In this document: piece after piece, positions 1 to 64,000 of the stretch
Numbering within the stretch: position 1 is the stretch's first letter
Layout: the number at the start of each line of letters is the position of its first letter
Virus record (IMG/VR): IMGVR_UViG_3300020473_001965
Span: 171,673 to 235,672 of that record
DNA length: 64,000 nucleotides
Reading direction: 5' to 3' (one strand)
The notes under the pieces: generated by a model
The model's input: only the letters and a program-made list of their open reading frames with translations
Databases searched by the model: none
Told to the model about the DNA's origin: nothing
Position numbers and translations under genes: made by a program

Positions 1-404
1 ATGATGTTGAGAAGAGACTGATAAACAGTCTTTCCGAAGGCCCAAAGGCGTACACCCTTATCTTCTTCCCCTCGAACGATGACAGGAGCATAGGTCCTCA
101 TCTTAGGGTATAGCTTCTTTGCTAGCTCATACGATTCCTTAGAACCGTCGTCACGAAGCTTAGTGATAAGCTCCTGGATGGGGTCAGGCTTTCCAAACTG
201 GTATGGTGCCAAAAGACCCGGGTTATTTCCAATATTGTAGTAGAAATAACGCTCCTTGAAAGGTTGACCATCATTATCTTGGAAGGATAGCAAGCGAACT
301 GTGTGTTCTTCGCCTTCTTGCGGCCGCCACATCGTGTTTCGCTTTGAATTGTTACCAGAAAGCTGTCCCAGCTTCTTTCGAATTGCATCTAAATCAATTG
401 CCAT
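1..404 (-). CDS. gp32: T4 gp32-like single-stranded DNA-binding protein (runs off the left edge; absent from ORF track)
   Basis: ATG at 404 with AGGAGA SD (410-415); my translation MAIDLDAIRKKLGQLSGNNSKRNTMWRPQEGEEHTVRLLSF...KLYPKMRTYAPVIVRGEEDKGVRLWAFGKTVYQ is open to the edge and resembles phage gp32-type SSBs. Confidence 0.8.
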   Translation of the reverse strand, partial: MAIDLDAIRKKLGQLSGNNSKRNTMWRPQEGEEHTVRLLSFQDNDGQPFKERYFYYNIGNNPGLLAPYQFGKPDPIQELITKLRDDGSKESYELAKKLYPKMRTYAPVIVRGEEDKGVRLWAFGKTVYQSLLNI

Positions 405-456
405 TTTTTATCTCCTTAATGTTTAATGTGCAAATGTCCAATTACTTGGCTTGTAT

Positions 457-485
457 AAAGTACTGTGTGTGTATTAGTTGTTCAA
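457..485 (-). promoter_or_regulatory. sigma70-like promoter for the SSB gene
   Basis: TTGAAC (485-480), 17 nt spacer, TACTTT (462-457). Confidence 0.45.
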
Positions 486-489
486 ATAT

Positions 490-1083
490 TTATTTGTTTG
501 TCTTGCGACTTTTTTTGCCCTTTTTTCTCTTACCGGGCATGTAAGGTTTTGCTCCTCCGAAGCCGCTGCCGGCTGCGGCGGCAGGAGTTCTTCTCTTTCT
601 CCCATGGGATGGTGGTGATTGGCCGAGGGGCAGAGTCACCCCTCTGATTGTTCCTCTAGAAGCGCCGCCTCCTCCACCCATACCAATTGCATTTATTTCT
701 TCTACTTCATCTTCTTCTTCGAGTTCATCTTCATCAATAATGTCTTCGCCGTCTTCAGACTCTGCTTTCTTGGTCGGTCCCGGGTATGCGGGAGGTGTAT
801 GAGGAGGCTCTAAAGACAGTGTTCCTCCTTCTAGCAAGATATGCCTAACATATTCTCTAATCAAACCCTCTTCCATTGTTTCCTCCAACTCCTCATCGTA
901 GCATTCAAATGAATCTTCATCGCATTCAGGATCGTAAAAACCCGCTAAAGGTGTACTGGTTTTTCTTGAGAAATCAGTTGATGCATAAGAAGAAGGATCG
1001 CCTACTTGACCTGTCAGGGTTGGTGACTTAATTCTTCCAGATGCATAACCGGGTGCTATATGAAATTCAGCTGATTTTGGCAT
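490..1083 (-). CDS. hypothetical low-complexity acidic protein with basic C-terminus
   Basis: 197 aa ORF; D/E tracts, LIREYVRHILLE helix, K/R-rich tail; possible internal start at M70 (876) with GGAGG 5 nt upstream. Confidence 0.65.
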   Translation of the reverse strand: MPKSAEFHIAPGYASGRIKSPTLTGQVGDPSSYASTDFSRKTSTPLAGFYDPECDEDSFECYDEELEETMEEGLIREYVRHILLEGGTLSLEPPHTPPAYPGPTKKAESEDGEDIIDEDELEEEDEVEEINAIGMGGGGGASRGTIRGVTLPLGQSPPSHGRKRRTPAAAAGSGFGGAKPYMPGKRKKGKKSRKTNK

Positions 1084-1103
1084 GTATATACATATTCTCT
1101 ACA

Positions 1104-1685
1104 TTACCCTTTTAATACAGCAGTCAGCCTGATAGCGTTATTTAAAGCCACAGACAAAATGGGCTGTCCGTTATGATAGAACTTAGACTCATCTGCCAGA
1201 GCACCTGAGCTTAAGAGGACTGCTAGCCATTCATTCTTTGAAAGATTTATTCCCAAATGATTTAGCAGCCAGAGCGATCGATGTTCAACTGTCATTTTTT
1301 CAAGCTTTTCATTAAACTTAAAATGTTGACCTAGTTTTTCCTGGTGCCACTTGGATGTCTCTTTGACAAAAAGGTCATGTTCGGTGTCCCCTACCTTTCC
1401 TATTGCATGAAACAACGATACTGTTATCATCTCGTCAGACGTCAAGCCCAAATTGTGTGCTTCGTTTTCTCTCCTTAAGTGATTTAAGACACTCAAAGAA
1501 TACTCTATGAGACCTCCTTGATAGGCCCAGCCCTGCTCTTCCCTGCAATTAAACGGGCACAAAGCAAGGCGCTCTCCAAGTGCCTCAATAAAAAGCTCAT
1601 AAGACTCAGACCTCTCTGAAACTTTCTGACTTAACTTATAGAATAATTCAAAATTGGACTGAATTTTTTCTGTTGGTAAACTCAT
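1104..1685 (-). CDS. HD-domain protein with degenerate metal-binding residues
   Basis: GGLIEYSLSV and LFHAIGK align with HD-family GGLxEHxLxV and LLHDxGK; AGGAG SD. Confidence 0.7.
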   Translation of the reverse strand: MSLPTEKIQSNFELFYKLSQKVSERSESYELFIEALGERLALCPFNCREEQGWAYQGGLIEYSLSVLNHLRRENEAHNLGLTSDEMITVSLFHAIGKVGDTEHDLFVKETSKWHQEKLGQHFKFNEKLEKMTVEHRSLWLLNHLGINLSKNEWLAVLLSSGALADESKFYHNGQPILSVALNNAIRLTAVLKG

Positions 1686-1702
1686 TCATCATCTCCTGGT
1701 AA

Positions 1703-1731
1703 ATCATACACCAAGAGAGTCGATTTTACAA
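1703..1731 (-). promoter_or_regulatory. sigma70-like promoter for the HD gene
   Basis: TTGTAA (1731-1726), 17 nt spacer, TATGAT (1708-1703). Confidence 0.6.
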
Positions 1732-1732
1732 A

Positions 1733-1963
1733 TTAATCTAAGTTTTTAAGCTCTGATAGAACGAAGTTACGAAGCTTTTCGGCTGTAAAAGTCTCAATGA
1801 GGTCTTCTTCGTGATCCTTGTTGTAGTGTAGATTTTCTCCACCTGACCACGCGTCTTCTTTAGCCTTGACATCTTCTGGTTTGTCTTTGTCGATTGCTAA
1901 GCCTGTTGCCTTCTTCATTTCTTCAATTATGATTCTTTTAAGATCACTCTTCTTGATTCTCAT
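1733..1963 (-). CDS. small hypothetical protein with MRIKKSDLKRIIIEE N-terminus
   Basis: 76 aa ORF, AGGAG SD, ATAATTA motif at 1995-1989. Confidence 0.7.
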   Translation of the reverse strand: MRIKKSDLKRIIIEEMKKATGLAIDKDKPEDVKAKEDAWSGGENLHYNKDHEEDLIETFTAEKLRNFVLSELKNLD

Positions 1964-2014
1964 CTTTAACTCCTCAAGACTACAGGATTAATTATTAACG
2001 TCAACGCCAAATTA

Positions 2015-3223
2015 TTAAACTTTAGATATGGAAAGTGGGAATGATTCTTTAAACCCGGAAATCACAGAGGCTGTTTTGACTAAATTCTTTAAATCGTCGA
2101 CAGCAAAAGGAGCTACATCCAAAAGCAGAGCATCGTGAATAATGTAAATGGGCGTTATGCCCAAGTCTTTTGCCCGGATCTCTTCAATAATTTTTCTAAA
2201 TCCGGACAGACACACGTCTACACCCGTCGATTGTATATAGTGACTCACAAGTAAATGTGAATCACACTTAGTGAATGTCAACGGGCGACCGTAATAGTTT
2301 TGTATTGAGCTTCCGCTTTCATGACACTCTCTTAACAACCTTCTAGCAAGTACGTCTATCTTAAAAAACGTTCTTATTTTATCCAGGACTATGGAAGCAT
2401 CGACGTCTCGACCGACAATAAGCTGTAACTTAACGGGCGATATACCGTAAAGTGCTCCCATGACTGCAATTTTTAACTTTACTCGATCAAGTTTTAGCCC
2501 TGTTTTTAAAGCTAAGCTATCGTAGATATCTTTATCAAATTCGACTCCGGCAAGGCACCCAGCTATTCGAGGCTCTAGAGAAGAGTAATCTACTTGTATT
2601 ATTCTTCCTCCGGGATATCTTGACTTAAAAATCTTTCTATGCTCTTTCTTAAGTGTAAGAATCTTGGGTCCTCTTTTAACAACTGTCCTTCCAGTCGCAC
2701 CTTGTTGATAGACAGGAGGTGGCAGCTTGTCGTCTGGCTTAGGACTAAAAGAATTAAGCGTTGATATCAATGTCGGGTTCGTTTCTTGAGCCTTTAGATC
2801 GTTAAGAATTTTTTTATCAATCAAGGCAGGTTGCAAGCTCGTCAGTGCTTCTCTGTTGACTAGAAAGTTGTCGACGTATGTTGTATCATTTATCTTGTCA
2901 AGTGCGCTCCAGAGATCAGCCACAAGGTTAGAAATATAACTTTGGAACACAGCTCGAGGGAGTGCATGATGCCATGGTATTGAAAGTCCAGCGGGTAGAC
3001 CACAAGTTGTATACGCAGTCACGTATTTTTCTGGTGGTCTGTCTCGTGGATCGATATTGAACATCAAGCACAAATCATTTAAAGACCTAACTGCATTGGG
3101 AGCATTTCCGTATATCCATGCATCTTCAGGTGGCGATGATACCCAAGAAAAGAGACCTGTACTCCTTTCACACAAAAGATTCTTATCTGTCCCTAAGAGG
3201 TTTTTTGAAATACAAACTTGCAC
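2015..3223 (-). CDS. polA: minimal family A DNA polymerase (polymerase domain only)
   Basis: GATGR, motif A DYSSLEPR, motif B RVKLKIAVMGALYG, YGRPL, IQSTGVD, motif C IIHDALL; no recognisable exonuclease domains; GTG start. Confidence 0.8.
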   Translation of the reverse strand: MQVCISKNLLGTDKNLLCERSTGLFSWVSSPPEDAWIYGNAPNAVRSLNDLCLMFNIDPRDRPPEKYVTAYTTCGLPAGLSIPWHHALPRAVFQSYISNLVADLWSALDKINDTTYVDNFLVNREALTSLQPALIDKKILNDLKAQETNPTLISTLNSFSPKPDDKLPPPVYQQGATGRTVVKRGPKILTLKKEHRKIFKSRYPGGRIIQVDYSSLEPRIAGCLAGVEFDKDIYDSLALKTGLKLDRVKLKIAVMGALYGISPVKLQLIVGRDVDASIVLDKIRTFFKIDVLARRLLRECHESGSSIQNYYGRPLTFTKCDSHLLVSHYIQSTGVDVCLSGFRKIIEEIRAKDLGITPIYIIHDALLLDVAPFAVDDLKNLVKTASVISGFKESFPLSISKV

Positions 3224-3228
3224 ATGTT

Positions 3229-3257
3229 AAAATAACACGCATAAAGAAAATGTTCAA
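3229..3257 (-). promoter_or_regulatory. sigma70-like promoter, probably giving a leaderless polA mRNA
   Basis: TTGAAC (3257-3252), 17 nt, TGn-TATTTT (3234-3229); GTG start 6 nt downstream of the -10. Confidence 0.5.
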
Positions 3258-6200
3258 GGAAGACGAGCTTCGGCAGCTTTGACTCTATTTTCCCACACAG
3301 TTTTTTGACTAGAATCTTCCTCTGAAGAAAATGAAGAGCCTAGCCAGGCGTTAAAGAGGCCTATTAGGCGCTTGCATTTTGCTTTATTGTTATCAGACTT
3401 TTTCTGCTTTGCGTCTTTGTCTTTGCCTGTTCTCCTGTCAGCGTCTTCTTTGTACCTAGCAGCCAGGATGGCTGCGCCTTCGATATCATGCAGAAGGTTT
3501 CTAGGTTTCACGCTTCTGAGCGTTGCTAATCTAGCTGCCTTAGCAGCTGCCTTTTCAGCAGCTTCTTTTGCGATCCCCGCTTCTTCAGCATGTTCGTTAA
3601 TTAAGTCTGTTTCAACAATTCCACGAAGAGCTTGCTGGTTAGTAACTCTCACTCTTACTTCATCTTTGTTTGCATCAACTTCATCTATGGCAGCCGCTGT
3701 CTGATCATCAACAGTTGTTCCGCTCGAGCCTACACGTGTTGCGATATCTGACAGGCGTTGAGTCAGATCTTTAAAGACTGCATATCCCCCTGTGTATAAG
3801 AGATTTGCAGACGTCGTAAACTTTCCTGCCGCAACTTCATGAGACACACTCATTACACTGTACAAAGCATCAAGATCTGTGCCTGTTCTGAAGTCTACAA
3901 AAACTGTTTGCAAGGGTGCGATAATGGGACATCCTGGAAGGGTCAAGTTTAATTGTTGAGGCATCATAGTCATCGGCATTATATCTTCTTCGATACCAGA
4001 ATCATCGCCTGGATCAGACCCCTTCAACATGTGAACGGTGTTCAAGTCAGAATTTGATGAGTTACTAATACTTGCAGCAAATAGTGCTGAATTACTAGAG
4101 CCTATGTCAATAGAAGGTGCAAAAGTTTTTAATAAGTCTTTGTATGCGTTGCCTCGTTTAAATACTAGATAGTCTCCTTCGTTTGACAATAGACCTAAAT
4201 CTTCAGCAAAAGTATAAGCTCTATTTCTATCAATCGCACGTGAAACAGATGCTGTGTAAGGCTCCTCTTCACCTTCAGATTGATTAACTGCAGACGGGAC
4301 ATAGTCTTCAAAGATTCTATACATTAAATCTGTCGCTCCTGAATATGACATCGATTTTTCGTCTTCAATGTATATCCTCAAGATCTTTGACGATTCGCAT
4401 GTGGCTGCGCCTCCTACTTCTGCTTTTCCCTCTGGGGTCAAAGGCTGGATTGGAGGTGCTTCAAACTGAACCTTTATCAGTGGGGTTCTGAACTCATAGG
4501 GGCCCGTTTCGTAAGCGTGCTTTAATGCTTCTGACCTTTTGCTGTTAGCAGTTTCGAGAACTCGTTCAGACTCAATTTCTTTATAATCAAAAAACCCTGT
4601 GTCCTTGTTTACAGTTCTTGTATAGTCGCGACCTTTTGATCCGAAGCCGTATTCTGCCCATCCTTGATTATCAAAAAAGACGTTCTGAATCAGTCCTACA
4701 AAATCCATTATCCCTATGTTGGGACCTTGTGCATTGGTAACTCGATCCATTGCAGCTTTAAAGTCTGGCCAGTGGATTGGTATCGCTGCGATTGACATGT
4801 TGCTTATATAAGAAGCTCTGTCATTAATAACACCCCATATCACTTGAATCTCGTCAAACTCAGGAAAACCTGGGGCGTATGTCAGAGGTGATACGACGTA
4901 GAGATTGAAAAGCTTTCCTAGAGAAACATAGTCTCGGTTTTGCTTTCCTATCAACATATACTTTTCGACGCGTGCTGAATCTTTTAAGTCAGGCTTGTAT
5001 TCGTAAAGCCTTGGGTGTGTACTACCTCCCCAGCATTTATCCCAAACGAGCCAAGGATCAGGCGCGTCCCAAACTCCAGTCAACTTCTTAGACGCAACGC
5101 TTTTGATTGTCTCTCTTGCTGAAGTCAACGCTGATATGTTTGACCCACCCGACCCTATCAATTCTTCTAGTGCAGCTACTGCATCATCGGGAACAGCATC
5201 ACCAGCTTTTTTTGCAGTCGCTATTAAGGCATTGATTGAGTCAAGTGCTATAGGAAATGTAAATTGCTTTCCGGCTTTGCCTGCTGATTCAAAAATCTTT
5301 TTAATTCTTGTCGTAGGAAGGCCGGGGGTTTTTTCAGGCAAATAATCACGTATAGAGACGATGAGATCTTCCAGGTCTTGCAACATCCTCTGTTCAGATT
5401 TTGCGACATCATCGAGTATCTTTCCACCCTCGATAAACTGTTGTGCTCCGCTAGCTGCAATCGTCAACGTTACCTGAACTTCTCCTGTTGGAGTGAAAGA
5501 ATACGAAGAGTTTGCAATCATGAACGTCTCAGATCTTCTCATGCTATTGATAAATTGACCAAAAGGTGCGTCGCCTATCGGCAAGTTTGCATCTGGATGG
5601 ATCCAGCCATATTCTATTTTTAGATATGTAGTGCCCATATGACGTGGGCTTACGAGAGATGCTATTTCTGCAAGTCGAGATCTGTCATGCAGAGTAAAAG
5701 TTAGAGACCCGTCTGTAAAGATAATAGAGTTTACTTGGGGCGCTACATTTAGCTTTATGCCCATAAGAGACATGAACGGACGGTATGGGTCGATTACGCC
5801 AGATGTGGTTCCATTAAACCCACCTATTCTAGTTACTGTCCCACGGCGCTCGTCGGAATTTACCAGTGTTTGTGGTGATAAGAATACTTCCATGCCGCTT
5901 ACATTTCTTATTTTCGATTGTTCAGCCTTCACGGACGTATCGTCTGCGCCGTCGGGCATTTCCAGCCTGTTTGAAGTTTTTGACCATGATGTGGAAGAGA
6001 ACTCATCCTCGCCTAGTAAAAACCTGTATAATGATGGGACACCTTCTGCATCTACATTATCTGTACCACGACCTGGTCCGAAAAATTGAACGTCTAAATA
6101 CGGCACACACCTGGACAACTCAATTGTTGGAAGTGCATTAAGAAAGATGTGCAGAGCTTCAGAATTTCCTGTTTCTCTAGAGAATGTTATATCATTGCTG

Positions 6201-6706
6201 CAAATATTGGTTATTATGGGTTCTTCTATCTCTTCTCTATTTTGGGCCACCACCGCAGCAGGCGATGTCGATTCGAGTACCCTCATCATCATCACCGTCC
6301 AAACACCCATCCAGCATGTGGCATTATCAGGATTTAAGCTAAATCCACCTCCGGCTGCCGGAGAAAGAGTAGGCGGGCCAAATGACTGCACTACAACTTT
6401 GCCTGCAAGATCTCCAGTATTGGCTTCTAGCATCTGGATGATCTCACCTATGGGTGGGTTTCCATTACCGACCCCATACAGAGAATTGCGAAGGAGAGAG
6501 ATCGCATCGATTTCACTCACTGTCTTAGGAATTGCTGCGTTCGGCCCTGTATCTGTGTTTCCTTCAATATTATTGACAGGCTCAAACGTTACAGCGTCAG
6601 CTATGCCTTCAAGCAATCCTGTATTCCTACCCAGATACTTGGACAACTCATTTATTACTTCATAAAGATTTGATGGGTTCCATCTTTTTATTTGATCGCC
6701 AGACAT
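3254..6706 (-). CDS. putative baseplate hub protein (gp27/GpD-like C-terminal signature)
   Basis: 1150 aa; follows LysM and tube-initiator-like genes; LNLTLPGCPIIAPLQTVFVDF...LYSVMSVSHEVAAGKFTTSANL resembles hub/late-control-D C-termini. Confidence 0.5.
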   Translation of the reverse strand: MSGDQIKRWNPSNLYEVINELSKYLGRNTGLLEGIADAVTFEPVNNIEGNTDTGPNAAIPKTVSEIDAISLLRNSLYGVGNGNPPIGEIIQMLEANTGDLAGKVVVQSFGPPTLSPAAGGGFSLNPDNATCWMGVWTVMMMRVLESTSPAAVVAQNREEIEEPIITNICSNDITFSRETGNSEALHIFLNALPTIELSRCVPYLDVQFFGPGRGTDNVDAEGVPSLYRFLLGEDEFSSTSWSKTSNRLEMPDGADDTSVKAEQSKIRNVSGMEVFLSPQTLVNSDERRGTVTRIGGFNGTTSGVIDPYRPFMSLMGIKLNVAPQVNSIIFTDGSLTFTLHDRSRLAEIASLVSPRHMGTTYLKIEYGWIHPDANLPIGDAPFGQFINSMRRSETFMIANSSYSFTPTGEVQVTLTIAASGAQQFIEGGKILDDVAKSEQRMLQDLEDLIVSIRDYLPEKTPGLPTTRIKKIFESAGKAGKQFTFPIALDSINALIATAKKAGDAVPDDAVAALEELIGSGGSNISALTSARETIKSVASKKLTGVWDAPDPWLVWDKCWGGSTHPRLYEYKPDLKDSARVEKYMLIGKQNRDYVSLGKLFNLYVVSPLTYAPGFPEFDEIQVIWGVINDRASYISNMSIAAIPIHWPDFKAAMDRVTNAQGPNIGIMDFVGLIQNVFFDNQGWAEYGFGSKGRDYTRTVNKDTGFFDYKEIESERVLETANSKRSEALKHAYETGPYEFRTPLIKVQFEAPPIQPLTPEGKAEVGGAATCESSKILRIYIEDEKSMSYSGATDLMYRIFEDYVPSAVNQSEGEEEPYTASVSRAIDRNRAYTFAEDLGLLSNEGDYLVFKRGNAYKDLLKTFAPSIDIGSSNSALFAASISNSSNSDLNTVHMLKGSDPGDDSGIEEDIMPMTMMPQQLNLTLPGCPIIAPLQTVFVDFRTGTDLDALYSVMSVSHEVAAGKFTTSANLLYTGGYAVFKDLTQRLSDIATRVGSSGTTVDDQTAAAIDEVDANKDEVRVRVTNQQALRGIVETDLINEHAEEAGIAKEAAEKAAAKAARLATLRSVKPRNLLHDIEGAAILAARYKEDADRRTGKDKDAKQKKSDNNKAKCKRLIGLFNAWLGSSFSSEEDSSQKTVWENRVKAAEARLP

Positions 6707-6713
6707 AAGCCTA

Positions 6714-6998
6714 CTATAATGCGTTTGATATAATACCTAAATCTGTAGGTATTCTAAGAAAAGTTCCGGGTGGGCACTGCAGACCCCAACCTATGTCGGA
6801 AGCGGCGGCTATTACCCACCAGAGGCGTGTGTCTCCATAGTATTTGTGTGCAACGTGATCCAACCTCTCAGATTCTCTTAGGGCAAGCTCTTTTACAGGT
6901 ACTTTTTTCCTCTTGACAAGCCCACGTACAACCCTTATAGCGTCAGATGTTCCGTAGTAAAGCCTTTCACGCTGAGAAGTTATCTTATGTCTTTTCAT
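6714..6998 (-). CDS. LysM-domain baseplate protein (P2 gpX / T4 gp53-like)
   Basis: ERLDHVAHKYYGDTRLWWVIAAAS...PGTFLRIP is a typical baseplate LysM motif; synteny. Confidence 0.8.
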   Translation of the reverse strand: MKRHKITSQRERLYYGTSDAIRVVRGLVKRKKVPVKELALRESERLDHVAHKYYGDTRLWWVIAAASDIGWGLQCPPGTFLRIPTDLGIISNAL

Positions 6999-7001
6999 TC
7001 G

Positions 7002-10000
7002 TTAGTCTCCATTCGGCTTACTCTTTTCATATGGCCCTCTGGCAAGCTTACCTACAGAGTTTCCAGCATTGTAGATTGGTGCCCTGTTCATTCCGTACTT
7101 ATCTAATCCAGGCCCAATATCGTGGATTGGGGAGAATGAGATTGTAATCTGACAAGCTTTTGGCGCTTTTGATCCTTCTGAAGTTTCCCAGGTTATTTGA
7201 TCAAGCCACTGAAAGTCCATCTGAGTTATGAATCCTGCGAGGCCTCGACCCATGGAGGATTCAAATGCCCTGACAACTGGGTTTGTCTCAGAAGACATGA
7301 ATTCTCCAAAGTCTGGTGGGTCTGCAGCAGGTGCGTACTCAATTGAATCAGGATCTACTTCAAAGACCCCGGCCTTGGCAAGAATATAATACGGTATTAC
7401 AACTTTAGAAAGATCGAGATCCCTAACCTTCATAGCTTGTTGAAATGTCCCATATTTTAAAGCCGCTGCCGCCAGGGCGCCGGCGGCACCTACCACAGTT
7501 TTTCGGGCCGGAGGTATGGGCGCAGTGACTTTACAATGAGCTATTCCGTATTTTGATATATTGCCAAAATCGCCAGATGTCAATCCCATTTCTAAAGATT
7601 CTAGTGTTGGTTCGATTTTTGAAATCTCAAAGACCATACCAGACGGAACCCAAACTTGACGCATCTTTTCTTTTCCGTCCTTCTGGATCATGACTTTCAC
7701 TCTTTCTTTACTGGTGAATTTTGCGGAAATTGCGCCAAGGAGAGGCGGCTCGGCGTATTCTGGAGTTGCACTTTTATTAATCGCTGAATTTACATCTTCC
7801 GTCAGCTCGACTGCAGAGATGATATCAGATGCAGCCTCGGCAGCAAAGTCTGGATTTACACCTGGGCCGAAAAGCCTTGCCAGTGCAAATTTAGAATAAT
7901 TTGATTTTATTAAATCACCTAATCTCAATCGAATCATTGGAGATGCTGCTAGTACTTGTGAGAACGGGGCAGTAAAAGGTTTGTCATCATTTACGTCTGG
8001 GTTTTGCACCATGGTTCCGCCAGAATACTGTGGGTACATCAGTGTCGTCAGCTTGTTAATCTTCCACCACATCTCATCAAAATCCCTCGGATTAGTTGAG
8101 ACAACCCAGAAGGTCATTCCAATCGCTCGCTGCGTATTGTTGTAAATCATCACTGGATCTGCACGGCCGTACCCTTGATTTGAGTCATAATTGGCTGTAT
8201 AGGAATCAGATAGTGACGTCAAAAAAGCATTAAATGATACAATTTCGTTTGTTCTAATATCGTGAAAATAAAAAGGCATGTACTCGCCTTCGCAAAGATC
8301 TTCTACTTTTTTAACTAACTCGGCTGAAAGTCTTGTGTCGCCTGAATCGAGAACCTGTTGCTTGTATCTATGGTCATCCCCCAAAGCGTCTTTAAACTCA
8401 TTTTGATAGTTTGGATCTTCTAGACCGAATGATACTATTTCACCGCCGACAGATTTTGCCATTGTCAAGACGTCTGCACTTATCAAGTAAGTACTGGGAG
8501 GGGCTCCCTGGCGCCAAACTAGTGTTTGATCAGCCCCGTCGATTGTATATCTACTTTTACCTACTCGATATTCTTGAATTCCTGCCTTTAACTCTATTGC
8601 ATCGATTGATGAGACTTTTGTATCAATAACTCCTGAAGCATCGCCAGGTTTAGAAATTATCTTGGATGCATCAGCTTCAATAAGGACGTCTTCGTAGATA
8701 TCACCCATTGCTGCTAGCATGTTTATGTAGCCAATTAGTTTCGAGTTCCTAATTGTGGCAAAGAGGTCAGCAATTGCGCCTAAGGCAGCGAACAGACCTC
8801 CCTTGAAAATGTCACCAAACGCCAGGCCGATCTCAATGGTCGATCTAATGACAGCACGGAAAACAATTGAATAATAACCCGGGGAGTCATTAATGTTTCT
8901 CCCGCCCGGCAAGAATGAAAATATCCCACCTGAGCCTCCTTTGAAGGCATCTACTTCTCCAAAGAAAATTTCTGTCCCTAATGATGTCGCCTCGACAAAA
9001 TCCATGTTCGTAGGACGTACACCGAAGAACGATGGTTTAACAAGCGCCGCTCCGCTGCCTCGGAAAAATTTACCTATTTTTCCTGGGTTTGGGTTGTTAT
9101 ACGATGATACTAGCTTATTACTCGATGGAAGAGGTAGGATCAGTGCACCAATAATCATCGCCACAAGATCTACTAGTATTCCAATTGCTAGAACAAGCGC
9201 AATGACAAGCACAGTCATTCCCATTTTTGGTGTTGCGCCGAACGGTTCAAGTGGGCTGTTTAAAACACCCCAAGATTTATCACGAAAACCCTTGTAGACT
9301 TTTGTAACAGATGCACCTTTAGTCTCTCGGTTTCCTCCGCCGAAACCGGGTTTCTCGACATTACGAGCAAGAACATCATTGGGGTCAACTTTTGTAGCCC
9401 CTAGCTGCTGGAGAGAAGGTAGGATCGCTGCCAAGTCGCCCGTTGACGGTGAGTGTCCTGTCGCAGCTACGATGAGCTTGTGACCGATATCCTTCATCTC
9501 TTTTAGCTTAACACCCCCAGAGTTACTATCATACTCACCTAATTTGTCTTGCTTCGAAACAAACTTCAAAGCATCAACATCACCTGATGACATCGGGGAT
9601 CTGGATGGGTTGTAGGGTGACTTACCATCGGGGTGGAATCTATTGAATTGTGTCAAAACTGGGCTTATTAAAGCTTTGTCACGAGCCTGCTTAAGGGCTT
9701 CATGACCGGTTTTTGCCTCATCTTTTCCTGACTTATCAACAACATCAGCTATTTGATTTCCATCAAAGGTTCCGCCGCCCTTAGCATCGGGTGCAGACCC
9801 TCCTGAAATGGTATCATAATACGATCTTAGACCTGCTGCGTCGATGTTTTTATCGTATGAAACAGCAGATCCGCCGGATCCTACTGTGTGGTGGGCGCGG
9901 CCGCCGTCGTCAGCTATGATAGAAAAATCTTCAGATCCCGGTTTTAAAAAATACCTGTTCGATTCATTTGTTTCTTTTGCAACATAGTCACCTAACGCAT

Positions 10001-10151
10001 CTCGAATATCTTCTCGAAGATCATCAACACCAGGATCAGCTGTACCGTCTCCCTGCTGATCGATTATATAATCGATCTTGTCAGTACCTTCTTTGGCACC
10101 ATAGGGGTGTGCCCTTAGAAAATCTTTTAATGTTGATCTTGACTCTGCCAC
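7002..10151 (-). CDS. tail tube initiator-like baseplate protein with large N-terminal extension
   Basis: FNAFLTSLSDSYTANY...GYGRADPVMIYNNTQRAIGMTFWV...LTTLMYPQY...PMIRLRLGD...GFITQMDF resembles tube-fold initiators; lies between TMP and LysM genes; GTG start. Confidence 0.6.
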   Translation of the reverse strand: MAESRSTLKDFLRAHPYGAKEGTDKIDYIIDQQGDGTADPGVDDLREDIRDALGDYVAKETNESNRYFLKPGSEDFSIIADDGGRAHHTVGSGGSAVSYDKNIDAAGLRSYYDTISGGSAPDAKGGGTFDGNQIADVVDKSGKDEAKTGHEALKQARDKALISPVLTQFNRFHPDGKSPYNPSRSPMSSGDVDALKFVSKQDKLGEYDSNSGGVKLKEMKDIGHKLIVAATGHSPSTGDLAAILPSLQQLGATKVDPNDVLARNVEKPGFGGGNRETKGASVTKVYKGFRDKSWGVLNSPLEPFGATPKMGMTVLVIALVLAIGILVDLVAMIIGALILPLPSSNKLVSSYNNPNPGKIGKFFRGSGAALVKPSFFGVRPTNMDFVEATSLGTEIFFGEVDAFKGGSGGIFSFLPGGRNINDSPGYYSIVFRAVIRSTIEIGLAFGDIFKGGLFAALGAIADLFATIRNSKLIGYINMLAAMGDIYEDVLIEADASKIISKPGDASGVIDTKVSSIDAIELKAGIQEYRVGKSRYTIDGADQTLVWRQGAPPSTYLISADVLTMAKSVGGEIVSFGLEDPNYQNEFKDALGDDHRYKQQVLDSGDTRLSAELVKKVEDLCEGEYMPFYFHDIRTNEIVSFNAFLTSLSDSYTANYDSNQGYGRADPVMIYNNTQRAIGMTFWVVSTNPRDFDEMWWKINKLTTLMYPQYSGGTMVQNPDVNDDKPFTAPFSQVLAASPMIRLRLGDLIKSNYSKFALARLFGPGVNPDFAAEAASDIISAVELTEDVNSAINKSATPEYAEPPLLGAISAKFTSKERVKVMIQKDGKEKMRQVWVPSGMVFEISKIEPTLESLEMGLTSGDFGNISKYGIAHCKVTAPIPPARKTVVGAAGALAAAALKYGTFQQAMKVRDLDLSKVVIPYYILAKAGVFEVDPDSIEYAPAADPPDFGEFMSSETNPVVRAFESSMGRGLAGFITQMDFQWLDQITWETSEGSKAPKACQITISFSPIHDIGPGLDKYGMNRAPIYNAGNSVGKLARGPYEKSKPNGD

Positions 10152-10167
10152 TTAAGTTCACCTATTA

Positions 10168-10416
10168 CTAAGTATTCATCTTCTGAATATTCTCTTTAAA
10201 CTCCTGACGCTCTTCGTCAGATAGCTCATTTAATCCTTGATAGAATTTTGCGATGTTTGGCATGAATATACTGGTTATCTCTTCAACAAAACCTTCTACG
10301 TGTGCCTTCTGTTCTTCATCGAGCTGATCGTAGTACTTCTTGAATCGATCGTCTTCTTGAAGCTTCTTTTTAAAGTCTACATCTAAAAGGTCGGATGGGT
10401 TTACTCTTGATGACAT
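10168..10416 (-). CDS. hypothetical helical protein
   Basis: 82 aa ORF with AGGAGA SD between TMP and baseplate genes. Confidence 0.7.
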   Translation of the reverse strand: MSSRVNPSDLLDVDFKKKLQEDDRFKKYYDQLDEEQKAHVEGFVEEITSIFMPNIAKFYQGLNELSDEERQEFKENIQKMNT

Positions 10417-10426
10417 TTCTTATCTC

Positions 10427-13400
10427 CTATTTGGGTGGTGGTGTCTTCTTAAATGGTAAGTGTACTTTGAAGTTTTCTGTTTGTAACATTGCCTTGGCCA
10501 GATTCTCTGCGTCAAGATGAATATCAAGCGCGAAGTTAATCGATATCGGCTTGTCTTTGATCTTAGTAAATTCTTCTACGATTGATAAATGATCTTCAAT
10601 ATCATCGATTGTGGCTTTCAATTCAATGTTAGGAATGCCTTCAACCAGCGTGTTGATTGTAGCAAGCTCCATTGCCAGTGCTTCGATGTGCCCCTGGAGC
10701 GTAACGGCAGCTTCGATTCTCTCATCCCAGAGTTCTGGAATATAACCATAAAGGAATTCATGCTGGAATAAATCAGCTAGGTCGTTACCATCTGTAATGG
10801 CGTCTTGCATGTAACTGTACATCTCAGCAAAAGTTCCCGCGTATGCACCCATATTGTATCCCGAAGCATTGGCATTATACAACATACTCCCGATAGATTC
10901 AAATGCATTGGCCATGACTACACCCGCTTCATTAAAGTTGTCTGTCATTGATGGACCCAGCTTCATTATCTTCTTTGATGACTCGTTCAAGTTGGACATC
11001 GAGTCCAACGTACTGTTAACCAACCCTACTTGTTTCTGGATAGCTTCTTGCTGCTCGGCGAAGGCGGACATGCCCCGGCCCATCATTTCGAGCATTGTTC
11101 CTCCGGTTGCCCGGTCTAGCGCCGTTTTGCCGTCTTCGGTTTTGGCGCGGGCTGTGTCTCGAACTCGTTGCTGACCATGCATGCCGGCGAGGTGCTGCAA
11201 CTTGTTCTCCATCATCTCATCTGCGGAGATGTCCAACATCCCCAGGGCAACCAGTTGGTCATTTCCTGCGCCCCCGAAGCCGGCTTCACTCATTTCTCGC
11301 TGCATCTTCTTCCCGGCCAAGCCCATTTCAATCATCTCTACTTGGAACTTGTCATTCATCTTCTTGATGCGTCGAAACATGCCGTCGGGCCCGAGCATAA
11401 CAGATTCAAAATCAGAGATTGCGTTTTCCATCGCAGACTGAGCAGCTGCTCGATCGAACTCAATATCTGATGCATCGTGCATTGTCTTGACGATGTCTTG
11501 AACACCTCCGACGACTGTCTGGATCATCTGAAATGCTGTCTGAATGCCTTTACCAGTTGCTGATAATTCTCCAGTATTGGGATCTATTCCGAATTTTCCT
11601 GCAATTGCCGGACCTATTGCCTCCATTGCGTCGAGCGCAGTGTTAATACCTGAGTCTAGGCCTTCAATCAGCCAGCTACCATTCTGCTTCATTACTTTGG
11701 ATTCAGATCCGAACTTCCAAAATTTCTTCAGGGAATCGCCCATTCCGGACGAAACCCTGCCCCACCCTTTCTTTAGACTGTTTAGCGCTCGTGACTTCTT
11801 GAATGGCGCGCCGAAACCGTCGAGTAGCCAACTGCCTGCTTTTTTAAGTCCTCCTAGAATCTTCCTTCCTGCGCCTGATTTAGTGAACTTCTTTAAAAAG
11901 CCTAGAGACTTTGAGAACATTCCGGTAAACTTTTTACTCTTACCTTCTTTTTCAACACCCATGTTGATACCTTGCATCATCGGGCGACCAATCCACTTTG
12001 CAAGGTTTTTGGCAGGGGATCCTAACCCGATCCAGCCTCCTACTTTCTTTAATCCTCTTTTGACACTTTTCTTTGCAGAGCGGCCGATGTCTTTTGCTTT
12101 TTTAACTCCAGAATCGATGCCATCCATGATGCCCTTTCCTACTTCTTTTGCTTTGGCTTTGGCTTTATCTTTGAGGTCCCCCAAGCCTTTCATGAGATTA
12201 CTGCCAAGGTTTTTTGCCATGCTCCAACCCTTCTTCACCCACTTGGCTGCTTTCTTAAACGGCCAAAGGAGAATGTTGACGATTGCATCTTTAGCCGCTG
12301 CAAAACCGTCGATCATCTCTTGCATTATTGGTGGGAGCGATCCGGGCAATAGCCAAGACCATACGCTCTTAATTATTTCCCAGGCTTTCTTGAACGGCCA
12401 AGTTATGATGTCGACGAAGGCTTGTCCGACTGAGGCGAACCATTCAATAGTGCTGTTCCAGGCGTCTCTAATCCAGTTTCCAAGATCTTGGAAGGCGCCC
12501 CAGATTACTTCTACAAATAGCCAGTGGAAGGCGTCTCCGAGACCTGCCCAAGAATCTATGAGCCCTTGTTCAAAATTAAAAAAACCAAATGTTAGGAAGT
12601 CACCAAAAGCTGCACCCCACTCTAAGAAGGCTCGAATACCCGAACCTATAGTGTCAAATACCTTTGATATAACACTGCCCGTACCAGTCCAAATGTCTTT
12701 AACCCTCGAGAGGTGCTCACCCATCTTTTTAAGCCCTTGCCAGAAGAAAACTACGGGTGTTACTAGCTTTCCAAACAACTTGCCGACACCTTTCAGCAGG
12801 CCTGCAAACTTTGATGTCTTTGGAAAAACATTTCCAAAGAAAGTACTGAATTTACTTCCTACGTCTTTAATCCATTTTCCGGCTGACTGAAACCACTGAC
12901 CTACTGTATAAAGAGGTTTAAACATCTTATCAGCAATCTTTCCAGGGCCGGTCAGCCAACTGAGGAATCCGTTCCACGCTGCTTGAAAAGGTTTGAAAAT
13001 AAAGCTGGCACCCTTCATTGCGTTCCAGATTGTACTGAAGAACCCTCCAATAAACGCTCCCGCACCAATAATACCCAGACCTGCAACTTTAAGAAGAACA
13101 GCAGGGCTGAAAAGTGCCATTAAAGCTAAAACGATATAGGCCGCTTCTTTAGGATTAGATTTTGCCCATTCATAAATTCCCTTGCAGATCTCGGCCAGAA
13201 TCAGTTCGATGTAGGGCCAGAGAGCTTTGAAGAATCGACCCCATGCGCTGAAGAGTTTCGCAAAACCCGATTCCATCTGGCCCACGTTTCCTTCCCCGGT
13301 TAGGGAGGCTTCGAACATTGGGAAGAATTCCTCTAGAGCCTTTGCAGCAGCAGTTACTAGTTCAGCTGCCATTCCGGCGAGGTAGTCCAGGGCTTTCATA

Positions 13401-15058
13401 ATGGCATCTTTGAATCCCATCCCAAATACTGATTGGAATGTCTTGTCAAAGTCTTGAAATGCTTCGGTAAATTTACCCTGCATCAACAAGTCAAAGAATC
13501 CGCCGGGTCGTGCAAGCTGGTCCATCAGTGGAAGTAGCTTGCTGATGTTGTCAATAATCTTGTCGAAAAACCCTATGTCAACGAGGCGTTGGAAAACCTC
13601 ACCTAGCTTCCAACCGAGTTCGTACATTTTCTCATTAAGTTCTTGAAACGACTGAAGATCGCCTTTTGACTTCATAAAGTCACTAAAGCCTTTCGTGATG
13701 TTCTCAAATATTCCACCTGTAGACAGAATTTCAATCATCTTTGAGAATTCATTAGTGAGATTCTTTACTGCGGCTGTCATCTTGTCCGCATCTGACATCT
13801 GGTCTTTTGAAGCTTTCTTCAAGTCTTTGACTGATTTACCCCTGTTCTTTTGTGAGAACATCAGCTGGGCTTCCTGCTCTGATAGGCCTGTCTGAGAAGC
13901 GAGGAGTCGTAACTGCGCTGCATTCATCTTTTCAGATGATTTCCCGGCGGCGAACATTCTCTTTCGCAACATCTCCAGATTCTTAATAGGATCCTTGGCA
14001 GCATTTTTCATCATCTTCATTGGATTTAGAGCCATGCCGAATGCTTGACCTAAAGCAGCTGCTGACTTGGCAGCATTATCGAAGTTCATAAACTTGTTTG
14101 TGATTTTAGCCAGGGACTTAAATGAAGTTCCAAGAGATCTTAAGCGACCTGCAGTTACGGCTGCAGTCTTAATTGTGATGTTACCAAAGTTGGCGACATC
14201 AGCCATTATCCCACCGATATCTTTCGAGATGACCTTTTGAGCAACCCCTGTTGCTTCCATCATTGCGTAGGATTGTTGAACTAATTCATCAGAGAAAGAA
14301 TTCAGGTCTCTTCCAGTAGCTAAGGCTCGTGTTCCCAAAGCTTGCATTTCGGTTGCACCAAGACCCAGCACCTTGCTTAGAATGAGCGTATTTTCAATGT
14401 TTGGCATTAGGCCATTGGCATCTAAAGCGTTAAATGTGTCGCCTAGATCTTCAGCAGCTTTACCCACTGCGGCATATTCCTCGCCTGACATGAACTTGAA
14501 CATGTTGCCAAACTTTTTCTCAACTGCGCCGGCGCCCTTGGCCATCTGGCGGAGACCCTTTGCTTGAGAACCGAACTGAGTTGCCAAATCTTGAGACTTT
14601 TGGGCAATCTCGGCACGCTTTTGGGCTATTTCATTAGCCATCTTCATCAACGCATTGACGACTTTTAGAGGTGCAATTATAAGGTTGAAGTTAAGCTTTA
14701 AGAAAGACTTGCCTAAAGATAGGAAGCCACCTCGCATCGCGTTGGCTGCTTTTGTCGCAAGCTCAATCGCGCTAGCCATACCCTTTAATGCTGCTGCGGC
14801 TACACCGGCTGCTCTACCAAACTTCTTTGTATCTTTAGCTGCTACACGCAAGGCCTTGCTAAGGGCACCTGTCATAGAGTTTGTTTTAGCAAGCTCTTTA
14901 CCAAATGTTGATCCAAAATCTCCGCCGGCGTCGGAAAGCCGGTTAATCTCTTGTGAACCTTTTCTCCATGCAGACGTAAGCTGTTGAGAGAGCTTTATCT
15001 GCTCACCCATAGCATCATTTATGTCATTTAAATCATCAACATTGATATCAGATGCCAT
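10427..15058 (-). CDS. tape measure protein
   Basis: 1543 aa, Ala/Gly/Lys-rich helical, W/F-periodic repeats, central hydrophobic segment, directly downstream of tube and chaperone genes. Confidence 0.85.
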   Translation of the reverse strand: MASDINVDDLNDINDAMGEQIKLSQQLTSAWRKGSQEINRLSDAGGDFGSTFGKELAKTNSMTGALSKALRVAAKDTKKFGRAAGVAAAALKGMASAIELATKAANAMRGGFLSLGKSFLKLNFNLIIAPLKVVNALMKMANEIAQKRAEIAQKSQDLATQFGSQAKGLRQMAKGAGAVEKKFGNMFKFMSGEEYAAVGKAAEDLGDTFNALDANGLMPNIENTLILSKVLGLGATEMQALGTRALATGRDLNSFSDELVQQSYAMMEATGVAQKVISKDIGGIMADVANFGNITIKTAAVTAGRLRSLGTSFKSLAKITNKFMNFDNAAKSAAALGQAFGMALNPMKMMKNAAKDPIKNLEMLRKRMFAAGKSSEKMNAAQLRLLASQTGLSEQEAQLMFSQKNRGKSVKDLKKASKDQMSDADKMTAAVKNLTNEFSKMIEILSTGGIFENITKGFSDFMKSKGDLQSFQELNEKMYELGWKLGEVFQRLVDIGFFDKIIDNISKLLPLMDQLARPGGFFDLLMQGKFTEAFQDFDKTFQSVFGMGFKDAIMKALDYLAGMAAELVTAAAKALEEFFPMFEASLTGEGNVGQMESGFAKLFSAWGRFFKALWPYIELILAEICKGIYEWAKSNPKEAAYIVLALMALFSPAVLLKVAGLGIIGAGAFIGGFFSTIWNAMKGASFIFKPFQAAWNGFLSWLTGPGKIADKMFKPLYTVGQWFQSAGKWIKDVGSKFSTFFGNVFPKTSKFAGLLKGVGKLFGKLVTPVVFFWQGLKKMGEHLSRVKDIWTGTGSVISKVFDTIGSGIRAFLEWGAAFGDFLTFGFFNFEQGLIDSWAGLGDAFHWLFVEVIWGAFQDLGNWIRDAWNSTIEWFASVGQAFVDIITWPFKKAWEIIKSVWSWLLPGSLPPIMQEMIDGFAAAKDAIVNILLWPFKKAAKWVKKGWSMAKNLGSNLMKGLGDLKDKAKAKAKEVGKGIMDGIDSGVKKAKDIGRSAKKSVKRGLKKVGGWIGLGSPAKNLAKWIGRPMMQGINMGVEKEGKSKKFTGMFSKSLGFLKKFTKSGAGRKILGGLKKAGSWLLDGFGAPFKKSRALNSLKKGWGRVSSGMGDSLKKFWKFGSESKVMKQNGSWLIEGLDSGINTALDAMEAIGPAIAGKFGIDPNTGELSATGKGIQTAFQMIQTVVGGVQDIVKTMHDASDIEFDRAAAQSAMENAISDFESVMLGPDGMFRRIKKMNDKFQVEMIEMGLAGKKMQREMSEAGFGGAGNDQLVALGMLDISADEMMENKLQHLAGMHGQQRVRDTARAKTEDGKTALDRATGGTMLEMMGRGMSAFAEQQEAIQKQVGLVNSTLDSMSNLNESSKKIMKLGPSMTDNFNEAGVVMANAFESIGSMLYNANASGYNMGAYAGTFAEMYSYMQDAITDGNDLADLFQHEFLYGYIPELWDERIEAAVTLQGHIEALAMELATINTLVEGIPNIELKATIDDIEDHLSIVEEFTKIKDKPISINFALDIHLDAENLAKAMLQTENFKVHLPFKKTPPPK

Positions 15059-15132
15059 TAGACAAACCGCCTTACGCTACAGTACCTGTAAAATAAATAT
15101 ACAGTTCTTAAAAATCTAGGTATATAAGGCGC

Positions 15133-15378
15133 CTACAAAGGCCAGTCAATGCCTACTTTTTTCAATTCTAAGACAGCTACTTTTTTCTCATTAACAAGGT
15201 CTTTTACCTCAGACAATGTTGTCTCTTCTGAGTCTAATGCTTCTAGAAGAGCAAGTGAAGCATCGTAGGCACGCCCCAATGTCTCTGTCCTTTTACCTTC
15301 TCGCTTAAGACCTGCATATTCCTTGCGCTCAAGAAGAGAAGAAGCAGCCCCTATAATAATTTTATCATGAGTTTTCAT
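15133..15378 (-). CDS. hypothetical protein
   Basis: ORF track starts at TTG 15390; ATG at 15378 has a GAGGT SD and is the more likely start. Confidence 0.6.
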   Translation of the reverse strand: MKTHDKIIIGAASSLLERKEYAGLKREGKRTETLGRAYDASLALLEALDSEETTLSEVKDLVNEKKVAVLELKKVGIDWPL

Positions 15379-15406
15379 TTGGTACCTCAAGATTAATTAT
15401 CTTCTA

Positions 15407-15670
15407 TCACGTGCTTCTTCTTAATCTTGCGGGAACTTGGGCCCTGTTTTTACCAGAGAGCATCCTTGATTGTGCGTCTTGCTGGTGTGCTGCATGTGGG
15501 TTAGGCTGTTGTTTTTCGTTAGCCTTTTCAATTTCTTTACCTGTTCTTTCTATAAACCAGTGTCGATACTTGACTGGTATGTTATAGGTCTCACTATAAG
15601 TGAAACCCATGTAATACATCAATAGAAAGTGTTGCTCAAGAAGTGCTTCTCTATCATTCGGCGTCAGGCC
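15407..15670 (-). CDS. tail assembly chaperone C-terminal extension (lambda T-like), probably reached by frameshift
   Basis: frame is open from the U7 run at 15677-15671 (GLTPNDREALLEQHFLLMYYMGF...); no SD in front of the TTG/ATG at 15622/15619. Confidence 0.6.
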   Translation of the reverse strand, partial: GLTPNDREALLEQHFLLMYYMGFTYSETYNIPVKYRHWFIERTGKEIEKANEKQQPNPHAAHQQDAQSRMLSGKNRAQVPARLRRST

Positions 15671-16520
15671 AAAAAAAGTTTACCCCGAGAGGTACCCCCA
15701 GTTCAGACCCCTCTCCACATGCAGGACACTCAAACCAGGAGGTCATGTCTATTCCTGGCTCTATATCGTCCATGTACTTTCTAAGTGCACGTGAGTCCCT
15801 TGCGGGCATATTTCTAATAAAGTTATTAATCTTTGATCGATCAGTAACTCCAGCGACTTCGACAAGAGTATGTTCAAGCCGTTGAGTAATATTGCTCTCT
15901 GAGATCTGTCCCATCTTCTTTCTTCTGGCATCGATCCTTGTAATTTCTTCTTCATCGGCGCCTGTCAAGAATCTGAACTTTACCTTCTTCTTAGTATAAG
16001 GTAGTTCGAAAGTAAAGAGGTTTTCACCTATGTCGTCTGGTGCTGCTCCTAGCCGGTTAATTGGCATTTCGGCTAAGTCAAACTCATATTTAGAGGATGT
16101 TCCACATTCAGGGCATGTTACCTCTGTTTTATACTCAGCACCGTATCCTGTAACTCTTAGAGCTATCATCAAAGCGTTTCGGTCACCAGAGATTAGGTCG
16201 GCTGCTCTAATGTTTTTGTCAACTAAGCAAGACTCAATTAGGTGTGTGATTACTGTCCCCTTTTTAATAAGAGCACGTGATGTCAGAATATCTTCTTCTC
16301 GAGCTGTCATAGGACGGATATCTACAGTTTCTTGGCCATGAAGAGGGTGATCTTCTGGATAGACTTGTCCTAAAGACGGCAACGGAACAGATTCATAAGG
16401 GATCTCTAGCCCAAAATCATCTTTCATTACATTGCTTATTGGAGCTCCTGGCATTGCCATTTTAGGTGCTTCTTCTTCAGAAAAAACCTTATTTCTAGTC
16501 TGTTTCTTTTTGTTGCTCAA
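15654..16520 (-). CDS. tail assembly chaperone / T4 gp26-like baseplate hub assembly protein
   Basis: VPLPSLG, IRPMTAREEDIL, GDRNALMIALR, two CPxCG motifs, ends NFFWP; between tube and TMP; TTG start with AGGAGAG SD. Confidence 0.7.
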   Translation of the reverse strand: MSNKKKQTRNKVFSEEEAPKMAMPGAPISNVMKDDFGLEIPYESVPLPSLGQVYPEDHPLHGQETVDIRPMTAREEDILTSRALIKKGTVITHLIESCLVDKNIRAADLISGDRNALMIALRVTGYGAEYKTEVTCPECGTSSKYEFDLAEMPINRLGAAPDDIGENLFTFELPYTKKKVKFRFLTGADEEEITRIDARRKKMGQISESNITQRLEHTLVEVAGVTDRSKINNFIRNMPARDSRALRKYMDDIEPGIDMTSWFECPACGEGSELGVPLGVNFFWPDAE

Positions 16521-16582
16521 TTTAAACTCTCCTAATTGACCTTATCAATTATTCACAAATACCCAATTTTAGTAAAACTTAT

Positions 16583-16987
16583 TTACACATAATTGTCAAG
16601 AAAATCATCATCAAGACCATCGTCTAAGTCATCTTCAAATTCATCTTCAATGTCTGCAAGCTCATAGATCTGATCTATGTCTTGAATATCTACAAATGTA
16701 TCGAAGTGATCTTCTGCTGTTGATAAAATATCTTCTTTGCCGAAGTAAAAATCCAATTTATCTTCGGGCACTTCAATTGTATCTTCACCCTTACCGTGGG
16801 TTACATCTAGGATGTATACGTTTACTCCCTGTTGCTTTTTAACAGACAGTACATTGAATGGTATGTCTATGTCGACACCTAATGATTCTGCACAATCCTG
16901 GTCACTTATGCACGCGATGCGACGAGAAGGCTGCACGTCTTTGAGCTTTTCACCATACTTTTGAAAAAGTAACTTTGATGTATCCAT
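16583..16987 (-). CDS. hypothetical acidic protein inserted in the tail operon
   Basis: 134 aa with D-rich C-terminus; has its own promoter after the tube terminator. Confidence 0.65.
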   Translation of the reverse strand: MDTSKLLFQKYGEKLKDVQPSRRIACISDQDCAESLGVDIDIPFNVLSVKKQQGVNVYILDVTHGKGEDTIEVPEDKLDFYFGKEDILSTAEDHFDTFVDIQDIDQIYELADIEDEFEDDLDDGLDDDFLDNYV

Positions 16988-16992
16988 GGTAA

Positions 16993-17021
16993 AATTTATT
17001 TTATTTTTCTAAACATGTAAA
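16993..17021 (-). promoter_or_regulatory. sigma70-like promoter, leaderless transcript
   Basis: TTTACA (17021-17016), 17 nt, TAAATT (16998-16993); ATG 6 nt downstream. Confidence 0.5.
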
Positions 17022-17025
17022 AATT

Positions 17026-17057
17026 AAAAAACTCTCGTAGTAATCTACGAGAGTTTT
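17026..17057 (-). terminator. intrinsic terminator after tail tube gene
   Basis: inverted repeat AAAACTCTCGTAG-TAAT-CTACGAGAGTTTT with U-run on the minus strand. Confidence 0.8.
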
Positions 17058-17082
17058 AAAGCAAAGCTTAATGACTAAATTA

Positions 17083-17571
17083 TCAGTACTGCAGTACGCA
17101 GTTGTCAAATCTTAGTGTCATTGCGATTTCAACTAAGTCTGATCCGTCGTAAGACAAGTCGTTGAAGTTAGCTTCTGTGAGAAATGCTCCCTTAATATCC
17201 CACAGTTCAACAACAGTACCTACTGGATCTAGAAGCTTGAGTTGACAATCACGCTTGTAGAAGTCAGCATAACCTGCGCGACCTGATACAGACTCGAAGT
17301 GTGTTCTTACCCACTCCATTACCTGTTGGGCACCAGAAGGTGCGATCGGATCGTGCAAGGTTACAGACATTGTGCCGAACGTTGTTTTGCCGGCGACGTA
17401 TCTGTGGTGGTTAATCCATGGAATTGCAACTTCCTCTGTGGTGTACGTTGGACGTGCAGCGGTTTTCATTAAGAATGCATCAATGCCCTCAATAGCGAAT
17501 ACCCATCGAAATTTTCTTTTGGGCTCGAACTTATTTGGGAGCATGTCAGTTACGGAAAGAGTATCAGCCAT
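17083..17571 (-). CDS. gp19: tail tube protein
   Basis: FEPKRKFRW, AARPT, YVAGKTTF, VTLHDPIAPSGAQQVMEW, YKRD, WDIKGAF, LRFDNC; follows sheath genes. Confidence 0.92.
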   Translation of the reverse strand: MADTLSVTDMLPNKFEPKRKFRWVFAIEGIDAFLMKTAARPTYTTEEVAIPWINHHRYVAGKTTFGTMSVTLHDPIAPSGAQQVMEWVRTHFESVSGRAGYADFYKRDCQLKLLDPVGTVVELWDIKGAFLTEANFNDLSYDGSDLVEIAMTLRFDNCVLQY

Positions 17572-17629
17572 TTTGGGTTTCTCCTGATGATATTATGCTA
17601 ATAATTATTACACTCATTTATTTTCTATC

Positions 17630-20600
17630 CTAAATTTCTGCACCAGCATTTGTGATGACGAAGTCTAGTGATATGAATTCTGCAACTCTTGTGGGTTGCA
17701 AGAATATCTTACCTCTTAAGGTGTTGTTTTCTACATCTGCCTGCGTTGTTGTAGATGTGTCAATTACTACCTTGAATTTATCCAGTCCCTGCTGTTCTTG
17801 GATTCTAGTAAGAATTGGTTGTACAGCGCCTGAGAATTTTGCGAGCGTTGACTCTCTGTTTGGTTCGAACAGAATTCTGTTAGCTACTGCCTTGACTTGT
17901 CTTCTGATTTCAATCAACAGTCTTCTCACGTTGACTCGATCAAGCGAGCTCTGTCTAGCGAGAAGCGTCTTTTGACCCCAAACGACCATGCCTTGTGAGC
18001 CTGGGAAGCTTGTTAGTGGGTTTACATCTGAATCATAAATTGTATCAAGGTTTGCACGACTTAATTTCACTGCGCCTTTTCTTCCCTCAGATGAAGGATC
18101 TAGAGCGCCGCGGCTGAAGCCAGCTGGAGCGAACCATGGGTGAGCAACTCTATCATTTTGAGAGAATGCACCCAGGACAACAACAGAAGGCGGTACTTGC
18201 AGGTTTGATCCTACGAATGGATCTCTTACTACCACATCGGGGAAGTAAGCTGCAGCAAATGACGTGTCCAAACCTCTGTCTTTGAAAGCTGTGATAGTGT
18301 TGTTGACACCCACATCTTGAACAGAGCCTGTTACAACCTTATTGTCGACGTCGCGCTCTTCGATGTCCATGATGTACATTGCATCAAATCTTGTTTCAAC
18401 AGCTGTTATTGCCTTGTCTGTGATTTGCTCGTGCCTGATACCTGGTATTGCCAGAAGCTTAATGTCGACATCTGCCTTCGTAGAAATAATATCGAGTGCC
18501 TTAGCGTAAGCCGAAACGGTTGGTCCATCTGACTCACCCTGAGCTGCCTCGTCCATTTCTCTCTTAACAGCATTGTTAAGTAGTTTTGACTTGTCTTCAT
18601 CGAAAATGTTGACACCGTCATATCCACCTTGAATAAAGAAGGTGAACTTGGCATATTTTCTAACACCCGGATCACTTAAGTCTGTTGCTATATTTAAGCC
18701 GCGTGTCTTGTTAGAAGCATTTGTAGCGATACCACCAAATCGGTGATATGATGCACTGTGCCACTGCTTAGCGTCGGGGGTCCCTGATGTTCCTGTTCTT
18801 ACCAAGATGTTCTCAAGTGTGAAAAGCCCACCTTGGAAATTGTCGGCGTCAAGGACTCCAAATTGTGTAGAGTTAGCTGTCCCTGCATTGTCTCCTGCCC
18901 ATGCTGGTTGATATGTTTCTTGCCAACCCGGGAAATATGTGGTATATGACTTCAGAGAGTTATTAAACTTCACGCCTCTGTTGAGCTCAAGATGATCGTC
19001 TTGCTGCTCAAACTGAATGCCCCAATAGTACGTTGGATCTGACTGCTCTTTTGGAGGTCTGTTTACCTTAATGTTCTTTCTGTAAGGAACGGGCAGTGTT
19101 TGAGCTCTCTTTAAGACTGATGCATCGTTCATTCTTCCGACGTGATTCGGTGGAGTTGTTAAGCATTCTGTTCCAGATGTTACTAGGTGGAAGTGACCTC
19201 TAAACCCTACTGGGAGTGAAGTGTCTTCAATCTTTCCGTCCGTCACGTCATCATTTAATGAAACTCTAATGTAGCTCGATCTATTGGGGTGTTCACCGTA
19301 GTTGACAAGCTTTTGAGCACCCAATTTCTTATCAAAATCGAACTTCGTATATTTGTCACCGACAACTCTTGGCAAGAACCTGTCAGAAAGGGGGTTTAAA
19401 GATAGGCCTCTAAACTGCTCCAAGACGACACGGTTTGTATCAGTATCATAGAAGTCTCTAACAAGCAGATCAAAAGTTCCGTATTTATCGATATCTGATT
19501 TTGAATTCTGGATATTTTCAATTGAGATCTTAAAGAGATGGTTGGCATATTTACCGTCGTCTCTAGAGAAGATCTTGAATAGATTAACAGGCTTGCCACC
19601 AAACTTCTGAGAAATTACCCATGGAGAACGTGGTTCTCTGTACCTTGTCTCGAACCCTTCGTAGTTAGGTGCCTTGTTAGAAGCGTTTGTGTTTCTTGCT
19701 AACGCTCCTGTAAGTAAGAATGCTACATCTTGATAAATTGGTGCACCTGCGCCGGCTCCGGAGCCGTTTACTTCAGTAGCACCTTGTTGAAGAACTCCTG
19801 ACCCTGTCACCTTAGCTAGCGCAGGGTGAATGTCATAGTGAGCGTACAGATAGTGACCTGCTTCTTCTATTTTTGTAGGATCTGTGTTAAAGACACTAGA
19901 AATGTAGTTTCCTGCGTCAGGATCAAAGGATGATGTAATGACATTTGGATATTGGCCTGTTCCTTTGTGTCCATTGAGAAGCATTACGAATTCTTGCTTT
20001 CCGTTTCTGATGTTAACAGAACCTGTCATGAAACCGAATGCTGGTGATACAGAACCTGCAGTTGTTGACTGAGGCGTTTGCTTACTTGCGCCGGCTGCGG
20101 TGATTCCACCAGATAGTGATAGAACAACGCCAGAAGGTGCTAGAACAACTCCTCGAATGATTGGTGTTGAACCACCAGTTCCTCCGTCAAAGGACGTGGC
20201 TGAACCCTGAGACCCTGTAATTGATACTCTGGGAGCGCCTCCCGTCATTAAATCATGTCCTGAAAGTGCTACGTTTCCAATTGGTCCGCCGATAGACTGT
20301 GTAATGTGCACCACAGCTGATCCGGCTACGTAATTTACCTCGCAGCGAAGCTTATTACCCGAGGCTGAACCTGTTGAAGTAGCACCTACACCGAAATTGA
20401 TCGCGTGGTGAAGGGAACCGAAGATCGATCTTGCAAGTTTTGCAGCAGTGTTGACTCCGCTGTAGCCGATCGCTCTAGAGGTTGACTGTTCCTGCGTCTT
20501 TGCTGCGTTGATCGATGCAGAGTAAACATTGCCCATACCGTCTCTAAAGCTAAATCCTGAGTCGCCTACTAGGGTTGCATATCCATCAACGGTCAGACGG

Positions 20601-21097
20601 ACCTTTGCACCCACTTCGTCAAGCTGGACGCCGGCGTCGCTTAAAGCTGTACTTCTGTTAGACTCTGACATGAAGCAACCCAGGAAGTAAGTCCTTCCTA
20701 AGGGAGAGGAGTTACCCTTTGTTGCGTATGGGTTGTCGCCTAATTTTCCTGTTGGTTGAACTAGACGTTGACCAACAACAAATCCTGCGTTAGTTACCTT
20801 TCCATCAGATGCCTTCTTTTTACCGTCACCCGTTCCTAAGACTCTCACGTATGTTGCTGATTGTGCATTTTTTAGCCATTCAACAACTGCGATTGGACCG
20901 AATTTTTCTGCGTCGGTTTCACCAAATTCTGCAACGAAGTCCTTGATTGTTCCGACTGTAACAGGAACAAAGGCTGGTCCTCGATTCGCAGTTCCGATAA
21001 CACCAGCTGGAACACCAGAAGGCGTGACTCCTGACGGCCCTGATAAATCTATTTCTCTTGTGCTTACGCCTGCGCTTTTAAAAGTTAATTCTGGCAT
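17630..21097 (-). CDS. gp18: tail sheath protein 2 (with large insertions)
   Basis: N-terminal SAGVSTREID...GPAFVP; C-terminal PWFAPAGFSRG, VVWGQKTL, SLDRVNVRRLL, EFISLDF. Confidence 0.93.
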   Translation of the reverse strand: MPELTFKSAGVSTREIDLSGPSGVTPSGVPAGVIGTANRGPAFVPVTVGTIKDFVAEFGETDAEKFGPIAVVEWLKNAQSATYVRVLGTGDGKKKASDGKVTNAGFVVGQRLVQPTGKLGDNPYATKGNSSPLGRTYFLGCFMSESNRSTALSDAGVQLDEVGAKVRLTVDGYATLVGDSGFSFRDGMGNVYSASINAAKTQEQSTSRAIGYSGVNTAAKLARSIFGSLHHAINFGVGATSTGSASGNKLRCEVNYVAGSAVVHITQSIGGPIGNVALSGHDLMTGGAPRVSITGSQGSATSFDGGTGGSTPIIRGVVLAPSGVVLSLSGGITAAGASKQTPQSTTAGSVSPAFGFMTGSVNIRNGKQEFVMLLNGHKGTGQYPNVITSSFDPDAGNYISSVFNTDPTKIEEAGHYLYAHYDIHPALAKVTGSGVLQQGATEVNGSGAGAGAPIYQDVAFLLTGALARNTNASNKAPNYEGFETRYREPRSPWVISQKFGGKPVNLFKIFSRDDGKYANHLFKISIENIQNSKSDIDKYGTFDLLVRDFYDTDTNRVVLEQFRGLSLNPLSDRFLPRVVGDKYTKFDFDKKLGAQKLVNYGEHPNRSSYIRVSLNDDVTDGKIEDTSLPVGFRGHFHLVTSGTECLTTPPNHVGRMNDASVLKRAQTLPVPYRKNIKVNRPPKEQSDPTYYWGIQFEQQDDHLELNRGVKFNNSLKSYTTYFPGWQETYQPAWAGDNAGTANSTQFGVLDADNFQGGLFTLENILVRTGTSGTPDAKQWHSASYHRFGGIATNASNKTRGLNIATDLSDPGVRKYAKFTFFIQGGYDGVNIFDEDKSKLLNNAVKREMDEAAQGESDGPTVSAYAKALDIISTKADVDIKLLAIPGIRHEQITDKAITAVETRFDAMYIMDIEERDVDNKVVTGSVQDVGVNNTITAFKDRGLDTSFAAAYFPDVVVRDPFVGSNLQVPPSVVVLGAFSQNDRVAHPWFAPAGFSRGALDPSSEGRKGAVKLSRANLDTIYDSDVNPLTSFPGSQGMVVWGQKTLLARQSSLDRVNVRRLLIEIRRQVKAVANRILFEPNRESTLAKFSGAVQPILTRIQEQQGLDKFKVVIDTSTTTQADVENNTLRGKIFLQPTRVAEFISLDFVITNAGAEI

Positions 21098-21139
21098 TCC
21101 CCAGTTCTCCTATAGAGTGTTTCAATTCATAACTATTCA

Positions 21140-24100
21140 TTACACGAAACTTGCGCCAGTTGTATCGACAATAAAGTCAACTGAGATGAACTCTACTGTT
21201 CTTGTCGGAACAACGACGATCCTTCCGTTTAATCTATTTGCTGCAACATCCTCTTCGGTGTTGTTTGAGCTGTCCATTGTGACAGAGAATTTTTCAATTC
21301 CTGCTTGTGCCTGTACGAGAGCTAAGAGAGGTACAACCTGTCCTACGAACCTAGATCTTGTATCTGGCGTATTCTGTTCAAACACGAACCTTGTCGCGAT
21401 GTTAGAAACAATTCTCTTGACTTCAAGCATTAATCTTCTAACATTGACGCGATCAAGTGCCGACTTAGAAGCCTGCAGCGTCTTTTGACCAAAGATTACG
21501 TAACCTTCTCTAGGGAAAGTTGCGATTGGATTAATCCTTGAATCGTAAAGTGTATCTCTGTCTCCAGCATTCAATCTTACATCGACTCTGTCTACCATGT
21601 CGAGTGCCGCTCTATTGAATCCCGCAGGTGCGAACCATGGGTATGATACTTTATCATTATACCCTAGTGCTGCAATGGCTGCGACAGATGGCGGAACCTT
21701 AGCTTTCCTTCTATTGTAAGGATCATCAATAAAGACATCGGGGAAGTATGTAGCTACGTAGTTGTTGTCAAGAGCTCTTCCAGCAAACTCTTCTGATGTC
21801 TTCTGAACGTCAGGTTTGGCAGTTGAGTCATCAAAGAGACGATTTCCGCTCTCATCGTACTCGACTAAGTCCATGAGATACATCAACATACTGTATTCCT
21901 TAGCTCTTTGAGCTGCGTAGTCTGTTACAAATGCGTCTCTAATACCTGGGACTGCGAGGATGTTAGTATTTACTGTCATCTCGTCTGTCATTATTTTAAC
22001 GGCTGTTCTATAACTTGCGACTGCGTTGTTGTCCTTTCCTGAGCCTGCTACGTTTACGGCGGCTGCGGAAGCATTTACAAGCCCTGGCGACCTGAATGAC
22101 GTGTTTGCACCTCCATTTGTATCTGTTGATGCGGATCTGTCATTTAACTTAGCAGCATTTACGTCAAGAATGTTGACGCCATCGAATCCACCGTAGAAGA
22201 ATGTTGTAAACTTAGAGAATCCTGTAAATCTGTTGAAGTATACAGATGATGTTAAGTTAACAAGTGTTCCCAGTGTAACTCTATGCTTTCCTGCCGAATC
22301 TTTAATCAAGTAATTGGAAGGGTCTGGCGTCTCATTTCTGAGATAGGCTGCAGCCTTCATGTGCTCTCCAGCTGAAGCTGTAAAGTTACTTACGAGTACT
22401 GTTGTGACTTTTTGAGATGCGCCTACAAAGTTACCAAAAGCTACCTTTGAAAGTGAGAACTTATTGTTACAGAAAGCGTCAGCAGCTGAACCCGTTACAA
22501 GGTTACCCATCTTTGCCAAGCCCATGAACTTACCATAGTTCTCGATTATCTGATTTTGTTGTGATCCATTGTTCGGCTTGAATGATGCGTTTGCAATAGA
22601 ACCTGTCTCTGGAACTCTTTCAAACTGAACACCCCAGTAGAATCTTGAATCAGGCACCTCGTTCTTTCCTGGTTTACCTGGAACACCATCATCATTCGTG
22701 TTTTCATATTGGCCTTTTGTGACCTTAAACCTGAATGGGATTGGTGGAACGATTGAACCAGAGAGGTTTCTTGCTGCCTTTGCTCCGTCGGATGAGCCGG
22801 AGGCTAACCAAGCGCCAAGTCTCAAGGGTGGGTGCTGGCCGTGGCCGCTCAAAAGTGCAGCAGGTACAGTTCTATCAGTCAGCTGATTGTTTGTATTGAT
22901 AACAGGGACACCTCTGAATCCGAAGGGAAGTGCTGTTCCTGGAACCTCTCCCGCTTCTAAGACGTCAGAAATGACAACCCTTACAAGCTGAGACTTGTTG
23001 GGGTATTTTCCTTCGACAATGATTCGACGTTCTTCTTCGTCCTCGGCGTCATGATTATAATATGCCTTCATGTCTCCAATTACGGCCGCAACGTACCTTT
23101 CATCTTTTGGATTTAATGAGCAGTTAGCAAAAGACTCAATTACCTCAGGGTTGCCATCGGTGTCGTCAAAGCTTCTAATTTCTACATTGAATGTTCCATA
23201 CGGGCTGGCCTGGTTGTCAGATTTTCTAAGATTTCTAATCGACACCTTAAATTTATTGTTGCCCCATGCTCCATCTGAAAGTGTCTCGAAGTGAAACAGA
23301 TCATACTCAGATTTACCGAAAGGTTGAGATATGATTGATGGCGTCCTTGGTGTCGTGTATCTTGTATCGAACCTTCCGTACATTTGTCTAAATGCTAGAC
23401 CAGATGGGTTCTTAGTTGATGCTGATCCTGAAAGTAGTCCTACTGAGCCTCCGTCGCCGGTGTGGCCTGCAACCTTTGCAATTTCTGGGTCTACAGGGAA
23501 GTGGGCATATAACAAGTGCTGCTCAGAGATGAACTTCGCTGGGTTCGTGTTGAGAACTTTCGCAATATAATTCTGATCAGACGGGTTTAGAGAGCAGGAC
23601 AGAATCTTAAGACCGGGTCGCTTATCAGTTACGGCAAATGCAGATCCTGCAGATGATGAAATAGCTAGCTTGAAAAGACCCTTGAGATCTCCTGATGCTA
23701 TTATCTTGTTAGAGTCTGTTATTGATCCTGCAGCAAACTTTGATTTTGCCGGGACTGAACCTGTCGGCGAAAGGATCATCATTCTCGTTCCTGACGGTAC
23801 GAAAACTATTCCTCGAATTAAGTTTACTATTTCTTCGCCGGAGTAATCACCTGTGTCGAAAGAATCATTGTCAGTGAACATTGGCAAGGTGACAGATTCA
23901 CTAGCAGAGAGGTAATGTCTAGCAGCAATGAACTGTACAGCACCTTGATGTCTTGCGTCAGTGCCTGGCTGTGCCATCGAATAAAGGGTAAAGCCTGCAT
24001 TTTTAACAGTACCTTTTGCCTTTGTTGTTGTCATGTCATCTAGAGAATCATTAGCTCCAGCACCCAACACTCTCATATATGTTAAAGATGTCTTGTGCTT

Positions 24101-24322
24101 TAAAAATTCTCTTACTGCATACGGTCCAAATTTTTCTGGATCTAATCCGCCAAATTTAGTTCTAAAGTCTTCAAAGGCACCGAGAGTTACAGGAACGAAC
24201 GCAGGACCTTTTTCTGCTGTGCCTACGACGCCCGCAGGAGTTCCTACGGGACCTTGCACGACAGGGGCAACGTCTATTTCTCTTTCAAAAAAACCCGGTG
24301 AACGAAAAGTTTGCTCAGCCAT
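21140..24322 (-). CDS. gp18: tail sheath protein 1 (with large insertions)
   Basis: SPGFFEREID...KGPAFVP; PWFAPAGFNRA, IFGQKTL, ALDRVNVRRL, EFISVDF. Confidence 0.93.
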   Translation of the reverse strand: MAEQTFRSPGFFEREIDVAPVVQGPVGTPAGVVGTAEKGPAFVPVTLGAFEDFRTKFGGLDPEKFGPYAVREFLKHKTSLTYMRVLGAGANDSLDDMTTTKAKGTVKNAGFTLYSMAQPGTDARHQGAVQFIAARHYLSASESVTLPMFTDNDSFDTGDYSGEEIVNLIRGIVFVPSGTRMMILSPTGSVPAKSKFAAGSITDSNKIIASGDLKGLFKLAISSSAGSAFAVTDKRPGLKILSCSLNPSDQNYIAKVLNTNPAKFISEQHLLYAHFPVDPEIAKVAGHTGDGGSVGLLSGSASTKNPSGLAFRQMYGRFDTRYTTPRTPSIISQPFGKSEYDLFHFETLSDGAWGNNKFKVSIRNLRKSDNQASPYGTFNVEIRSFDDTDGNPEVIESFANCSLNPKDERYVAAVIGDMKAYYNHDAEDEEERRIIVEGKYPNKSQLVRVVISDVLEAGEVPGTALPFGFRGVPVINTNNQLTDRTVPAALLSGHGQHPPLRLGAWLASGSSDGAKAARNLSGSIVPPIPFRFKVTKGQYENTNDDGVPGKPGKNEVPDSRFYWGVQFERVPETGSIANASFKPNNGSQQNQIIENYGKFMGLAKMGNLVTGSAADAFCNNKFSLSKVAFGNFVGASQKVTTVLVSNFTASAGEHMKAAAYLRNETPDPSNYLIKDSAGKHRVTLGTLVNLTSSVYFNRFTGFSKFTTFFYGGFDGVNILDVNAAKLNDRSASTDTNGGANTSFRSPGLVNASAAAVNVAGSGKDNNAVASYRTAVKIMTDEMTVNTNILAVPGIRDAFVTDYAAQRAKEYSMLMYLMDLVEYDESGNRLFDDSTAKPDVQKTSEEFAGRALDNNYVATYFPDVFIDDPYNRRKAKVPPSVAAIAALGYNDKVSYPWFAPAGFNRAALDMVDRVDVRLNAGDRDTLYDSRINPIATFPREGYVIFGQKTLQASKSALDRVNVRRLMLEVKRIVSNIATRFVFEQNTPDTRSRFVGQVVPLLALVQAQAGIEKFSVTMDSSNNTEEDVAANRLNGRIVVVPTRTVEFISVDFIVDTTGASFV

Positions 24323-24437
24323 TAGTGTTTACTCCTCGAGTAGTTACATTATAAATATTAACGAACAGGTCAAAATACCACTGCCTGTGATTGTTTGTGA
24401 AAACTACCTGCTCAAGTGTGTTTAAAAATCTTTCCAT

Positions 24438-25769
24438 CTATCCCTCACCCCCCTTTGAGTCAGGCACAAGAGATGAACTCTTGGATGAGAGAGTACCGCC
24501 TGGTGTCGGGCCGTTTGCCGAAGCTGCATTTGAAGATCCTCCACCGCTTATATCTAGTGACCCTAAATCACTAACTATCGTAGCACTTACAGTAGATTCC
24601 CCAGATTGTGCATCGCTTGACAGCACCCTCAAGAATCTTTGAGAATTAAATGGATCTTGTATATATTCAGGACGGCCTCTCCAGTGGAGGTCATCGCCAT
24701 GGCGGTCGAGCAGCGCTGTATCTTCGAGCGTAAATGCATCGATATCAGATGCGCCTACTGGGTTCTGTGTCTTCGTCCCAGCTGCAACAGAAACCGATGA
24801 CTGTGCTAGAGTAAAAGCAATGTTTGGTGCTGATATAAATCTTCTAAAAGGCGACACGGCACCTTCAGGTTGGTTTGCGACTAAGTACGCGTCTACGCTT
24901 AAGGTGAACGTGTACCTTACAATTCTTTCCTGATCTGTAAAGTCGTCAAAATTTGTCCCGTCATTTAATTCATCATCAACATAGGCTACAAACCAATATC
25001 CTTTGTCAGTTGTGATCTTGAAGTTATTGCCGGGAGCTTGATAAGCAAGTATTGTTTGCTCAAGAAGCGAATTCATATGCGTTGTGTATTGTGTCCAAAA
25101 CGTTACTTCGTAAGTCATTCCGTAAAATTTTGGAAAAGGAACAGTGATTATCTCGTATATGTTAGATCCCAACTTGCTGTCTAGTGATATCGAAGTAGGG
25201 CCCTTCTGATAATCTCTGCTTGCAAGCCTTCCTGGTTCTGAATTTTGCTTAGGATCTTTCAAATCAGTTATCGCATCATCTGAAACTACGCCGTCTTGAT
25301 TGTTTAAGTTCATCTTATTGACAATTCTTTGATATCTTCTGTCAGATGAGTCGAGCCTCTTTTTAAGTACTAAGTCTCCCGTATCTTGGCCTCTTCCTGT
25401 GCGGGATTTTGACTGTGTCATTCCTGATCTTCTTATTGAAATCAAAGGGAGGATTAACGCACCCTGGTCATCGCGAATCGGCTTGAGTCGTTTGACTAGT
25501 GCGAATCTCTCACCTGTTGCAAAAATAACAGGCACAGATTTTTGAGCGCCTCGATGCGTTACAGTTAATTTCAAGTCTTTGTCAAAAAGCGTGAACACAG
25601 CTTTGTCAACATCTTCGATTGTGCATGCTGGAATGTGGAAATCATCAGGTATGTTATTTCCTTCATAGCCTGTCGGAATACGCTTTGATCCATCAATGAA
25701 CTCTCTTGTTTCGTACCTGTTTGTTGATGAAGCAGGTTCTGATAACTTTGATGTGTCTTTTGGTGCCAT
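24438..25769 (-). CDS. tail terminator / gp15-like head-tail joining protein
   Basis: VPVIFATGERF, LPLISIRR, YEVTFWTQ..HMNSLLEQ; position after neck genes and before sheaths. Confidence 0.55.
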   Translation of the reverse strand: MAPKDTSKLSEPASSTNRYETREFIDGSKRIPTGYEGNNIPDDFHIPACTIEDVDKAVFTLFDKDLKLTVTHRGAQKSVPVIFATGERFALVKRLKPIRDDQGALILPLISIRRSGMTQSKSRTGRGQDTGDLVLKKRLDSSDRRYQRIVNKMNLNNQDGVVSDDAITDLKDPKQNSEPGRLASRDYQKGPTSISLDSKLGSNIYEIITVPFPKFYGMTYEVTFWTQYTTHMNSLLEQTILAYQAPGNNFKITTDKGYWFVAYVDDELNDGTNFDDFTDQERIVRYTFTLSVDAYLVANQPEGAVSPFRRFISAPNIAFTLAQSSVSVAAGTKTQNPVGASDIDAFTLEDTALLDRHGDDLHWRGRPEYIQDPFNSQRFLRVLSSDAQSGESTVSATIVSDLGSLDISGGGSSNAASANGPTPGGTLSSKSSSLVPDSKGGEG

Positions 25770-25780
25770 CTTATTACTTC

Positions 25781-26443
25781 CTACTCGTCATAGAAACTAG
25801 ACCCGGCATTTGAGTCTGTTCCCTTATGAGATACTTCTTGAGGTTCACTGATAGGTTGTTCTAAGATACCCTTGTCTTGAAGTGCTCTTACGTCTCCTGT
25901 CTCCCCGAGGCTATTCCTATCAAAGCCTCGCTGCTGTACGAACTTGTCCTGAATGGCATCCTTTTCTGCATTTCCTTCATCAGTTGGCCCCAAGACTTTT
26001 TCTTCTATTAAGCTCTTTCTAGCTTGTCTACCTACAAGCTTCAAACCTGTCTTATATTCAACTTGCCCGTAAACATTCTTATCCCAGATAGCTGAAGTTA
26101 CTTCGAAGAATATTTCTCCAAAACTAAAAAAGTCGCCCTCAGACACCTCGATCCCCTTGTCTAAAAGATCTCGATAGTGAAGGAATGCCTCGATGTTGTA
26201 CGTCTCTTCAGATCCAAACCTATTTGTTCTTATCTGTTCTGGTGTCCAGTTTACCAAGGCATCTATTTCAATAGGTTCTTCAAAAACTTTCTCTGGTGCT
26301 TCTTCGTAGACTTCATGGACCTTAGTCTTCATTATCGACACAGAGTAGTAATAGATCTTCTGACCTATGACATCTTTAGTTATTTCTTTTGTCAGGTCAG
26401 AGATTAAATCTATTTCTCGAGGTGTGATAAAAAGTCTAGACAT
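25781..26443 (-). CDS. gp14: neck/head-completion protein (gp14-like)
   Basis: GQKIYYY, VYEE, PIEIDALV, EGDFFSFG..FFEV; synteny with gp13-like gene. Confidence 0.65.
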   Translation of the reverse strand: MSRLFITPREIDLISDLTKEITKDVIGQKIYYYSVSIMKTKVHEVYEEAPEKVFEEPIEIDALVNWTPEQIRTNRFGSEETYNIEAFLHYRDLLDKGIEVSEGDFFSFGEIFFEVTSAIWDKNVYGQVEYKTGLKLVGRQARKSLIEEKVLGPTDEGNAEKDAIQDKFVQQRGFDRNSLGETGDVRALQDKGILEQPISEPQEVSHKGTDSNAGSSFYDE

Positions 26444-26447
26444 TACA

Positions 26448-27617
26448 TCATCCCATTATAATAGCTTTGCCATTAGGCATGGGGATCATACTCAATTGTT
26501 TTCTAACAGACTCGGCTCTAGCTGTATCTGTCTCAACAATTTTGTCATATGTCATTGAGTCAAGCATCTCTCGAAGTTGACTTATAAGCGCATCTTTTTC
26601 TGCTTTTCCGGCAGAAACCAAATCGCCTCCGTTCAACTGTAGATCACCGCCCGGGATTGGAACAGAACCAAATTTGGATCGAATTAGACCTAGCAGTTCT
26701 TTGCTCAGTGCAAGTGTATATTGGCGTATCCACTGCTTAGCCATGCTGTTTATCTTAGAATAAGACAGATTTCCAAACGGTATGTTGGACATGTTAGAGA
26801 CGCCATAGATTGTATCGTCTCTAAAGCTTGGTTTAAGTGGGTCAGGTGCAAAAGAAACTCTTAAAAACATCTTTTTTGGATTAGTCTGCGTGGGCTTTGG
26901 AAAGATTCGAATTTTTGTTCCAATAATCTGATAAGAGTAATTCGATCTTCTTACTTTTTGAGACACCTTCAGCTGTCCGGCTCGAAGGATATCTTCAAAG
27001 ACAGGCAACACATAAAAGATTGTTTCTGGCGTGAACGACTCAAAACTGAATTCATTATTTAAGTAGTTTATTGCAGACGTCGTGTCAAAAAATCTGTATG
27101 CCTGGGTTGGATTGTAGTGAAAAACTTCTCTTACACGCATCTTAGATCTGTGTGTATTATTACTACTTGTAAACAATACATTTCCATCAGCATCTTTAAG
27201 ATCTGAGTAGATGTCGTAGTCTTGTTGATCTTGAACTAGTTGAATCGAACCAGAGTGCATGTTATAAGAGCCTCCGATTCCGGCTTCCATTGCATAAGGT
27301 TCCGCAAACCGTCCCAAGAATTCTAAGTTTTCCTTAGGGTGTTTCTGTTCGGATCCGGACATACTACCGGTTGCCAACCCTAAGAAGTTATTTAACTGTG
27401 ATTTAGTCTGATATTGATTAACAAGATTGCTATATTCAAACATAGCTTCTTCAAAATTTGCCCATACTTGCTTTTTTGTCAGCTCGACAGAAAGAATGTC
27501 ATCCCCCAACTTACGCTTTATAAATGTAACCATTTTGTCAGCGTCAGACTGAAACTGGCTGTCGTCATCAAAAGCACCAAAAGGTGTAGGGCTTGTTGTG
27601 TTAGCAAATGTCGCCAT
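26448..27617 (-). CDS. gp13: neck protein (gp13-like)
   Basis: KRKLG..ILSVEL, W(IRQY)TLALSKELLGLIRSKF, PIPGGDLQLNG; ATG 27617 has AAGGAG SD (track start 27626 is TTG). Confidence 0.75.
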   Translation of the reverse strand: MATFANTTSPTPFGAFDDDSQFQSDADKMVTFIKRKLGDDILSVELTKKQVWANFEEAMFEYSNLVNQYQTKSQLNNFLGLATGSMSGSEQKHPKENLEFLGRFAEPYAMEAGIGGSYNMHSGSIQLVQDQQDYDIYSDLKDADGNVLFTSSNNTHRSKMRVREVFHYNPTQAYRFFDTTSAINYLNNEFSFESFTPETIFYVLPVFEDILRAGQLKVSQKVRRSNYSYQIIGTKIRIFPKPTQTNPKKMFLRVSFAPDPLKPSFRDDTIYGVSNMSNIPFGNLSYSKINSMAKQWIRQYTLALSKELLGLIRSKFGSVPIPGGDLQLNGGDLVSAGKAEKDALISQLREMLDSMTYDKIVETDTARAESVRKQLSMIPMPNGKAIIMG

Positions 27618-27764
27618 GTAAACCAACTCCTTGAAATCGCACTTATAAGTATAAGAAAAACAGCCTAATTTCTTTTTGAAGAAATGCTAACTTTTCAAAC
27701 AATTGCAATGTGATCTGTCTACAGTTTGTCACCAGGCAAAATAAAAAAAATCGATTTATTTCTA

Positions 27765-27962
27765 TCAAACAACATAAAAGTCATGTTCTGGTGACCAAAT
27801 TGCTCCTATCGGTGTCAAGACAAACCATTTTTTATCCACCATAAAACAATCTTCCAGCTTAACTGTTTTTTCATGTTTAACAATCAAAATACCGTAGCAG
27901 CTGTCAGCAGGACCGACAACAAAATGCACAAGGGCACCGACATGTGGATGCTTTCGGGACAC
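27765..27962 (-). CDS. small hypothetical protein
   Basis: 65 aa, GTG start 5 nt downstream of an ATACTTA motif. Confidence 0.45.
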   Translation of the reverse strand: MSRKHPHVGALVHFVVGPADSCYGILIVKHEKTVKLEDCFMVDKKWFVLTPIGAIWSPEHDFYVV

Positions 27963-27975
27963 ATAGTAAGTATCT

Positions 27976-28009
27976 AAAAAAAAGCCGCCGACTCAAAAGA
28001 GTCGGCGGC
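27976..28009 (-). terminator. intrinsic terminator after the decoration-like gene
   Basis: GCCGCCGACTC-AAAA-GAGTCGGCGGC (11 bp perfect stem) followed by 8 U on the minus strand. Confidence 0.9.
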
Positions 28010-28030
28010 AGTAAGAATTAATCGCTTCTA

Positions 28031-28501
28031 TTATGATGTAGCAAGTGTTGCTGTGTCATTAAGAAGTGCAGTTGTGTGATAGCTGGTTCCATCACAGAAG
28101 ATGCTAATACGATCTCCGATCTTTGGGTTAGCTAATGTGATCTTCTGCTGATTTGTGATTGGGGCAACAACAACTGTTGTTCCGTTGCTTGCATCAAACA
28201 TCAATCCTTCCAATGAGTTTGCGCCTCCGCTGATATCAACAACGTGAGCGTGTGCTGAAGCTGAGACGATGTCTACATAGAAACCGGCTTTGGCAGCAGC
28301 AATTGTAGGAAGTGTTACGGTTCTTGCACCGCCACTAAGGACGACGATAGCACCTGAATCAGATGCTCCAAGGGTCACATTTCCTCCAGAGCCGTCAACA
28401 ATTGCTCTTCGGTTATTTAGACCTGCACCGGTAGTAAGATCTACTCCGGTTCCGGACTCTTGATAGAGTCCTTTTTCATTTGTGTAATTTACTTTTGGCA
28501 T
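28031..28501 (-). CDS. putative capsid decoration / short fibre protein
   Basis: 156 aa, G/A/T/S-rich beta-type sequence (VTLPTIAAA...GDRISIFCDGT); strong SD; own terminator; lies next to MCP. Confidence 0.45.
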   Translation of the reverse strand: MPKVNYTNEKGLYQESGTGVDLTTGAGLNNRRAIVDGSGGNVTLGASDSGAIVVLSGGARTVTLPTIAAAKAGFYVDIVSASAHAHVVDISGGANSLEGLMFDASNGTTVVVAPITNQQKITLANPKIGDRISIFCDGTSYHTTALLNDTATLATS

Positions 28502-28592
28502 AATAATCTCTCCTTTATAAGGTAAATGCTCCCGATGCGCCGGTCCCCCGCGGGTGTCAGGTGATTATGTGAATCGGCCCACATGTAAGTAG
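28502..28592 (-). promoter_or_regulatory. candidate structured 5' leader with upstream promoter-like motif
   Basis: GC-rich island 28528-28580 in AT-rich intergenic DNA, closed by CCGAU/AUCGG; CTACTTA at 28592-28586. Confidence 0.4.
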
Positions 28593-28609
28593 GAGTTTAA
28601 GAGAGAATT

Positions 28610-28906
28610 TTACTTAATCAAACCTGCTTTTCTAATCTTGTTGGAGACTCCCCGCGGGCCCTGTCTAAGCTCAGAACTAAACTCTGTATCTAGAATTGAC
28701 AAAAGTTTGTCAACTTTTTCTTCAAGTGACACGACTCTTTCAACTGTTGACGGCTTTTTAACTGTCGTCTTTGTTGTTGACTTTGTTGTTTTAGTAGTTC
28801 TAGGAGCTACAGTCTTAGTTGCAGCCTTAGTCGTCTTTTTTCCAGTCGACTTCGTTGTCTTTGTTGTTTTTGTTGTGTTGGTGATTCTTCCTGATGAGCT
28901 TGGCAT
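28610..28906 (-). CDS. Lys/Thr-rich histone H1-like basic protein with short coiled coil
   Basis: TTK/TKT repeats over ~45 aa, then VERVVSLEEKVDKLLSIL; AGGAGA SD. Confidence 0.6.
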   Translation of the reverse strand: MPSSSGRITNTTKTTKTTKSTGKKTTKAATKTVAPRTTKTTKSTTKTTVKKPSTVERVVSLEEKVDKLLSILDTEFSSELRQGPRGVSNKIRKAGLIK

Positions 28907-28914
28907 TTTTTCTC

Positions 28915-29619
28915 CTAATTATCAAAGCTGTATTTGAAGTTACTTATTAAGTCTGAGAAACTATTGGTGACAATGTCATACGACTTATTTGTGTAGTACA
29001 CTCTGTAATCGTACTTAGACTTCCTAATGTCAGTTTTTAGTTTCGGTATATTTAATGGTCCTAATCCTATCATACCACATACCATAGAAAAGTCAACTTC
29101 TAGGTCCTCATATCTTATAATAAAATCTAGGGGTAATTCGTAAAAAAGTTTATATCTTGAAGTGAACCAATCAATGATTCGCTCTTGTTTTCCTGTTTTG
29201 CTAAACGAGGCATACGTCTCTAAAAAAGTTAAAAATTTATCTTGTAGCGTTTTTGACCCATCATGTTGATCTGGTTTTAAAATGTGATTAGTCAGTGTCG
29301 TATCAGGTGAATAAAATGACCACCAAAAATAACTCACAACTGCATCGTATGGATTTCTAATAGTTGTAAATTTAAAGTATTTGTCTATGTTCAGATTATT
29401 TCTCAAAACTTCGGTAGGTGGCGTATGTTGATGCCACACTGGCCTGTAGCCTAATCGATTATTTCTTTCATGATATCCCAAAGATTTTTCGCCATCATAA
29501 GGTGAACCTGTTAGAATATCGTCAGGTCCGCAAAAGGGTGTCATGGCAAGCTCAAGACTTGATCCTGCTGATTTCATTTGCTTAAAAAAGACAAAACTAT
29601 GTCTATGAGATAAAATCAT
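28915..29619 (-). CDS. sulfotransferase family protein (Sulfotransfer_2-like)
   Basis: 5'-PAPS loop FKQMKSAGSS, 3'-PAPS motif IRNPYDAVVS, DFIIRYEDL. Confidence 0.8.
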   Translation of the reverse strand: MILSHRHSFVFFKQMKSAGSSLELAMTPFCGPDDILTGSPYDGEKSLGYHERNNRLGYRPVWHQHTPPTEVLRNNLNIDKYFKFTTIRNPYDAVVSYFWWSFYSPDTTLTNHILKPDQHDGSKTLQDKFLTFLETYASFSKTGKQERIIDWFTSRYKLFYELPLDFIIRYEDLEVDFSMVCGMIGLGPLNIPKLKTDIRKSKYDYRVYYTNKSYDIVTNSFSDLISNFKYSFDN

Positions 29620-29626
29620 GTTTTAT

Positions 29627-29656
29627 AGTATAGCAAATCATCAATTCAATAAACAA
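29627..29656 (-). promoter_or_regulatory. extended -10 sigma70-like promoter, leaderless transcript
   Basis: TGC-TATACT (29635-29627), TTGTTT 18 nt upstream; ATG follows after 7 nt. Confidence 0.5.
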
Positions 29657-29663
29657 ATAATAT

Positions 29664-29695
29664 AAAACGGGCGCCCTTTTTAGGGGGCGCCCGTT
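29664..29695 (-). terminator. intrinsic terminator after major capsid gene
   Basis: AACGGGCGCCC...GGGCGCCCGTT stem with U-run on the minus strand. Confidence 0.88.
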
Positions 29696-29723
29696 ATTTT
29701 GTCTAAGGTTACCTAATTTTAGT

Positions 29724-31607
29724 TTAGATAATGTGCATATCCAAGCAGGTAACTGTACCGTAGAAGTCAGAACGAACCATCTTCTTGCCGTAGCGAGTCA
29801 TCACGCCCTTGCGGGGTGTGAAGTCTTCTGGCGCGAAGATAGTAGGAGTGACGATGAGCGGTACGTACGGAGCGTAGACGTATCCTGTCTCAAGGTATGA
29901 TCCGCCCTTGTATCCGACGAGGATCTTGTTGCGTGGGAAGTAAGGATCCTTGTAAACCGTGAAACGGTTTGAAAGGGAACCAACCTTCTCTGCACCAAGG
30001 CTCATTGGAGAGCTGACCTGACCTTGTCCGTCGAGGCTGTAGCTTGGCTTGTAGAGCACAGAGCTCTCAAGGATAGTAGCAACATCAGGACTGACAACGA
30101 TGAAGTTCGCAGAACCACGCAGGGTCTTTCTGTGAATGGTATTGGCAACGTCGATGATTGTCTCGACGAGAGTCTCGTACCATTCGCGGACCGTACCAGT
30201 GAAGGCTGGGCCGGCAGAAAGCGTGCTGGAAAGATCTACTTCATCTCCAGTATCCTTATCAACGAACTTACCAGGTGCACGTGACCAGTAAAGGTTAGCA
30301 CCATTTGCCTCTGTAAGGAGGTCGTTGAGGATCTCACGATCGAGCTCAAGAGCGATCTGCTCGGAGAGGATCTGAGTAAGCTCAACCTCAGCATCCATGC
30401 TGTGGTAAGCGTTCAGGTCCTGAGCAAGCTCTGGAGACCAGCGAGCGCGCAACTTACGTGTAGCTGCGGTAACTGCGATGGACTCGATCTTGATGTCGAT
30501 CTCAGGGATGACTGGGCTTGGGGTGCCTGTTCCGAAGTTGGATTCGAAAGCTGGAATAGTAAGCGTGTCACCCTGATCAGCGTTAGCTGAAAGGCTAGGA
30601 CCGATTACCCAAGAAACATCAGCTGCACCAGCAGGAACTGATCCACCGTCACTCAAAGCAAGAGCGAAGAGAACGTGTGTTCCACCTACAGGATCGTCGG
30701 ACCAAGCTGAGCCTGTCCAGTCACCACGACGTGTAGCACGACGAAGGTTAAGAACACCGTTACCAGCCTGATACTTCTCGCCCCATGCTGAAACGTTGTT
30801 TGCCGTTGCGAAGTCTGTAATGGCAACCTGGTTAAGCATAGAAAGATCTGAACCAGAAAGCTGTCCGGTCTGAAGCATGCAGAATGCGACGTCAAGATCA
30901 CCATCATCAATTGCGCGACGAACCTGAGGATCGTAACCAAGATATTTGGCGTTAGAGCCTGAGAAGTCAGTCAGTGCAGCAACTGTGTGTGAAGCTGTCC
31001 ATGTCTTACCGTTGGATCCACCCCAAGCACCGAAAGCGTTCATAAGAGGAAGTGCTGAACCACTGTGAACTCTCGAGAAGCCGGTACCGGCGAGGTCGTA
31101 CATACCACCAGCTGCAAGTGATCCTGAACGGACGCCCTTACCGCGTGGGTTGTTATAGATTGACTGACCAGCTGCGTACGTAGAATCTGTGGTGCTGCGA
31201 CCAGGGCGATCTCCGCCAGGTTGATAGTCACCACCAACGTTGTTTCCGTAGGTGTAGTCAAGATAGAAGAGCAGTCCAGAAGGAAGGCTCATTGGCTGAA
31301 TTGAAACAAGCTCGTTTGCAACCAATCCACCGAAAACACGGCGAACGATTGGGAAAGCGATGTTCGTAAAGCCACGAATATCGTTTGATGTTGAAAGAGC
31401 ACCACCACCTGTAGACAGAGAGTTGGTCTCACGAAGAAGCTGAGCAGCCTGGTTCTCTAAAAGCATCGCCATGTTCTCGCGGTTTGTACCTTCGAGTCCA
31501 CGGAGAAGACCAGTTCTGTTCCACTTCTCTGTAAGCCTGTTACCCTCAGAGCCCATATGACGTGAGCGTATATCTTCGGTGAGCTGCTCTAATGTGAATT
31601 TACTCAT
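29724..31607 (-). CDS. gp23: major capsid protein, T4 gp23-type
   Basis: LVSIQPMSLPSGLLFYLDY, TRKLRARWSPELAQDLNAYH, EIALELDREIL, APYVPL, GVMTRY. Confidence 0.97.
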   Translation of the reverse strand: MSKFTLEQLTEDIRSRHMGSEGNRLTEKWNRTGLLRGLEGTNRENMAMLLENQAAQLLRETNSLSTGGGALSTSNDIRGFTNIAFPIVRRVFGGLVANELVSIQPMSLPSGLLFYLDYTYGNNVGGDYQPGGDRPGRSTTDSTYAAGQSIYNNPRGKGVRSGSLAAGGMYDLAGTGFSRVHSGSALPLMNAFGAWGGSNGKTWTASHTVAALTDFSGSNAKYLGYDPQVRRAIDDGDLDVAFCMLQTGQLSGSDLSMLNQVAITDFATANNVSAWGEKYQAGNGVLNLRRATRRGDWTGSAWSDDPVGGTHVLFALALSDGGSVPAGAADVSWVIGPSLSANADQGDTLTIPAFESNFGTGTPSPVIPEIDIKIESIAVTAATRKLRARWSPELAQDLNAYHSMDAEVELTQILSEQIALELDREILNDLLTEANGANLYWSRAPGKFVDKDTGDEVDLSSTLSAGPAFTGTVREWYETLVETIIDVANTIHRKTLRGSANFIVVSPDVATILESSVLYKPSYSLDGQGQVSSPMSLGAEKVGSLSNRFTVYKDPYFPRNKILVGYKGGSYLETGYVYAPYVPLIVTPTIFAPEDFTPRKGVMTRYGKKMVRSDFYGTVTCLDMHII

Positions 31608-31644
31608 TGAATATATCTCCTTAATTAAAATTCAATTAGAAAGT

Positions 31645-33201
31645 TTACTTAAGACCTGCAAGCGTTGCCCAGCGATCAACTTCTGTATCAGATGCTGTCG
31701 ATGTAGCAGAGCGTGTTGGCCTAGATGAACCCACAGCCTTTCGAACTGTTGATTCGTTAATTGAACCACTTTTCTTCTTAGAAGAAATCGATTCTGTCAT
31801 TGTCTTGTAAAGCAGCTTGACTTCTCTTAAGCTTCTTGCATTATCCAGTGACTCGACGATCGAACGCATTTGGCGAGTCGATATATTCTTGTTCTGGAGA
31901 AGCTTATTTGCATAGAGTAACTTTGCATTGAAGAGATTCATCTCTTTCAACTGGGTCTGAAGTTCGTTAACAGCGTCAACTGCTTCAGAAAGCTGTCCCT
32001 GGAGATCACGATTCTTGCGTGACTCATTAACAACTGCAGCACGGAGTTTCTTGTTCTCTGCGTGCACGTTTAAATCTTTATCTGACATGGCAAGAGGATC
32101 TTTTCCTCGCTTGCCACCCCCGAAATCGTCTCCGGACTTGCCGGAACCTTTGCCACCGAACTGATCAGCCATGTCCTTAGCAATTCCCTTTACCTTCAAA
32201 AGGTCGGGAGCTTCACTGAGTGCTCTCATAGCAGCAATTTCTCGACGGAGCATTCCCTCGTCGATTTCAATCCATTCGTCATCATCGGTGTCTGCCTCTT
32301 GCATGTCACCTTCATGATGCATTTCTTCGCCTGCGTACATGGCTTCTTCGACTTCTTCCTCACCCCCTTCGTCGTCGCCTTCTACGTCTTCTTCGCCGGC
32401 TTCTTCGCCTAAAGCGTCTTTAAGTGCGGCAAGTAGCTCTTCAGCAGCATCAGGATCAAGTTCGAGGTCAACTGCCTCGCCTTCGTCTTCTACAGCTTCA
32501 TCGCCTGGTTCATCGAGGTCTTCAGCCTCATCTTCTTCGCCGCCTTCGTCTGGGGCGTCCAAGTCTAGATCTAAATCTTCATCAGCATCAGCTTCATCTT
32601 CGTCTTCCTCGAAGAGATTAAGCTCACTGAGGTCTAATTCGTAAAGAACTTCATCTTCCGAGCGTTTTGACATTTTGATAGTCTCCTTAATAATGGTGTC
32701 AAGTGTTAAAGATAGAGCGGTGTCTGCATCAGATGATCCATCACCTTCGACTATACGTATTAGCTGATCACGTAAAGTTTTTGCCTCTGATATAATATTA
32801 GAAGCAATTAATTCAAATTTTTCATAGACTGCATCATCTTTTTCTTCAATTGTATTATAAAGAACGGCTGCATCTCTAAATGATTCTATTAGGCTCTTTA
32901 GGGCAACCTTGCTTTCCCGGGTCAATTCTTTGTCATTGTCATCTTCTGTTATCGACGCCAAGACGTTTTCATCTACTTCAAAAAAAATGTCTTCGGATTC
33001 ATCTAATCCGAAGATTTCTGCCATGAAATCGTCACTTTCTAGATCTGATGTGCTTTGAGCCTCATCCAACAATTCTTTTTCAACTAATCGTTTTATCTGA
33101 GGTGTCATCGCTTCAATTATTGCTTTTTTAGCATTTGCTTCAGCTGCTTCTCTTAATTGCTTTGCTTCCGCAATTGCTTCTGTGTATAATGAGTTTGACA
33201 T
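31645..33201 (-). CDS. gp22: prohead core scaffold protein (gp22-like)
   Basis: very acidic, coiled-coil C-terminal region, immediately upstream of MCP. Confidence 0.7.
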   Translation of the reverse strand: MSNSLYTEAIAEAKQLREAAEANAKKAIIEAMTPQIKRLVEKELLDEAQSTSDLESDDFMAEIFGLDESEDIFFEVDENVLASITEDDNDKELTRESKVALKSLIESFRDAAVLYNTIEEKDDAVYEKFELIASNIISEAKTLRDQLIRIVEGDGSSDADTALSLTLDTIIKETIKMSKRSEDEVLYELDLSELNLFEEDEDEADADEDLDLDLDAPDEGGEEDEAEDLDEPGDEAVEDEGEAVDLELDPDAAEELLAALKDALGEEAGEEDVEGDDEGGEEEVEEAMYAGEEMHHEGDMQEADTDDDEWIEIDEGMLRREIAAMRALSEAPDLLKVKGIAKDMADQFGGKGSGKSGDDFGGGKRGKDPLAMSDKDLNVHAENKKLRAAVVNESRKNRDLQGQLSEAVDAVNELQTQLKEMNLFNAKLLYANKLLQNKNISTRQMRSIVESLDNARSLREVKLLYKTMTESISSKKKSGSINESTVRKAVGSSRPTRSATSTASDTEVDRWATLAGLK

Positions 33202-33230
33202 GAATGTACTTCCTATAACTGCAAGAGCCT

Positions 33231-33260
33231 GAATTTAATTATGTCTTAGAATTTAATTAT
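33231..33260 (-). promoter_or_regulatory. tandem ATAATTA motifs upstream of the scaffold-MCP genes
   Basis: 12 nt direct repeat GAATTTAATTAT (+ strand 33231-33242 and 33249-33260). Confidence 0.55.
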
Positions 33261-33282
33261 TCTGTACAAAATGTTAATTCAG

Positions 33283-33531
33283 CTAGCGAGAACGTTCTTT
33301 TCTTTGCCTTCTTATTGCCCTGTTTTTCTTTTCTCGCTTTTTTTGTGATTTTGTTTTGTGATACTCAGTCTTTTCAACGTAGATCTTAACAACCCTTTCT
33401 TTTTTACATTTCTTTATAAAACGTCGTATCAAAGCTTCAGAGTTATCGCCGCGGACAGGTGTTTTTCTACCTCGTCGTCGGGTCCGATTCAGATCATTTT
33501 CACTGACGGAAACGTTTGCTCCTTTTTTCAC
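33283..33531 (-). CDS. rpsU: ribosomal protein bS21 homolog
   Basis: VRGDNSEALIRRFIKKCKKERVVKIYVEKTEYHKTKSQKKREKKNRAIRR aligns with the bS21 core (E. coli [36 protein letters not shown]...); GTG start. Confidence 0.8.
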   Translation of the reverse strand: MKKGANVSVSENDLNRTRRRGRKTPVRGDNSEALIRRFIKKCKKERVVKIYVEKTEYHKTKSQKKREKKNRAIRRQRKERSR

Positions 33532-34134
33532 TTAAACCTCTTCATCAAATATAAACACTGGTTCATCTTCATCAAAAAGTATATCAACCAGCCTATACTT
33601 TCTAGGTCTTTTTTCATCTCTTGGAAGTTTTTGACCGGCGGCAAATGATCTCTTTGATGTTACCCCGCCACGGGGTGCATGTCCTGTTGTGTAACCTACG
33701 GGTGATACACCGCCTGTTGCGCCGCCGGCTTGTCTACCCTTGTACAGACCAGGCATTGGAGTAATAGAAACACCAGATGTTTCATTTACTGTGTTGTAAT
33801 TTTTTTCTGCACCCTGGTGTAGATCAAAACGAACTGAATGCCCTGAGAAACTTCCGTAGTCTCGACGCTTATACGGGTCTGAAGTTTTGTGTGTGAGGCT
33901 TACTTTGTTTTGAAGCTTCTTTTCCGTCTCTGGATCCAAGTCCTCGAGATCATCTTCTTCGCAAGACTCATCATCAAGGATGTCGGGTTCTCTATATGGA
34001 TATGTCCCTTGTTTTTGATAAACTTTAGGATTGCTAATGGTTCCATACCCTGACCCAGTTCTGGGGTCGGGCAAACTCATGGCTGCAGCCCTTATGTACT
34101 CTCGCAAAATTGGTTCATAAGGGCTGCCAGTCAT
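33532..34134 (-). CDS. hypothetical protein (head module)
   Basis: 200 aa, acidic patch and G-rich segments. Confidence 0.65.
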   Translation of the reverse strand: MTGSPYEPILREYIRAAAMSLPDPRTGSGYGTISNPKVYQKQGTYPYREPDILDDESCEEDDLEDLDPETEKKLQNKVSLTHKTSDPYKRRDYGSFSGHSVRFDLHQGAEKNYNTVNETSGVSITPMPGLYKGRQAGGATGGVSPVGYTTGHAPRGGVTSKRSFAAGQKLPRDEKRPRKYRLVDILFDEDEPVFIFDEEV

Positions 34135-34142
34135 CTAATTAA

Positions 34143-34634
34143 TTATTCTCCAGCCCTAGTACCAAGGCCGTAAGCTTTCAATGTGTGCTTAGCAATTCCT
34201 GCGGAAGATTCAGCAGGGATTCGAGAAGTAGCAGCTGGACCGGAGCCGAATTCGGATCCTGGGTCTGCAGGAGTGGGTCCTTCAGGCATGTCCTTGGCAT
34301 TCATGCTTCCCTCTCCTGGTGAAGCTAAGCCCGGAGTAAATGGTGTACTAGGAAGGCCGCCGCCTCCGGTGGCTACATCAGCAAAGTTTGGAGCATTAGT
34401 ATAATCTCTATCTTGCTCGCCGAAAGTATGACCACCATCATTAACAATAGCGCTAAGAAGAAGATCATCACCCTGTGCCTGGATGGAATCTCTTGTCAAA
34501 GTTCCGTTATGTATTGGCGAACCTGGGTAGGCTGTTTGTAAATTTTCCGTCCCGTGAGTCGAAAGTCCGGAGACACCGCCCTTTGCGAATTCGGATGAAA
34601 CATAATCAACTGTGTTTTGGTTGTGTGAAGGCAT
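34143..34634 (-). CDS. hypothetical P/G/S-rich protein (head module)
   Basis: 163 aa, AAGGA SD, ATATTTA motif at 34689-34683. Confidence 0.7.
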   Translation of the reverse strand: MPSHNQNTVDYVSSEFAKGGVSGLSTHGTENLQTAYPGSPIHNGTLTRDSIQAQGDDLLLSAIVNDGGHTFGEQDRDYTNAPNFADVATGGGGLPSTPFTPGLASPGEGSMNAKDMPEGPTPADPGSEFGSGPAATSRIPAESSAGIAKHTLKAYGLGTRAGE

Positions 34635-34734
34635 TTTTTGTTTCCTTGTTGTCTAGTCTGTGGTCATTGAAGACTACAAGATTAAATATCACTAACAATG
34701 AAAATCTTTATAAGATGATTTAAATTTGAGAGTA

Positions 34735-35175
34735 TTACCTTAATTTCTTCTCAGCAAAAGCTAGCGTTGCCCAATTACCAGCGCCATCAAATAGGTCTTC
34801 AATATTATTGTTAGAAACAACTTGTGCGGCTTGATCAGCTTGACCAGATGAGCCTGCAAGGGACATCATAGATCTCCTTGGGTCACTAGAGTCAGCGCCA
34901 TATTGTTCTTGAAGTGTTGTCCTGGCAGTATCAGCAAAAATTGCACTCATGACAGGATCATCTGTCATTGTTGAAGTGACTTCATTAACTTTCTTTCCAA
35001 ACGTCACATTGTCCAGCGCTGGTCGACGAGGAGTAGGTGAACCCTTGCGCCGTGAAACGCCTGATAGATTTTTTGATGATTGCAATGTTGCGGGTGCATT
35101 AATTCCTTCACTTAAGATCTCAACGAGACATTCCTTAACAATTCCCTTTAACATGCTTTTAGTCACTTTTGCCAT
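34735..35175 (-). CDS. hypothetical protein, N-terminus MAKVTKSMLKGIVKECLVEILSE
   Basis: ATG 35175 follows the upstream stop codon and has GGAGG nearby; preferred over track start 35208. Confidence 0.65.
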   Translation of the reverse strand: MAKVTKSMLKGIVKECLVEILSEGINAPATLQSSKNLSGVSRRKGSPTPRRPALDNVTFGKKVNEVTSTMTDDPVMSAIFADTARTTLQEQYGADSSDPRRSMMSLAGSSGQADQAAQVVSNNNIEDLFDGAGNWATLAFAEKKLR

Positions 35176-35176
35176 C

Positions 35177-35605
35177 TTAGCCAACGCCTCCAAGAATTGC
35201 TCTTGCAATAGACCCGGAAGTTGATCCAGTCAAAACTGGGAATTCTGCTGCCCGAATTCTAGTTAGACCTGCAATTATATTGAAAGATGCTGCAGTTGCA
35301 GAATCTTTAGTGAAATAAAGTGTCTTGCACCTCAACTCCATTCTAGGGGTGGTTTCCCCCGCCTTGACTACAAAATAATTTGCTGTATTGACACCTCTTG
35401 CTCCATTTGCAGTAAACCCTACGCGGAGACCTGCCGAACTAGAATTATAAACTGATATCCATCTAGTTACTTCTGGAAAGTCTAGACGTATTGGTACGTT
35501 TTGAGAAGTTACCTCACCTGCAGCAGAAGCTGTCACATAAGGCACTCCTGAAATTTGGTATTCAGGTACAAAATTAGCATTTGGACGTGGATTTTTTAAT
35601 GACAT
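35177..35605 (-). CDS. hypothetical beta-rich virion protein
   Basis: 142 aa ORF following the protease gene. Confidence 0.65.
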   Translation of the reverse strand: MSLKNPRPNANFVPEYQISGVPYVTASAAGEVTSQNVPIRLDFPEVTRWISVYNSSSAGLRVGFTANGARGVNTANYFVVKAGETTPRMELRCKTLYFTKDSATAASFNIIAGLTRIRAAEFPVLTGSTSGSIARAILGGVG

Positions 35606-35611
35606 AGTTCT

Positions 35612-36223
35612 TTACTCCCAATCCAAGATTTCATTGAATATTCTATCAACTTTGTCTGAGTTGTTAAAAAAGGCATCGAGGTCGGCCTCTGTTACAAGTT
35701 GTTTTCCTTCTCTCATAACAAATGCACCAGGTGTTGAAGGCTCAGAAACGAAATCCCAACAAATTAGCTGGAAATCATCTTGCACTACTTGATATTGACC
35801 TTGGCGCTTTGTTGAACCCACACCCCGAGAAGATATGCCTAACTTCACCCCAGATTCTACAAGGCTCTGGAGTATTTTTCCACAGGGTGTATCGAGAAGC
35901 TCCACAGAACCATAGACAACATCGCCCTCGAGATGAGCTTCCCTAATAATGTGAGAAACATTCTTGAGTTCAACCACAGAAGAATCTGGATGGTCACATT
36001 CTCCTAGTGCTCTATTTTCTTGAATAAATTTTTGATAATTTCTTAATTCTCTTTCGAGTATTGCTTTCGGGTATATTCTCCCATTTTGATTTACGGTCTC
36101 TGCTTTTTGAAGAATTCCTTTCAAAATAATTTTTCCATCATTAAGTTCTCGGGACTCTTTAATCATGTCAGGAGTGTAGTCAAAATTAGAGTAAGAATTT
36201 ATGACATGTAATTTTTTAGACAT
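35612..36223 (-). CDS. gp21: prohead core protease
   Basis: GILQKAETVNQNGRIYP, ALGECDHP, LGISSRGVGS, WDFVSEPSTPGAF. Confidence 0.95.
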   Translation of the reverse strand: MSKKLHVINSYSNFDYTPDMIKESRELNDGKIILKGILQKAETVNQNGRIYPKAILERELRNYQKFIQENRALGECDHPDSSVVELKNVSHIIREAHLEGDVVYGSVELLDTPCGKILQSLVESGVKLGISSRGVGSTKRQGQYQVVQDDFQLICWDFVSEPSTPGAFVMREGKQLVTEADLDAFFNNSDKVDRIFNEILDWE

Positions 36224-37052
36224 TTTCGTTCTCCAATTGATTGATCATGCTTAGAATCGTAAGAGACTTAGAGACTGTTTCGTCATTAATGTTGCTAAAA
36301 TCATGCTCGTTAATTTTAGTCAAAACTCTTTCAACTTTTGACATGACATATTCACTGTCTGTAGAGTAATTCTCAAGTGTTTGTTTTGCTTTAGATACCA
36401 ATCCTACAACATCGTCTTGTATAGCAGCAGGGTTGCCTGTGAAAACGTACTTTCTTAAAAGTGCTCTTTGGTCGCTGCTTAGATTTTTACCGTATCTATC
36501 ATTAAATTTTTCTGCCATTAGGCGCACGACAAAACTATCAACATCTTTCTTTTCGTCTATGTCAAACTCATCTGATCGCTTGTCTTCCAAAAGCCAAGAA
36601 GCTATTTTATCTTCATACTCTGCAAGGACTCGAAGATCTCCGGGAGACTCCCTTCTCCATTCATTCAGAACTGTCTGGACTGTTGCATAAAGTCGATAAT
36701 CATCGATCTTAGTCTTATAAACCTTTTCGGAGTCCAGTTGGTAATTTATTTCTCTTATTAAATTAGACTTTTCTTTATCTAACGCTTTTTCGTTTAGGGC
36801 GCTCGATGCTTTCTTTGCCTCGGATAAAATTGAATTTGCTACAGATTGGTTGCTCACAGTAGTTTCGATGAGTGATCTAAATAAACGATATTCTTTATAA
36901 ATCTCTGTGTTTGGGGCATAATATTTTCGAATTATCTTCGAGGCAATTTTTCGCTGCTTATCTCTTTTTTCAACTAAACATTCAGCTATGTACTTTACCA
37001 AGATTTCATAAATTACGCCTACATTTCTTTTTTTGTTGTGCGTTTTAGACAT
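36216..37052 (-). CDS. hypothetical protein between portal and protease (prohead core-associated by position)
   Basis: 278 aa helical ORF starting KTHNKKRNVGVIYEIL. Confidence 0.7.
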   Translation of the reverse strand: MSKTHNKKRNVGVIYEILVKYIAECLVEKRDKQRKIASKIIRKYYAPNTEIYKEYRLFRSLIETTVSNQSVANSILSEAKKASSALNEKALDKEKSNLIREINYQLDSEKVYKTKIDDYRLYATVQTVLNEWRRESPGDLRVLAEYEDKIASWLLEDKRSDEFDIDEKKDVDSFVVRLMAEKFNDRYGKNLSSDQRALLRKYVFTGNPAAIQDDVVGLVSKAKQTLENYSTDSEYVMSKVERVLTKINEHDFSNINDETVSKSLTILSMINQLENENV

Positions 37053-37070
37053 TTTATTGTTATTACTCCA

Positions 37071-39077
37071 CTATTTGTCTTCGTCCTCGTGGGACTCATT
37101 TAGTATTACGGATGTGTTATTACTTATCTTTTCGCCCAAGTTTTTTATAACAGATCGGATCTCATTATTAAACTTTGCATTTTTATCAAGCTGAGAGTCG
37201 AAAAAATCATCTAAAAATCCATCAGCTTCTTTCATTGTAAGGCTTCCAATTCTAGCTAGCTCTGCCCCGGGTGTCCTTGATCGTTTATTTTCACCTGTTG
37301 CTGAGGCGCCTAAATCTATTGCTGGTACGCCTGTCTTTCCTGCGCGCCGGCGTCGGCGGTCATGACCTGTGACTTTTGAAGTAGGCTTTACTGGATTTTC
37401 ATCGTCTTCGTCATCGTCTTCGTCAAGTAAAAGATCATCGTCTTCGTCGTCGGCTTCATTAGCAATCATTTCTTCAAAAGTTTTTGAAGTTAAAAGGTCT
37501 GTTGTCCTCGGGGTGTAACCAGCTGTCTCTGTACCTGCGTCTTCGGGAGTTGGTTCATCTCCCCCTTCATCGCCGCCGCCGCCTTCGTCGCCGCCGCCGC
37601 CTCCGAAAATGTCGCCGCTTGGTGCTCCGAAGACACCACCGGGGGTGTCATCTGCTGCAGGTTCACCTTCGGCGGCGCCAGGAGGTTGAATCGATTCTAT
37701 CTCAAGCTCTCTTATCTTGTCTTGCTCTCTTCCCTCTTCGACTTCATCAATAGCTTCATCAGTTAAACCTATAATGTTTTTTCTAATCCATCTCTTGTCA
37801 ACAATACCTTCTGGTACTTGGCCGGCGATTTCCATTTTTGATCTAAACAGCTCTAGCTTTTGCTGCTGTGCTATTGTGCTTGGATTAGAAAGTCTAAGAT
37901 CAAAATCAATTAAGTCGTCACCGTCATAACCCTTTACATACAGTGTGATAATAGCAATCTTATTCAATTCGGCAATGATTGTTCGCTGAATCCTTGCAAT
38001 TGATCTTGAGAATCTTATATCTTCTTGAGCAAGAGTTGCTTTTGAAGAAAGAGCCTCATCGTAACCTAAGTAAGCTTTAGGGATTTTTAGTGCTGCAAAA
38101 AGCTTCTTCTGAACGTATTCAACATCGTTGATATCGTTTTGATTTGTTCCTCCTGCTAAAGTGTCAATTTTTGTCCCTGTTTCTGTACCACGCACTGGTA
38201 GAAAATAATCTTCATCAACAGAGAGTGGGTTATATCTCAAGTCAACTCGCCCAGTCTTTTTATCAACAACCTGACTTCTCTTGAGCGTCGTCTGAACTTG
38301 CTCCATATAGTTAGGGACTTCTTCAGGTGGGACGTTACCTACGTCAATGTAGAAAACTCTTCTTTCAGGTGATCTAATAACTCTATAAACAAGCATAGCA
38401 TCTTCAATAAGAATCAACTGCCTCCAGATTCGGCGGGCAGCTTCTAGAACTGATGATCCGTACGGTAAGAATGCATCGTTACCTAAAAGCCTAAAATGAG
38501 ATATTTGCCAGTTTTCAAGAATCTGGTTTCCTTGCGTTATCCATCGAAATCGCACTGCCATGGGGTCGTTAGGGTCGAAACCCTCTTCTCTCTCAAGCTC
38601 ATTTACTGGAATAGGGTACGCGTTAATTACCCCCTCGTCTGGATCTACATCATTAAACAAAAAGAAGTCGCCGTACTTGCATAAAGTTCTGACCCAAGAA
38701 GATAGATTAAAATCTACATTTATGACGTCATAAAAGAGTTCTTCAAGTATTCTCTGAATTTGAGGGTTTTCTGAATATATGTGAAGAACCCTTCCTTTTT
38801 CATCTGGGGCGGTAGACTCTTCTGAATATATGTCTAGAGCACTTGCAATTTCAGGCATATATTCCATTTCAGAAAAGTCTGCATATCTTGCAGTTCTATC
38901 ATATGACCCGTATGCGCTCATGGTATGAGAGTACACACCGCTTTGATTTCTCTTGAACGTGTCAAAAGGTGTATTCTTAGAAATAGTTTTGTATTTTTTT
39001 ACGCTTCTATTAACAGCAGGGCCTGACCTAAAAAGATTTGTCAGTCTCTTGAAAAGCGTTTTTTCGTCTTGCGCCAT
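37071..39077 (-). CDS. gp20: portal protein
   Basis: RRVFYIDVGN, EDYFLPVRG, IDTLAGG, KKLFAALKIPK; long acidic C-terminal extension. Confidence 0.95.
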   Translation of the reverse strand: MAQDEKTLFKRLTNLFRSGPAVNRSVKKYKTISKNTPFDTFKRNQSGVYSHTMSAYGSYDRTARYADFSEMEYMPEIASALDIYSEESTAPDEKGRVLHIYSENPQIQRILEELFYDVINVDFNLSSWVRTLCKYGDFFLFNDVDPDEGVINAYPIPVNELEREEGFDPNDPMAVRFRWITQGNQILENWQISHFRLLGNDAFLPYGSSVLEAARRIWRQLILIEDAMLVYRVIRSPERRVFYIDVGNVPPEEVPNYMEQVQTTLKRSQVVDKKTGRVDLRYNPLSVDEDYFLPVRGTETGTKIDTLAGGTNQNDINDVEYVQKKLFAALKIPKAYLGYDEALSSKATLAQEDIRFSRSIARIQRTIIAELNKIAIITLYVKGYDGDDLIDFDLRLSNPSTIAQQQKLELFRSKMEIAGQVPEGIVDKRWIRKNIIGLTDEAIDEVEEGREQDKIRELEIESIQPPGAAEGEPAADDTPGGVFGAPSGDIFGGGGGDEGGGGDEGGDEPTPEDAGTETAGYTPRTTDLLTSKTFEEMIANEADDEDDDLLLDEDDDEDDENPVKPTSKVTGHDRRRRRAGKTGVPAIDLGASATGENKRSRTPGAELARIGSLTMKEADGFLDDFFDSQLDKNAKFNNEIRSVIKNLGEKISNNTSVILNESHEDEDK

Positions 39078-39080
39078 TTT

Positions 39081-40703
39081 TTACTTCCACAACCAGTCAA
39101 AGTCAACCGGTATTTTATTGCTTGTTGTTTTATCTGCGTCCTTGTCAACGTCACTATTGCTTGTTGAAATTGGCATAAACGGATTAAGCCGATCAGTTAA
39201 ATGTCCAGTAACATTTTTATCTCGATATTGATTTCTAGTAAATTTCATTCCCTGGAGCATCGCTTTATTTAGTGCCATAGCATCTTTACTGTAATCGGAA
39301 GATGTGTCATAAAGCCAGACACCTATTGCCAAACTCATGACTAGATCATCATTATACCCTTTCATAGCTTGAGGTTTATTGTTTTTCCAAACGAAAGTCT
39401 TGAGTTCTTCATAAAGCCTGCTAGAGTAGATCTTTATTTCTTTGTTTCTTAGGACTTCTTCAAGCTTTGTAAGTATTTGATTTCTAGATTTTCTTTGTGT
39501 ATCAAAGCCGGCTTTGTCTGTGTCATACCCAGGCGTGTAAGCGCCGATATAAACAGACTTTCTGTTTCGATAATAAAGTTTCGGATAATTTAACTCTTTT
39601 AATTTTAAAATTGTTGCGTATCCGAACGAATTGTTTTCAGGAACCATTAACGCATTATTATATTTTGTTCCCCAATCGAATAGTAATTGTGCAAATCTAT
39701 CAGGAGGTATTTTTCCTTTATATTCAGCTACAATCTCAGCAGTTGCTGTATCAAGTATGTGAAAAGTTGAAAAATCTTTTGCATCTCCTCTAGCAATATC
39801 TGCAGACACAATATATTGATGTGCGCTCAAAGGCTGTTTCCAAACCCAAACGCACCGTGCCGGACCGTCTCGAAATGAAGGTGCTTGAATCATGTTTGCA
39901 ACCCATTCGATATCCTCGTTGGTCAAGAATGTTTCACCTGAAGATGCGAAATCGCAGTTTAGCTCTTGAGCTATCTGCCTTTTTGTCATATTGCTGGTTT
40001 CTTTTTTGAACCAGTCGTCATCGCGCTCTGGGTGGACGTCCCAAGGTAACGTTATAGGATTAAAATCATTTAGATTATCCAATGCATCTGTGTACAATTT
40101 ATGGTACTGTCCACCTACTCCATTGGGTGTTGATAAGATTACAGCGCGTCCACCAGTAGATAGTGTAGGATATAACCCCATCCACAATTCATCAAAGTTT
40201 CTAACAAATGCGGCCTCATCGATAATCAAAAGTGAAAGAGCTTCAGATCGGCCGGCGTCGTCTGATGTGGGTATCGCTTTTATTGAAGATCCGTGACTAA
40301 ATTCTATAGACTGCTTATTGTCTGCAACTATCTCAGGCAGTATCAACCACTTGGGTAACGACCTTATTAAGACTTTAACTTTTCTAATAAAGTTTTGAGC
40401 GACTGCAAGTTTTGTCGCAATGATTAGAATATTTTTATCTTTATGAAAGAGGGCTAACCACGCTGCGTAAGATGCAGTTAATGTTGATAGGCCTAATTGT
40501 CTTGCTTTAACTACTACATTAAATCTGTGATTTATAAAATCTTGAACACAATCATCTTGGAAGTCAAACGTCTTGAATGGTATTAAGCCCCTAGTAGGGT
40601 GCTGGATCTTAACGTACTTGTTGAAAAAGTATTTTGGATCTTTACCACACTTAATAATTTCTTTGACTTGGTAGTTTTTAGATGGTTGCTTACTAGCCGG
40701 CAT
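39081..40703 (-). CDS. gp17: terminase large subunit
   Basis: KARQLGLST Walker A, LLIIDEAAF Walker B, STPNG, nuclease ADIARG...DFS and NDDLVMS. Confidence 0.96.
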   Translation of the reverse strand: MPASKQPSKNYQVKEIIKCGKDPKYFFNKYVKIQHPTRGLIPFKTFDFQDDCVQDFINHRFNVVVKARQLGLSTLTASYAAWLALFHKDKNILIIATKLAVAQNFIRKVKVLIRSLPKWLILPEIVADNKQSIEFSHGSSIKAIPTSDDAGRSEALSLLIIDEAAFVRNFDELWMGLYPTLSTGGRAVILSTPNGVGGQYHKLYTDALDNLNDFNPITLPWDVHPERDDDWFKKETSNMTKRQIAQELNCDFASSGETFLTNEDIEWVANMIQAPSFRDGPARCVWVWKQPLSAHQYIVSADIARGDAKDFSTFHILDTATAEIVAEYKGKIPPDRFAQLLFDWGTKYNNALMVPENNSFGYATILKLKELNYPKLYYRNRKSVYIGAYTPGYDTDKAGFDTQRKSRNQILTKLEEVLRNKEIKIYSSRLYEELKTFVWKNNKPQAMKGYNDDLVMSLAIGVWLYDTSSDYSKDAMALNKAMLQGMKFTRNQYRDKNVTGHLTDRLNPFMPISTSNSDVDKDADKTTSNKIPVDFDWLWK

Positions 40704-40704
40704 A

Positions 40705-41091
40705 CTACTCTACTTCAAAAAGTGTTTTTCGCCTGTAATAAGCAGTCTTTCTAGGGCTGTGAGGGGAAGCATTGATTACTTCAATGCTGTCTTCGGATGT
40801 AAGTTGTTTTGTCTTTAAAGATCGTCCAGCTGCTTCCTTAAAGTCTTTCTTAACTTCTTTCATTTTATTGTTTGTAGCTTGAGTTGATTCATTTTCGAAT
40901 GCCTTCTTTTGATCTCTCATGCTAGATTCACTTGCAAATGTCACAATAGATGTATAATCAACACAGAGTCGATTCGGATCAGAACCATAAAGAGAACACT
41001 TCACAGAAGCAACAGGAGAAAGTGTCGAAGATTTACCGTAAGTTGAATTTAAAATTTGTCCTAGAACATGGATGTCTTGTACTGATAGCAT
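40705..41091 (-). CDS. hypothetical protein upstream of terminase
   Basis: 128 aa, GGAG SD, ATATTTA motif at 41121-41115. Confidence 0.7.
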   Translation of the reverse strand: MLSVQDIHVLGQILNSTYGKSSTLSPVASVKCSLYGSDPNRLCVDYTSIVTFASESSMRDQKKAFENESTQATNNKMKEVKKDFKEAAGRSLKTKQLTSEDSIEVINASPHSPRKTAYYRRKTLFEVE

Positions 41092-41131
41092 TATGTTAAC
41101 TCCAAAAGTCGTTATAAATATTCACTGTGTT

Positions 41132-41434
41132 TTAAAACTTTAAGTCTGCAATCGATATCTTTCTATTCTGCAGATCTTTCTCGACCACATCTTTTGGTGG
41201 GCGTGCACCTGAAAGCCATGCGTCTCTATCTAAATATGCATAATTTACTTCACAATTTGAACAGCACTTGCTATTATTATAAGACTCTAAGTCAAGTGTA
41301 GAATTAAACATTACATCACACACTGGACACTCTGCAGGTAGAATCATTATTTTCTTTTTTGGTTTTATAATAGTAAGGCCGTCAGAATTAATTCTGTATT
41401 TCCTGTCTTTATCCAAAGATTTCCATTGCATCAT
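41132..41434 (-). CDS. hypothetical protein with CxxC...CxxC motif
   Basis: CPVC and CSNC; coupled to the sbcCD stop codon. Confidence 0.6.
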   Translation of the reverse strand: MMQWKSLDKDRKYRINSDGLTIIKPKKKIMILPAECPVCDVMFNSTLDLESYNNSKCCSNCEVNYAYLDRDAWLSGARPPKDVVEKDLQNRKISIADLKF

Positions 41435-44400
41435 TACTCCACAAAAACATAAGAGTCTTTACTCTTTCTTGTAATATCAATTACATTGTCAACAACATCT
41501 TTAACTGCGTCTACGTGAGATATTACTAAAATATGATGAAACCATTTTTTCAAAGATTCAAGAAGTCTATTGCAAGCCTCTACGTTCATTTCATCTAGCG
41601 CCCCAAATCCTTCATCAATAATCAAAAGATCAGTCTTTGGCAAAGACGAAACATTGATAAGTGCAACTCTAATTGCCAAAGACGCCATCATCTTCTCCAT
41701 TCCTGAAGCCAACTCTATTACACGCTTAGAATCTCCGTAATTAATGTATATGTCCATCTGATTTGAATTCTTATCTGCCTCTAGTTCTACTGTAAAACCT
41801 ACGACTCCCTGAAGAATTTTTGCAATCTCAGAATTAATAGAAGGTAGTTGTGACATGATTATTTGAAGCGGTATACCTTTTTTCGACATTGCATTGTTGA
41901 AAAGATCGTATATTTTTAACTTCTTTTTTAAGTCAATGAATTTTTCTTTCTCTTCTTTTAAGGAATTTAGATTGCTTTCCATCTTGCCGACAGATTCTGC
42001 CAGCGATATCCTCAAAGAGTCAGAGTTGTTTATTTTTTCTGTTAACTCTTCTATTTTTGTTTTTAACTCCAAGAGTTTTTCATCTACAGATATATCAAGT
42101 ACCTTTGACTCCAAATCTGAGAGTGTTTCTTTTGCAACTACTAGTTTCTCTCTCTTGTTTTTCAATGCGCTCGCATTATTCTTCTTTTTAAACTTTAAGT
42201 CATTTCTTTCAGACTTTAGCTCGACTTCTTGTTGCAATACCTTGTTGTATTTAGAAAGTTTTTCTTCGAGCTTCTCTTCTTTAAAAAGTTCTATTGCCTT
42301 CTCTGTCGCCTCAAATTGACCTTCTAGTGTTTCAATTAGCTCTCTTTGACTCCCTATCTTTAATTTGCTCTTGTGAGAGTCTTTTATAAACTTGCATGTA
42401 GGAAAAGAATCTCCGCATGGTACTTCAGACAGATGCTTTACAGACTTTTCTTGATTAGATAGTCGTGTTTTCTCTTTATCAAGTGTTGCTTTGATTTCTA
42501 TGAAACTAGTTTCAACTTGACGCTGCTCCCTAATCCTCTGATTAAGATCTTCACGAGAAAACAAGCCCTGAAAATTTTCTATCTTTTTAAGCTTTTCATC
42601 GACATGCTTAATCTCTAAGTCAAGTTCGCTGTTCTTATTTTCTAAATCTAGAATATCCTCTTCGATTCTTGTGGTCAATTTTTTCTGTGAATCTACGTCA
42701 TGATGCGTTACTACATCGGCATCATCAAACTTTGACAGAGATAATTTTAAATCTTGAAGCTTTGCTCTGTCTGTGTCTATTCGAAGCTGTGTTTTAACAA
42801 TCTGCTCTCTTTTCTTATCTAGTGATTGTTTAACATCATAAATGGCTACATCCCAATCTCGATCTGGAACATTTTTCAAAGCACTCTGAAGGTCTCTTGA
42901 CTCTTCTTTTGACGAATCCAGCATTTTTTCGAAGATTTCTAGGTCAAGAAACTTGGTAAGAATCATTTTTCTTGATGTCGCCCGCTCTCTAATGAAATTA
43001 TTCATCTGGCCTTGGGACGCCAAAGACGTCATAAGAAAGTCATCAGCAGTCCCCAAAAGTCTGCGCAGAACTTTTTCTGTTTCTCTACGCTGTTCTTCTG
43101 TCATGTCTTGAATCATCTCGCCATCGAGCCCGGTTCGATAGAAATTTAAGTGAGTTGTAGCATTAACTTGACCGCTTCTATTTTGATGCTTGACTGATTG
43201 GCGCTCTGTCCTATAGTTTTTACCATTTATTCCCAAGTCTATTTCTACCTTGCAATGACCTTTTCTACTATTAATGACATGAACGTTTTTAATTGGGCCT
43301 CGATCTGTAGTGTTGTAAAGGCCGTACATCAATGTTCCGATGATTGATGATTTTCCAGATCTATTTTTTCCAAATATTCCCGTAATTCCCGGCAGTGTCT
43401 CAAAGTTTATATAGTTTCCTTTGCCATATCCAAAAACATTGTCAAACTTCATAGACTTGATAGACCACTTTGTGTTTCTAGTAACGGCCGTGTCAAAAAC
43501 GGCTGCTTGGCTATGCTTTGAAACCAAATCTTCAAGAGTTTTCCACTCGTCTTCTTTTAAGACCGCACCTTTGTAATACTCTTTCATCAATAATTGAAGT
43601 GTCTTTTCGGATCGCAAATCTTTAATTGCACTACCTTCTTTGGAAGTTCTTAAAGATGTCTCACCAAAGTCGACGTCATATTTGTATACGATTTCTGTAG
43701 CTTCTTTAACATGTTTCAACTCTGAATGCAGATGAACGATATCGGTTTGATTTATTTGGTTTTCAGATTTTACTCGAAATCTTGCTCCATCTGGGTGCTT
43801 TCTTGCTTCTTCCATCGTGTCAGGAACATTTCCCTTCCACTCGATTGTGACAAAGGGCATGGTGTGGTGTACTTCATAAAACTTACTAGTATACTCATCT
43901 TTAGATTTAATATCCCAAAATAAAAACCCTTTACCCGGATCTTCACCGTAGTTTTGCTGAATTGTTGAGCCGCAATAAGCTATGCGTTTTTCATCGTCGA
44001 GATATTGCATCTTGTGGATATCGCCCAACAGTGCAAATTCATATTCATCAAAAAAACTAGTCTTTACTTCACCTTCGATGTTCCAGTTAATATCAGTCTT
44101 TGATCCTAAAACACCGCCGTGAAAAAGTGCGATATTAACGTCTCCCGGAACAGGTTTGACAGATTCCCAGTTTTCTTCATCAAAACAAGAAAAGACGCAC
44201 CAATTAAATCCTGCAACGCCTGTTGGGTATGTTCCTGACTTTTTATATAGATAAATGTTCGGATTATTCAAGGCTTTGACAATAGGTGTTATTGCGTCTT
44301 GCCGATCTTTGTTTAAAATCAGACCGTCATGATTACCTAAGATAACATGTGTAGGAGCAATTTCAGCAAGACCCTGGAACCACCAGGACAAAACATCTAT

Positions 44401-44571
44401 TAATTCTGGAGAGATTCCCTGAGTTTTGGAGTGTACTATGTCTCCGCCTACATAAATTACATCAGGCTTTTGTGCTTTTGCTTTTTTAAAAAAGTCTTTG
44501 AAAGCATCTACGTACTCTTTGTGTCGCGATAGTCCCCTAAAGTGAACATCAGCTATGTGTATTATTTTCAT
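41434..44571 (-). CDS. fused SbcD/Mre11 nuclease - SbcC/Rad50 ATPase (gp47-gp46 fusion)
   Basis: N-terminal DVH, GGD, GNHD, FHG, GDIH phosphoesterase motifs; GKNRSGKSS Walker A, coiled coil, ASGME signature, IIDEGFGALD Walker B in one frame. Confidence 0.92.
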   Translation of the reverse strand: MKIIHIADVHFRGLSRHKEYVDAFKDFFKKAKAQKPDVIYVGGDIVHSKTQGISPELIDVLSWWFQGLAEIAPTHVILGNHDGLILNKDRQDAITPIVKALNNPNIYLYKKSGTYPTGVAGFNWCVFSCFDEENWESVKPVPGDVNIALFHGGVLGSKTDINWNIEGEVKTSFFDEYEFALLGDIHKMQYLDDEKRIAYCGSTIQQNYGEDPGKGFLFWDIKSKDEYTSKFYEVHHTMPFVTIEWKGNVPDTMEEARKHPDGARFRVKSENQINQTDIVHLHSELKHVKEATEIVYKYDVDFGETSLRTSKEGSAIKDLRSEKTLQLLMKEYYKGAVLKEDEWKTLEDLVSKHSQAAVFDTAVTRNTKWSIKSMKFDNVFGYGKGNYINFETLPGITGIFGKNRSGKSSIIGTLMYGLYNTTDRGPIKNVHVINSRKGHCKVEIDLGINGKNYRTERQSVKHQNRSGQVNATTHLNFYRTGLDGEMIQDMTEEQRRETEKVLRRLLGTADDFLMTSLASQGQMNNFIRERATSRKMILTKFLDLEIFEKMLDSSKEESRDLQSALKNVPDRDWDVAIYDVKQSLDKKREQIVKTQLRIDTDRAKLQDLKLSLSKFDDADVVTHHDVDSQKKLTTRIEEDILDLENKNSELDLEIKHVDEKLKKIENFQGLFSREDLNQRIREQRQVETSFIEIKATLDKEKTRLSNQEKSVKHLSEVPCGDSFPTCKFIKDSHKSKLKIGSQRELIETLEGQFEATEKAIELFKEEKLEEKLSKYNKVLQQEVELKSERNDLKFKKKNNASALKNKREKLVVAKETLSDLESKVLDISVDEKLLELKTKIEELTEKINNSDSLRISLAESVGKMESNLNSLKEEKEKFIDLKKKLKIYDLFNNAMSKKGIPLQIIMSQLPSINSEIAKILQGVVGFTVELEADKNSNQMDIYINYGDSKRVIELASGMEKMMASLAIRVALINVSSLPKTDLLIIDEGFGALDEMNVEACNRLLESLKKWFHHILVISHVDAVKDVVDNVIDITRKSKDSYVFVE

Positions 44572-44585
44572 ACCGCACCAAATAA

Positions 44586-44615
44586 ACTATAAATAAAGCT
44601 ATTCATAATGTTCAA
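44586..44615 (-). promoter_or_regulatory. sigma70-like promoter for the sbcCD fusion
   Basis: TTGAAC (44615-44610), 18 nt, TATAGT (44591-44586). Confidence 0.5.
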
Positions 44616-44619
44616 AAGA

Positions 44620-45597
44620 TTATATCTTTATAGAACTAGAGGTTATTATCCCGCCTATTAAGTCGAATAACTTGTCTGTTGATCTCCAGGGTTTAGCAGA
44701 TTGTTTTAGTTTTAAAAACTCAGATGTTGTCATTTCTCCAACATCATCATGCCCAGACGTGTCTAATATTCTTACAGGGACATCATAACTAGATAGGCAG
44801 CTAGCTATCTTCTGAGTCTTTTGAGACATGTCACTATCTAAAGCCAAAACGATGGGTGTCTTGTTTGATATTATCCTGTTAAATAAAATAGAGTCTTCAG
44901 AGAGAGAAGATCCTAAAAGACACGTAGCGTTTTCATCGCACTTCATCAGGTCAAAAGGTCCTTCGACTAGCGTCAATTCTCTTGTCCAGTCAATGTTAAT
45001 TTCGTTAAAAATTATCTGAGTTCGTGGAACTTTTGCATTAATATAGCGCCGGGTCTCATCTTTGTCGATGGATCTTCCAACATAGTAGTTTGTCTTTCCT
45101 TCAAAATCAAACGAAGGAATTACAACGCGCCTACGAAATCTCCCGGAAGTGCAAGATCCTAATCTATAGTACCATAAATCTCTACTTGACAGTCCCCTAC
45201 GCGTAACGTAACGTATCACAGCACGGAGATCTGGGTCAAGAGATTTTTGACATGTTCCTAAAAGAACAAACCCGTCAGGTAAGTTGACGTCAACTGAATC
45301 TTCTTCTTGTTCATTGTTATCCGAAATTAGCTTTGCAGTGCAAAACTTACTGTAGTACTCTTCCAAATGCGTTCTAGAAAAGAACTTCTTGATGATGGGT
45401 GCAAGAGATCTGGACTTAAGTCCACATATCCAGCAGTGTGTAACGTCTGTGTCTATTCGAATTGAAAGTTTCTTCTTAGATGGATTTCTCTCTCCGCATT
45501 TGGGACACTGCACGGCTACATTTATTCCGTCGGAAGATACGACACATTTCCCAAAAACTTTTTGAATAAAGTCTATTTTTTCTTTCGAAGAATACAA
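44620..45597 (-). CDS. dnaG: DNA primase (Zn finger + TOPRIM)
   Basis: CPKC...CWIC; LVEGPFD, LALDSD, HDDVGE. Confidence 0.85.
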   Translation of the reverse strand: MYSSKEKIDFIQKVFGKCVVSSDGINVAVQCPKCGERNPSKKKLSIRIDTDVTHCWICGLKSRSLAPIIKKFFSRTHLEEYYSKFCTAKLISDNNEQEEDSVDVNLPDGFVLLGTCQKSLDPDLRAVIRYVTRRGLSSRDLWYYRLGSCTSGRFRRRVVIPSFDFEGKTNYYVGRSIDKDETRRYINAKVPRTQIIFNEINIDWTRELTLVEGPFDLMKCDENATCLLGSSLSEDSILFNRIISNKTPIVLALDSDMSQKTQKIASCLSSYDVPVRILDTSGHDDVGEMTTSEFLKLKQSAKPWRSTDKLFDLIGGIITSSSIKI

Positions 45598-45600
45598 TTT

Positions 45601-46155
45601 CTATATCATCATTCCGGCTTTGCATATCACATATGCATCAGACATATCGTAAGCTGCCGGATCTAAAATTCTTTGCCCTACACGCGGACCTGACTTAAGA
45701 ATTTTATACGGCCACTCTACCTTTGTATTAGATGATTCTGTATCTTGATCTACCCAAACATGGACCTGCTCTTTAGTTGATAAATCTGATTTTCTATTGA
45801 TTTTCAAACCTAGAGTCTTTCTAGCTGTGTTAACGTTAATATAGACCGGATCTTTTCCTGTCAATACTGACATTTCGTATGATACCATCCCATTGAATCT
45901 GGCTAGTGTCAACAACGTTTTTGCTGAACTTCCACCTGGGCGAAATGCTTGAAGATTCTCTTCAACATAGACACATTCTATCGGATGTGTACGAATAACT
46001 TCCGATAGTTCATCTGAGATGTCTGACACCCTGCTGAATAAACTCTTCTTGTTATCTAACCTAATATATCCTAATCTTATTAGCAAACCCTCAGAGTTAA
46101 ACAGAGAGTATCCCGTACAACTAGTTGAAATGTCTAACCCTAAAAAGAAACCCAT
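45601..46155 (-). CDS. ruvC: RuvC-like Holliday junction resolvase
   Basis: LGLDISTSCTG, VYVEE, DMSDAYVI acidic tetrad. Confidence 0.8.
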   Translation of the reverse strand: MGFFLGLDISTSCTGYSLFNSEGLLIRLGYIRLDNKKSLFSRVSDISDELSEVIRTHPIECVYVEENLQAFRPGGSSAKTLLTLARFNGMVSYEMSVLTGKDPVYINVNTARKTLGLKINRKSDLSTKEQVHVWVDQDTESSNTKVEWPYKILKSGPRVGQRILDPAAYDMSDAYVICKAGMMI

Positions 46156-49100
46156 TAAAAATCTATCTTTGTCTTAAAAAGAAACTCGTCACTACTTCGC
46201 TTGACGACAGGTTGTGCAAAGTTTGTCTTTGTAACAATATTAAAGTTGTCATCATGAAAGTTAATACCAGTAATGTAAACAAAGTCTGTAGACGTATCAT
46301 TGGCATAGATAGATGCTGAAGTGGCTACGAACGTTGGATTAGATGATGAATTTATCTGTCCGGCGCCTGCCTTAACAAGTACTTTCATTACATGAACATC
46401 GTGTTCACCTTTGAAGTCAATTGTATGTTTGTCTTTTCCAAACATGGGGATGTTCGGGGATTTAATGATCATCACACCTTCGTCATAGTAAATGTTGCCC
46501 ACAGACGACCATTTTGCGTGCGGTGTCTTTGAGTCAGCCCTATAGATGTTGCCTCTTGAATTGTCCCTTAACGTCATTGGAACGACACCTTCAGCATTAG
46601 CTATGTCAGATACAGTGGGTGATATAGACCCGGTCAACCCGGGGTCATGCATCCTAAGGGACCCAGGCTTAATTCTTTTTCCGTAAAAGAGGTTAGATGC
46701 ATCAAAGAAAACAACTTGATTTGATGAGTTATCTCTAGTTCGCTGGTATATCGTTAAAACGACTCCCGGCGCTTGACCTAGATTATCAGGATTTGATCCC
46801 ATAATTTGAGAAGCTATTTCTGATTCGTCGTTTGTCAAACTCTCAATTAGAGATGATGTTAGGATTAAGTCATTAAGTGTTACCAGAGACAGATCTAAGT
46901 TTCCTAAGTCATTTACAAATTTACCCATTTCAGCTGTTGACTTCGGTGAGGTGGTATAAGTTCCTGATTTAAGAAGATCAAAATTAGGCTTAAAGTATCC
47001 GTTGTCGTTTGGCAAGACAAGTAGATTTCTGGCCCTTACTGAACCTGTTGCATAAAGATATTGGTTCATTGTCAGTTCTACTTGCGCATCTCCAGAGACC
47101 ACCGATGCTGTCAAGTTAAACATTCGCGGGTATTCTTTTTGAACAAACTCTCTCAAGTAGTTTTCACAGTTTACTAAGTGCCCACCCACACCAAAAGAAA
47201 GTGACACGTTGAACGGATCATCTGTGGTTGATCTCGTTGTTTGAAAAGGTGTTAACAAGTTGTTTCTTTTTCTTGATTCTTTTGTAAATAAAACAGGAAG
47301 GTAAAATAACATGTCTTTGTAGCTTGGTGGCCCTTGGATTGATGACGTTAAAACTTCCTGTGTTGTAAGATATCTGTTGTAAATTCTTATATCGTGAACT
47401 TCTGCATTTAGAGGATTGCTAAAACTAAAGCTTGAAGGATCGCAATTTTCTGCTGCTAGACTCCTTACACCTTCATTTGTATTTGCATTAGGATTGAAAA
47501 ACTGCACCATGTTGGATGATGAGTGCATTAGATTTCCGCCAACAAAGTAATTTCCTATTATTAACCCTTGAGGATCAGCAACACTCGCTGTGGTGGCGTT
47601 TGTGCCTCCGCCAAAATACATTTGTTGACCAGATGGGTTGAAAATAGAAGCAGTCAAGTTTACGACAGGTGGGCGCTCTGATCCTGTTGCATGCAAACCA
47701 TGGTGAAAAATATGACCTGTTCCTGTTATGATCAGTGTGTTTCCAACTGTTCCACCTGTTTTGTGTTTAATAGTAACAGCATTAGATGAAACTGATGTTG
47801 TCAAGCCCAGCCCAGATCTTCTTACTCTATTTGCAAACACACTTGCTGCTTGAGCCCCTGTTGTTAGCCCATAAACAGGTATCCTTCGTGTGTTAGATCC
47901 TGAGACTCCGAACAGTAAGTTTGGAGAATTACTGGTATCAAACTCAAAAAGTCTTACCTTTCCATTCGTCCCGGTCATAACGATGACGGTTCCGTCAGGC
48001 GGTACAGCTCCAAATGTAAAACTAGCACTGGCCAAGATCTTTCCTGTCTTGTTAACGGGCGCTATACTAGCAGACGGAATTGAAAATTCGCCCCTTTGGA
48101 TGCCGTCAATAAGAATTGAGCCAGACCCGGCGTTTAAAGTCCTCGTGCCCCAACGGATTGCAACATGGTGCCAATGATTTTTTTGCAGTGAATTATCATT
48201 TGTTAAAAAGATTAAGTCACCTGGGTAGTTACTAGAACCTCCAGATGTACCCCTGTTGGATGTGTTTGTATAGGCCACGCTTGTTGGCTTTACATCCGCA
48301 CTGTGTGAAAGCTGGAGCATGATTCGAAAAGAAGTGGGCAGACCCTTTTCATCTTTTCTTGACCCGCTTACTACTGATACTGCAAAGGTTGATGACAAGT
48401 GCGTAATGCATCCTGCGACATATGGGTCTGATGCTTTTAACGTTGTTCTTCGTGGGTTTACATAAAAGCTTAAAGTAAATGCCTTAGAAGGGGTATAGGG
48501 GCCATACGTTGTATCATCTTTAAAATAGTTTGGATAAATTAGTGCACTATTAGAAGGAACATATGAAGCAGTGAAGAAGTTAAGTGTTTGATAGTTTGTA
48601 AATGCGTAGTGAGATGTTGGGTTATCAACTCTGTGATACGGCATTATCACGTTTTTTATTACATTCTTTCTACCTGTGTCTTTTGTATATTTGAATGAAG
48701 GTTCAAAACGTATTATCTCCATCGCCTTTTTATTTCTAGCCGACTCTGGATTTGCATGCACTCCAGAGATATACAACTCTATCGCACTTCTAAATTCCCC
48801 CGCATCTGAGCCGCCCGTAAATGTGGAGGGTATTGTTAGGTTCGTAACACTTCCTGAAGACGGGTTTTGATACTGGGTTGAGATGGTTGTGTTCCCAGAA
48901 GCGCCTCCTGTCTTTTGTGTTAAAACAACTGTCGTTGTCGAACCATCTTTAAACTTAGACTTTATGTCAAGCCCAGAAGCTGTGACTTTTTTAAATGCAT
49001 TGTTGAAAGTTGCAGCTGCAGTCGCAGCGGACCCAGTTACGTTGTTTACTGTCACTCTGGTTGCCATTGATGCACTATAAACACTGGTCGGGGAATGTGC

Positions 49101-49436
49101 ATCAAACTCGAATCTAGACGTCTTTCCTTGGGTGTCTGAGACTATTATTATGTCTCCGTCTTGCGGTACTCCTCCGAACGTTATTTCTGCCGACGCTCTT
49201 GTCGGCTGCTTGGCAGAGTCTATGCAATCCAGGCGCAAATCTTCCAAACTATCTGATTGCAGCTTAGTTTCATCAAATGCTGCAATTGATTGCGCCTGCT
49301 TTTCATATGGCGACCTTCTTGCAAAAACGTAAACAGATCCAGTCACTCCCGCAGACGACGATGTGTATGACCTCACCGGATGTGTTGCAAGAGTAACTAA
49401 TTCAAAATTATCTGGACCTAGTTTGATTATCGCCAT
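46155..49436 (-). CDS. virion structural protein with LamG/ConA-like domain
   Basis: FTLSFYVNP, WHHVAIRWG...ILIDG, EVHDIRIYNRYL; two internal repeats; C-terminus paralogous to 49457-50674. Confidence 0.7.
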   Translation of the reverse strand: MAIIKLGPDNFELVTLATHPVRSYTSSSAGVTGSVYVFARRSPYEKQAQSIAAFDETKLQSDSLEDLRLDCIDSAKQPTRASAEITFGGVPQDGDIIIVSDTQGKTSRFEFDAHSPTSVYSASMATRVTVNNVTGSAATAAATFNNAFKKVTASGLDIKSKFKDGSTTTVVLTQKTGGASGNTTISTQYQNPSSGSVTNLTIPSTFTGGSDAGEFRSAIELYISGVHANPESARNKKAMEIIRFEPSFKYTKDTGRKNVIKNVIMPYHRVDNPTSHYAFTNYQTLNFFTASYVPSNSALIYPNYFKDDTTYGPYTPSKAFTLSFYVNPRRTTLKASDPYVAGCITHLSSTFAVSVVSGSRKDEKGLPTSFRIMLQLSHSADVKPTSVAYTNTSNRGTSGGSSNYPGDLIFLTNDNSLQKNHWHHVAIRWGTRTLNAGSGSILIDGIQRGEFSIPSASIAPVNKTGKILASASFTFGAVPPDGTVIVMTGTNGKVRLFEFDTSNSPNLLFGVSGSNTRRIPVYGLTTGAQAASVFANRVRRSGLGLTTSVSSNAVTIKHKTGGTVGNTLIITGTGHIFHHGLHATGSERPPVVNLTASIFNPSGQQMYFGGGTNATTASVADPQGLIIGNYFVGGNLMHSSSNMVQFFNPNANTNEGVRSLAAENCDPSSFSFSNPLNAEVHDIRIYNRYLTTQEVLTSSIQGPPSYKDMLFYLPVLFTKESRKRNNLLTPFQTTRSTTDDPFNVSLSFGVGGHLVNCENYLREFVQKEYPRMFNLTASVVSGDAQVELTMNQYLYATGSVRARNLLVLPNDNGYFKPNFDLLKSGTYTTSPKSTAEMGKFVNDLGNLDLSLVTLNDLILTSSLIESLTNDESEIASQIMGSNPDNLGQAPGVVLTIYQRTRDNSSNQVVFFDASNLFYGKRIKPGSLRMHDPGLTGSISPTVSDIANAEGVVPMTLRDNSRGNIYRADSKTPHAKWSSVGNIYYDEGVMIIKSPNIPMFGKDKHTIDFKGEHDVHVMKVLVKAGAGQINSSSNPTFVATSASIYANDTSTDFVYITGINFHDDNFNIVTKTNFAQPVVKRSSDEFLFKTKIDF

Positions 49437-49456
49437 TATCTACATCTTTTAAAATA

Positions 49457-50674
49457 CTAGAAATCTAAGCGAACCCTGAACGTCACATCCTTTTCATCAT
49501 TCTTTTCAACTGGTCTCGAAAGTTTAGCAACAGCGAGAAGATTGTCATTCGAATCGAACAAACCGACTGTTGTTACGAAAGAGAAAGTTCGCTGGGTTTC
49601 TTCCTGACCCTCATCGATGACAACAATGTCACTATCAGAATCCACAAAAGTCGGATTCGAAGAGTAATTAAACTCATCTGCTGAAGCTCTACAGAAAATC
49701 AGCGTACTATTAATATTGGTAATATTCTGGAAAGTCAACGAAGTGTTAGAACCACTTCCAAACCTTGTTGAACAAATATGATCGCATATATTATCAATTG
49801 AAGCAGACGCCACGAAAGAAGGAATGAACTTAGCGTTTGTTTGCTCAGCTGTATGACCTATGATTGTCTTTCCAGCTGCAATGTAAGTCGTATTGTCATT
49901 CATTGCGTCAATAGATCCGGACATCCTTTGGGATCCGGATGTGACTTTTGCCAAGTCTAATACTGCAATTCCTCGATCGTAGAAGAGCAATCCTACGTTT
50001 CTAGCTGTGTTTGATGCGTCAACAATATTACCTACATTACCACCCACGGTTACTAGCTTATTCGTTGACGATCCCAAGTCAGTAAAGATAGCTGATCCTG
50101 ACTCGGACGTTACAGCCAAGTTAAACGGAGTTTGAACTCCATCATTAGCAGCTGATGCACTTTGGAAAAATTTCATAGCAAACGTTTCACGCTTAATTGC
50201 GTCCCTGGAAAAAAGTCGCTTAAACGACATAAACATCGCTGTATCCATTCCATTTGTTGAGTCAGATGACCCAAAGGGAGATACAAATTGAGATGTTGCA
50301 TTACCTAGTAATAGCTGCGCATATTGTTTGTAAACATTAACTTTTTCCCTCATCATCACAGTCTGAGATGGGAACAGTTTCTTTCCAAAAGAGTCTTCTC
50401 CAGAAGATGCACTATTGACTGTGGACCCTGTGTGATAAAGCCCTACAGTCAAGTCAAACACGGGGTTTGCAGTCTGAAGTGAGAAGTCTTGATCATATAC
50501 AGTCTGGAACAGTGAGGATGTAATACCGGGGCCTACACCTCCCGTAACAAATACTTGATATTTTCTTCGTGTTGTTGATCCTGATATATCCTCTGATATC
50601 ACGTCAACCAGCTGGTTCAAAAACGATCTTGACGTTTTAATATCCGCTGCTGTTAATTCTTTAAAGGTTGCCAT
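49457..50674 (-). CDS. virion structural protein (tail-collar-like C-terminus)
   Basis: ends FVTTVGLFDSNDNLLAVAKLSRPVEK...FRVRLDF. Confidence 0.6.
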   Translation of the reverse strand: MATFKELTAADIKTSRSFLNQLVDVISEDISGSTTRRKYQVFVTGGVGPGITSSLFQTVYDQDFSLQTANPVFDLTVGLYHTGSTVNSASSGEDSFGKKLFPSQTVMMREKVNVYKQYAQLLLGNATSQFVSPFGSSDSTNGMDTAMFMSFKRLFSRDAIKRETFAMKFFQSASAANDGVQTPFNLAVTSESGSAIFTDLGSSTNKLVTVGGNVGNIVDASNTARNVGLLFYDRGIAVLDLAKVTSGSQRMSGSIDAMNDNTTYIAAGKTIIGHTAEQTNAKFIPSFVASASIDNICDHICSTRFGSGSNTSLTFQNITNINSTLIFCRASADEFNYSSNPTFVDSDSDIVVIDEGQEETQRTFSFVTTVGLFDSNDNLLAVAKLSRPVEKNDEKDVTFRVRLDF

Positions 50675-50687
50675 CTTTGCTCCGTAA

Positions 50688-51383
50688 TTAGCTGCTTATT
50701 TGAACTTCGAAATCATAAACTGAGCCGTCTTGGACTCCTGTTGCCTTAACAAAGGTGCTGATTTTTGAATCTGAACCTCCGTAAATTGTAAAATGATTGT
50801 CTGTAAGTGATTTTACTTCAAGAGTCATAGTTAATTTTGATCCACCGATAGATGTCACCGCCTCATCTCGAAGCAATAGGTATGTTGCCATATTATTGAA
50901 ATCTATATTGTCGGGAGACTGCCCTTGAACTTGCAAGAAAAGATTGCTCATTGTGACTATAAAAGCTTGATTTCTTAATTCTACATCAATAGAATCTTCA
51001 TTATCTATCTCTTGCGTCAACGTTATTGATCTTGTTGTGTTTGATGTTCTTCCCATCGTAACAATAGATCCGGCAACTCCTTCCCCAGATAATGATAAAC
51101 TTGGCAACCTCAAAATACTTGGGTTCGATAAGCTAATTAGCTTGTATTTTAATGCCTGATCGCCATTTGTCAATGCTTCGAAAATAGGTGTGTTCTTTTC
51201 TACTTTTTCTTTACCAACAGTTCGACCGTACTTTTTAATCACTCCATAATCAACTTCATCATCGCCTAGCGCGAATTTAGTAATTGAAAAAGAGCCGTCA
51301 TTCCGAGAAAGGAACTTTCGGCCGGTGTCTGTTAGAACTGCGTCTAAGATTATATTGTTTGTGCTGTGATCGAGAAACCCCAT
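50688..51383 (-). CDS. virion structural protein (tail-collar-like N-terminus)
   Basis: AVLTDTGRKFLSRNDGSFSITKFALGDD. Confidence 0.6.
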   Translation of the reverse strand: MGFLDHSTNNIILDAVLTDTGRKFLSRNDGSFSITKFALGDDEVDYGVIKKYGRTVGKEKVEKNTPIFEALTNGDQALKYKLISLSNPSILRLPSLSLSGEGVAGSIVTMGRTSNTTRSITLTQEIDNEDSIDVELRNQAFIVTMSNLFLQVQGQSPDNIDFNNMATYLLLRDEAVTSIGGSKLTMTLEVKSLTDNHFTIYGGSDSKISTFVKATGVQDGSVYDFEVQISS

Positions 51384-51460
51384 GGATTACTTCTCCTCTT
51401 AAATTAATTATACATTTACCAAAAAATGTTAGTAAAACTATTTATTCTCTTCATTGTAAA

Positions 51461-53383
51461 CTAAGATGACCTTCTATTAAATTTTCTTCTTTGAGCCTTC
51501 CTTCTTCTCTTTCTTCTTCTAGCTCTCCGTGTAGCCCTTCTAGCCCTGACAAGTGCTAAATCTTCTGTTTCTTCTTTTCCGCGAGGTCTTGTATCATCTA
51601 TTTCTATTGATATTTTACGCTCTTTTTGCTGATCTACATTTATAAACTGAAGCTGATAGGAACCTGACTTGTCCCGTGGGCTTCGCTTTGTTGTTTTGAT
51701 CAGCTCTAGATCACTCCCAGCCTTGTCGGTTATCTTTAAGTATTCAGGATCAAAATAAATATGCACTCTTCTATGACCTGAGTCTCTTATAGTGTCTACA
51801 AACAGGTCTTGTTTTAAATAAAGGTTTGGATATTGTTTTGGTGCACCGGAAGGTGATATTTCTTTTGTTACCAGCCTATTGTTGGCTCTGTCAAAAGTTA
51901 CTTCAAACTGATTAGAATAATTTGAAGTAAAGTTTCTTGCGTCAATCGAACATACTGCGTATATAAACTTAGAGTCCATTGTAAAGTCGTTATCTCTATA
52001 GTTAAGTGCGGGATGCTTTAAATAAATTCTTCTACTCTCATCAATATCTTCGAGGTCGGGATGACGCTGGGTGCTGTCATCAAAATCTAACATTGCTACT
52101 AATTCAAAGGGTTCTAGAATGCTTTTTCTTCTAAAAACTTGAAACTTTTTAATATCGCGCTGGGGGTTTACAGGAAAATTCCACATTAGGTTCAGCGTGT
52201 TAGACGTAAAATGCCAGACTGGTTTAAAATCAGCTGGTTCACTTGGAGGCATAGTTTCTATGCACTCTACTATTGCTCTGTTACTAGGCTTGGACATTAT
52301 TAACATTGTTGACGACATAATATCTGTTTGATCTTCAGATGGCGCCTGGAAGTCTACTTGTGCTACAGTTTTGATTTGATAAACGTATGTTTTTCCATAT
52401 TTTACACGCGTATCAATAAGCCTGGTTGATGTTGGATTGTTTATTATAATGTCTTTTATTTTAACGAGCTCATATGTCTCGTCATCTACCTCGTATTTTT
52501 CTATGATGTACCCAATCACTCGTGATTTAGTATCTGCTTGACCTGCATCTATCATCCTGACTCTTATGGGTTCTGCAATTAGATCGTATTCTTCTGGGTC
52601 TATTTCGTTTGGTTTTACACCTGTTAGAGCTTCTTCAGTAATTGCTTCACTTAATTCGTCTAAATCTGCCATTTCATCAGCAAATATTGATGACGGATCT
52701 GATGTTGCTGAATCTATTAGTACATCGGCAAACTTATTATTTAACTGTATTGCTAGTGTTACATCTCTGGCATTGGGTGATTTCTTTCTTGAGAGTTCTT
52801 CTCTTTTTTCTTCGTCAACAAATCGTGCTCCCGTTGCCTGTGCATTCATTGCATCAGCAAGAAATTTTGGAGTCACCTCTGGGCCGGTTCTTTGATTTAG
52901 CTCCTTTGCTTTGTCAGTTGGGGATGCTGGATTTTTTTCTTGTGTCAGATTTAATGTCATGTTCAAAAAGGGCGTTAACTTATCGTCAAGCCCCGAATCT
53001 TGAACTACTAAACCTGTGAAACTGTTATTAGAAATAGAAGCTTCATCTTGTATCTCGTCTATGTGATCTTGTATTCTAAGAAACCTTATTCTCTTAGACT
53101 CTTCTACGCCTGGTACGTTTACTTTTAGGGGGCGCCATGTCAAAGCGATGTACCGTGGTACTTTTCTTTCTAGTTCTTTCTTAGCAGCTGGAGACATTCG
53201 TCTACTAGAGACGAGATTCTGTCCTGACCTTCTTAGAATTTTTCTAGCATTTGGATCATACTTGTCGCTTGTTGTCTCGTCTGCTTCGAAAAAGTTATAA
53301 TAAAATTTGGCGCGGACTCTAGAGACTTCAGGAACATCGACAAACGACACAAGAGAGGATGGGTATGTTAGTTTTCTAGGCAT
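51461..53383 (-). CDS. putative virion protein with FN3/Ig-like domains and Arg-rich C-terminus
   Basis: DTRVKYGKTYVYQI, PPSEP...LNLMWNFP...FQVFRR, YIYAVCS-type FN3-like motifs. Confidence 0.55.
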   Translation of the reverse strand: MPRKLTYPSSLVSFVDVPEVSRVRAKFYYNFFEADETTSDKYDPNARKILRRSGQNLVSSRRMSPAAKKELERKVPRYIALTWRPLKVNVPGVEESKRIRFLRIQDHIDEIQDEASISNNSFTGLVVQDSGLDDKLTPFLNMTLNLTQEKNPASPTDKAKELNQRTGPEVTPKFLADAMNAQATGARFVDEEKREELSRKKSPNARDVTLAIQLNNKFADVLIDSATSDPSSIFADEMADLDELSEAITEEALTGVKPNEIDPEEYDLIAEPIRVRMIDAGQADTKSRVIGYIIEKYEVDDETYELVKIKDIIINNPTSTRLIDTRVKYGKTYVYQIKTVAQVDFQAPSEDQTDIMSSTMLIMSKPSNRAIVECIETMPPSEPADFKPVWHFTSNTLNLMWNFPVNPQRDIKKFQVFRRKSILEPFELVAMLDFDDSTQRHPDLEDIDESRRIYLKHPALNYRDNDFTMDSKFIYAVCSIDARNFTSNYSNQFEVTFDRANNRLVTKEISPSGAPKQYPNLYLKQDLFVDTIRDSGHRRVHIYFDPEYLKITDKAGSDLELIKTTKRSPRDKSGSYQLQFINVDQQKERKISIEIDDTRPRGKEETEDLALVRARRATRRARRRKRRRKAQRRKFNRRSS

Positions 53384-56300
53384 TAGTCATCTCCGTTCAT
53401 AAACTGTGTAAAAAGATTTCTTCTTCGGGTTCCAGTTGGAGTTTCAGCAACGGCTGCTTCCTCTGCGCCTCTCCTTGACTCACTTTTAGAGGCTGATATC
53501 ATTTCAACAGCAACGAAATATTCATAAATAGATACTTTGCCTTCTGACTTTCTTCTTGGTTTCAAATACCACCTACCATTACGCCGGATGATCGCTTTTC
53601 GTCGACGAGCGTTTCTAAATGCTCGCCTTCCCGACTTGGTAGAATTTGTCTTTTTCACATCTATCGCAAAGTCATCAGGATCTACTGGTAAACAGTAAAC
53701 TCTATCAAATAGTGTTGGCTGGAGAACTGTATGCTGGTTATTTTTGGCTCTAAACAGTGTTGTTTTGCAAAAAGACTCTATTTGTTTTATTGTAGCTTGA
53801 TGCTCTTTATACTCTTGTTCTGTTTCTATGTCTTCATCAGTCAAGTAGATGCTCATAACGTCGGACAATAATTTCTTTGTTCTTTTATCACTATCAATCC
53901 TGCTTTTTACAGGTTGCGCGGCGCTTGCCAAGAAAAACTCCTGCTCATCAATATTGATTCCTGTCATTAGTCTGATGTAATACTTTAGTGCTTGATCATA
54001 GATTCCGTTTCTAACGATTGCATAACGATTTGCACCCTTGGGAAGTACTTTAAAATCATCGCTCTCAATCATAGTCTTGTAATCTAAACCATCTTTGCCT
54101 ATTCTCCCTCTGCTGTCATATTCTTGATAGATAAGCTTTTCTCTGACGATGTCGGAAAATTTATCTGTCAATCTAATTTCATCAAATGAATCAACTGGAG
54201 AGAGGTGATATCTGTCACAAAATGTATAGTATCTATGAGAAAACACAAGATCATCAAATTGTTGATCGCGCTTATAGACCCTGAATCTTATCATGTAATC
54301 TTTTTTATACGGGTCATAAAGCGCTGACCTTCTTGAGTCATCGACCATTTCTGTCTGGAGTCTTTTGACCATCCCTAAGGGAAGCCCTACGCACAGAATG
54401 TTTAGATTATTAGCTCTACGTGACCTAAATCTTCTCTGCCTTAATGTTTGATCCATCAAAGCAGATTGACCGAACTTAAATCTGTCATAGTGCGGCACAG
54501 GAATCGATTTCAATTCTTCTGTGTTAGTTGCAATAGACTCTAACTGCTTTTGCTTAAGCGCAATTTGATGCTCATTCAATCCGGCCACTATTACGGGCCC
54601 CCCGGGGGTGTTCAGAAGCGCGTTTAATAGTTTTTGGTGTCTTCTCGAACCTTCTGTGTCAAACCATCGCTGTAATCGAATAGCTTCCCAAACAAGATTC
54701 CTCCCATACATTCTAAGCATTCTAAGGCGCTGTTGAAGAAAGATTCTTTCCTCTTCTAGAGCGTCTTCTGAACCTTCGAAAAACCCTATTGCATCTTCGT
54801 ATACTTCTTCCTCATAGTCAGATTTATGAGATTGATCATACTGATCTGTTGTTTGTCCGTCTATGGGTATCCAGTCGACAATACCTGTTGATATATGACC
54901 TGAAGCAGCTACACCTGCCCGAAAATATGTCATGCTGTTCCTGTGCCAGATCTTGCTTCCATTAATTGCTGACTCTTGTTTTTTCTCGAACTTAACAAGT
55001 GCAGATTCGTAAATTTGGTTTACAATCGTTAAACATGCATCAAAATACAACGCTTGAAAATGATCTTCTGGAATCCCCTTGTTTCTAGACATTCTTACGG
55101 GATTTTCCGGGGTCGCGGCGTTAAAGATATCTGGAACAGTGTCCATAGTTAAAGCCCTAAGACCTTTAGCTGCTTGTTGAACTAAATCTAATCTATCTTG
55201 TGCTTGTTGCTCCATGGTGTCTGCGGCTTTATATTGTGAAAGGGCTTTGTTTCTGTGAGTCTCTCCTATTGTGTTAACCATCTTCGCGATTGTACCGTGA
55301 CCCGGAGAGAAGAGCATGGCCATACCGATCTTCGCGGAGGTTGAGCTCATCGATGGGTATGACATGTTGGAGTGTGGGGGCGGTGGGGGCGGTGTCATTT
55401 TGCCAACAAGCTTAAACATCTTTCGGGCTTTCTGCATGTTTTTGTCAGCTTTTCTTCTTAGTTGGCCAGCAGTAACTGTCGCCATTCTAAGTAATCCTCG
55501 TGCACCCATAACATCATCGTTCAACTCATTGCCCAAGCTTCTTGCTGCAGCAAAAGCTGCCGGATCTACCCTCCTCTTTGCTGTCGTGAGATGCGATCTA
55601 TACCCCCGCATCATCACAGCGGCGAAAGCTCCTAACTCAGTTTCTGGATCGCAAAAATCCATTGCGGCCTTTACCGAATCTGTCTTGACTTGGGGGCCCA
55701 TGTCTTTGTCTTTGTTCTTCCCGCGGCGAGCACCTGTTTTTCCACCAACAACTCTCGATGTATTTTTTCCATTCTTCATTAATCTCGAAGGAATTCTATG
55801 AAGAAGGATGCGGCACAAATCTTTTATGTGTCGAGCACACTCGTAAGGCGTTTGTAGTTCATTAACATCTATCGTAAAGGGCCTTTTTGATCGCTTTCTG
55901 AGGTTCATGTGGCGCATGCGAGCGGCTACCGGATTCTCGGGACCAGGGTTTGCTAATTTAGCTAGCAGCCCCTGTCTTTCTAGTTGCTGCTTCAACTCTT
56001 CGTCTTCTTCTAGCATTTCTCTTAATGCTTCTTGCTGCTTTAGGAGTTCTCTTCGATAAGCAGTCTTTATAATCTGTATTACGCAGAATCTTGCTCGATC
56101 GCTTCTCTCAGTCAGCTCTGAAATTAGACCTATTCTAGATCTTTCTGGCTTTCGCCTTGAATCGGCTACGGTCCACCTAACTGTGTTTGTCATCCTTCTC
56201 AAGACAGAGTCACCATGGAAGTCTGCGTGGTCACCATAAAGTTTTGATGGCCTTCTTGCCGACTTGCGGCCGCCTGTGCCGGGGAGGTAATACATTGTGC

Positions 56301-57801
56301 TGGCACATACTGTCGCGGTGAGTAGTGATTGCATAAATTCCCTGGCAAAGTCAGCGTAACCACTAACATCAAATGCTCCAGATTCAATTATGTGATCTGC
56401 CAGAGCTACTGCCCCGGGGGCGTGAATATCATCTCCATCTCGAGATCGAACATACGAAGACTCAAAAGGTAGGCATGATACTCCCTCGTCTTCCGATACT
56501 AATCGAAGAGCACTTGAAGCGCCTTCAAGCCCTGCGTCTTCGTCTAGATAGTCGGCAGGTGAACCAAAGGTATGACTAAAAAACTCTTGAGGCCCCGGAA
56601 CAACACCGATACGATCTACAAGCTTATCATGCACTACAGGTAAGGCTCTAGCAATAGAATACTTCGACTCTAGTGAAATAGCGTTTACTAAAACTCTTAT
56701 CTTGTCTGTATCGTCATCAGGCAATTCACTTAATTTGTCTTTGTAATTTTCAAATGGATCCATCTCACTGTTAGCGTCAATAGTAAATGTTACTGCGCCG
56801 ATGCCGCCCGATTTCACAGTTTCATCCACATTAAACGGATGAGAATCTGATGCCCTTACCTTCGCATTCTTATCTACAAGGACTGGAGAGTGATGTTCAA
56901 GTGTGTTCTTAACGTCTTGCAATATCTGGGCGATGACTTTTGTGTTGCTGAAGTTCACATAGTTTGATTTAGAATATCCTGTCTGAGTCAGCAATTCTGC
57001 TGCTGTTCCCACAGTTTGGGGCGCTGACTTTGCTCTCTTTAATGCTCTTGAAGCGTTATTAACCCGTGTTGCATAAAAGTCAGAATCCCCGCCTGAAATC
57101 CTTGCAGCATCAGCCTTCATTTTAGCATTGTCAAGTCTTTTTTGTGCCCTGCTTATTCTCATCATTCTTCGACGAGCTACGGCGGCGTTATATCTTCCTA
57201 CAATCCGCTCCAGCTGGGGTTTTGCATCTAACATATACTTTGTATAGTTTACACGACGCATGATTCTTCCCAAATCATGTACGTGCGTCTTTGTTTCAGC
57301 AATCACACTGTCATACTCTTCAAGTATTCTATCTATTTCATCTGCTAGTGCATCGTTCTCTTTTAGCCTATCTAAGATCTCACCGTTATTGTCAAGGTAG
57401 GTCTGTCGGAGGCTTTTTTGTGCTTCTAAGACATCATGAATTCTACCGATTTTGGTTCTTCCATTAGATCCGTAAGCGGGTTGGAAATTCATTTGAAAAA
57501 TAATTTCAGGACGTAGTTTTGACACACCTCTTGACTCAAGATAGACATCAGACTTCTTAGATATCTCTAGTTTCTTTCTGTTATGATTAACCCTTTCCTT
57601 TCGTCTTCGATTTCTTCTTGCAAACTTAAATTTTCCATTACGCGTAACCCTTAGCTTGCCTCTTGCCCTCTTGTCTCCGGCAAAAGAACGCATAACTATT
57701 TTTCTCTGAGTTTTTCTGGCTCTTTTCTTTCGTCTTCTAGATCGATTTGACTGTGTGTTGAATTTTACTTTCTTCAACTTTAAAGGCTTTTTGACAGGCA
57801 T
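53383..57801 (-). CDS. large hypothetical protein with Arg/Lys-rich N-terminus
   Basis: 1472 aa, translationally coupled to both neighbours. Confidence 0.6.
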   Translation of the reverse strand: MPVKKPLKLKKVKFNTQSNRSRRRKKRARKTQRKIVMRSFAGDKRARGKLRVTRNGKFKFARRNRRRKERVNHNRKKLEISKKSDVYLESRGVSKLRPEIIFQMNFQPAYGSNGRTKIGRIHDVLEAQKSLRQTYLDNNGEILDRLKENDALADEIDRILEEYDSVIAETKTHVHDLGRIMRRVNYTKYMLDAKPQLERIVGRYNAAVARRRMMRISRAQKRLDNAKMKADAARISGGDSDFYATRVNNASRALKRAKSAPQTVGTAAELLTQTGYSKSNYVNFSNTKVIAQILQDVKNTLEHHSPVLVDKNAKVRASDSHPFNVDETVKSGGIGAVTFTIDANSEMDPFENYKDKLSELPDDDTDKIRVLVNAISLESKYSIARALPVVHDKLVDRIGVVPGPQEFFSHTFGSPADYLDEDAGLEGASSALRLVSEDEGVSCLPFESSYVRSRDGDDIHAPGAVALADHIIESGAFDVSGYADFAREFMQSLLTATVCASTMYYLPGTGGRKSARRPSKLYGDHADFHGDSVLRRMTNTVRWTVADSRRKPERSRIGLISELTERSDRARFCVIQIIKTAYRRELLKQQEALREMLEEDEELKQQLERQGLLAKLANPGPENPVAARMRHMNLRKRSKRPFTIDVNELQTPYECARHIKDLCRILLHRIPSRLMKNGKNTSRVVGGKTGARRGKNKDKDMGPQVKTDSVKAAMDFCDPETELGAFAAVMMRGYRSHLTTAKRRVDPAAFAAARSLGNELNDDVMGARGLLRMATVTAGQLRRKADKNMQKARKMFKLVGKMTPPPPPPHSNMSYPSMSSTSAKIGMAMLFSPGHGTIAKMVNTIGETHRNKALSQYKAADTMEQQAQDRLDLVQQAAKGLRALTMDTVPDIFNAATPENPVRMSRNKGIPEDHFQALYFDACLTIVNQIYESALVKFEKKQESAINGSKIWHRNSMTYFRAGVAASGHISTGIVDWIPIDGQTTDQYDQSHKSDYEEEVYEDAIGFFEGSEDALEEERIFLQQRLRMLRMYGRNLVWEAIRLQRWFDTEGSRRHQKLLNALLNTPGGPVIVAGLNEHQIALKQKQLESIATNTEELKSIPVPHYDRFKFGQSALMDQTLRQRRFRSRRANNLNILCVGLPLGMVKRLQTEMVDDSRRSALYDPYKKDYMIRFRVYKRDQQFDDLVFSHRYYTFCDRYHLSPVDSFDEIRLTDKFSDIVREKLIYQEYDSRGRIGKDGLDYKTMIESDDFKVLPKGANRYAIVRNGIYDQALKYYIRLMTGINIDEQEFFLASAAQPVKSRIDSDKRTKKLLSDVMSIYLTDEDIETEQEYKEHQATIKQIESFCKTTLFRAKNNQHTVLQPTLFDRVYCLPVDPDDFAIDVKKTNSTKSGRRAFRNARRRKAIIRRNGRWYLKPRRKSEGKVSIYEYFVAVEMISASKSESRRGAEEAAVAETPTGTRRRNLFTQFMNGDD

Positions 57802-60344
57802 CAGTAATTTCTCCCTTGTCGTCTTCTCTTAGAGGCAATCCCAGAGGATATTAACTGCCCTATCCGGGTAGTCTCCCCTCTTGTAAAGTCTACGTAAACC
57901 GGCGTCACCTTGAATTCGATAGGGCCGCGAATTCTAGGTGTAAATCTGTCAATTAAAACGTATCGATTTCTACCTGGAATAGATACAGTGTGAAAAATAG
58001 GTAAAGAGGACTTTCTTAACTCGACTGAAACTATAAAGTGATCAATTTTTGAAGCGTCTCCGCGGATTGACCAGGTTAGCTTATTTTCATATCTATTAAT
58101 TTTTTCGACATCTCCCCGCCTTACTTCAGGTAATTGATCTTTGAAGCTTGCATCTATTGTTTTGACCGATCCTGTCTTCGCTGCATTAAAGATCGTATTT
58201 TTTCCAGTATTTCTAGATCTACCTCGGCGAGGTAAAAGCGTACCTGTCCTCAAAGCTTTTCTTGAAAGCTTTTTAGCAATAGCCACCCTGTACTTCCTTT
58301 TAGTTCTTCGATCAGTTCTAACTATTCGAGAGCGCCTCAAGAGCGCAGCCGGGTGTATTCTACACCCTGTAACTACATACCTGTATTCATTTCCGCTCTC
58401 GAGAGGTTTTAATCGACTTGTTCTGGAAAGTCTTCGATCGTCAAAAATAGAACTAGAGGAGGGATCAAATATGTTGAATTGTTCTCTCTCGCCTGTTGTT
58501 AGGTTGAACCTTTCGATCGAAAAGACAGTCAAAAAGTCTGCATTGTCTCTCATTTCTTCATTTTGCTCATCTGTATTGTAAAATCTAGCTGTACCAGACC
58601 TTTTTTGATAACGCTTGAGCATATTTGTAAGATTAGTTCTTCCAGAAGTCTGTGTCTCATCTGTCACTATTTTCATTCTTACGTTTGGAGAGCCATGCTT
58701 AGATATTCTTACATCTTCTAGCTCAAACTCAACTTCAGAATCTAGTTTTTGATACTCAACAAATGCTGTGTCGATTGTCCTTACTTTTAAACCGTCTAGA
58801 AAAGTTAGGTCGACTATGTACTCATAGACCCTACCGTCTCGAACAGAAGTGTCAATAAACTGCATTGACTCACTATCAATAATATGTTCGGGCGTGTCTA
58901 CATCTTTTAATTCTCTAAAAAGTACTTTAAATTTTTTCTCTTTAGCAGACAAGTCTCGTCGAAGAATTGACATTGTTATTGCTGATGTATCGAAATTTTT
59001 AACCTCTATACTTAGCCCATCAACGTCTGGTTGAAGAAATATCGAGCTAAACTTATTTCTAACTGCCCTATTTTCAGTTCCTATTTTACATGGCGGAGCT
59101 ACAACAGATCGAAACCCATAACCTCTTCTTCTACCTCGTACAGGTATTGCTCTATAGATTATTGGATTAGTGTTTTGAACATTATCAACAATTCTTAAGA
59201 ATCTTGTTCCGGTTGTCCTTGATCTTCCTCTCTTTCTAATCCTATATCTTCCTACAAGCTCATAGTCGGAATTGATTAAAATATCAGAATCATTAATAAT
59301 TCTTCTATATACTTCGATTGAATTTGCTTTTTTGTCTCGTTGTCTTATCTCTAAAACATTTTTTCCCGGTACACAATTAACATATCGAATAGAGGGTGCT
59401 CTTCTAGGGTATATGTAATCTGTATAAAACTTTGGATGGTTTAGTCTGTGAACTTCTCTTTGAAGAATTGCCCCTTCGCGATCAAGCAATTCAATAACTA
59501 CTGAAAGTTTTCTAGCTTTTCGAAACACTTTGTTACGAATGTTAATTCTTTTTCTTACAGTTACGTACTGCTTTTTTCGTCTAACAAGGACGGGTATCAG
59601 TTCATTGGGAGGTAACTCTTCTAGAGCAGTTGTGTTGTTTATTTCTGTGAGATCTTTTCTCAACGTCTTGATTATTTTGCTTCGTCGAGCATCTTTCTCC
59701 ATTTTTGCTGTTGTTAAGATACCCGTTATCGCATCATCTTGAGTGTTTATTTTGTCTCTTGACATTACTAAGTTTGCAGGGTCTTCATTGAACTTATTGA
59801 TAGCTTCAAGAGAAAAACTCTGAACGTTTGAGGAGTCTTGAGTGCTTAGGTCTTCTTCAGTTATCAAAGAGTTTACATAGCTTGTCTCTATGTTCTCATC
59901 AAGCAGATCAGAAACTGTCTTAAACTCATAAGTCCTTATATTCGGCAAAAGTGTTATAGCATCTTCTTCATCGAACCTATCAACATATCTTGCAATCTCA
60001 TTATTAAACCTGCTTGTTATGTCGATATGTCTTCGAGCAATTATGTCTCTTCTTCTTGCCCTTATTCTATCTTTAGTCTTTGGCCTATCCACTAAAAGAG
60101 CATCAATGGCAGACGCTGGTGTGAGACCTCCTGGGCCGTCAAATGCGGATTTTCTCTTTTTAGATGTGGGATATCTCAGAGTAATTCTTAGCTTAGATGC
60201 CCTTAGTTTTATGGCTCTTATTTGATTTACTCTGACTGCAAATTCATAGGTAAATCGCCTGCGACGTCTACTATAATTTACTAAGTTGATGAATTCATCA
60301 TCAACATCAATTGCGTCTATTTCTTGTGATGTAAAAGCCTTCAT
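57801..60344 (-). CDS. Arg-rich putative virion protein with FN3-like repeats
   Basis: 847 aa; IEVYRR...YRAIPV, YEYIVDL, YRYVVTG, LTWSI...IDHFIV. Confidence 0.55.
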   Translation of the reverse strand: MKAFTSQEIDAIDVDDEFINLVNYSRRRRRFTYEFAVRVNQIRAIKLRASKLRITLRYPTSKKRKSAFDGPGGLTPASAIDALLVDRPKTKDRIRARRRDIIARRHIDITSRFNNEIARYVDRFDEEDAITLLPNIRTYEFKTVSDLLDENIETSYVNSLITEEDLSTQDSSNVQSFSLEAINKFNEDPANLVMSRDKINTQDDAITGILTTAKMEKDARRSKIIKTLRKDLTEINNTTALEELPPNELIPVLVRRKKQYVTVRKRINIRNKVFRKARKLSVVIELLDREGAILQREVHRLNHPKFYTDYIYPRRAPSIRYVNCVPGKNVLEIRQRDKKANSIEVYRRIINDSDILINSDYELVGRYRIRKRGRSRTTGTRFLRIVDNVQNTNPIIYRAIPVRGRRRGYGFRSVVAPPCKIGTENRAVRNKFSSIFLQPDVDGLSIEVKNFDTSAITMSILRRDLSAKEKKFKVLFRELKDVDTPEHIIDSESMQFIDTSVRDGRVYEYIVDLTFLDGLKVRTIDTAFVEYQKLDSEVEFELEDVRISKHGSPNVRMKIVTDETQTSGRTNLTNMLKRYQKRSGTARFYNTDEQNEEMRDNADFLTVFSIERFNLTTGEREQFNIFDPSSSSIFDDRRLSRTSRLKPLESGNEYRYVVTGCRIHPAALLRRSRIVRTDRRTKRKYRVAIAKKLSRKALRTGTLLPRRGRSRNTGKNTIFNAAKTGSVKTIDASFKDQLPEVRRGDVEKINRYENKLTWSIRGDASKIDHFIVSVELRKSSLPIFHTVSIPGRNRYVLIDRFTPRIRGPIEFKVTPVYVDFTRGETTRIGQLISSGIASKRRRQGRNY

Positions 60345-61279
60345 TATTCAAAAACCAACGTAAACATGTTAACAAAAGTGTACGAATCTTTACTGTCAGG
60401 AAATACTTTTCCTACGAAAAAAACGTGCTTTTCAGGAAAATCTTCATCTCCTGTGACAAATTCTCCAAAATCAATGACATCAAGCTTTTTAAAAGTTGTC
60501 TGGCCGATTTCAAAAAACTGCCCTATTAAATTATTCTCTAGTGACGTTTCATAGAACGTAATAGTTTCTTTCTCCCTTCCCTTAAGCTCAGCAGCTAGAT
60601 CTTCGTACTTCATCATCGGATTTTGACCTAAGTCTGGATAATCTCCAAGAGGTAGTTTGTCACCTACTGTGTTTGTTGCAGCATTTACAGGAGGCAAATA
60701 TAAAAAGTTTGCAACATGAGAAAGGCGTTTATCTTGAAAAAGAGATTCGACATTGTCAATAGAAGTCTCGCTAAGGTCACCTTGCTCAAAAGGTGCGTCA
60801 GGCCTGATGTTGAACTTCATGCTAAGTTTGTCAATATTGAACTTATTATGTCCTAGAAATGCGTTTTTTGTCCCGATAACATTGTTCTTTTCAAAACTGT
60901 CAATTGTTCCAGACAGCATGTCTGAAGCAGCACTATTAAACTGTATTGAATTTTTTACAGCGCTCTGTTTTTTGGTTCCACTTGAACCAGAAAGCACCTT
61001 GCTTCCTAAAGATGCCGCGCCCTCTGCAGAAAAGGGCAGCATAAATCCGCTATCATCTGTCTCAAAAGTTAGCTGATCATGTATTGTATTGGCAGCTTCG
61101 AAGAACAACCTTGACTGTGCGTCAGAAGAGCCACTCACTATATCACGCTCATAAAAAGTATGTGTATCAGTAAATGAAGCGTACTCTATCTTCAATTTTC
61201 CAGCAGCAATCTGCTGTCTCCCACTATAAGTGACAATTGAATCTAGTATTCGTGTCTTTTTATCTAGTATGCCTGACAT
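60344..61279 (-). CDS. virion structural protein, N-terminus paralogous to 50688-51383
   Basis: MSGILDKKTRILDSIVTYSGRQQIAAGKLKIEYASFTD versus MGFLDHSTNNIILDAVLTDTGRKFL. Confidence 0.55.
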   Translation of the reverse strand: MSGILDKKTRILDSIVTYSGRQQIAAGKLKIEYASFTDTHTFYERDIVSGSSDAQSRLFFEAANTIHDQLTFETDDSGFMLPFSAEGAASLGSKVLSGSSGTKKQSAVKNSIQFNSAASDMLSGTIDSFEKNNVIGTKNAFLGHNKFNIDKLSMKFNIRPDAPFEQGDLSETSIDNVESLFQDKRLSHVANFLYLPPVNAATNTVGDKLPLGDYPDLGQNPMMKYEDLAAELKGREKETITFYETSLENNLIGQFFEIGQTTFKKLDVIDFGEFVTGDEDFPEKHVFFVGKVFPDSKDSYTFVNMFTLVFE

Positions 61280-61296
61280 GTTGCCTCAAATTATAA

Positions 61297-62913
61297 CTAT
61301 CCACAGTACAAAAATCCGTACACATCTGTTGCTAATCCTTCAGAATTAAATGAGATGTCTTCCATGGACTTACCTACTGTACTACTCCTAATAATATCGT
61401 CGGATTGCTTCATAAGATAACCAGGTACATCTGATGTTACAAGGAGATCGCCTTTTGAAACACTTCCATTTTGGTTGCAAACTTTAAAACCGGTCAGGAT
61501 CGATTCGGTTTCACCTTCGTTGTGCTGCTTCGTGTCACCAATAGAAGCTACCTTCCAAAGTTTCTTAAACTCAGGAGTTGCTTCCCACTCACCTGATTCA
61601 TTTTGTATCCCCTGGTCTACATAGTTTCCCAATGAGTCTCTTTTTTTCTTTGATTCACTAGGAACGTGATCACCGACATTTCTAAAAACTTCTAGGCCGG
61701 CTTCGTCGCGACGCTTATAGACTTGATACCAAACTATTCCAACAACATCTTTTTGATTTGCCGATGTTGTCTTTACTATCTTTTGGCCGGATAGTGACAC
61801 TGCGTCGCCTGTTTCTAGATCTTGATCAGATGAATAAATGTGGCCTTCCGTAAAAAAAGCGTCTTCAGACACATTACCGTCCAAGTATAGCATATTGCCA
61901 TCGCTGTTTCTTAAGTACGCGATTGTAGAACCACCTACTCCCAGATATATCCTTCCTGCCAAGGACGCGTGTGTACTACCGTAGAAAGAAAGAAAACCTT
62001 GAGTGGCTGAGTTAGATGTTGCAACCCTGAACTGGCCGGCTTCATCATCAGGGCAGGCCATACATAAAATGCTGAAACCGCTGTCTTCGATAACAACTGT
62101 ATTTCCTGTATTTGTCGTATGCCCTGCCGAACCTGATCTTATATGAAGTTTTGCGCCGGCGTTGGGAGAGGTGGTGCCAATGGAAAAAGATCCGTCTTTC
62201 TTAATATTGGCCTTGGAGTCGTTGTTCGTATAGAATCGTAGATCGTGATTTGTTACTGTTCCAATTTGTCCCAATTTTGTGGAGATGGAGTCTCTTGCGT
62301 CAACAAACATTTGGACGTTTCCACTGTAGCGATTTGCAGTCAGTTCAATCCTTGCTCTTTCAACTGCAGAAGTAGTTGCTGATCCGCCGAATTCTGCGCG
62401 GTCGCCAATCCTCAAGTTGCCTCCGTAAACATGAGCAATCGTACTAGGATACACGGTCCCTATTCCGACATACCCATCTTGGGTAATTGTTAGACGAGTA
62501 CTCGATTTGGTCTTGAGATACATTCCATGAGCACCGTTACCCTTGGCATCTATAGCTATCCCATCATTAGCGATTATATGGAGATCGTTTACAAACGTCT
62601 CCAAATACATGTGACTTTGGTTATACTGTAATAGGCAGCCCTTATATTCTCCTCCGTGATTGAATTTTATGACGGATCCGTTGGTTGACTTTCCATTGTT
62701 TAGTTCAAGCCTGCACCAGTCTTGAGAGTCATCTCTTATTGTTAAGTTTGCCTCGTATTTAGAACCTGACACTTTTGCAACTGTGTCCTTGTTGACAGAA
62801 TTGCTCTTTTTTCCTATCAGGGTCTTATGAGGAATTATAACTTTTTTAATATTCCTGTTACTGTCAACTGACTTATGTACTGCCTTTTTCCTATACTCAT
62901 CTTGTGACGACAT
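61297..62913 (-). CDS. tail fibre-like protein with putative C-terminal intramolecular chaperone domain
   Basis: GYVGIGTVYP and GSFSIGTTSP...KLHI fibre repeats; C-terminal GDAV...VVGIV...KGDLLVTSDVPG...TVGK resembles peptidase_G2/IMC-type domains. Confidence 0.55.
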   Translation of the reverse strand: MSSQDEYRKKAVHKSVDSNRNIKKVIIPHKTLIGKKSNSVNKDTVAKVSGSKYEANLTIRDDSQDWCRLELNNGKSTNGSVIKFNHGGEYKGCLLQYNQSHMYLETFVNDLHIIANDGIAIDAKGNGAHGMYLKTKSSTRLTITQDGYVGIGTVYPSTIAHVYGGNLRIGDRAEFGGSATTSAVERARIELTANRYSGNVQMFVDARDSISTKLGQIGTVTNHDLRFYTNNDSKANIKKDGSFSIGTTSPNAGAKLHIRSGSAGHTTNTGNTVVIEDSGFSILCMACPDDEAGQFRVATSNSATQGFLSFYGSTHASLAGRIYLGVGGSTIAYLRNSDGNMLYLDGNVSEDAFFTEGHIYSSDQDLETGDAVSLSGQKIVKTTSANQKDVVGIVWYQVYKRRDEAGLEVFRNVGDHVPSESKKKRDSLGNYVDQGIQNESGEWEATPEFKKLWKVASIGDTKQHNEGETESILTGFKVCNQNGSVSKGDLLVTSDVPGYLMKQSDDIIRSSTVGKSMEDISFNSEGLATDVYGFLYCG

Positions 62914-64000
62914 TAGCCGACGTCCTCTTCAACTATGACAGCTGAATCTAGTATTGAATCATCAAATGGGTAGGGTCTGTTTCTAAACTTGCCGTCTCTG
63001 TCTGCATCAAAGAAGGGAAGAGAGGATGAAGCGACCGGGCTTAAGTTTTGCGAGTATGTTCGAACAGGCTTGATTCTACGATCTGTTATTGTACTTACAA
63101 ATCTGATATGCACTGGACCTCGTGTCACAAAGTTATTTGACCTCCTGCGACGGCGGATCCTAAAAAATAATCTCCTTCGCCTTAATCTAGGGGTTCGGAC
63201 AAAGAATCTTGTGTAAGGTCTTTGTTCAAGCATATCTCTATACTGCCCGTATGTGTCATGTCGATAAACGGCAGTAGTGTTCATCGGTTCAGTATTAATC
63301 AGCCCATACCTGAAACCTGAAGCACCTTTATGCTTTGTCGATCTCCTTATGCATGCCATCGTGCCCGTTGTATGACCCGCTGCGTTGGCTCTGATAAATC
63401 CTAAATATCTGTCGTCGGCTACATGTGGTGCGGCGTCTTTTGGATTGGTTTGGACCGCATCAGAACCATCATTACCTGTCAAGAAACTCTTGTGAAAGCC
63501 GTTGCGGCCGCGTGGATTTGAAGAATTAGAATTTACAAATCTAATTTTAGCATTATCACTATAAGACCCAAAAGGAGTAAATAAAGCATCCTGGGCCGGG
63601 TCGGCACCGATTCTAAATAGCGTTTTTCTTACCTGTTTTGGGTTAGACATGTACATGTTTGGTTGGCGGGCTCCAAGTGAACCTGCTTTTGCTGTTGACC
63701 TTATATCAGTTCCCGAGTAGACTGTCAACATGTATCTTTGAGGTTTAGCTATTCTCCTTGGGCTCATCTCAAAAGGAAATGCCAGAGATCCTGAGTACTG
63801 CCCTTCGTTGATATAGGAAGCTGTAGAGGCACCTAGTGATTGAGACGTAATTTTACTATGTGGATCGTCAGGGCCTTCGATATAATTGTAATGCTCGCCG
63901 CGGATTACTTCAACACCGTTAGGGCTTCGAGATATACCGTCTTTAGGACCCTTGGCATTTGTAAGAATAGAAGATCCTCTTACCCAACCTGCACGATCAG
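62913..64000 (-). CDS. hypothetical virion protein, 5' end beyond the window
   Basis: the frame of track ORF 62913-63767 stays open to position 63998 (DRAGWVRGSSILTN...AFPFE-MSPRR), so the gene is partial. Confidence 0.7.
   Translation of the reverse strand, partial: DRAGWVRGSSILTNAKGPKDGISRSPNGVEVIRGEHYNYIEGPDDPHSKITSQSLGASTASYINEGQYSGSLAFPFEMSPRRIAKPQRYMLTVYSGTDIRSTAKAGSLGARQPNMYMSNPKQVRKTLFRIGADPAQDALFTPFGSYSDNAKIRFVNSNSSNPRGRNGFHKSFLTGNDGSDAVQTNPKDAAPHVADDRYLGFIRANAAGHTTGTMACIRRSTKHKGASGFRYGLINTEPMNTTAVYRHDTYGQYRDMLEQRPYTRFFVRTPRLRRRRLFFRIRRRRRSNNFVTRGPVHIRFVSTITDRRIKPVRTYSQNLSPVASSSLPFFDADRDGKFRNRPYPFDDSILDSAVIVEEDVG

What the first reader, a model, noticed from the sequence alone, without database searches (positions are those of the whole stretch)
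1989..61300. Recurrent ATANTTA motif upstream of virion genes: candidate novel late promoter
Seen (+ strand TAANTAT): 1989, 10169, 15094, 15394, 17602, 21130, 24352, 27646, 27967, 28916, 33236, 33254, 34140, 34683, 41115, 51405, 61294, with near matches at 28586, 31622 and 50685. Each lies about 5-50 nt upstream of a start codon, it is duplicated before scaffold-MCP, and no -35 is evident. The TATTTATA instances are the reverse complement of the T4 late promoter TATAAATA. In two cases (27962, 34134) the start codon is only 4-5 nt downstream. Inference: recognition site of a phage late sigma factor or RNAP.
Basis: partly seen in the sequence, partly recalled or inferred. Interest (0 to 1): 0.65.

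Follow-up and report, generated by a model that had tools for sequence, protein, structure and literature searches.

The report
Late-gene promoter box of a marine jumbo phage
A 7-base signal (ATA-N-TTA) in front of the virion-gene operons of this marine T4-related jumbo phage is real, points the same way as the genes, and is conserved at the same gene positions in dozens of related phages, so it is most likely their version of the phage T4 late promoter, read by a phage-made sigma factor.

Summary
All 17 listed sites exist. The window-wide count is not above chance (37 vs 41 expected). The signal lies in location and direction. In the window's 29 intergenic gaps there are 13 gene-sense copies and 1 antisense, against 2.5±1.6 in shuffles. 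Genome-wide the figures are 39 vs 12.5±3.6.

In 80 related loci, ATATTTA and ATACTTA are the top non-ribosome-binding-site 7-mers in intergenic sense DNA. The exact box scores 224 sense vs 44 antisense, and nearly every single-base variant is unbiased. It sits upstream of the same orthologous genes: before the scaffold-like/capsid operon in 45/60 relatives, before the terminase operon in 16/18, the adaptor in 17/24 and a sheath gene in 6/8. It is absent before protease (0/43), TerL (0/25) and MCP (2/71). No -35 element is conserved.

A separate -35/-10 class precedes the small-gene region, DNA polymerase and an RpoD-like sigma gene.

The phage encodes two candidate readers: an RpoD-like sigma lacking region 4.2, and a divergent gp55-like sigma whose best structural match is T4 gp55. 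No transcription start data exist.

Verdict: a real late-promoter box, a new variant of the T4 type (nATAnTTA vs TATAAATA).

The parts
33236..33242 (-). ATAATTA box, proximal copy of a tandem pair, 34 nt before the start of the 518-aa scaffold-like gene (31645-33201) that heads the MCP operon
   Evidence: The gene before MCP carries the box within 120 nt upstream in 45 of 60 relatives.
33254..33260 (-). ATAATTA box, distal copy of the tandem pair (12-nt repeat ATAATTAAATTC)
   Evidence: The tandem arrangement is seen in only 2 of 60 relatives.
41115..41121 (-). ATATTTA box 23 nt before the 128-aa gene (40705-41091) that heads the TerL-portal-protease operon
   Evidence: Orthologous position carries the box in 16 of 18 relatives, while TerL itself has it in 0 of 25.
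27646..27652 (-). ATACTTA box 19 nt before the head-tail adaptor-like gene (26448-27626)
   Evidence: Orthologs: 17 of 24.
24352..24358 (-). ATATTTA box 29 nt before tail-sheath paralog 2 (21140-24322)
   Evidence: Orthologs: 6 of 8, at 24-38 nt.
21130..21136 (-). ATAGTTA box 32 nt before tail-sheath paralog 1 (17630-21097)
17602..17608 (-). ATAATTA box with GTA prefix, 30 nt before the 162-aa gene 17083-17571
   Evidence: Belongs to the GT(A/G)ATAnTTA subclass: 11 copies on the coding strand vs 1 on the other.
15094..15100 (-). ATATTTA box 35 nt before the tape-measure gene (10427-15058)
15394..15400 (-). ATAATTA box. The likely true start is the ATG 15 nt downstream, preceded by GAGG.
1989..1995 (-). 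ATAATTA box 25 nt before small ORF 1733-1963, with GAGGAG in between
27967..27973 (-). ATACTTA box directly after a hairpin plus T-run (about 27976-28010), 4 nt before small ORF 27765-27962. This is a terminator-then-promoter arrangement.
34683..34689 (-). ATATTTA box with GTG prefix, 48 nt before gene 34143-34634
51405..51411 (-). ATAATTA box 21 nt before gene 50688-51383, with GAGGAG in between
34140..34146 (-). ATAATTA box that contains the stop codon of gene 34143-34634 and lies 5 nt before the ATG of gene 33532-34134. Candidate leaderless start, or a chance match.
   Evidence: A peak at 5 nt in the box-to-start distance is also seen in relatives.
10169..10175 (-). ATACTTA overlapping the stop codon of 10168-10416, 17 nt before the GTG of 7002-10151. 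Weaker candidate.
61294..61300 (-). ATAGTTA overlapping the stop codon of 61297-62913, 14 nt before gene 60344-61279. Weaker candidate.
28916..28922 (-). ATAATTA overlapping a stop codon, with the ribosome-binding site GGAG following directly. Probably not a promoter for 28610-28906.
1703..1730 (-). The only copy in the window of the other promoter-like class (TGTAAA-N-TGTATGAT: a -35-like element plus an extended -10), 17 nt before gene 1104-1685

Best explanation
ATA-N-TTA is the core, -10-type element of this phage lineage's late promoters. It marks the starts of the virion-gene operons: the scaffold-like/MCP operon, the terminase-portal-protease operon, adaptor, two sheaths, tape measure and baseplate. 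It has no sequence-specific -35.

It is read by host core RNA polymerase carrying a phage-encoded sigma. The most likely reader is the divergent gp55-like sigma of about 245 aa, encoded about 20 kb beyond the window's right end.

Aligned with the T4 late box (TATAAATA, -13 to -6), it reads nATAnTTA. A-12, T-11, A-10, T-7 and A-6 are kept, -13 and -9 are free, and -8 is T instead of A. Transcription would then start about 6 nt downstream of the last A. This gives short leaders that begin at or just before the ribosome-binding site and, where the ATG lies 5 nt downstream, leaderless mRNAs.

Shown: the enrichment, direction, positional conservation, lack of a -35, separation from a second promoter class, and presence of the sigma genes.

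Inferred: that it is a promoter rather than an RNA signal, the register and start site, late timing, and which sigma reads it.
For: 1. Intergenic gene-sense excess. Window: 13 vs 1 antisense, expected 2.5±1.6. Genome: 39 vs 13, expected 12.5±3.6.

2. In 80 related loci (MCP 61-90% identical, GC 34-66%), ATATTTA (75 sense/15 antisense, expected 11) and ATACTTA (39/5) are the top 7-mers after the ribosome-binding site. The excess also holds in relatives of 50% GC or more: 18 vs 2.

3. Pooling the 80 related loci with this genome, the exact box scores 224 sense vs 44 antisense. Nearly all single substitutions are unbiased, and all four bases at N keep a 4-11-fold bias.

4. Orthologous footprint. 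The box is present before the scaffold-like gene in 45/60, the pre-TerL gene in 16/18, the adaptor in 17/24 and sheath-2 in 6/8. It is nearly absent before protease (0/43), TerL (0/25) and MCP (2/71).

5. It follows terminator-like hairpins (window 27967; Mel-JY01 and immuto virion modules).

6. A second class (TGTAA[AG], then 13-17 nt, then (TGn)TAnnAT) has 20 or more copies at 30-72 kb. It also precedes the RpoD-like sigma gene and DNA polymerase. Apart from one copy at 1703-1730, it is absent from the window's virion-gene gaps.

7. Box-to-start distance is bimodal, with a peak at 5 nt and a broad group at 14-35 nt. The box-to-ribosome-binding-site distance also peaks at 5 nt. Both fit a start 6 nt downstream, as in T4.

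8. gp55-like sigma. Relatives' copies match PHROG 234, the T4 late sigma family, at E 6e-8 to 7e-6. This phage's own copy, L112:4102-4836, matches the family profile at E 2e-96. Its model's best PDB match is T4 gp55 in the late open complex, 7d7c_F (Z 11.2, 120 residues), and all top 50 matches are sigma factors.

9. The complete genomes of Microcystis phage Mel-JY01 and Flavobacterium phage immuto carry the gp55-like gene (E 1e-28, 7e-32) but no Sigma70_r2 match. Both show the box in virion-module gaps: 11 vs 3 and 8 vs 3.

10. In T4, gp55 inserts A-12, A-9 and A-8 into pockets (PMC7892883). The box keeps A-12, frees -9 and changes -8. A weak profile alignment maps Y97 (which stacks on A-12) to an invariant Tyr, and T99 (which contacts A-8) to Asn.
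Against: No transcript 5' ends are available. The four metatranscriptome runs gave only a few short contigs inside the 518-aa gene and MCP, with no start or strand information.

The box is not confined to virion genes. About 24 intergenic copies lie elsewhere, including one heading the operon that runs into DNA polymerase and one upstream of the operon that contains the RpoD-like sigma gene. Most downstream genes there have no known function, so 'late' rests on the virion module.

The gp55-like gene is not in the 235.7-kb record. It was found only in a longer 296,665-bp assembly that carries identical neighbouring proteins. Its own sequence does not reach PHROG 234, and hhalign against T4 gp55 alone is weak (E 0.026).

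No sliding clamp was detected in the record, and gp33 was not sought.

In immuto most genome-wide copies sit in about 25 repeats of a longer early-type promoter with a -33-like TTG. So there the 7-mer alone does not mark late promoters.

Where the ribosome-binding site starts 0-5 nt after the box, the predicted start would cut into it.
Confidence: 0.6

Rival explanations
1. The box is a promoter element, but its reader is the phage's RpoD-like sigma (253 aa, G000 100985-101746). This sigma has regions 1.2, 2, 3 and 4.1 and lacks the region 4.2 helix-turn-helix, so it would direct -35-independent initiation. In this register ATAnT would be -11 to -7, with TA at -6/-5.
For: The sigma has Sigma70_r1_2, r2 and r3 and no r4. 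Alignment with E. coli sigma70 shows region 4.1 kept, and the 4.2 recognition helix missing in the whole family.

In the alignment Y430, W433 and W434 (region 2.3) and N383 and L386 (region 2.1) are conserved. From my own knowledge these contribute to strand opening and to the A-11/T-7 pockets. T440, a -12 contact, is Arg, which fits the lack of a base preference just 5' of the box.

The gene sits behind the other, -35-bearing promoter class, so it could be made early. It is present in 4 of 5 large relatives. A subclass GT(A/G)ATAnTTA has G where an extended -10 has it.
Against: Mel-JY01 and immuto have the box in their virion modules but no Sigma70_r2 match anywhere in their complete genomes, whereas both carry the gp55-like gene.

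Q437, the T-12 contact, is retained, yet the box has no T-12 preference. The other promoter class (T-12, A-11, T-7, TG extension) fits an RpoD-type domain 2 better.

One large relative lacks the gene, but that record is only 45% complete.
Confidence: 0.2
2. The box is simply the -10 region of ordinary host-sigma promoters that are weak or activator-dependent, with no phage sigma involved.
For: ATAnT resembles the last five bases of TATAAT. A weak A/T-rich pattern lies about 14-22 nt upstream. In immuto, tATATTTA resembles the Bacteroidetes -7 element TAnnTTTG (consensus quoted from my own knowledge) and occurs with a -33-like TTG in about 25 early-type repeats.
Against: The same 7-mer is kept in relatives of 34-66% GC and in phages of a cyanobacterium, a flavobacterium and ribosome-binding-site-using marine hosts, whose primary sigmas differ.

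This genome's own -35/-10 class has a different -10 (TAnnAT with invariant T-12 and a TG extension) and a conserved -35-like element.

The fixed T-T-A 3' half and the free position 5' of the box are not sigma70-like. Two phage sigma genes exist.
Confidence: 0.1
3. The box acts in RNA, not DNA, for example as a processing site for an RNase or as an A/U-rich translation enhancer in the leader.
For: It is direction-specific and lies close to start codons and ribosome-binding sites.
Against: It occurs at operon starts and right after terminator-like hairpins, not at the tight junctions inside operons. Its distance to the start codon varies from 5 to about 50 nt. Six fixed bases with one free position are typical of protein-DNA recognition of a -10 box. 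The 5-nt peak fits a transcription start.
Confidence: 0.06
4. Chance: A/T-rich intergenic DNA plus TAA stop codons create the 7-mer.
For: The whole-window count is not above shuffles. Four listed sites overlap stop codons.
Against: The shuffle tests used only intergenic DNA without stop codons and still gave z about 7. Sense outnumbers antisense 13:1 in the window and 224:44 in the clade. The box is conserved at orthologous positions and holds in GC-rich relatives.
Confidence: 0.02

Closest known systems
Phage T4 late promoter (TATAAATA at -13 to -6), read by gp55 with gp33 and the gp45 clamp (PMC2988020, PMC7892883)
   Same: A short A/T-only box at the -10 position, with no conserved -35. It stands before virion genes of a T4-superfamily myovirus (MCP, TerL, portal, protease and sheath all match T4-type families). 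A gp55-related sigma is present. Five of the eight T4 box positions are identical when aligned (A-12, T-11, A-10, T-7, A-6). The box-to-start spacing is compatible with a start 6 nt downstream.
   Different: -8 is T, not A, and -13 and -9 are free. The T4 box itself is absent in sense orientation (0 intergenic copies), and ATAnATA is unbiased in the clade. The gp55-like protein is about 60 residues longer, with a C-terminal domain that aligns with domain 4 of other sigmas. No gp45-type or beta-type clamp was detected in the 235.7-kb record, and gp33 was not sought. A second, RpoD-like sigma is also encoded. None of this has been tested biochemically.
Variant late boxes of other T4-like phages (for example Aeromonas phage Aeh1, a/gC at -13/-12; review PMC2988020)
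   Same: Shows that the late box can drift within the T4 family while the system is kept.
   Different: The known variants change the 5' end of the box. This one changes -8, which in T4 is a base inserted into a deep gp55 pocket, and frees -9.
Sigma70-type extended -10 promoters (TGnTATAAT, -35-independent)
   Same: A -10-only architecture. ATAnT could occupy -11 to -7. A subclass has G three bases upstream of the box. The phage's RpoD-like sigma lacks region 4.2.
   Different: There is no T-12 preference, TG is not general, and TA is fixed at the two positions after the hexamer. The genome's other promoter class is the one that looks like an extended -10 promoter.
Bacteroidetes primary-sigma -7 element TAnnTTTG (consensus from my own knowledge, not tested here)
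   Same: tATATTTA, the commonest variant when preceded by T, matches TAnnTTT. In Flavobacterium phage immuto it occurs with a -33-like TTG.
   Different: In this clade the base before the box is unbiased, and C, A and G at the free position are equally sense-biased. These variants do not fit TAnnTTTG. This phage also uses strong AGGAG ribosome-binding sites, which I understand are unusual for Bacteroidetes.

Membership tests
T4-type late transcription system (late box + gp55 + gp33 + gp45) | 8-bp box TATAAATA on the non-template strand | tested here: not met
   0 gene-sense intergenic copies in the genome. ATAnATA is 81 sense vs 111 antisense in the clade. The box here is nATAnTTA.
T4-type late transcription system (late box + gp55 + gp33 + gp45) | No sequence conservation at the -35 position | tested here: met
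   Flank profiles of 39 own sites and 169 relatives' sites show at most 0.18 bit per position upstream.
T4-type late transcription system (late box + gp55 + gp33 + gp45) | Box lies about one helical turn upstream of the transcription start | not testable with these tools
   Only short metatranscriptome contigs were available. Indirect support: peaks at 5 nt for both box-to-ATG and box-to-ribosome-binding-site distances.
T4-type late transcription system (late box + gp55 + gp33 + gp45) | A gp55-family promoter-recognition protein is encoded | tested here: met
   Not in the 235.7-kb record. It is in the 296,665-bp assembly of the same phage: L112:4102-4836, E 2e-96 to the clade family. Clade members hit PHROG 234 at E 6e-8 to 7e-6. 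Best fold match is T4 gp55, 7d7c_F, Z 11.2. The homology is remote.
T4-type late transcription system (late box + gp55 + gp33 + gp45) | gp45-type sliding clamp acting as mobile activator | tested here: inconclusive
   PHROG 223, PF02916 and PF00712 gave no match in the 235.7-kb record. That record lacks about 61 kb relative to the longer assembly, and that part was not searched.
T4-type late transcription system (late box + gp55 + gp33 + gp45) | gp33 co-activator | not tested
   Not sought. The extra C-terminal, domain-4-like part of the gp55-like protein might take its place; this is an inference.
T4-type late transcription system (late box + gp55 + gp33 + gp45) | Boxes precede late (virion) genes | tested here: met
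   Boxes stand before the sheaths, tape measure, adaptor, scaffold-like/MCP operon, TerL-portal operon and baseplate wedge genes. Timing itself was not measured.
Canonical sigma70 (-35/-10) promoter | -35 hexamer 16-18 bp upstream of a TAnnnT hexamer with T-12 | tested here: not met
   No conserved -35 and no T preference 5' of the box. The genome's other promoter class meets these features.
Sigma70 protein family (for the 253-aa RpoD-like protein) | Regions 1.2, 2, 3 and 4 (4.2 helix-turn-helix for -35) | tested here: not met
   r1.2, r2 and r3 are over Pfam cut-offs, with no r4. The alignment shows 4.1 present and the 4.2 recognition helix absent. It is a member of the family by domains 2-3, but atypical.

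The most novel reading that the evidence does not exclude
A large, mostly uncultured lineage of aquatic T4-superfamily phages has re-tuned the T4 late system. A two-domain gp55-like sigma combines a gp55-type domain 2 with a domain-4-like C-terminal part that may replace gp33. It would read a new -10-only box, nATAnTTA, whose changed base (-8) and freed base (-9) are two of the three bases that T4 gp55 inserts into pockets. Transcription would start 6 nt downstream, so that some late mRNAs are leaderless. A second phage sigma, RpoD-like without region 4.2, would serve another promoter class in the same genomes.
Probability: 0.35. Interest if true: 0.65.

Novelty: new variant of a known kind. 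Interest (0 to 1): 0.55.

Why it matters
T4 late transcription is a textbook case of -35-independent promoter recognition, and the TATAAATA box is regarded as nearly invariant across T4-like phages.

A lineage with hundreds of environmental members that keeps the architecture but changes a pocket-inserted base gives a natural specificity variant. It can be used to test how gp55-type sigmas read single-stranded -10 DNA.

The box also gives a simple rule for finding operon starts and late genes in a large group of marine and freshwater jumbo-phage contigs that are otherwise mostly unannotated. The likely sigma is labelled 'hypothetical protein' even in the two cultured relatives.

Those two phages, Microcystis phage Mel-JY01 and Flavobacterium phage immuto, make the hypothesis testable at the bench.

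Tried and rejected
1. RNA evidence. One run search and one read-lay of 5,951 bases (within the 6,000-letter limit) gave only a few short metatranscriptome contigs in 31740-32708 and in MCP. There was no start, end or strand information.

2. A home-made EM motif search on intergenic DNA converged on low-information A/T motifs. The box came out top but diffuse, so k-mer and shuffle tests were used instead.

3. A T7-type single-subunit RNA polymerase (PF00940) gave no match, but the control rang nowhere, so this is uninformative.

4. The gp55 families PHROG 234 and 12791 gave no match in the 235.7-kb record. This was later explained: the gene lies beyond the record's end.

5. A profile search of the gp55-like family against PDB sequences gave nothing significant. 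Foldseek gave no match at E 0.001 or better, although sigma factors dominated the list. Only the second-look structural alignment gave a clear ranking.

6. Megablast of 20 kb of the window against the phage collection gave no match.

7. PHROG scans of 20 genes downstream of boxes outside the window returned mostly no function, so early/late class could not be assigned there.

8. The genome-wide excess of ATATTTA in immuto (34 vs 4) was first taken as support and then discounted. About 25 copies belong to a longer early-type repeat. Only the virion-module counts are used.

9. Literature searches for this box, for immuto and for Mel-JY01 found no description of such a promoter.

11. No alternative genetic code was needed or used.

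Full report
**What the window is.** The window is bases 171,673-235,672 of a 235,672-bp IMG/VR virus record (42.6% GC, CheckV completeness 87%). Nearly all genes are on the minus strand.

Family scans identify a T4-superfamily myovirus. They find a major capsid protein (29724-31607), portal (37071-39077), large terminase (39081-40703), prohead protease (35612-36223) and two tandem tail-sheath paralogs (17630-21097, 21140-24322). They also find a tape measure (10427-15058), an adaptor-like protein (26448-27626), and SbcC, primase and RuvC genes.

The nearest cultured phages are Microcystis phage Mel-JY01 and Flavobacterium phage immuto, at 35-46% protein identity. The DNA occurs in marine plankton metagenomes. 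Genes carry strong AGGAG-type ribosome-binding sites.

**The observation.** All 17 listed sites are exact and lie 3-52 nt upstream of a minus-strand start codon. The pair before the 518-aa gene that precedes MCP is a 12-nt direct repeat.

The total count in the window, 37, is no higher than dinucleotide shuffles give (41±6). The signal therefore lies in location and direction:
- Window intergenic DNA: 13 gene-sense copies and 1 antisense, against 2.5±1.6 expected.
- Whole record: 39 sense and 13 antisense, against 12.5±3.6 expected, with no shuffle of 500 reaching 39.
- These tests used intergenic sequence without stop codons.

**Conservation.** A scan of IMG/VR with the capsid protein returned more than 600 relatives. 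The best 80 loci (61-90% identity, 34-66% GC) were analysed.
- In their intergenic, gene-sense DNA the strongest 7-mers after the ribosome-binding site are ATATTTA (75 vs 15 antisense, expected 11) and ATACTTA (39 vs 5).
- Pooled with this genome, the exact box ATA-N-TTA scores 224 sense vs 44 antisense. Almost every single substitution of the six fixed bases is unbiased, and each of the four bases at N keeps a 4-11-fold bias.
- The excess also holds in relatives of 50% GC or more: 18 vs 2.
- The box is kept at orthologous positions although the surrounding DNA cannot be aligned. It stands before the gene preceding MCP in 45 of 60 relatives, before the small gene heading the terminase operon in 16 of 18, before the adaptor in 17 of 24 and before sheath-2 in 6 of 8.
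- It is nearly absent before the protease (0 of 43), TerL (0 of 25) and MCP (2 of 71).
- This pattern is that of operon-start signals. Several copies follow hairpin-plus-T-run terminators.

**Anatomy.** Flanks show no conserved -35, only a weak A about 19 nt and TT about 14-15 nt upstream of the box.

The distance from the box to the start codon is bimodal, with a peak at 5 nt and a broad group at 14-35 nt. The distance from the box to the ribosome-binding site also peaks at 5 nt. Both fit a transcription start at the sixth base after the box.

That is the geometry of the T4 late promoter, whose 8-bp box spans -13 to -6. About a dozen of the 5-7-nt cases in relatives have an ATG and no alternative downstream start, so they are candidate leaderless genes. 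Several others are probably mis-called starts.

**A second promoter class.** The same genome has 20 or more copies of a different, longer signal: TGTAA(A/G), then 13-17 nt, then (TGn)TAnnAT.
- It lies mostly at 30-72 kb among small ORFs, and directly before the RpoD-like sigma gene and DNA polymerase.
- It has a -35-like element, a TG extension and an invariant T-12.
- Only one copy lies in the window (1703-1730). In the virion module ATA-N-TTA is the only promoter-like motif.
- This separation is the main sequence-based reason to call the box 'late'.
- It is not exclusive to virion genes. About 24 intergenic copies lie elsewhere, mostly before genes of unknown function. A subclass GT(A/G)ATAnTTA is concentrated at 68-137 kb.

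**Who reads it.** No T7-type polymerase was found, but that search's control rang nowhere, so it is uninformative. There are two phage sigma candidates.

*Candidate 1: the RpoD-like sigma.*
- It is a 253-aa protein at 100,985-101,746 with regions 1.2, 2, 3 and 4.1, but without the region 4.2 helix-turn-helix.
- It belongs to a family of thousands of similar proteins of about 250 aa in metagenomes.
- It is present in four of five large relatives.

*Candidate 2: the gp55-like protein.*
- Relatives' copies match the T4 late-sigma family PHROG 234 at E 6e-8 to 7e-6.
- The gene is absent from the 235.7-kb record. Synteny in two relatives placed it beyond the window's right end.
- Walking along a 296,665-bp ENA assembly that carries identical proteins found it about 20 kb out: L112:4102-4836, 244 aa, E 2e-96 to the family profile.
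- Its AlphaFold model (mean pLDDT 73) has T4 gp55 in the late open complex (7d7c_F) as its best PDB match (Z 11.2, 120 residues). All top 50 matches are sigma factors, and its C-terminal third aligns with domain 4 of other sigmas.

*The comparison that separates them.* The complete genomes of Mel-JY01 and immuto contain the gp55-like gene (E 1e-28 and 7e-32, annotated 'hypothetical protein') but nothing that matches Sigma70_r2. Both show the box in their virion-module gaps, 11 vs 3 and 8 vs 3, often right after terminators. This favours the gp55-like protein.

*A caveat on immuto.* Its genome-wide excess (ATATTTA 34 vs 4) comes mainly from about 25 copies of a longer early-type repeat with a -33-like TTG. 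That figure is therefore not used as support.

**Relation to T4.** Aligned to TATAAATA, the box reads nATAnTTA.
- In the T4 open complex gp55 inserts A-12, A-9 and A-8 into pockets (PMC7892883).
- Here A-12 is kept, -9 is free and -8 is T.
- A weak profile alignment (E 0.026) maps T4 Y97, which stacks on A-12, to a Tyr that is invariant in the clade. It maps T99, which hydrogen-bonds A-8, to Asn (Gln and Ser in immuto and Mel-JY01). This is suggestive only.
- No clamp of the gp45 or beta type was detected in the record, and gp33 was not sought. Clamp-coupled activation is therefore not established.

**Limits.** There are no transcript 5' ends. The literature searches found no prior description of this box.

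**Verdict.** The feature is best described as a new variant of the T4-type late promoter, shared by a large aquatic phage lineage. The reverse-complement link to T4 and the three near matches should be dropped.

Noticed in passing
G000 30-72 kb (minus strand), G000 101782-101810, 133789, 142727; window 1703-1730: A second, longer promoter-like class: T(A/G)GTGTAA(A/G), a spacer, then (G)TGnTAnnAT, often followed by TAGATAGtAAGGA. It has 20 or more copies among small ORFs and stands directly before the RpoD-like sigma gene and DNA polymerase. A similar architecture precedes the sigma gene in two relatives.
   Followed up: partly
G000 100985-101746 (minus strand; locus L004:1072-1833): An RpoD-like sigma of 253 aa with regions 1.2, 2, 3 and 4.1 but no region 4.2 helix-turn-helix. 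T440 is Arg and E458 is Gly. More than 8,000 similar proteins of about 240-260 aa occur in metagenomes, many on contigs over 100 kb. Its target promoters are unknown.
   Followed up: partly
window 17630-21097 and 21140-24322: Two tandem tail-sheath paralogs of 1,155 and 1,060 aa, each with its own upstream box. Only their C-terminal third or so (about 330 aa) matches sheath families.
   Followed up: no
L111/L112 (296,665-bp ENA assembly, just beyond the window's right end): The window ends inside a 2,219-aa gene. Upstream lie further giant genes of 1,195 and 1,173 aa with Laminin_G_3 domains, then baseplate wedge genes that each have a box 23 nt upstream, then the gp55-like gene within a glycosyltransferase-containing operon.
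   Followed up: partly
window 1989 and 34683: These two box sites share a further 13-nt stretch immediately downstream, ATC(C/T)TGTAGTCTT. This suggests a duplicated promoter or a shared leader.
   Followed up: no
L129-L137 (Flavobacterium phage immuto, 60-76 kb): About 25 copies of a long repeat: AGTTGC, about 20 nt, then ATATTTAGGTATCAATAATTAAAAC before small genes. It holds two ATA-N-TTA boxes 14 nt apart and a -33-like TTG. A separate CTATTTATAAATAAA recurs just before start codons in the virion module.
   Followed up: partly
L117:1675-2373 (immuto gp118, YP_010114565.1) and L118:1765-2535 (Mel-JY01 WWT39502.1): The gp55-like sigma candidates of both cultured relatives are annotated 'hypothetical protein'. 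In both phages the gene is flanked by conserved small ORFs of about 100-130 aa, which could be cofactors.
   Followed up: partly
G000 102970-104556: The phage encodes a GroEL-type chaperonin (PHROG 5725, E 3e-155), directly upstream of a box-headed operon that runs towards the RpoD-like sigma gene.
   Followed up: no
window 28915-29619: The gene directly after the MCP terminator matches a galactose-3-O-sulfotransferase family (PHROG 3347, E 3e-12). This is an unusual gene within a virion module.
   Followed up: no

What the first reader, a model, noticed from the sequence alone, without database searches (positions are those of the whole stretch)
33283..33531. Phage bS21 with a basic insertion, embedded in the head operon, in a genome mixing strong-SD late genes and leaderless early genes
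Seen: bS21 core preceded by an extra ~15-aa Arg-rich segment (SENDLNRTRRRGRKTP); located between protease and scaffold; virion genes carry strong SDs (AGGAG/AGGAGA) while several non-virion genes look leaderless. Known: bS21 is reported in large phages near structural genes, contacts the anti-SD region and supports SD-led initiation; S21-deficient ribosomes still translate leaderless mRNA. Inference: late-expressed bS21 reprogrammes ribosomes toward phage SD-led mRNAs, and the insertion may add an rRNA/mRNA contact.
Basis: partly seen in the sequence, partly recalled or inferred. Interest (0 to 1): 0.62.

Follow-up and report, generated by a model that had tools for sequence, protein, structure and literature searches.

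The report
Phage ribosomal protein bS21 with basic loop
A large marine T4-like phage carries its own copy of the small ribosomal protein bS21 inside its head-assembly operon, a known habit of such phages; what is new is a 12-20 residue arginine-rich loop inserted near the protein's front end.

Summary
The ORF at 33283-33531 (- strand, 82 aa) is real and is a bS21 homologue. Alone it scores just under the curated cut-offs, but 25 of 27 close relatives match PF01165 and only bS21 chains match in the PDB. The Arg-rich segment is a true internal insertion between the N-terminal strand and helix 1: a loop of 20-28 aa against 8-9 aa in insertion-less relatives. It is fast-evolving, always basic, and carries an RRGRR-like core.

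The gene lies in a co-directional T4-type head operon and is translationally coupled to the ORF upstream. All 80 related viral contigs examined keep bS21 in this operon. So do the cultured Microcystis phage Mel-JY01 and a 484-kb phage. No bacterial species genome holds this bS21 type.

bS21 beside the prohead protease and capsid gene, late expression, and the ribosome-takeover idea are already published (Chen 2022, Mizuno 2019).

The claimed split between strong-SD late genes and leaderless early genes is not supported: SD motifs occur in 52% of window ORFs against 40% elsewhere (p = 0.15). About 7-11 leaderless candidates are a weak signal (p about 0.01).

Verdict: a known kind of phage gene with an undescribed loop insertion whose function is untested.

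The parts
33283..33531 (-). Phage bS21 gene, 82 aa, GTG start
   Evidence: ORF. PF01165 and TIGR00030 matches just under cut-off. All PDB hits are bS21. 25/27 clade members match PF01165. AF2 model has helices at 30-55 and 61-81, mean pLDDT 77.
33451..33501 (-). Codons of the arginine-rich loop insertion (residues about 11-27) between strand 1 and helix 1
   Evidence: Alignments A1/A2 against insertion-less relatives. Loop 20-28 aa against 8-9 aa, 7-10 K/R, net charge +2 to +4. Low-confidence, mostly coil in the AF2 model. dN 0.40 against 0.056 in the core.
33529..33540 (-). Translational coupling junction: GAGG (33537-33540), TAA stop of the upstream ORF (33532-33534), GTG start (33529-33531)
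   Evidence: Sequence. GTG or TTG start with a GAGG-type SD recurs in all insertion-clade loci.
33532..34134 (-). p200: unknown, largely low-complexity protein with a conserved acidic C-terminal tail; coupled to bS21
   Evidence: No Pfam, PHROG or NCBIfam family. Homologues found only in insertion-bearing loci, including the locus of P0037.
34143..34634 (-). p163: unknown G/P/S-rich protein, specific to the sub-lineage
   Evidence: An RNA-library contig with 2 differences lies at 34362-34535.
34735..35208 (-). p157: unknown head-operon protein (start uncertain, TTG 35208 or ATG 35175)
   Evidence: Weak PHROG 5035 match. Homologue sits next to bS21 in L006.
35177..35605 (-). p142: unknown conserved head-operon protein
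   Evidence: Homologues in most of the 80 viral loci, usually just after bS21.
35612..36223 (-). Prohead core serine protease (T4 gp21 type)
   Evidence: PF03420 E 3.4e-27; PHROG 207 E 2.7e-51.
36216..37052 (-). p278: conserved unknown protein between portal and protease
   Evidence: Homologues in nearly all related loci.
37071..39077 (-). T4-type portal (gp20)
   Evidence: PF07230 E 6.4e-76.
39081..40703 (-). Large terminase
   Evidence: PF03237 E 1.7e-15.
33202..33282 (-). Conserved spacer between bS21 and the scaffold gene; holds ATAATTAAATTC twice; possible internal promoter for scaffold and capsid genes
   Evidence: The motif is not enriched across the window.
31645..33201 (-). Acidic 518-aa scaffold-like protein
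   Evidence: Position and composition. Homologues precede the capsid gene in related loci. RNA-library contigs with 0-1 differences lie on it.
29724..31607 (-). Major capsid protein, gp23 type
   Evidence: PF07068 E 7.7e-77. AGGAG SD. RNA-library contigs lie on it.
29666..29695 (-). Strong hairpin terminator that closes the head operon
   Evidence: 11-13 bp stem with 9 GC pairs, followed by a T-run.

Best explanation
This is a phage-encoded homologue of bacterial ribosomal protein bS21. It belongs to a phage-specific bS21 lineage that has been inherited vertically inside the head-morphogenesis operon of a large group of T4-like, mostly marine, myoviruses.

Expression (inferred): it is transcribed with the head genes (protease, four unknown ORFs, bS21, scaffold, capsid, terminator). 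It is translated by coupling to the ORF upstream from a GTG start.

Most likely action (inferred from published work on other phage bS21 proteins): the protein exchanges into host 30S subunits at the normal bS21 site on the platform, next to uS11 and the 3' end of 16S rRNA. There it supports initiation when virion proteins are made in bulk.

The sub-lineage's special feature (shown): a disordered, arginine-rich loop with an RRGRR-like core, 12-20 residues longer than normal, lies directly before helix 1. The C-terminal tail is short and lacks an RLY/KLY head anchor.

Most likely role of the loop (inferred): an extra electrostatic RNA contact, with 16S rRNA or with mRNA just 5' of the SD duplex. 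This would raise the phage protein's hold on the ribosome relative to the easily exchanged host bS21.
For: - Family: only bS21 is matched in Pfam, NCBIfam and the PDB. 25/27 clade members hit PF01165, best E 1.6e-12. AF2 gives the two-helix bS21 architecture.
- Purifying selection: core dN is 0.056 while dS is saturated, query against L002.
- Insertion: internal, always basic, found in every member of a mostly monophyletic clade that includes clusters diverged beyond 50% identity.
- Operon: co-directional genes; the scan found no terminator-like site in or flanking the bS21 gene (the one weak - strand site in the stretch, 32990-33014, lies inside the scaffold ORF), and the only strong hairpin comes after the capsid gene.
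- Coupling junction.
- Synteny: kept in all 80 IMG/VR loci, in Microcystis phage Mel-JY01 (annotated RpsU) and in LR756508.
- No bacterial counterpart among 185,579 species genomes.
- Host uses SD: 42% of ORFs carry an SD motif against 7% at control ATGs.
- Not the Bacteroidia ASD-sequestering type: no aromatic residue in the C-terminal helix (sequence).
- Literature: a phage bS21 enters E. coli ribosomes (PMC6375957). Phage bS21 is expressed late with structural genes (PMC9723584). bS21 props up the anti-SD, and phage homologues may touch mRNA 5' of the SD helix (PMC7550191, PMC10491246).
- Complex prediction with E. coli uS11: weak support. Score 0.44, best of 3 controls 0.00. The mark was reached by 58 of 80 solved complexes and 2 of 110 mismatched pairs, but at 0.60 or under by only 7 of those 80 and by both mismatches that passed. 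Runs agree in at least 87% of contacts; partner pLDDT at least 59. This may reflect memory of the known bS21-uS11 complex.
Against: - The protein's own Pfam and NCBIfam scores are below the curated cut-offs.
- Foldseek found no significant structural match.
- No RNA-library contig covers the bS21 gene itself, although the capsid, scaffold and p163 genes are covered.
- The host is unknown. Ribosome binding, late timing and any effect of the loop were not tested here.
- The E. coli bS21 Arg35 that contacts uS11 aligns with Thr55, which is near-invariant in the clade. The docking may therefore differ.
- The HTVC008M bS21 made E. coli ribosomes nearly inactive in vitro (PMC6375957). Boosting translation is thus not an established outcome.
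Confidence: 0.5

Rival explanations
1. Plain supplement, neutral loop. The phage bS21 simply tops up or replaces host bS21, a loosely bound protein that is often sub-stoichiometric. The arginine-rich loop is a tolerated low-complexity expansion with no specific contact.
For: The loop evolves about 7 times faster than the core (dN 0.40 against 0.056). Its length varies from 20 to 28 aa. AF2 gives it low confidence. 76 of 80 related viral loci manage without it.
Against: Across more than 30 sequences and several clusters diverged beyond 50% identity, the loop never loses its 7-10 K/R residues or its RRGRR-like core. Other family members independently carry basic N-terminal extensions (L036, L076, L094). 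This suggests selection for added positive charge at this end.
Confidence: 0.22
2. Packaged cargo. bS21 is made with the prohead core proteins, enclosed in the capsid and delivered with the DNA, so that it acts on ribosomes from the onset of infection. p200, with its acidic tail, might serve as partner or adaptor. Chen et al. 2022 raised this possibility for phage bS21 in general.
For: The gene sits among prohead-core-like ORFs between protease and scaffold in every related locus. It is translationally coupled to p200. p200 has a conserved acidic C-terminal tail and occurs only where the insertion occurs. The protein is extremely basic, like capsid-internal DNA-binding proteins.
Against: There is no conserved T4-type targeting or cleavage motif: the V-S-E after the N-terminal strand is not kept in P0019 or P0021. 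The core is under strong constraint on residues typical of bS21. No virion proteome is available.
Confidence: 0.13
3. Early genes are leaderless and do not need bS21. Late genes have strong SDs. Late phage bS21 therefore shifts ribosomes from leaderless to SD-led initiation.
For: bS21-free E. coli ribosomes handle leaderless lambda cI mRNA well, and bS21 supports the anti-SD (PMC10491246). Some SD-less ORFs have a -10-like hexamer 5-7 nt before the start codon: 7 against 2.4 expected with long spacers, p = 0.013. Abundant virion genes have AGGAG.
Against: SD frequency does not differ significantly between the virion module and the rest (52% against 40%, p = 0.15; strong SDs 23% against 16%, p = 0.21). 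Leaderless candidates make up under 4% of ORFs, and 5 of the 16 were stop-codon artefacts. One good candidate (28915-29619) lies in the late module. No transcription start data exist.
Confidence: 0.1
4. Exapted nucleic-acid binder. The protein no longer works on the ribosome and serves as a DNA-condensing or RNA-chaperone protein during head filling.
For: Scores are below the family cut-offs. The Arg that contacts uS11 in E. coli is replaced by Thr. There is no C-terminal RLY/KLY anchor (sequence). The lineage has no bacterial counterpart.
Against: The hallmark helix-1 and helix-2 motifs of bS21 are invariant or nearly so. Insertion-less members score up to E 1.6e-12 on PF01165. Another phage bS21 does enter ribosomes (PMC6375957).
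Confidence: 0.05

Closest known systems
bS21 of freshwater Bacteroidetes-infecting myophages (Chen et al. 2022, PMC9723584)
   Same: A phage bS21 a few genes from the prohead protease, portal, terminase and capsid genes in large myovirus genomes with tRNAs. It is proposed to act late on host ribosomes. That paper also reports the protease within 10 genes of bS21 in 310 of 900 published bS21 phages.
   Different: In those phages bS21 lies on the opposite strand from the structural genes, GC is 31-34%, the habitat is fresh water and the hosts are SD-blind Bacteroidetes. An aromatic residue is kept at the Tyr54 position. Here the gene is co-directional and translationally coupled, GC is 43% and the source is marine. 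SD motifs are common, the C-terminal helix has no aromatic residue, and there is a loop insertion which that paper does not describe.
RpsU of Microcystis phage Mel-JY01 (PP395634), and the bS21 of uncultured 484-kb phage LR756508
   Same: Same operon order on one strand: protease, short ORF, bS21, further ORFs, gp23-type capsid gene. The capsid proteins are 35-38% identical to the query's.
   Different: Their bS21 proteins pass the Pfam cut-off (44.9 and 40.4 bits). The Mel-JY01 protein has no arginine-rich loop; the LR756508 protein was not examined for one.
bS21 of pelagiphage HTVC008M (Mizuno et al. 2019, PMC6375957)
   Same: A marine T4-like myophage bS21. It is the only phage bS21 shown experimentally to enter 70S ribosomes.
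   Different: That protein is 54% identical to its host's bS21 and looks recently captured. The lineage here has no close bacterial counterpart and looks vertically inherited among phages.
bS21 paralogues of Francisella tularensis (PMC9578407)
   Same: Alternative bS21 versions create heterogeneous ribosomes that favour subsets of mRNAs. This is the functional model that a phage bS21 would follow.
   Different: Those are cellular paralogues, with no insertion and no link to virion genes.
Lineage-specific bS21 extensions: the RLY/KLY C-terminus of Gamma- and Betaproteobacteria (PMC7550191) and the chloroplast bS21c C-terminal extension (bioRxiv 10.64898/2026.07.03.736309)
   Same: Add-ons to the two-helix core make extra contacts around the mRNA exit and anti-SD region.
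   Different: Those are C-terminal and contact h37/A1167 or uS7. Here the add-on is an internal loop before helix 1, and the C-terminus is short.
Arginine-rich RNA-binding motifs, such as lambda N and HIV Tat/Rev peptides (from my own knowledge, not tested)
   Same: A short disordered stretch dominated by Arg, with an RRxRR core.
   Different: No cognate RNA element was found or searched for systematically. The likeness is in composition only.

Membership tests
Ribosomal protein bS21 (Pfam PF01165 / NCBIfam TIGR00030) | The protein's own score reaches the curated family cut-off | tested here: not met
   23.4 bits against 27. 22.6 bits against 28.95. The six-frame search gives 26.4 bits, 27.3 with neighbours in the frame. 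The shortfall comes from the insertion splitting the N-terminal strand from the core: the profile aligns only to residues 26-77.
Ribosomal protein bS21 (Pfam PF01165 / NCBIfam TIGR00030) | Homology to the family through close relatives and profiles, with no competing family | tested here: met
   25 of 27 clade members hit PF01165 at E <= 0.01, best 1.6e-12, and no other family appears. The query is 46-54% identical to insertion-less P0027-P0029, which carry PF01165. The clade profile hits only bS21 chains in the PDB.
Ribosomal protein bS21 (Pfam PF01165 / NCBIfam TIGR00030) | Short N-terminal strand followed by two long basic helices | tested here: inconclusive
   AF2 gives helices at 30-55 and 61-81, mean pLDDT 77. 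Foldseek against the PDB gave no significant match; the top row is a S. aureus ribosome chain at E 7. The N-terminal strand is not modelled as a strand.
Ribosomal protein bS21 (Pfam PF01165 / NCBIfam TIGR00030) | Binds the 30S platform next to uS11 and the 3' end of 16S rRNA | tested here: inconclusive
   Complex prediction with E. coli uS11 gives weak support: score 0.44, best control 0.00, with the tool's caveats. Real binding needs ribosome biochemistry.
Bacteroidia-type, ASD-sequestering bS21 | Aromatic residue at the Tyr54 position in the C-terminal helix, stacking on A1534 (PMC7797042, PMC9723584) | tested here: not met
   Residues 61-82 hold no Tyr, Phe, Trp or His (sequence). I judged this by inspection, because no F. 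johnsoniae sequence was available from a tool for a residue-level alignment.
Gamma/Betaproteobacterial-type bS21 | C-terminal RLY or KLY motif contacting h37/A1167 (PMC7550191) | tested here: not met
   The protein ends soon after helix 2 with no such motif. Some insertion-less relatives end in K-L/M-F-R.
Head-operon bS21 of T4-like phages (synteny group defined here) | bS21 lies between the S77 prohead protease and the scaffold/gp23 genes, on the same strand | tested here: met
   Seen in the window, in L002-L008, in all 80 IMG/VR loci, in Mel-JY01 and in LR756508.
T4-type capsid-targeted internal proteins | N-terminal targeting peptide ending in a conserved (L/I)-x-E protease site (from my own knowledge of T4) | tested here: not met
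   V-S-E follows the N-terminal strand in the query but is L-D-D or L-S-D in P0019 and P0021. The strand itself is the ordinary bS21 N-terminus.

The most novel reading that the evidence does not exclude
In this sub-lineage three novelties arose together between protease and scaffold: p163, the acidic-tailed p200, and the arginine-rich bS21 loop. They may form one module. Either p200 escorts the loop-bearing bS21 into the prohead for delivery at infection, or the loop recognises a specific element in phage late mRNA leaders. The second case would make ribosomes mRNA-selective rather than merely SD-competent.
Probability: 0.1. Interest if true: 0.75.

Novelty: new variant of a known kind. Interest (0 to 1): 0.33.

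Why it matters
Phage bS21 is the commonest virus-encoded ribosomal protein, yet its function in infection is still unproven.

This locus adds two usable facts. First, a large phage-only bS21 lineage has stayed fixed inside the head operon of T4-like marine phages. It has no counterpart in 185,579 bacterial species genomes, which points to a long-standing phage function rather than repeated recent capture from hosts. Second, a natural pair of forms exists, with and without a 12-20 residue arginine-rich loop beside the helix that covers the anti-SD. Comparing the two is a ready-made experiment on how bS21 add-ons affect ribosome occupancy and mRNA choice.

It does not change the general picture, and the proposed SD-versus-leaderless switch is not borne out by the genome.

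Tried and rejected
- Foldseek of the AF2 model against the PDB: nothing significant. A two-helix protein is a poor query.
- tblastn of the query bS21 against GenBank phages: only Agrobacterium phage Atu_ph07, at E = 2.
- tblastn of a canonical marine family member (L033) against GenBank phages: no match. The deposited relatives (Mel-JY01, LR756508) were found through the capsid protein and a Pfam scan instead.
- Host clue from bS21: the scan of one genome for each of 185,579 species found pattern matches but no relative. The 1.84-billion-protein profile search gave only 182 hits at E <= 0.001, without names. The host stays unknown; the runs only show a marine origin.
- Expression: contigs from three metatranscriptome libraries lie on the capsid, scaffold and p163 genes, but none lies on bS21. 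Contigs cannot show absence, strand or level.
- Late-promoter idea: the conserved CATAATTAA block in the bS21-scaffold spacer is not enriched in the window (35 matches against 24.8 +/- 4.7 expected).
- Leaderless peak: partly an artefact. TAA or TAG stop codons of upstream genes mimic -10 hexamers in 5 of 16 cases.
- SD dichotomy: rejected.
- dN/dS: dS is saturated, so only dN values are reported.
- A single origin of the insertion is not proven. P0037 groups with P0039 outside the main insertion clade, on a tree with few columns and many unresolved forks.
- No hibernation-factor gene (PF02482) in the phage genome.

Full report
**What is there.** It starts at a GTG that directly follows the TAA stop of the upstream ORF (33532-34134). 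A GAGG lies 5 nt before the GTG. The window is the last 64 kb of a 235,672-bp linear IMG/VR virus record, estimated 87% complete. Essentially every long ORF in the window lies on the - strand.

**Is it bS21?**
- Alone, the protein falls just short of the curated cut-offs: PF01165 23.4 bits against 27, TIGR00030 22.6 against 28.95.
- The six-frame search of the phage genome gives 26.4 bits, or 27.3 with neighbours in the frame.
- No other family competes, and every PDB sequence hit is a bS21 chain.
- The word search found 29 relatives. Of the 27 clean ones, 25 match PF01165 at E <= 0.01, best 1.6e-12.
- AlphaFold2 with that alignment gives a poorly ordered N-terminus (residues 1-29) and two long helices (30-55, 61-81), mean pLDDT 77. 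Foldseek found nothing significant for so small a fold.
- I take the homology as settled and ribosome binding as untested.

**The insertion.** Pfam aligns only residues 26-77, which makes the front look like an N-terminal extension. The family alignment shows otherwise.
- The query's ANVSVS is identical to the N-terminus of insertion-less relatives such as P0027. The G-D-N-S-E before helix 1 matches their G-E-S-T-E. The extra residues are therefore an internal insertion between strand 1 and helix 1.
- Canonical members have a loop of 8-9 residues with net charge about 0. The query's clade has 20-28 residues with 7-10 Lys/Arg and net charge +2 to +4. The pattern recurs: acidic start, then D-L, then an RRGRR-like core, then a polar/acidic tail.
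- The profile search of 1.84 billion representatives found similar loops in further clusters diverged beyond 50% identity: P0030, P0037, P0046, P0041, P0106.
- On a tree with few columns and many unresolved forks, the insertion-bearing sequences form one clade (support 87/72). The exception is P0037, which groups with P0039.
- Between the query and L002, dN is 0.40 in the front part against 0.056 in the core, with dS saturated. The core is strongly constrained. The loop changes fast but keeps its length class and charge.
- A few other family members carry basic N-terminal extensions instead (L036, L076, L094).
- The C-terminal tail is short, lacks the RLY/KLY motif, and has no aromatic residue (sequence).

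**Context.** The gene order on the - strand is:
- large terminase (PF03237) and T4 portal (PF07230);
- p278;
- S77 prohead protease;
- four unknown ORFs: p142, p157, p163, p200;
- bS21;
- a 518-aa acidic scaffold-like protein;
- the gp23-type capsid protein;
- a strong hairpin terminator at 29666-29695.

The scan lists no terminator-like site in or next to the bS21 gene, and no strong one between the protease and the end of the capsid gene; its one weak - strand site in that stretch (32990-33014) falls inside the scaffold ORF.

This order is identical in contigs from other samples and nearly so in a more distant one. A scan of IMG/VR with the family's conserved peptides returned 80 loci. All 80 show terminase/portal/p278/protease upstream of bS21, and scaffold plus capsid downstream where the contig reaches that far, on the same strand. 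Only four of the 80 (L015-L018) carry the insertion, and only those four have p163 and p200. P0037, another insertion-bearing form, also sits behind a p200 homologue. p200 has conserved motifs and a conserved acidic C-terminal tail.

The same scan over one genome for each of 185,579 bacterial and archaeal species found no relative. Among deposited phages, Microcystis phage Mel-JY01 has an annotated RpsU in the same place. The 484-kb uncultured phage LR756508 has a PF01165 match 2 kb upstream of its capsid gene. Flavobacterium phage immuto has none.

**Habitat and expression.** The stretch is held by marine and marine-plankton metagenomes from at least five studies. Contigs from three metatranscriptome libraries lie on the capsid gene, the capsid/scaffold junction, the scaffold gene and p163. 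None lies on bS21. This neither shows nor excludes bS21 expression.

**SD and leaderless claims.** I called 293 ORFs in the 235-kb genome with starts chosen without reference to SD motifs.
- An SD-like motif lies 3-12 nt upstream of 42% of starts, against 7% at internal in-frame ATGs. The host is therefore an SD user.
- Abundant virion genes have AGGAG at a constant spacing.
- The virion module does not differ significantly from the rest: 25/48 against 98/245 for any SD (p = 0.15), and 11/48 against 38/245 for strong SDs (p = 0.21).
- In SD-less ORFs there is a peak of -10-like hexamers ending 5-7 nt before the start, 16 against about 4 expected. Five of these are the upstream gene's stop codon.
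- With spacers of 40 nt or more the count is 7 against 2.4 expected, p = 0.013. A handful of leaderless genes is plausible but unproven, and they do not define an early class.

**What is already known.**
- Chen et al. 2022 (PMC9723584) described bS21 within the terminase-portal-protease-capsid region of large freshwater myophages. They showed late co-expression with structural genes. They found the prohead protease within ten genes of bS21 in 310 of 900 published bS21 phages. They proposed both ribosome takeover and possible packaging into virions.
- Mizuno et al. 2019 (PMC6375957) showed that the HTVC008M bS21 enters E. coli ribosomes.
- Watson et al. 2020 (PMC7550191) described the RLY/KLY anchor. 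They suggested that phage homologues may touch mRNA 5' of the SD helix.
- The lambda cI study (PMC10491246) shows that bS21 props up the anti-SD and that bS21-free ribosomes translate a leaderless mRNA.
- None of the papers I read or searched describes a loop insertion.

**Differences from the Chen phages.** The gene here is co-directional and translationally coupled. GC is 43%. The source is marine. SD motifs are frequent. No aromatic residue stands where Bacteroidia-type bS21 has Tyr54.

**Mechanism.**
- Shown: homology, the insertion and its conservation pattern, the operon position, the coupling, lineage-wide synteny, and the absence of bacterial counterparts.
- Inferred: late co-expression, exchange into host 30S subunits, and an extra electrostatic RNA contact made by the loop.
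- A complex prediction with E. coli uS11 gave only weak support: 0.44 against 0.00 for controls. The mark was reached by 58 of 80 solved complexes and 2 of 110 mismatched pairs, but at 0.60 or under by only 7 of those 80 and by both mismatches that passed. Runs agree in at least 87% of contacts and the partner's pLDDT is at least 59. The result may simply recall the known bS21-uS11 interface.
- E. coli bS21 Arg35, which contacts uS11, aligns with Thr55, near-invariant in the clade.

**Verdict.** This is a real but ordinary kind of phage gene, in a position already reported as typical. It carries an undescribed arginine-rich loop, confined to one sub-lineage, that co-occurs with two lineage-specific neighbour genes. 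The SD-versus-leaderless framing is not supported.

Noticed in passing
G000:C1:5354-5720 (- strand), outside the window; tRNAs at G000:C1 17896-98596: The phage genome encodes a one-piece tmRNA (tag ANNNYHYEQRLAA by ARAGORN) and 8 tRNAs: Thr, Leu, Met, Lys, Arg, Gly, Ser, Asn. The window itself has none. These are further translation-related genes alongside bS21.
   Followed up: no
window 28915-29619 (- strand): A sulfotransferase-family ORF (PF03567, 27.9 bits) sits directly after the capsid-gene terminator. It has no SD, a 104-nt spacer, and TATACT ending 7 nt before its ATG. It looks like a separately promoted, possibly leaderless, non-structural gene inside the virion module.
   Followed up: partly
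window 33202-33282: The spacer between bS21 and the scaffold gene is conserved in L002, L008 and L015-L017. It contains ATAATTAAATTC twice (33235-33261). It may be an internal promoter that boosts the scaffold and capsid genes. The motif is not enriched window-wide.
   Followed up: partly
window 33532-34634 (p200 and p163): These two low-complexity unknown proteins occur only in the sub-lineage whose bS21 has the insertion. p200 keeps several conserved motifs and an acidic C-terminal tail, and it is translationally coupled to bS21. It also precedes the distant insertion-bearing P0037.
   Followed up: partly
window 33529-33531; L002, L008, L011, L015-L017: Every insertion-clade bS21 gene starts with GTG or TTG behind a GAGG-type SD. 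Most insertion-less relatives use ATG. Genome-wide usage is 252 ATG, 26 GTG, 15 TTG. This may reflect throttled or regulated translation.
   Followed up: partly
window 41434-44571 (- strand): A 1045-aa ORF next to the terminase fuses a Metallophos nuclease domain with AAA_23 and SbcC/Rad50 Walker B domains. It is a single-chain Mre11-Rad50-like protein; T4 has two genes for this, gp47 and gp46 (the T4 comparison is from my own knowledge).
   Followed up: no
L019-L022, L024, L025, L028, L030, L035, L039, L043 (IMG/VR loci): One subgroup of insertion-less head-operon bS21 proteins ends in K-L/M-F-R. This resembles the KLY head-contact motif of Betaproteobacterial bS21 (PMC7550191). It could hint at their hosts.
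   Followed up: no
L036, L076, L094 (IMG/VR loci); P0053, P0068, P0084, P0136, P0163: Other members of the family, or of the wider bS21 hit list, carry long basic N-terminal extensions rich in Asn/Arg/Lys instead of a loop insertion. Positive charge seems to have been added at this end of bS21 more than once.
   Followed up: no
window 32339-32644 (+ strand): A 101-aa Ser-rich ORF on the + strand is the antisense shadow of the Glu/Asp-rich stretch of the scaffold gene. It is not a gene.
   Followed up: yes

What the first reader, a model, noticed from the sequence alone, without database searches (positions are those of the whole stretch)
46155..61279. Tail-collar (P2 gpH N-terminal / DUF3751-like) domain apparently split between separate genes
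Seen: two proteins begin with the first half of the pattern (AVLTDTGRKFL...ITKFALGD at 51383; SIVTYSGRQQIA...IEYASFTD at 61279) and two others end with the second half (VTTVGLFDSNDNLLAVAKLSRPVEK...FRVRLDF in 49457-50674; ITGINFHDDNFNIVTKTNFAQPVVK...FKTKIDF in 46155-49436). Known, from memory: P2 gpH carries VITTAG...ITTMAVGD and RELGLYDDAGTLIAVAN in one ~150-aa domain. Inference: the beta-sandwich is completed in trans, giving two 'plug and socket' heterodimers that dock fibres, reminiscent of donor-strand complementation.
Basis: partly seen in the sequence, partly recalled or inferred. Interest (0 to 1): 0.6.

Follow-up and report, generated by a model that had tools for sequence, protein, structure and literature searches.

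The report
Split tail-fibre attachment domain in jumbo phage
In a large uncultured marine myovirus, the domain that P2-type phages use to fix tail fibres to the baseplate appears to be divided between neighbouring genes and is predicted to be rebuilt when the two proteins bind, which gives a first functional reading for two very widespread "hypothetical" phage protein families.

Summary
In the whole 235-kb phage genome, only the 231-aa and 311-aa proteins carry the N-terminal motif, and only the 405-aa and 1093-aa proteins carry the C-terminal motif. No protein carries both.

- **No direct Pfam match.** PF12571 does not hit any of the four proteins.
- **Profile-profile comparison does link them.** The C-motif matches the second half of PF12571 (probability 92-93%). 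The N-motif matches the first half more weakly (53-55%). A genome-paired virtual fusion aligns colinearly over PF12571 positions 3-131 (94%, P 1e-7).
- **Reciprocal genome searches agree.** They pick out gpH in P2, and the 405-aa and 231-aa proteins in this genome.
- **Fold and complex predictions agree.** The most conserved part of the 231-aa protein (residues 1-86) does not fold alone. In a complex prediction it packs onto the last 80 residues of the adjacent 405-aa protein (ipSAE 0.78, best control 0.18).
- **The gene pair is conserved.** It is adjacent in thousands of metagenomic relatives and in phages immuto, Mel-JY01 and RM378. There it sits where gene H sits in P2. One lineage has fused the two genes.

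The partners of the 311-aa and 1093-aa proteins were not tested. Distant relatives have 1 N-motif gene with 2 to 5 C-motif genes, so "two fixed heterodimers" is not general. I read this as a new split variant of a known domain.

The parts
50688..51383 (-). 231-aa adaptor protein, a member of a family with more than 6900 metagenomic relatives
   Evidence: ORF. 6978 homologues, none annotated. No Pfam or PHROG hit. AlphaFold2 model mean pLDDT 70.3.
51099..51383 (-). N-motif segment of the 231-aa protein (residues 1-95): the proposed first half of the PF12571-like domain
   Evidence: It is the most conserved part of the family (0.70 vs 0.38 mean pairwise identity). pLDDT is below 50 as a monomer. 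It forms the interface in the complex prediction, residues 10-95. HHalign to PF12571 positions 7-38: probability 53-55%, P 1e-4.
50691..51110 (-). Ig-like beta-sandwich domain of the 231-aa protein (residues 92-231)
   Evidence: pLDDT about 90. Generic Ig-like matches with Z 8.0-8.6, such as pilus chaperones, invasin and GH2 accessory domains.
49457..50674 (-). 405-aa protein that carries the C-motif
   Evidence: ORF. 1824 cluster representatives at E <= 1e-3. Model pLDDT 87.4, pTM 0.81. No PDB relative by Foldseek; best VIA-align Z is 5.0. BFVD and ESM Atlas give only uncharacterised viral proteins.
49460..49699 (-). C-motif region of the 405-aa protein (residues 326-405): the proposed second half of the PF12571-like domain
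   Evidence: HHalign to PF12571 positions 64-129: probability 92-93%, P 3-7e-7. It forms the interface in the complex prediction. The motif ends at the C-terminus in 110 of 113 representative homologues.
46155..49436 (-). 1093-aa fibre-like protein with a concanavalin-A/LamG domain (47985-48245), an internal 100-aa duplication (about 48876-49196 and 47724-48032) and the C-motif at its end (46158-46487)
   Evidence: Laminin_G_3 E 9e-8. C-terminus vs 405: E 2e-9. C-motif HMM E 1.6e-13. Internal repeat 41% identity, E 3e-18.
60344..61279 (-). 311-aa protein with the second N-motif (residues 1-75 = 61055-61279) and a conserved C-terminus that is not a C-motif
   Evidence: 741 homologues. N-terminus vs the 231 family: probability 93.8%. 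Its C-terminus vs the C-motif or PF12571: P 0.18-0.64.
51461..60344 (-). Three conserved upstream structural genes (640, 1472 and 847 aa) with arginine-rich tracts, syntenic with the pair
   Evidence: The order 1472-640-231-405-1093-RuvC recurs in viral contigs. No family hits apart from a weak fn3 match.
61297..63998 (-). 538-aa tail-fibre-like protein, and the C-terminal part of a 2219-aa LamG protein that is cut by the contig end
   Evidence: phrog_18345 tail fibre, E 4e-8. The longer contig L220 shows the full 2219-aa gene, preceded by a 1195-aa LamG protein.

Best explanation
The window is the structural arm of a T4-related jumbo myovirus. The 231-aa protein is a small adaptor with two parts: an Ig-like C-terminal domain, and a highly conserved N-terminal segment of about 90 residues that cannot fold on its own. 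The adjacent 405-aa protein ends in a three-stranded beta unit. When the two proteins meet, the adaptor's N-segment zips onto that unit. Together they form one composite domain that is the split counterpart of PF12571, the N-terminal 'collar' domain that anchors P2-type tail fibres to the baseplate wedge. The bodies of the two proteins then act as a large insertion between the two halves of that domain. The 1093-aa LamG protein carries the same C-terminal unit and the 311-aa protein the same N-segment, so they probably use the same docking principle. Predicted by computation: the motifs, their homology to the two PF12571 halves, and the 231-405 interface. Inferred: baseplate attachment, stoichiometry, and the partners of 311 and 1093.
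For: Virus type
- Two sheath genes, tape measure, hub, gp23-like capsid protein, portal and terminase mark it as a myovirus.

Homology to PF12571
- 405 C-terminus: HHalign probability 92-93%.
- 405 and 1093 families combined: 84.5%.
- N-motif: 53-55%.
- Virtual fusion built from 75 genomes: 94.2%, P 1.1e-7, colinear over PF12571 positions 3-131. The swapped order scores lower, and the reversed control gives P 0.52.
- A PF12571-type HMM ranks the 405-aa protein first and the 231-aa protein third among 1547 ORFs of this genome.
- The reverse searches rank gpH first among 364 P2 ORFs with all five HMMs. The motif-specific matches fall at the expected gpH positions (about 6-37 and 90-110), except for the 231-only N-segment HMM.

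Binding
- The 231 monomer model has residues 1-86 at pLDDT below 50, while the rest is near 90.
- Complex prediction: ipSAE 0.78 vs best control 0.18. That mark was reached by 58 of 80 solved complexes and by 2 of 110 mismatched pairs. Partner pLDDT is 82-84 and the runs agree in at least 89% of contacts. The interface is 231:10-95 with 405:326-405.
- The interacting termini are the most conserved parts of both families.

Genomic linkage
- The two genes are adjacent in 78 of 82 loci and in immuto, RM378 and Mel-JY01.
- In immuto and Mel-JY01 they follow gp25-like, gp6-like and large wedge genes, which is the place of H in P2's V-W-J-I-H operon.
- One lineage, seen in two samples, fuses 231 and 405 through a TGA-to-TTA change.
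Against: - PF12571 itself gives no hit, even at E <= 10 on the isolated termini or at E <= 1 genome-wide.
- Support for the N-half is modest: 30 aligned columns, probability about 54%.
- No solved PF12571 structure was found, so I could not check that the predicted trans interface matches the cis contacts in gpH.
- The complex score is the model's own confidence and was obtained with my own alignments.
- The 405 C-terminal sheet is already confident in the monomer model, so the N-segment may decorate that unit rather than complete it.
- Baseplate wedge genes were not found in this contig, so the baseplate context rests on relatives.
- Relatives with 1 N-motif and 2-5 C-motif genes show that a C-motif protein does not always have its own N-partner.
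Confidence: 0.6

Rival explanations
1. The 231-aa and 405-aa proteins do form an adaptor-fibre complex through their conserved termini, but the resemblance to PF12571 is a short convergent strand motif. The module would then be an unrelated docking device, not a split gpH collar.
For: There is no Pfam hit. The confident HHalign cores are only 25-40 columns for the C-half and 28-30 for the N-half. No solved PF12571 structure is available for a fold test. The best PDB matches of the 405 model are other small phage tail domains at Z 5 or less.
Against: Two independent halves each match the correct half, in the correct order, and the fused profile scores higher than either half alone. Whole-genome searches in both directions give reciprocal top hits. 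The pair sits at the same position as gene H, after the wedge genes, in relatives.
Confidence: 0.2
2. There is no trans-completion. The N-segment of 231 (and of 311) forms its own homo-oligomeric collar or binds a baseplate wedge protein. The C-motif unit is a self-sufficient trimerisation or attachment domain. The predicted heterocomplex would be an artefact of beta-strand pairing.
For: The 405 C-terminus is confidently folded in the monomer model. Relatives carry up to five C-motif proteins for one N-motif protein. Structure predictors often pair exposed strands.
Against: ipSAE is 0.78 against 0.00-0.18 in three controls, with about 275 confident contacts. Invariant residues of both families concentrate in the interface: 12 of 17 invariant columns of the 231 family. 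Strict adjacency and a natural fusion link the two genes.
Confidence: 0.15
3. The motifs are chance similarities among unrelated beta-rich phage proteins and have no shared function.
For: Single-sequence BLAST between the 231 and 311 N-termini gives only E 0.046.
Against: Profile comparisons reach P 1e-7 while controls stay non-significant. The motifs always sit at the extreme termini and are the best-conserved parts of families with thousands of members.
Confidence: 0.03

Closest known systems
PF12571 (Phage_tail_fib, formerly DUF3751): the N-terminal collar domain of P2 gpH and R-pyocin tail fibres
   Same: Both conserved strand motifs are present, in the same order. Profile-profile probability reaches 94% for the joined halves. 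In related phages the genes lie right after the baseplate wedge genes. The literature assigns this domain to fibre-baseplate attachment (PMC6363177).
   Different: Here the domain is divided between two polypeptides. Its second half is at the C-terminus of the larger protein, not the N-terminus, so the protein bodies are topologically an insertion rather than a C-terminal shaft. The Pfam model does not detect it. The same paper says the domain is absent from T-even myophages, yet this phage is T4-related by its capsid, sheath and portal.
Donor-strand complementation in chaperone-usher pili
   Same: A fold is finished by a segment supplied by another polypeptide. A strand-to-strand pairing lies at the centre of the predicted interface. 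The 231-aa protein also carries an Ig-like domain that resembles pilus chaperones at Z about 8.
   Different: The supplied piece is about 85 residues with predicted helices and strands, not one strand. The Ig-like domain of the 231-aa protein is complete by itself and is not the part being complemented. There is no sequence relation.
T4 gp10-gp11-gp12: consecutive baseplate-periphery genes that share a fold and attach fibres
   Same: Consecutive paralogous genes share one terminal module and sit next to the wedge and fibre genes. There are two such genes here and five in Mel-JY01.
   Different: No sequence signal was found in the T4 gp10-gp24 region. No T4 baseplate chain appears among the structural matches of the 405 model.

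Membership tests
PF12571 (Phage_tail_fib / DUF3751) | Match to the Pfam HMM above the gathering score (23 bits) | tested here: not met
   No hit for the four proteins at E <= 1, for the isolated termini at E <= 10, or in the whole 235-kb genome at E <= 1.
PF12571 (Phage_tail_fib / DUF3751) | Remote, colinear profile-profile similarity to the whole domain | tested here: met
   C-half probability 92-93%, N-half 53-55%, joined halves 94.2% over positions 3-131. Reciprocal top hits in both genomes.
PF12571 (Phage_tail_fib / DUF3751) | One contiguous domain of about 150 aa at the N-terminus of a tail-fibre protein | tested here: not met
   The halves lie in different proteins, and the C-half is at a C-terminus. 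The two genes are fused only in the L017/L026 lineage, with about 500 residues between the halves.
PF12571 (Phage_tail_fib / DUF3751) | Gene placed directly after the gp25/gp6/gp7-like wedge genes (P2 order V-W-J-I-H) | tested here: inconclusive
   Met in immuto and Mel-JY01. Wedge genes were not found in this incomplete contig.
PF12571 (Phage_tail_fib / DUF3751) | Same three-dimensional fold and trimeric assembly | not testable with these tools
   No solved PF12571 chain was found.
Chaperone-usher donor-strand complementation | An incomplete Ig fold completed by a single strand from another chain | tested here: not met
   The Ig-like domain of 231 is complete (pLDDT about 90). The complementing part is residues 10-95, with predicted helices at 19-26 and 57-63.
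T4 gp10/gp11/gp12 baseplate-periphery proteins | Sequence or fold similarity to gp10, gp11 or gp12 | tested here: not met
   HMM searches of the T4 gp10-gp24 region are non-significant. PHROGs gives nothing. No T4 chain appears in the fold searches.

The most novel reading that the evidence does not exclude
A large, abundant clade of T4-related large and jumbo phages uses a modular 'shared socket'. One or two small adaptor proteins supply the missing half of the fibre-attachment domain to a set of interchangeable distal proteins (2 to 5 per genome), each ending in the same C-terminal half. Receptor-binding modules could then be swapped or multiplied without changing the baseplate. On this reading the contiguous PF12571 collar of P2-like fibres is the fused relative of this two-gene system.
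Probability: 0.3. Interest if true: 0.7.

Novelty: new variant of a known kind. Interest (0 to 1): 0.55.

Why it matters
- **It names two large unannotated families.** The 231-aa family has more than 6900 clustered relatives and the 405-aa family more than 1800 cluster representatives. Both come from ocean and other metagenomes, often on contigs of 200-370 kb, and neither has any annotation. A testable role for them, as a two-piece fibre-attachment module, helps in reading the host-recognition apparatus of uncultured jumbo phages.
- **It gives a natural example of domain fission and fusion in a phage tail.** It would extend the P2-type fibre collar into the T4-related lineage, from which it was thought absent.
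- **It suggests a practical handle.** If the docking half is common to several distal proteins, it could be used to exchange receptor-binding parts in cultured relatives such as Flavobacterium phage immuto or Microcystis phage Mel-JY01.

Tried and rejected
- **Direct family searches.** Pfam and PHROGs on the four proteins and their termini gave nothing.
- **Sequence searches of the PDB.** Single proteins and the profiles A2, A5 and A7 found no relative and no solved PF12571 chain.
- **Fold searches.** Foldseek against the PDB with the 405 model gave nothing below E 0.018. VIA-align's best match was Z 5.0 to a phi812 baseplate chain, with other small phage tail domains at Z 4.6 or below, which is too weak to use. 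BFVD, the ESM Atlas fold search and the ESM Atlas feature search returned only uncharacterised viral proteins.
- **First attempts at a PF12571 alignment.** The viral-contig scan with P2 gpH returned only sequences at least 96% identical, which were of no use for a profile. The genome-contig scan returned 72-90% identical enterobacterial copies. I obtained diversity through a PF12571 search of 201 genomes.
- **The genome search on P2 and T4.** Runs with A7 and A8 found no candidates in the first look. I repeated the test with unfiltered hmmsearch in Python.
- **Idea that the 311-aa protein holds a complete domain.** I suspected a degenerate C-motif at its conserved C-terminus. HHalign gave P 0.18-0.64, so I rejected this.
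- **Idea that 405 or 1093 hide an N-motif at their N-termini.** Rejected at P 0.43-0.56.
- **Search for wedge genes in this contig.** A Baseplate_J search gave only a 13.9-bit hit inside a 2908-aa ORF. GPW_gp25 and BLAST with the immuto and Mel-JY01 wedge proteins gave nothing.
- **Literature.** I found no paper that combines tail fibre, baseplate and strand complementation. The RM378 search returned seven papers, none of which I read, so I have no virion proteomics for this pair.
Full report
**What the window is.** Every sizeable ORF lies on the minus strand. PHROGs identifies a terminase, portal, prohead protease, a gp23-like capsid protein, two tandem tail-sheath genes, a baseplate hub and a tape measure. 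The window is the last 64 kb of a 235,672-bp virus record estimated to be 87% complete. The nearest cultured relatives by capsid protein are Microcystis phage Mel-JY01 and Flavobacterium phage immuto; a 484-kb uncultured phage is also close. It is therefore a T4-related jumbo myovirus. The finding covers its fibre and baseplate-periphery genes. On the minus strand the order is: the C-terminal end of a 2219-aa LamG protein, then proteins of 538, 311, 847, 1472, 640, 231, 405 and 1093 aa, then a RuvC-like gene.

**Check of the observation.** The strings quoted from P2 gpH lie inside PF12571, residues 1-151.
- The C-termini of 405 and 1093 are homologous (BLASTP E 2e-9).
- The N-termini of 231 and 311 are barely similar as single sequences (E 0.046). 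Their family profiles match at 93.8% probability, P 1.8e-7, and a joint alignment has nine invariant columns.
- Across all 1547 ORFs of the genome, the N-motif occurs only in 231 and 311 and the C-motif only in 405 and 1093.
- No protein has both halves. The N-termini of the 405 and 1093 families and the C-termini of the 231 and 311 families give P > 0.18 against the other motif.
- None of 150 representative 405 homologues contains an N-motif, and the C-motif ends at the C-terminus in 110 of 113 of them.

**Relation to PF12571.** The Pfam model does not detect these proteins. I built a diverse PF12571 alignment (A5) from a search of 201 genomes and compared profiles.

| Query profile | Result against PF12571 |
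|---|---|
| 405 C-terminus | positions 64-129, probability 92-93%, P 3-7e-7 |
| 405 + 1093 C-motif | probability 84.5%, P 7e-6 |
| 231 N-segment | positions 7-38, probability 55%, P 1.2e-4 |
| 231 + 311 N-motif | probability 53% |
| 311 N-segment alone | P 0.014 |
| Virtual fusion (N-segment + C-terminus, paired from 75 genomes) | colinear over positions 3-131, probability 94.2%, P 1.1e-7, score 49.5 |
| Same fusion in swapped order | score 37.4 |
| Same fusion against the reversed profile | P 0.52 |

Two whole-genome tests agree with this.
- A PF12571-type HMM ranks the 405-aa protein first and the 231-aa protein third among this genome's 1547 ORFs.
- All five HMMs built from this phage's families rank gpH first among the 364 ORFs of P2. 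The motif-specific matches fall at the expected gpH positions, except for the 231-only N-segment HMM. The same HMMs find nothing in T4's gp10-gp24 region.

I take the homology as probable. It is solid for the C-half and modest for the N-half.

**Do the halves come together?**
- The 405 model is confident (pLDDT 87.4). Its N-terminal strand packs against the C-terminal strands.
- The 231 model has a confident Ig-like sandwich at residues 92-231. Residues 1-86, the most conserved part of the family, are below pLDDT 50.
- In the complex prediction the median ipSAE is 0.78 and the best of three controls is 0.18. That mark was reached by 58 of 80 solved complexes and by 2 of 110 mismatched pairs. 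Partner pLDDT is 82-84 and the runs share at least 89% of contacts.
- The interface is 231:10-95 with 405:326-405 plus 405:1-12. The tightest contacts are 231:34-41 against 405:367-373, which are the two motif strands.
- Twelve of the 17 invariant columns of the 231 family, and half of the near-invariant columns of the 405 family, lie in this interface.
- This is a prediction made with my own alignments. It is not a measurement.

**Genomic support.**
- The 231-like and 405-like genes are adjacent in 78 of 82 loci examined. The order 1472-640-231-405-1093-RuvC recurs.
- Distant lineages keep the pair with a longer adaptor of 314-354 aa that has the same N-segment.
- In immuto and Mel-JY01 the pair follows gp25-like, gp6-like and very large wedge-type genes and precedes fibres and spikes. 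That is the place of H in P2's V-W-J-I-H operon.
- In one lineage, seen in two samples, the stop codon of the adaptor gene is TTA instead of TGA and the 27-nt spacer is in frame. The result is a single 671-683-aa protein with the N-motif first and the C-motif near the C-terminus, followed by a tail of 10-22 residues.
- The complex prediction places the adaptor's C-terminal residues 217-222 and the first seven residues of 405 among the contacts. That fits with such a fusion being tolerated.

**What remains open.**
- Counts of N-motif to C-motif genes are 2:2 in this genome and in four 309-369-kb relatives. They are 1:2 in immuto and in the 484-kb phage, about 1:1 in RM378, and 1:5 in Mel-JY01, where five consecutive proteins end in the C-motif.
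- Two dedicated pairs are therefore plausible in this clade. More generally, one adaptor may serve several C-motif proteins, or some C-motif units may work without it.
- No solved PF12571 structure exists in the PDB copy, so the fold comparison is missing.
- Wedge genes were not found in this incomplete contig.

**Most likely mechanism.** The adaptor's N-segment and the C-terminal unit of the fibre-like protein assemble into one PF12571-like attachment domain. The Ig-like domain, the 405 body and the LamG-bearing 1093 body project from it. Attachment to the baseplate is inferred from what the literature says of PF12571 (PMC6363177) and from gene order. It is a split-domain arrangement rather than classical donor-strand complementation.

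**Novelty.** I found no description of a split PF12571. Both families are unannotated in every library searched. I rate this as a new variant of a known kind and of moderate interest.

Noticed in passing
window 17630-21097 and 21140-24322 (minus strand): Two tandem, very long tail-sheath paralogues (1155 and 1060 aa). Both match phrog_23 only in their C-terminal third. A myovirus with two sheath genes is unusual.
   Followed up: no
window 51461-60344 and 62913-63767 (minus strand): The 640-, 1472-, 847- and 284-aa products carry long arginine/lysine tracts, for example at the N-terminus of the 1472-aa protein and the C-terminus of the 640-aa protein. That is odd for tail or baseplate proteins. 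It may point to DNA- or RNA-binding, or to ejected proteins.
   Followed up: no
window 47724-48032 and 48876-49196 (minus strand, inside the 1093-aa gene): An internal duplication of a domain of about 105 aa (41% identity, E 3e-18). The second copy overlaps the downstream part of the LamG domain match.
   Followed up: partly
L017:5260-7275 and L026:73-2124: A natural fusion of the adaptor and 405-like genes, caused by a TGA-to-TTA change at the adaptor's stop codon plus an in-frame spacer. It occurs in two metagenome samples. The 405-like stop is also read through for 10-22 codons.
   Followed up: yes
L217 (Microcystis phage Mel-JY01) 9001-18243 and beyond: One N-motif protein is followed by five consecutive proteins (358, 357, 955, 722 and 593 aa) that all end in the C-motif.
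   Followed up: partly
window 28915-29619 (minus strand): A galactose-3-O-sulfotransferase-like gene (phrog_3347, E 3e-12) sits directly downstream of the major capsid gene, inside the structural block.
   Followed up: no
window 29724-31607 (minus strand): The major capsid protein is 627 aa. The gp23-like match covers only residues 358-609, so there is an N-terminal extension of about 350 residues of unknown nature.
   Followed up: no
G000:C1 about 154 kb (outside the window); L220:1-8367: The genome encodes giant proteins. One is a 2908-aa ORF with a faint Baseplate_J match. Upstream of the window's 538-aa gene lie a 2219-aa and a 1195-aa LamG protein. The window's 5'-open ORF is the tail end of the 2219-aa protein.
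   Followed up: partly
L002 (Rhodothermus phage RM378) p127, record 116125-116283: The gene just downstream of the C-motif protein p128 gives a weak N-motif hit (E 0.002). RM378 may therefore have the order N-motif, C-motif, N-motif.
   Followed up: no
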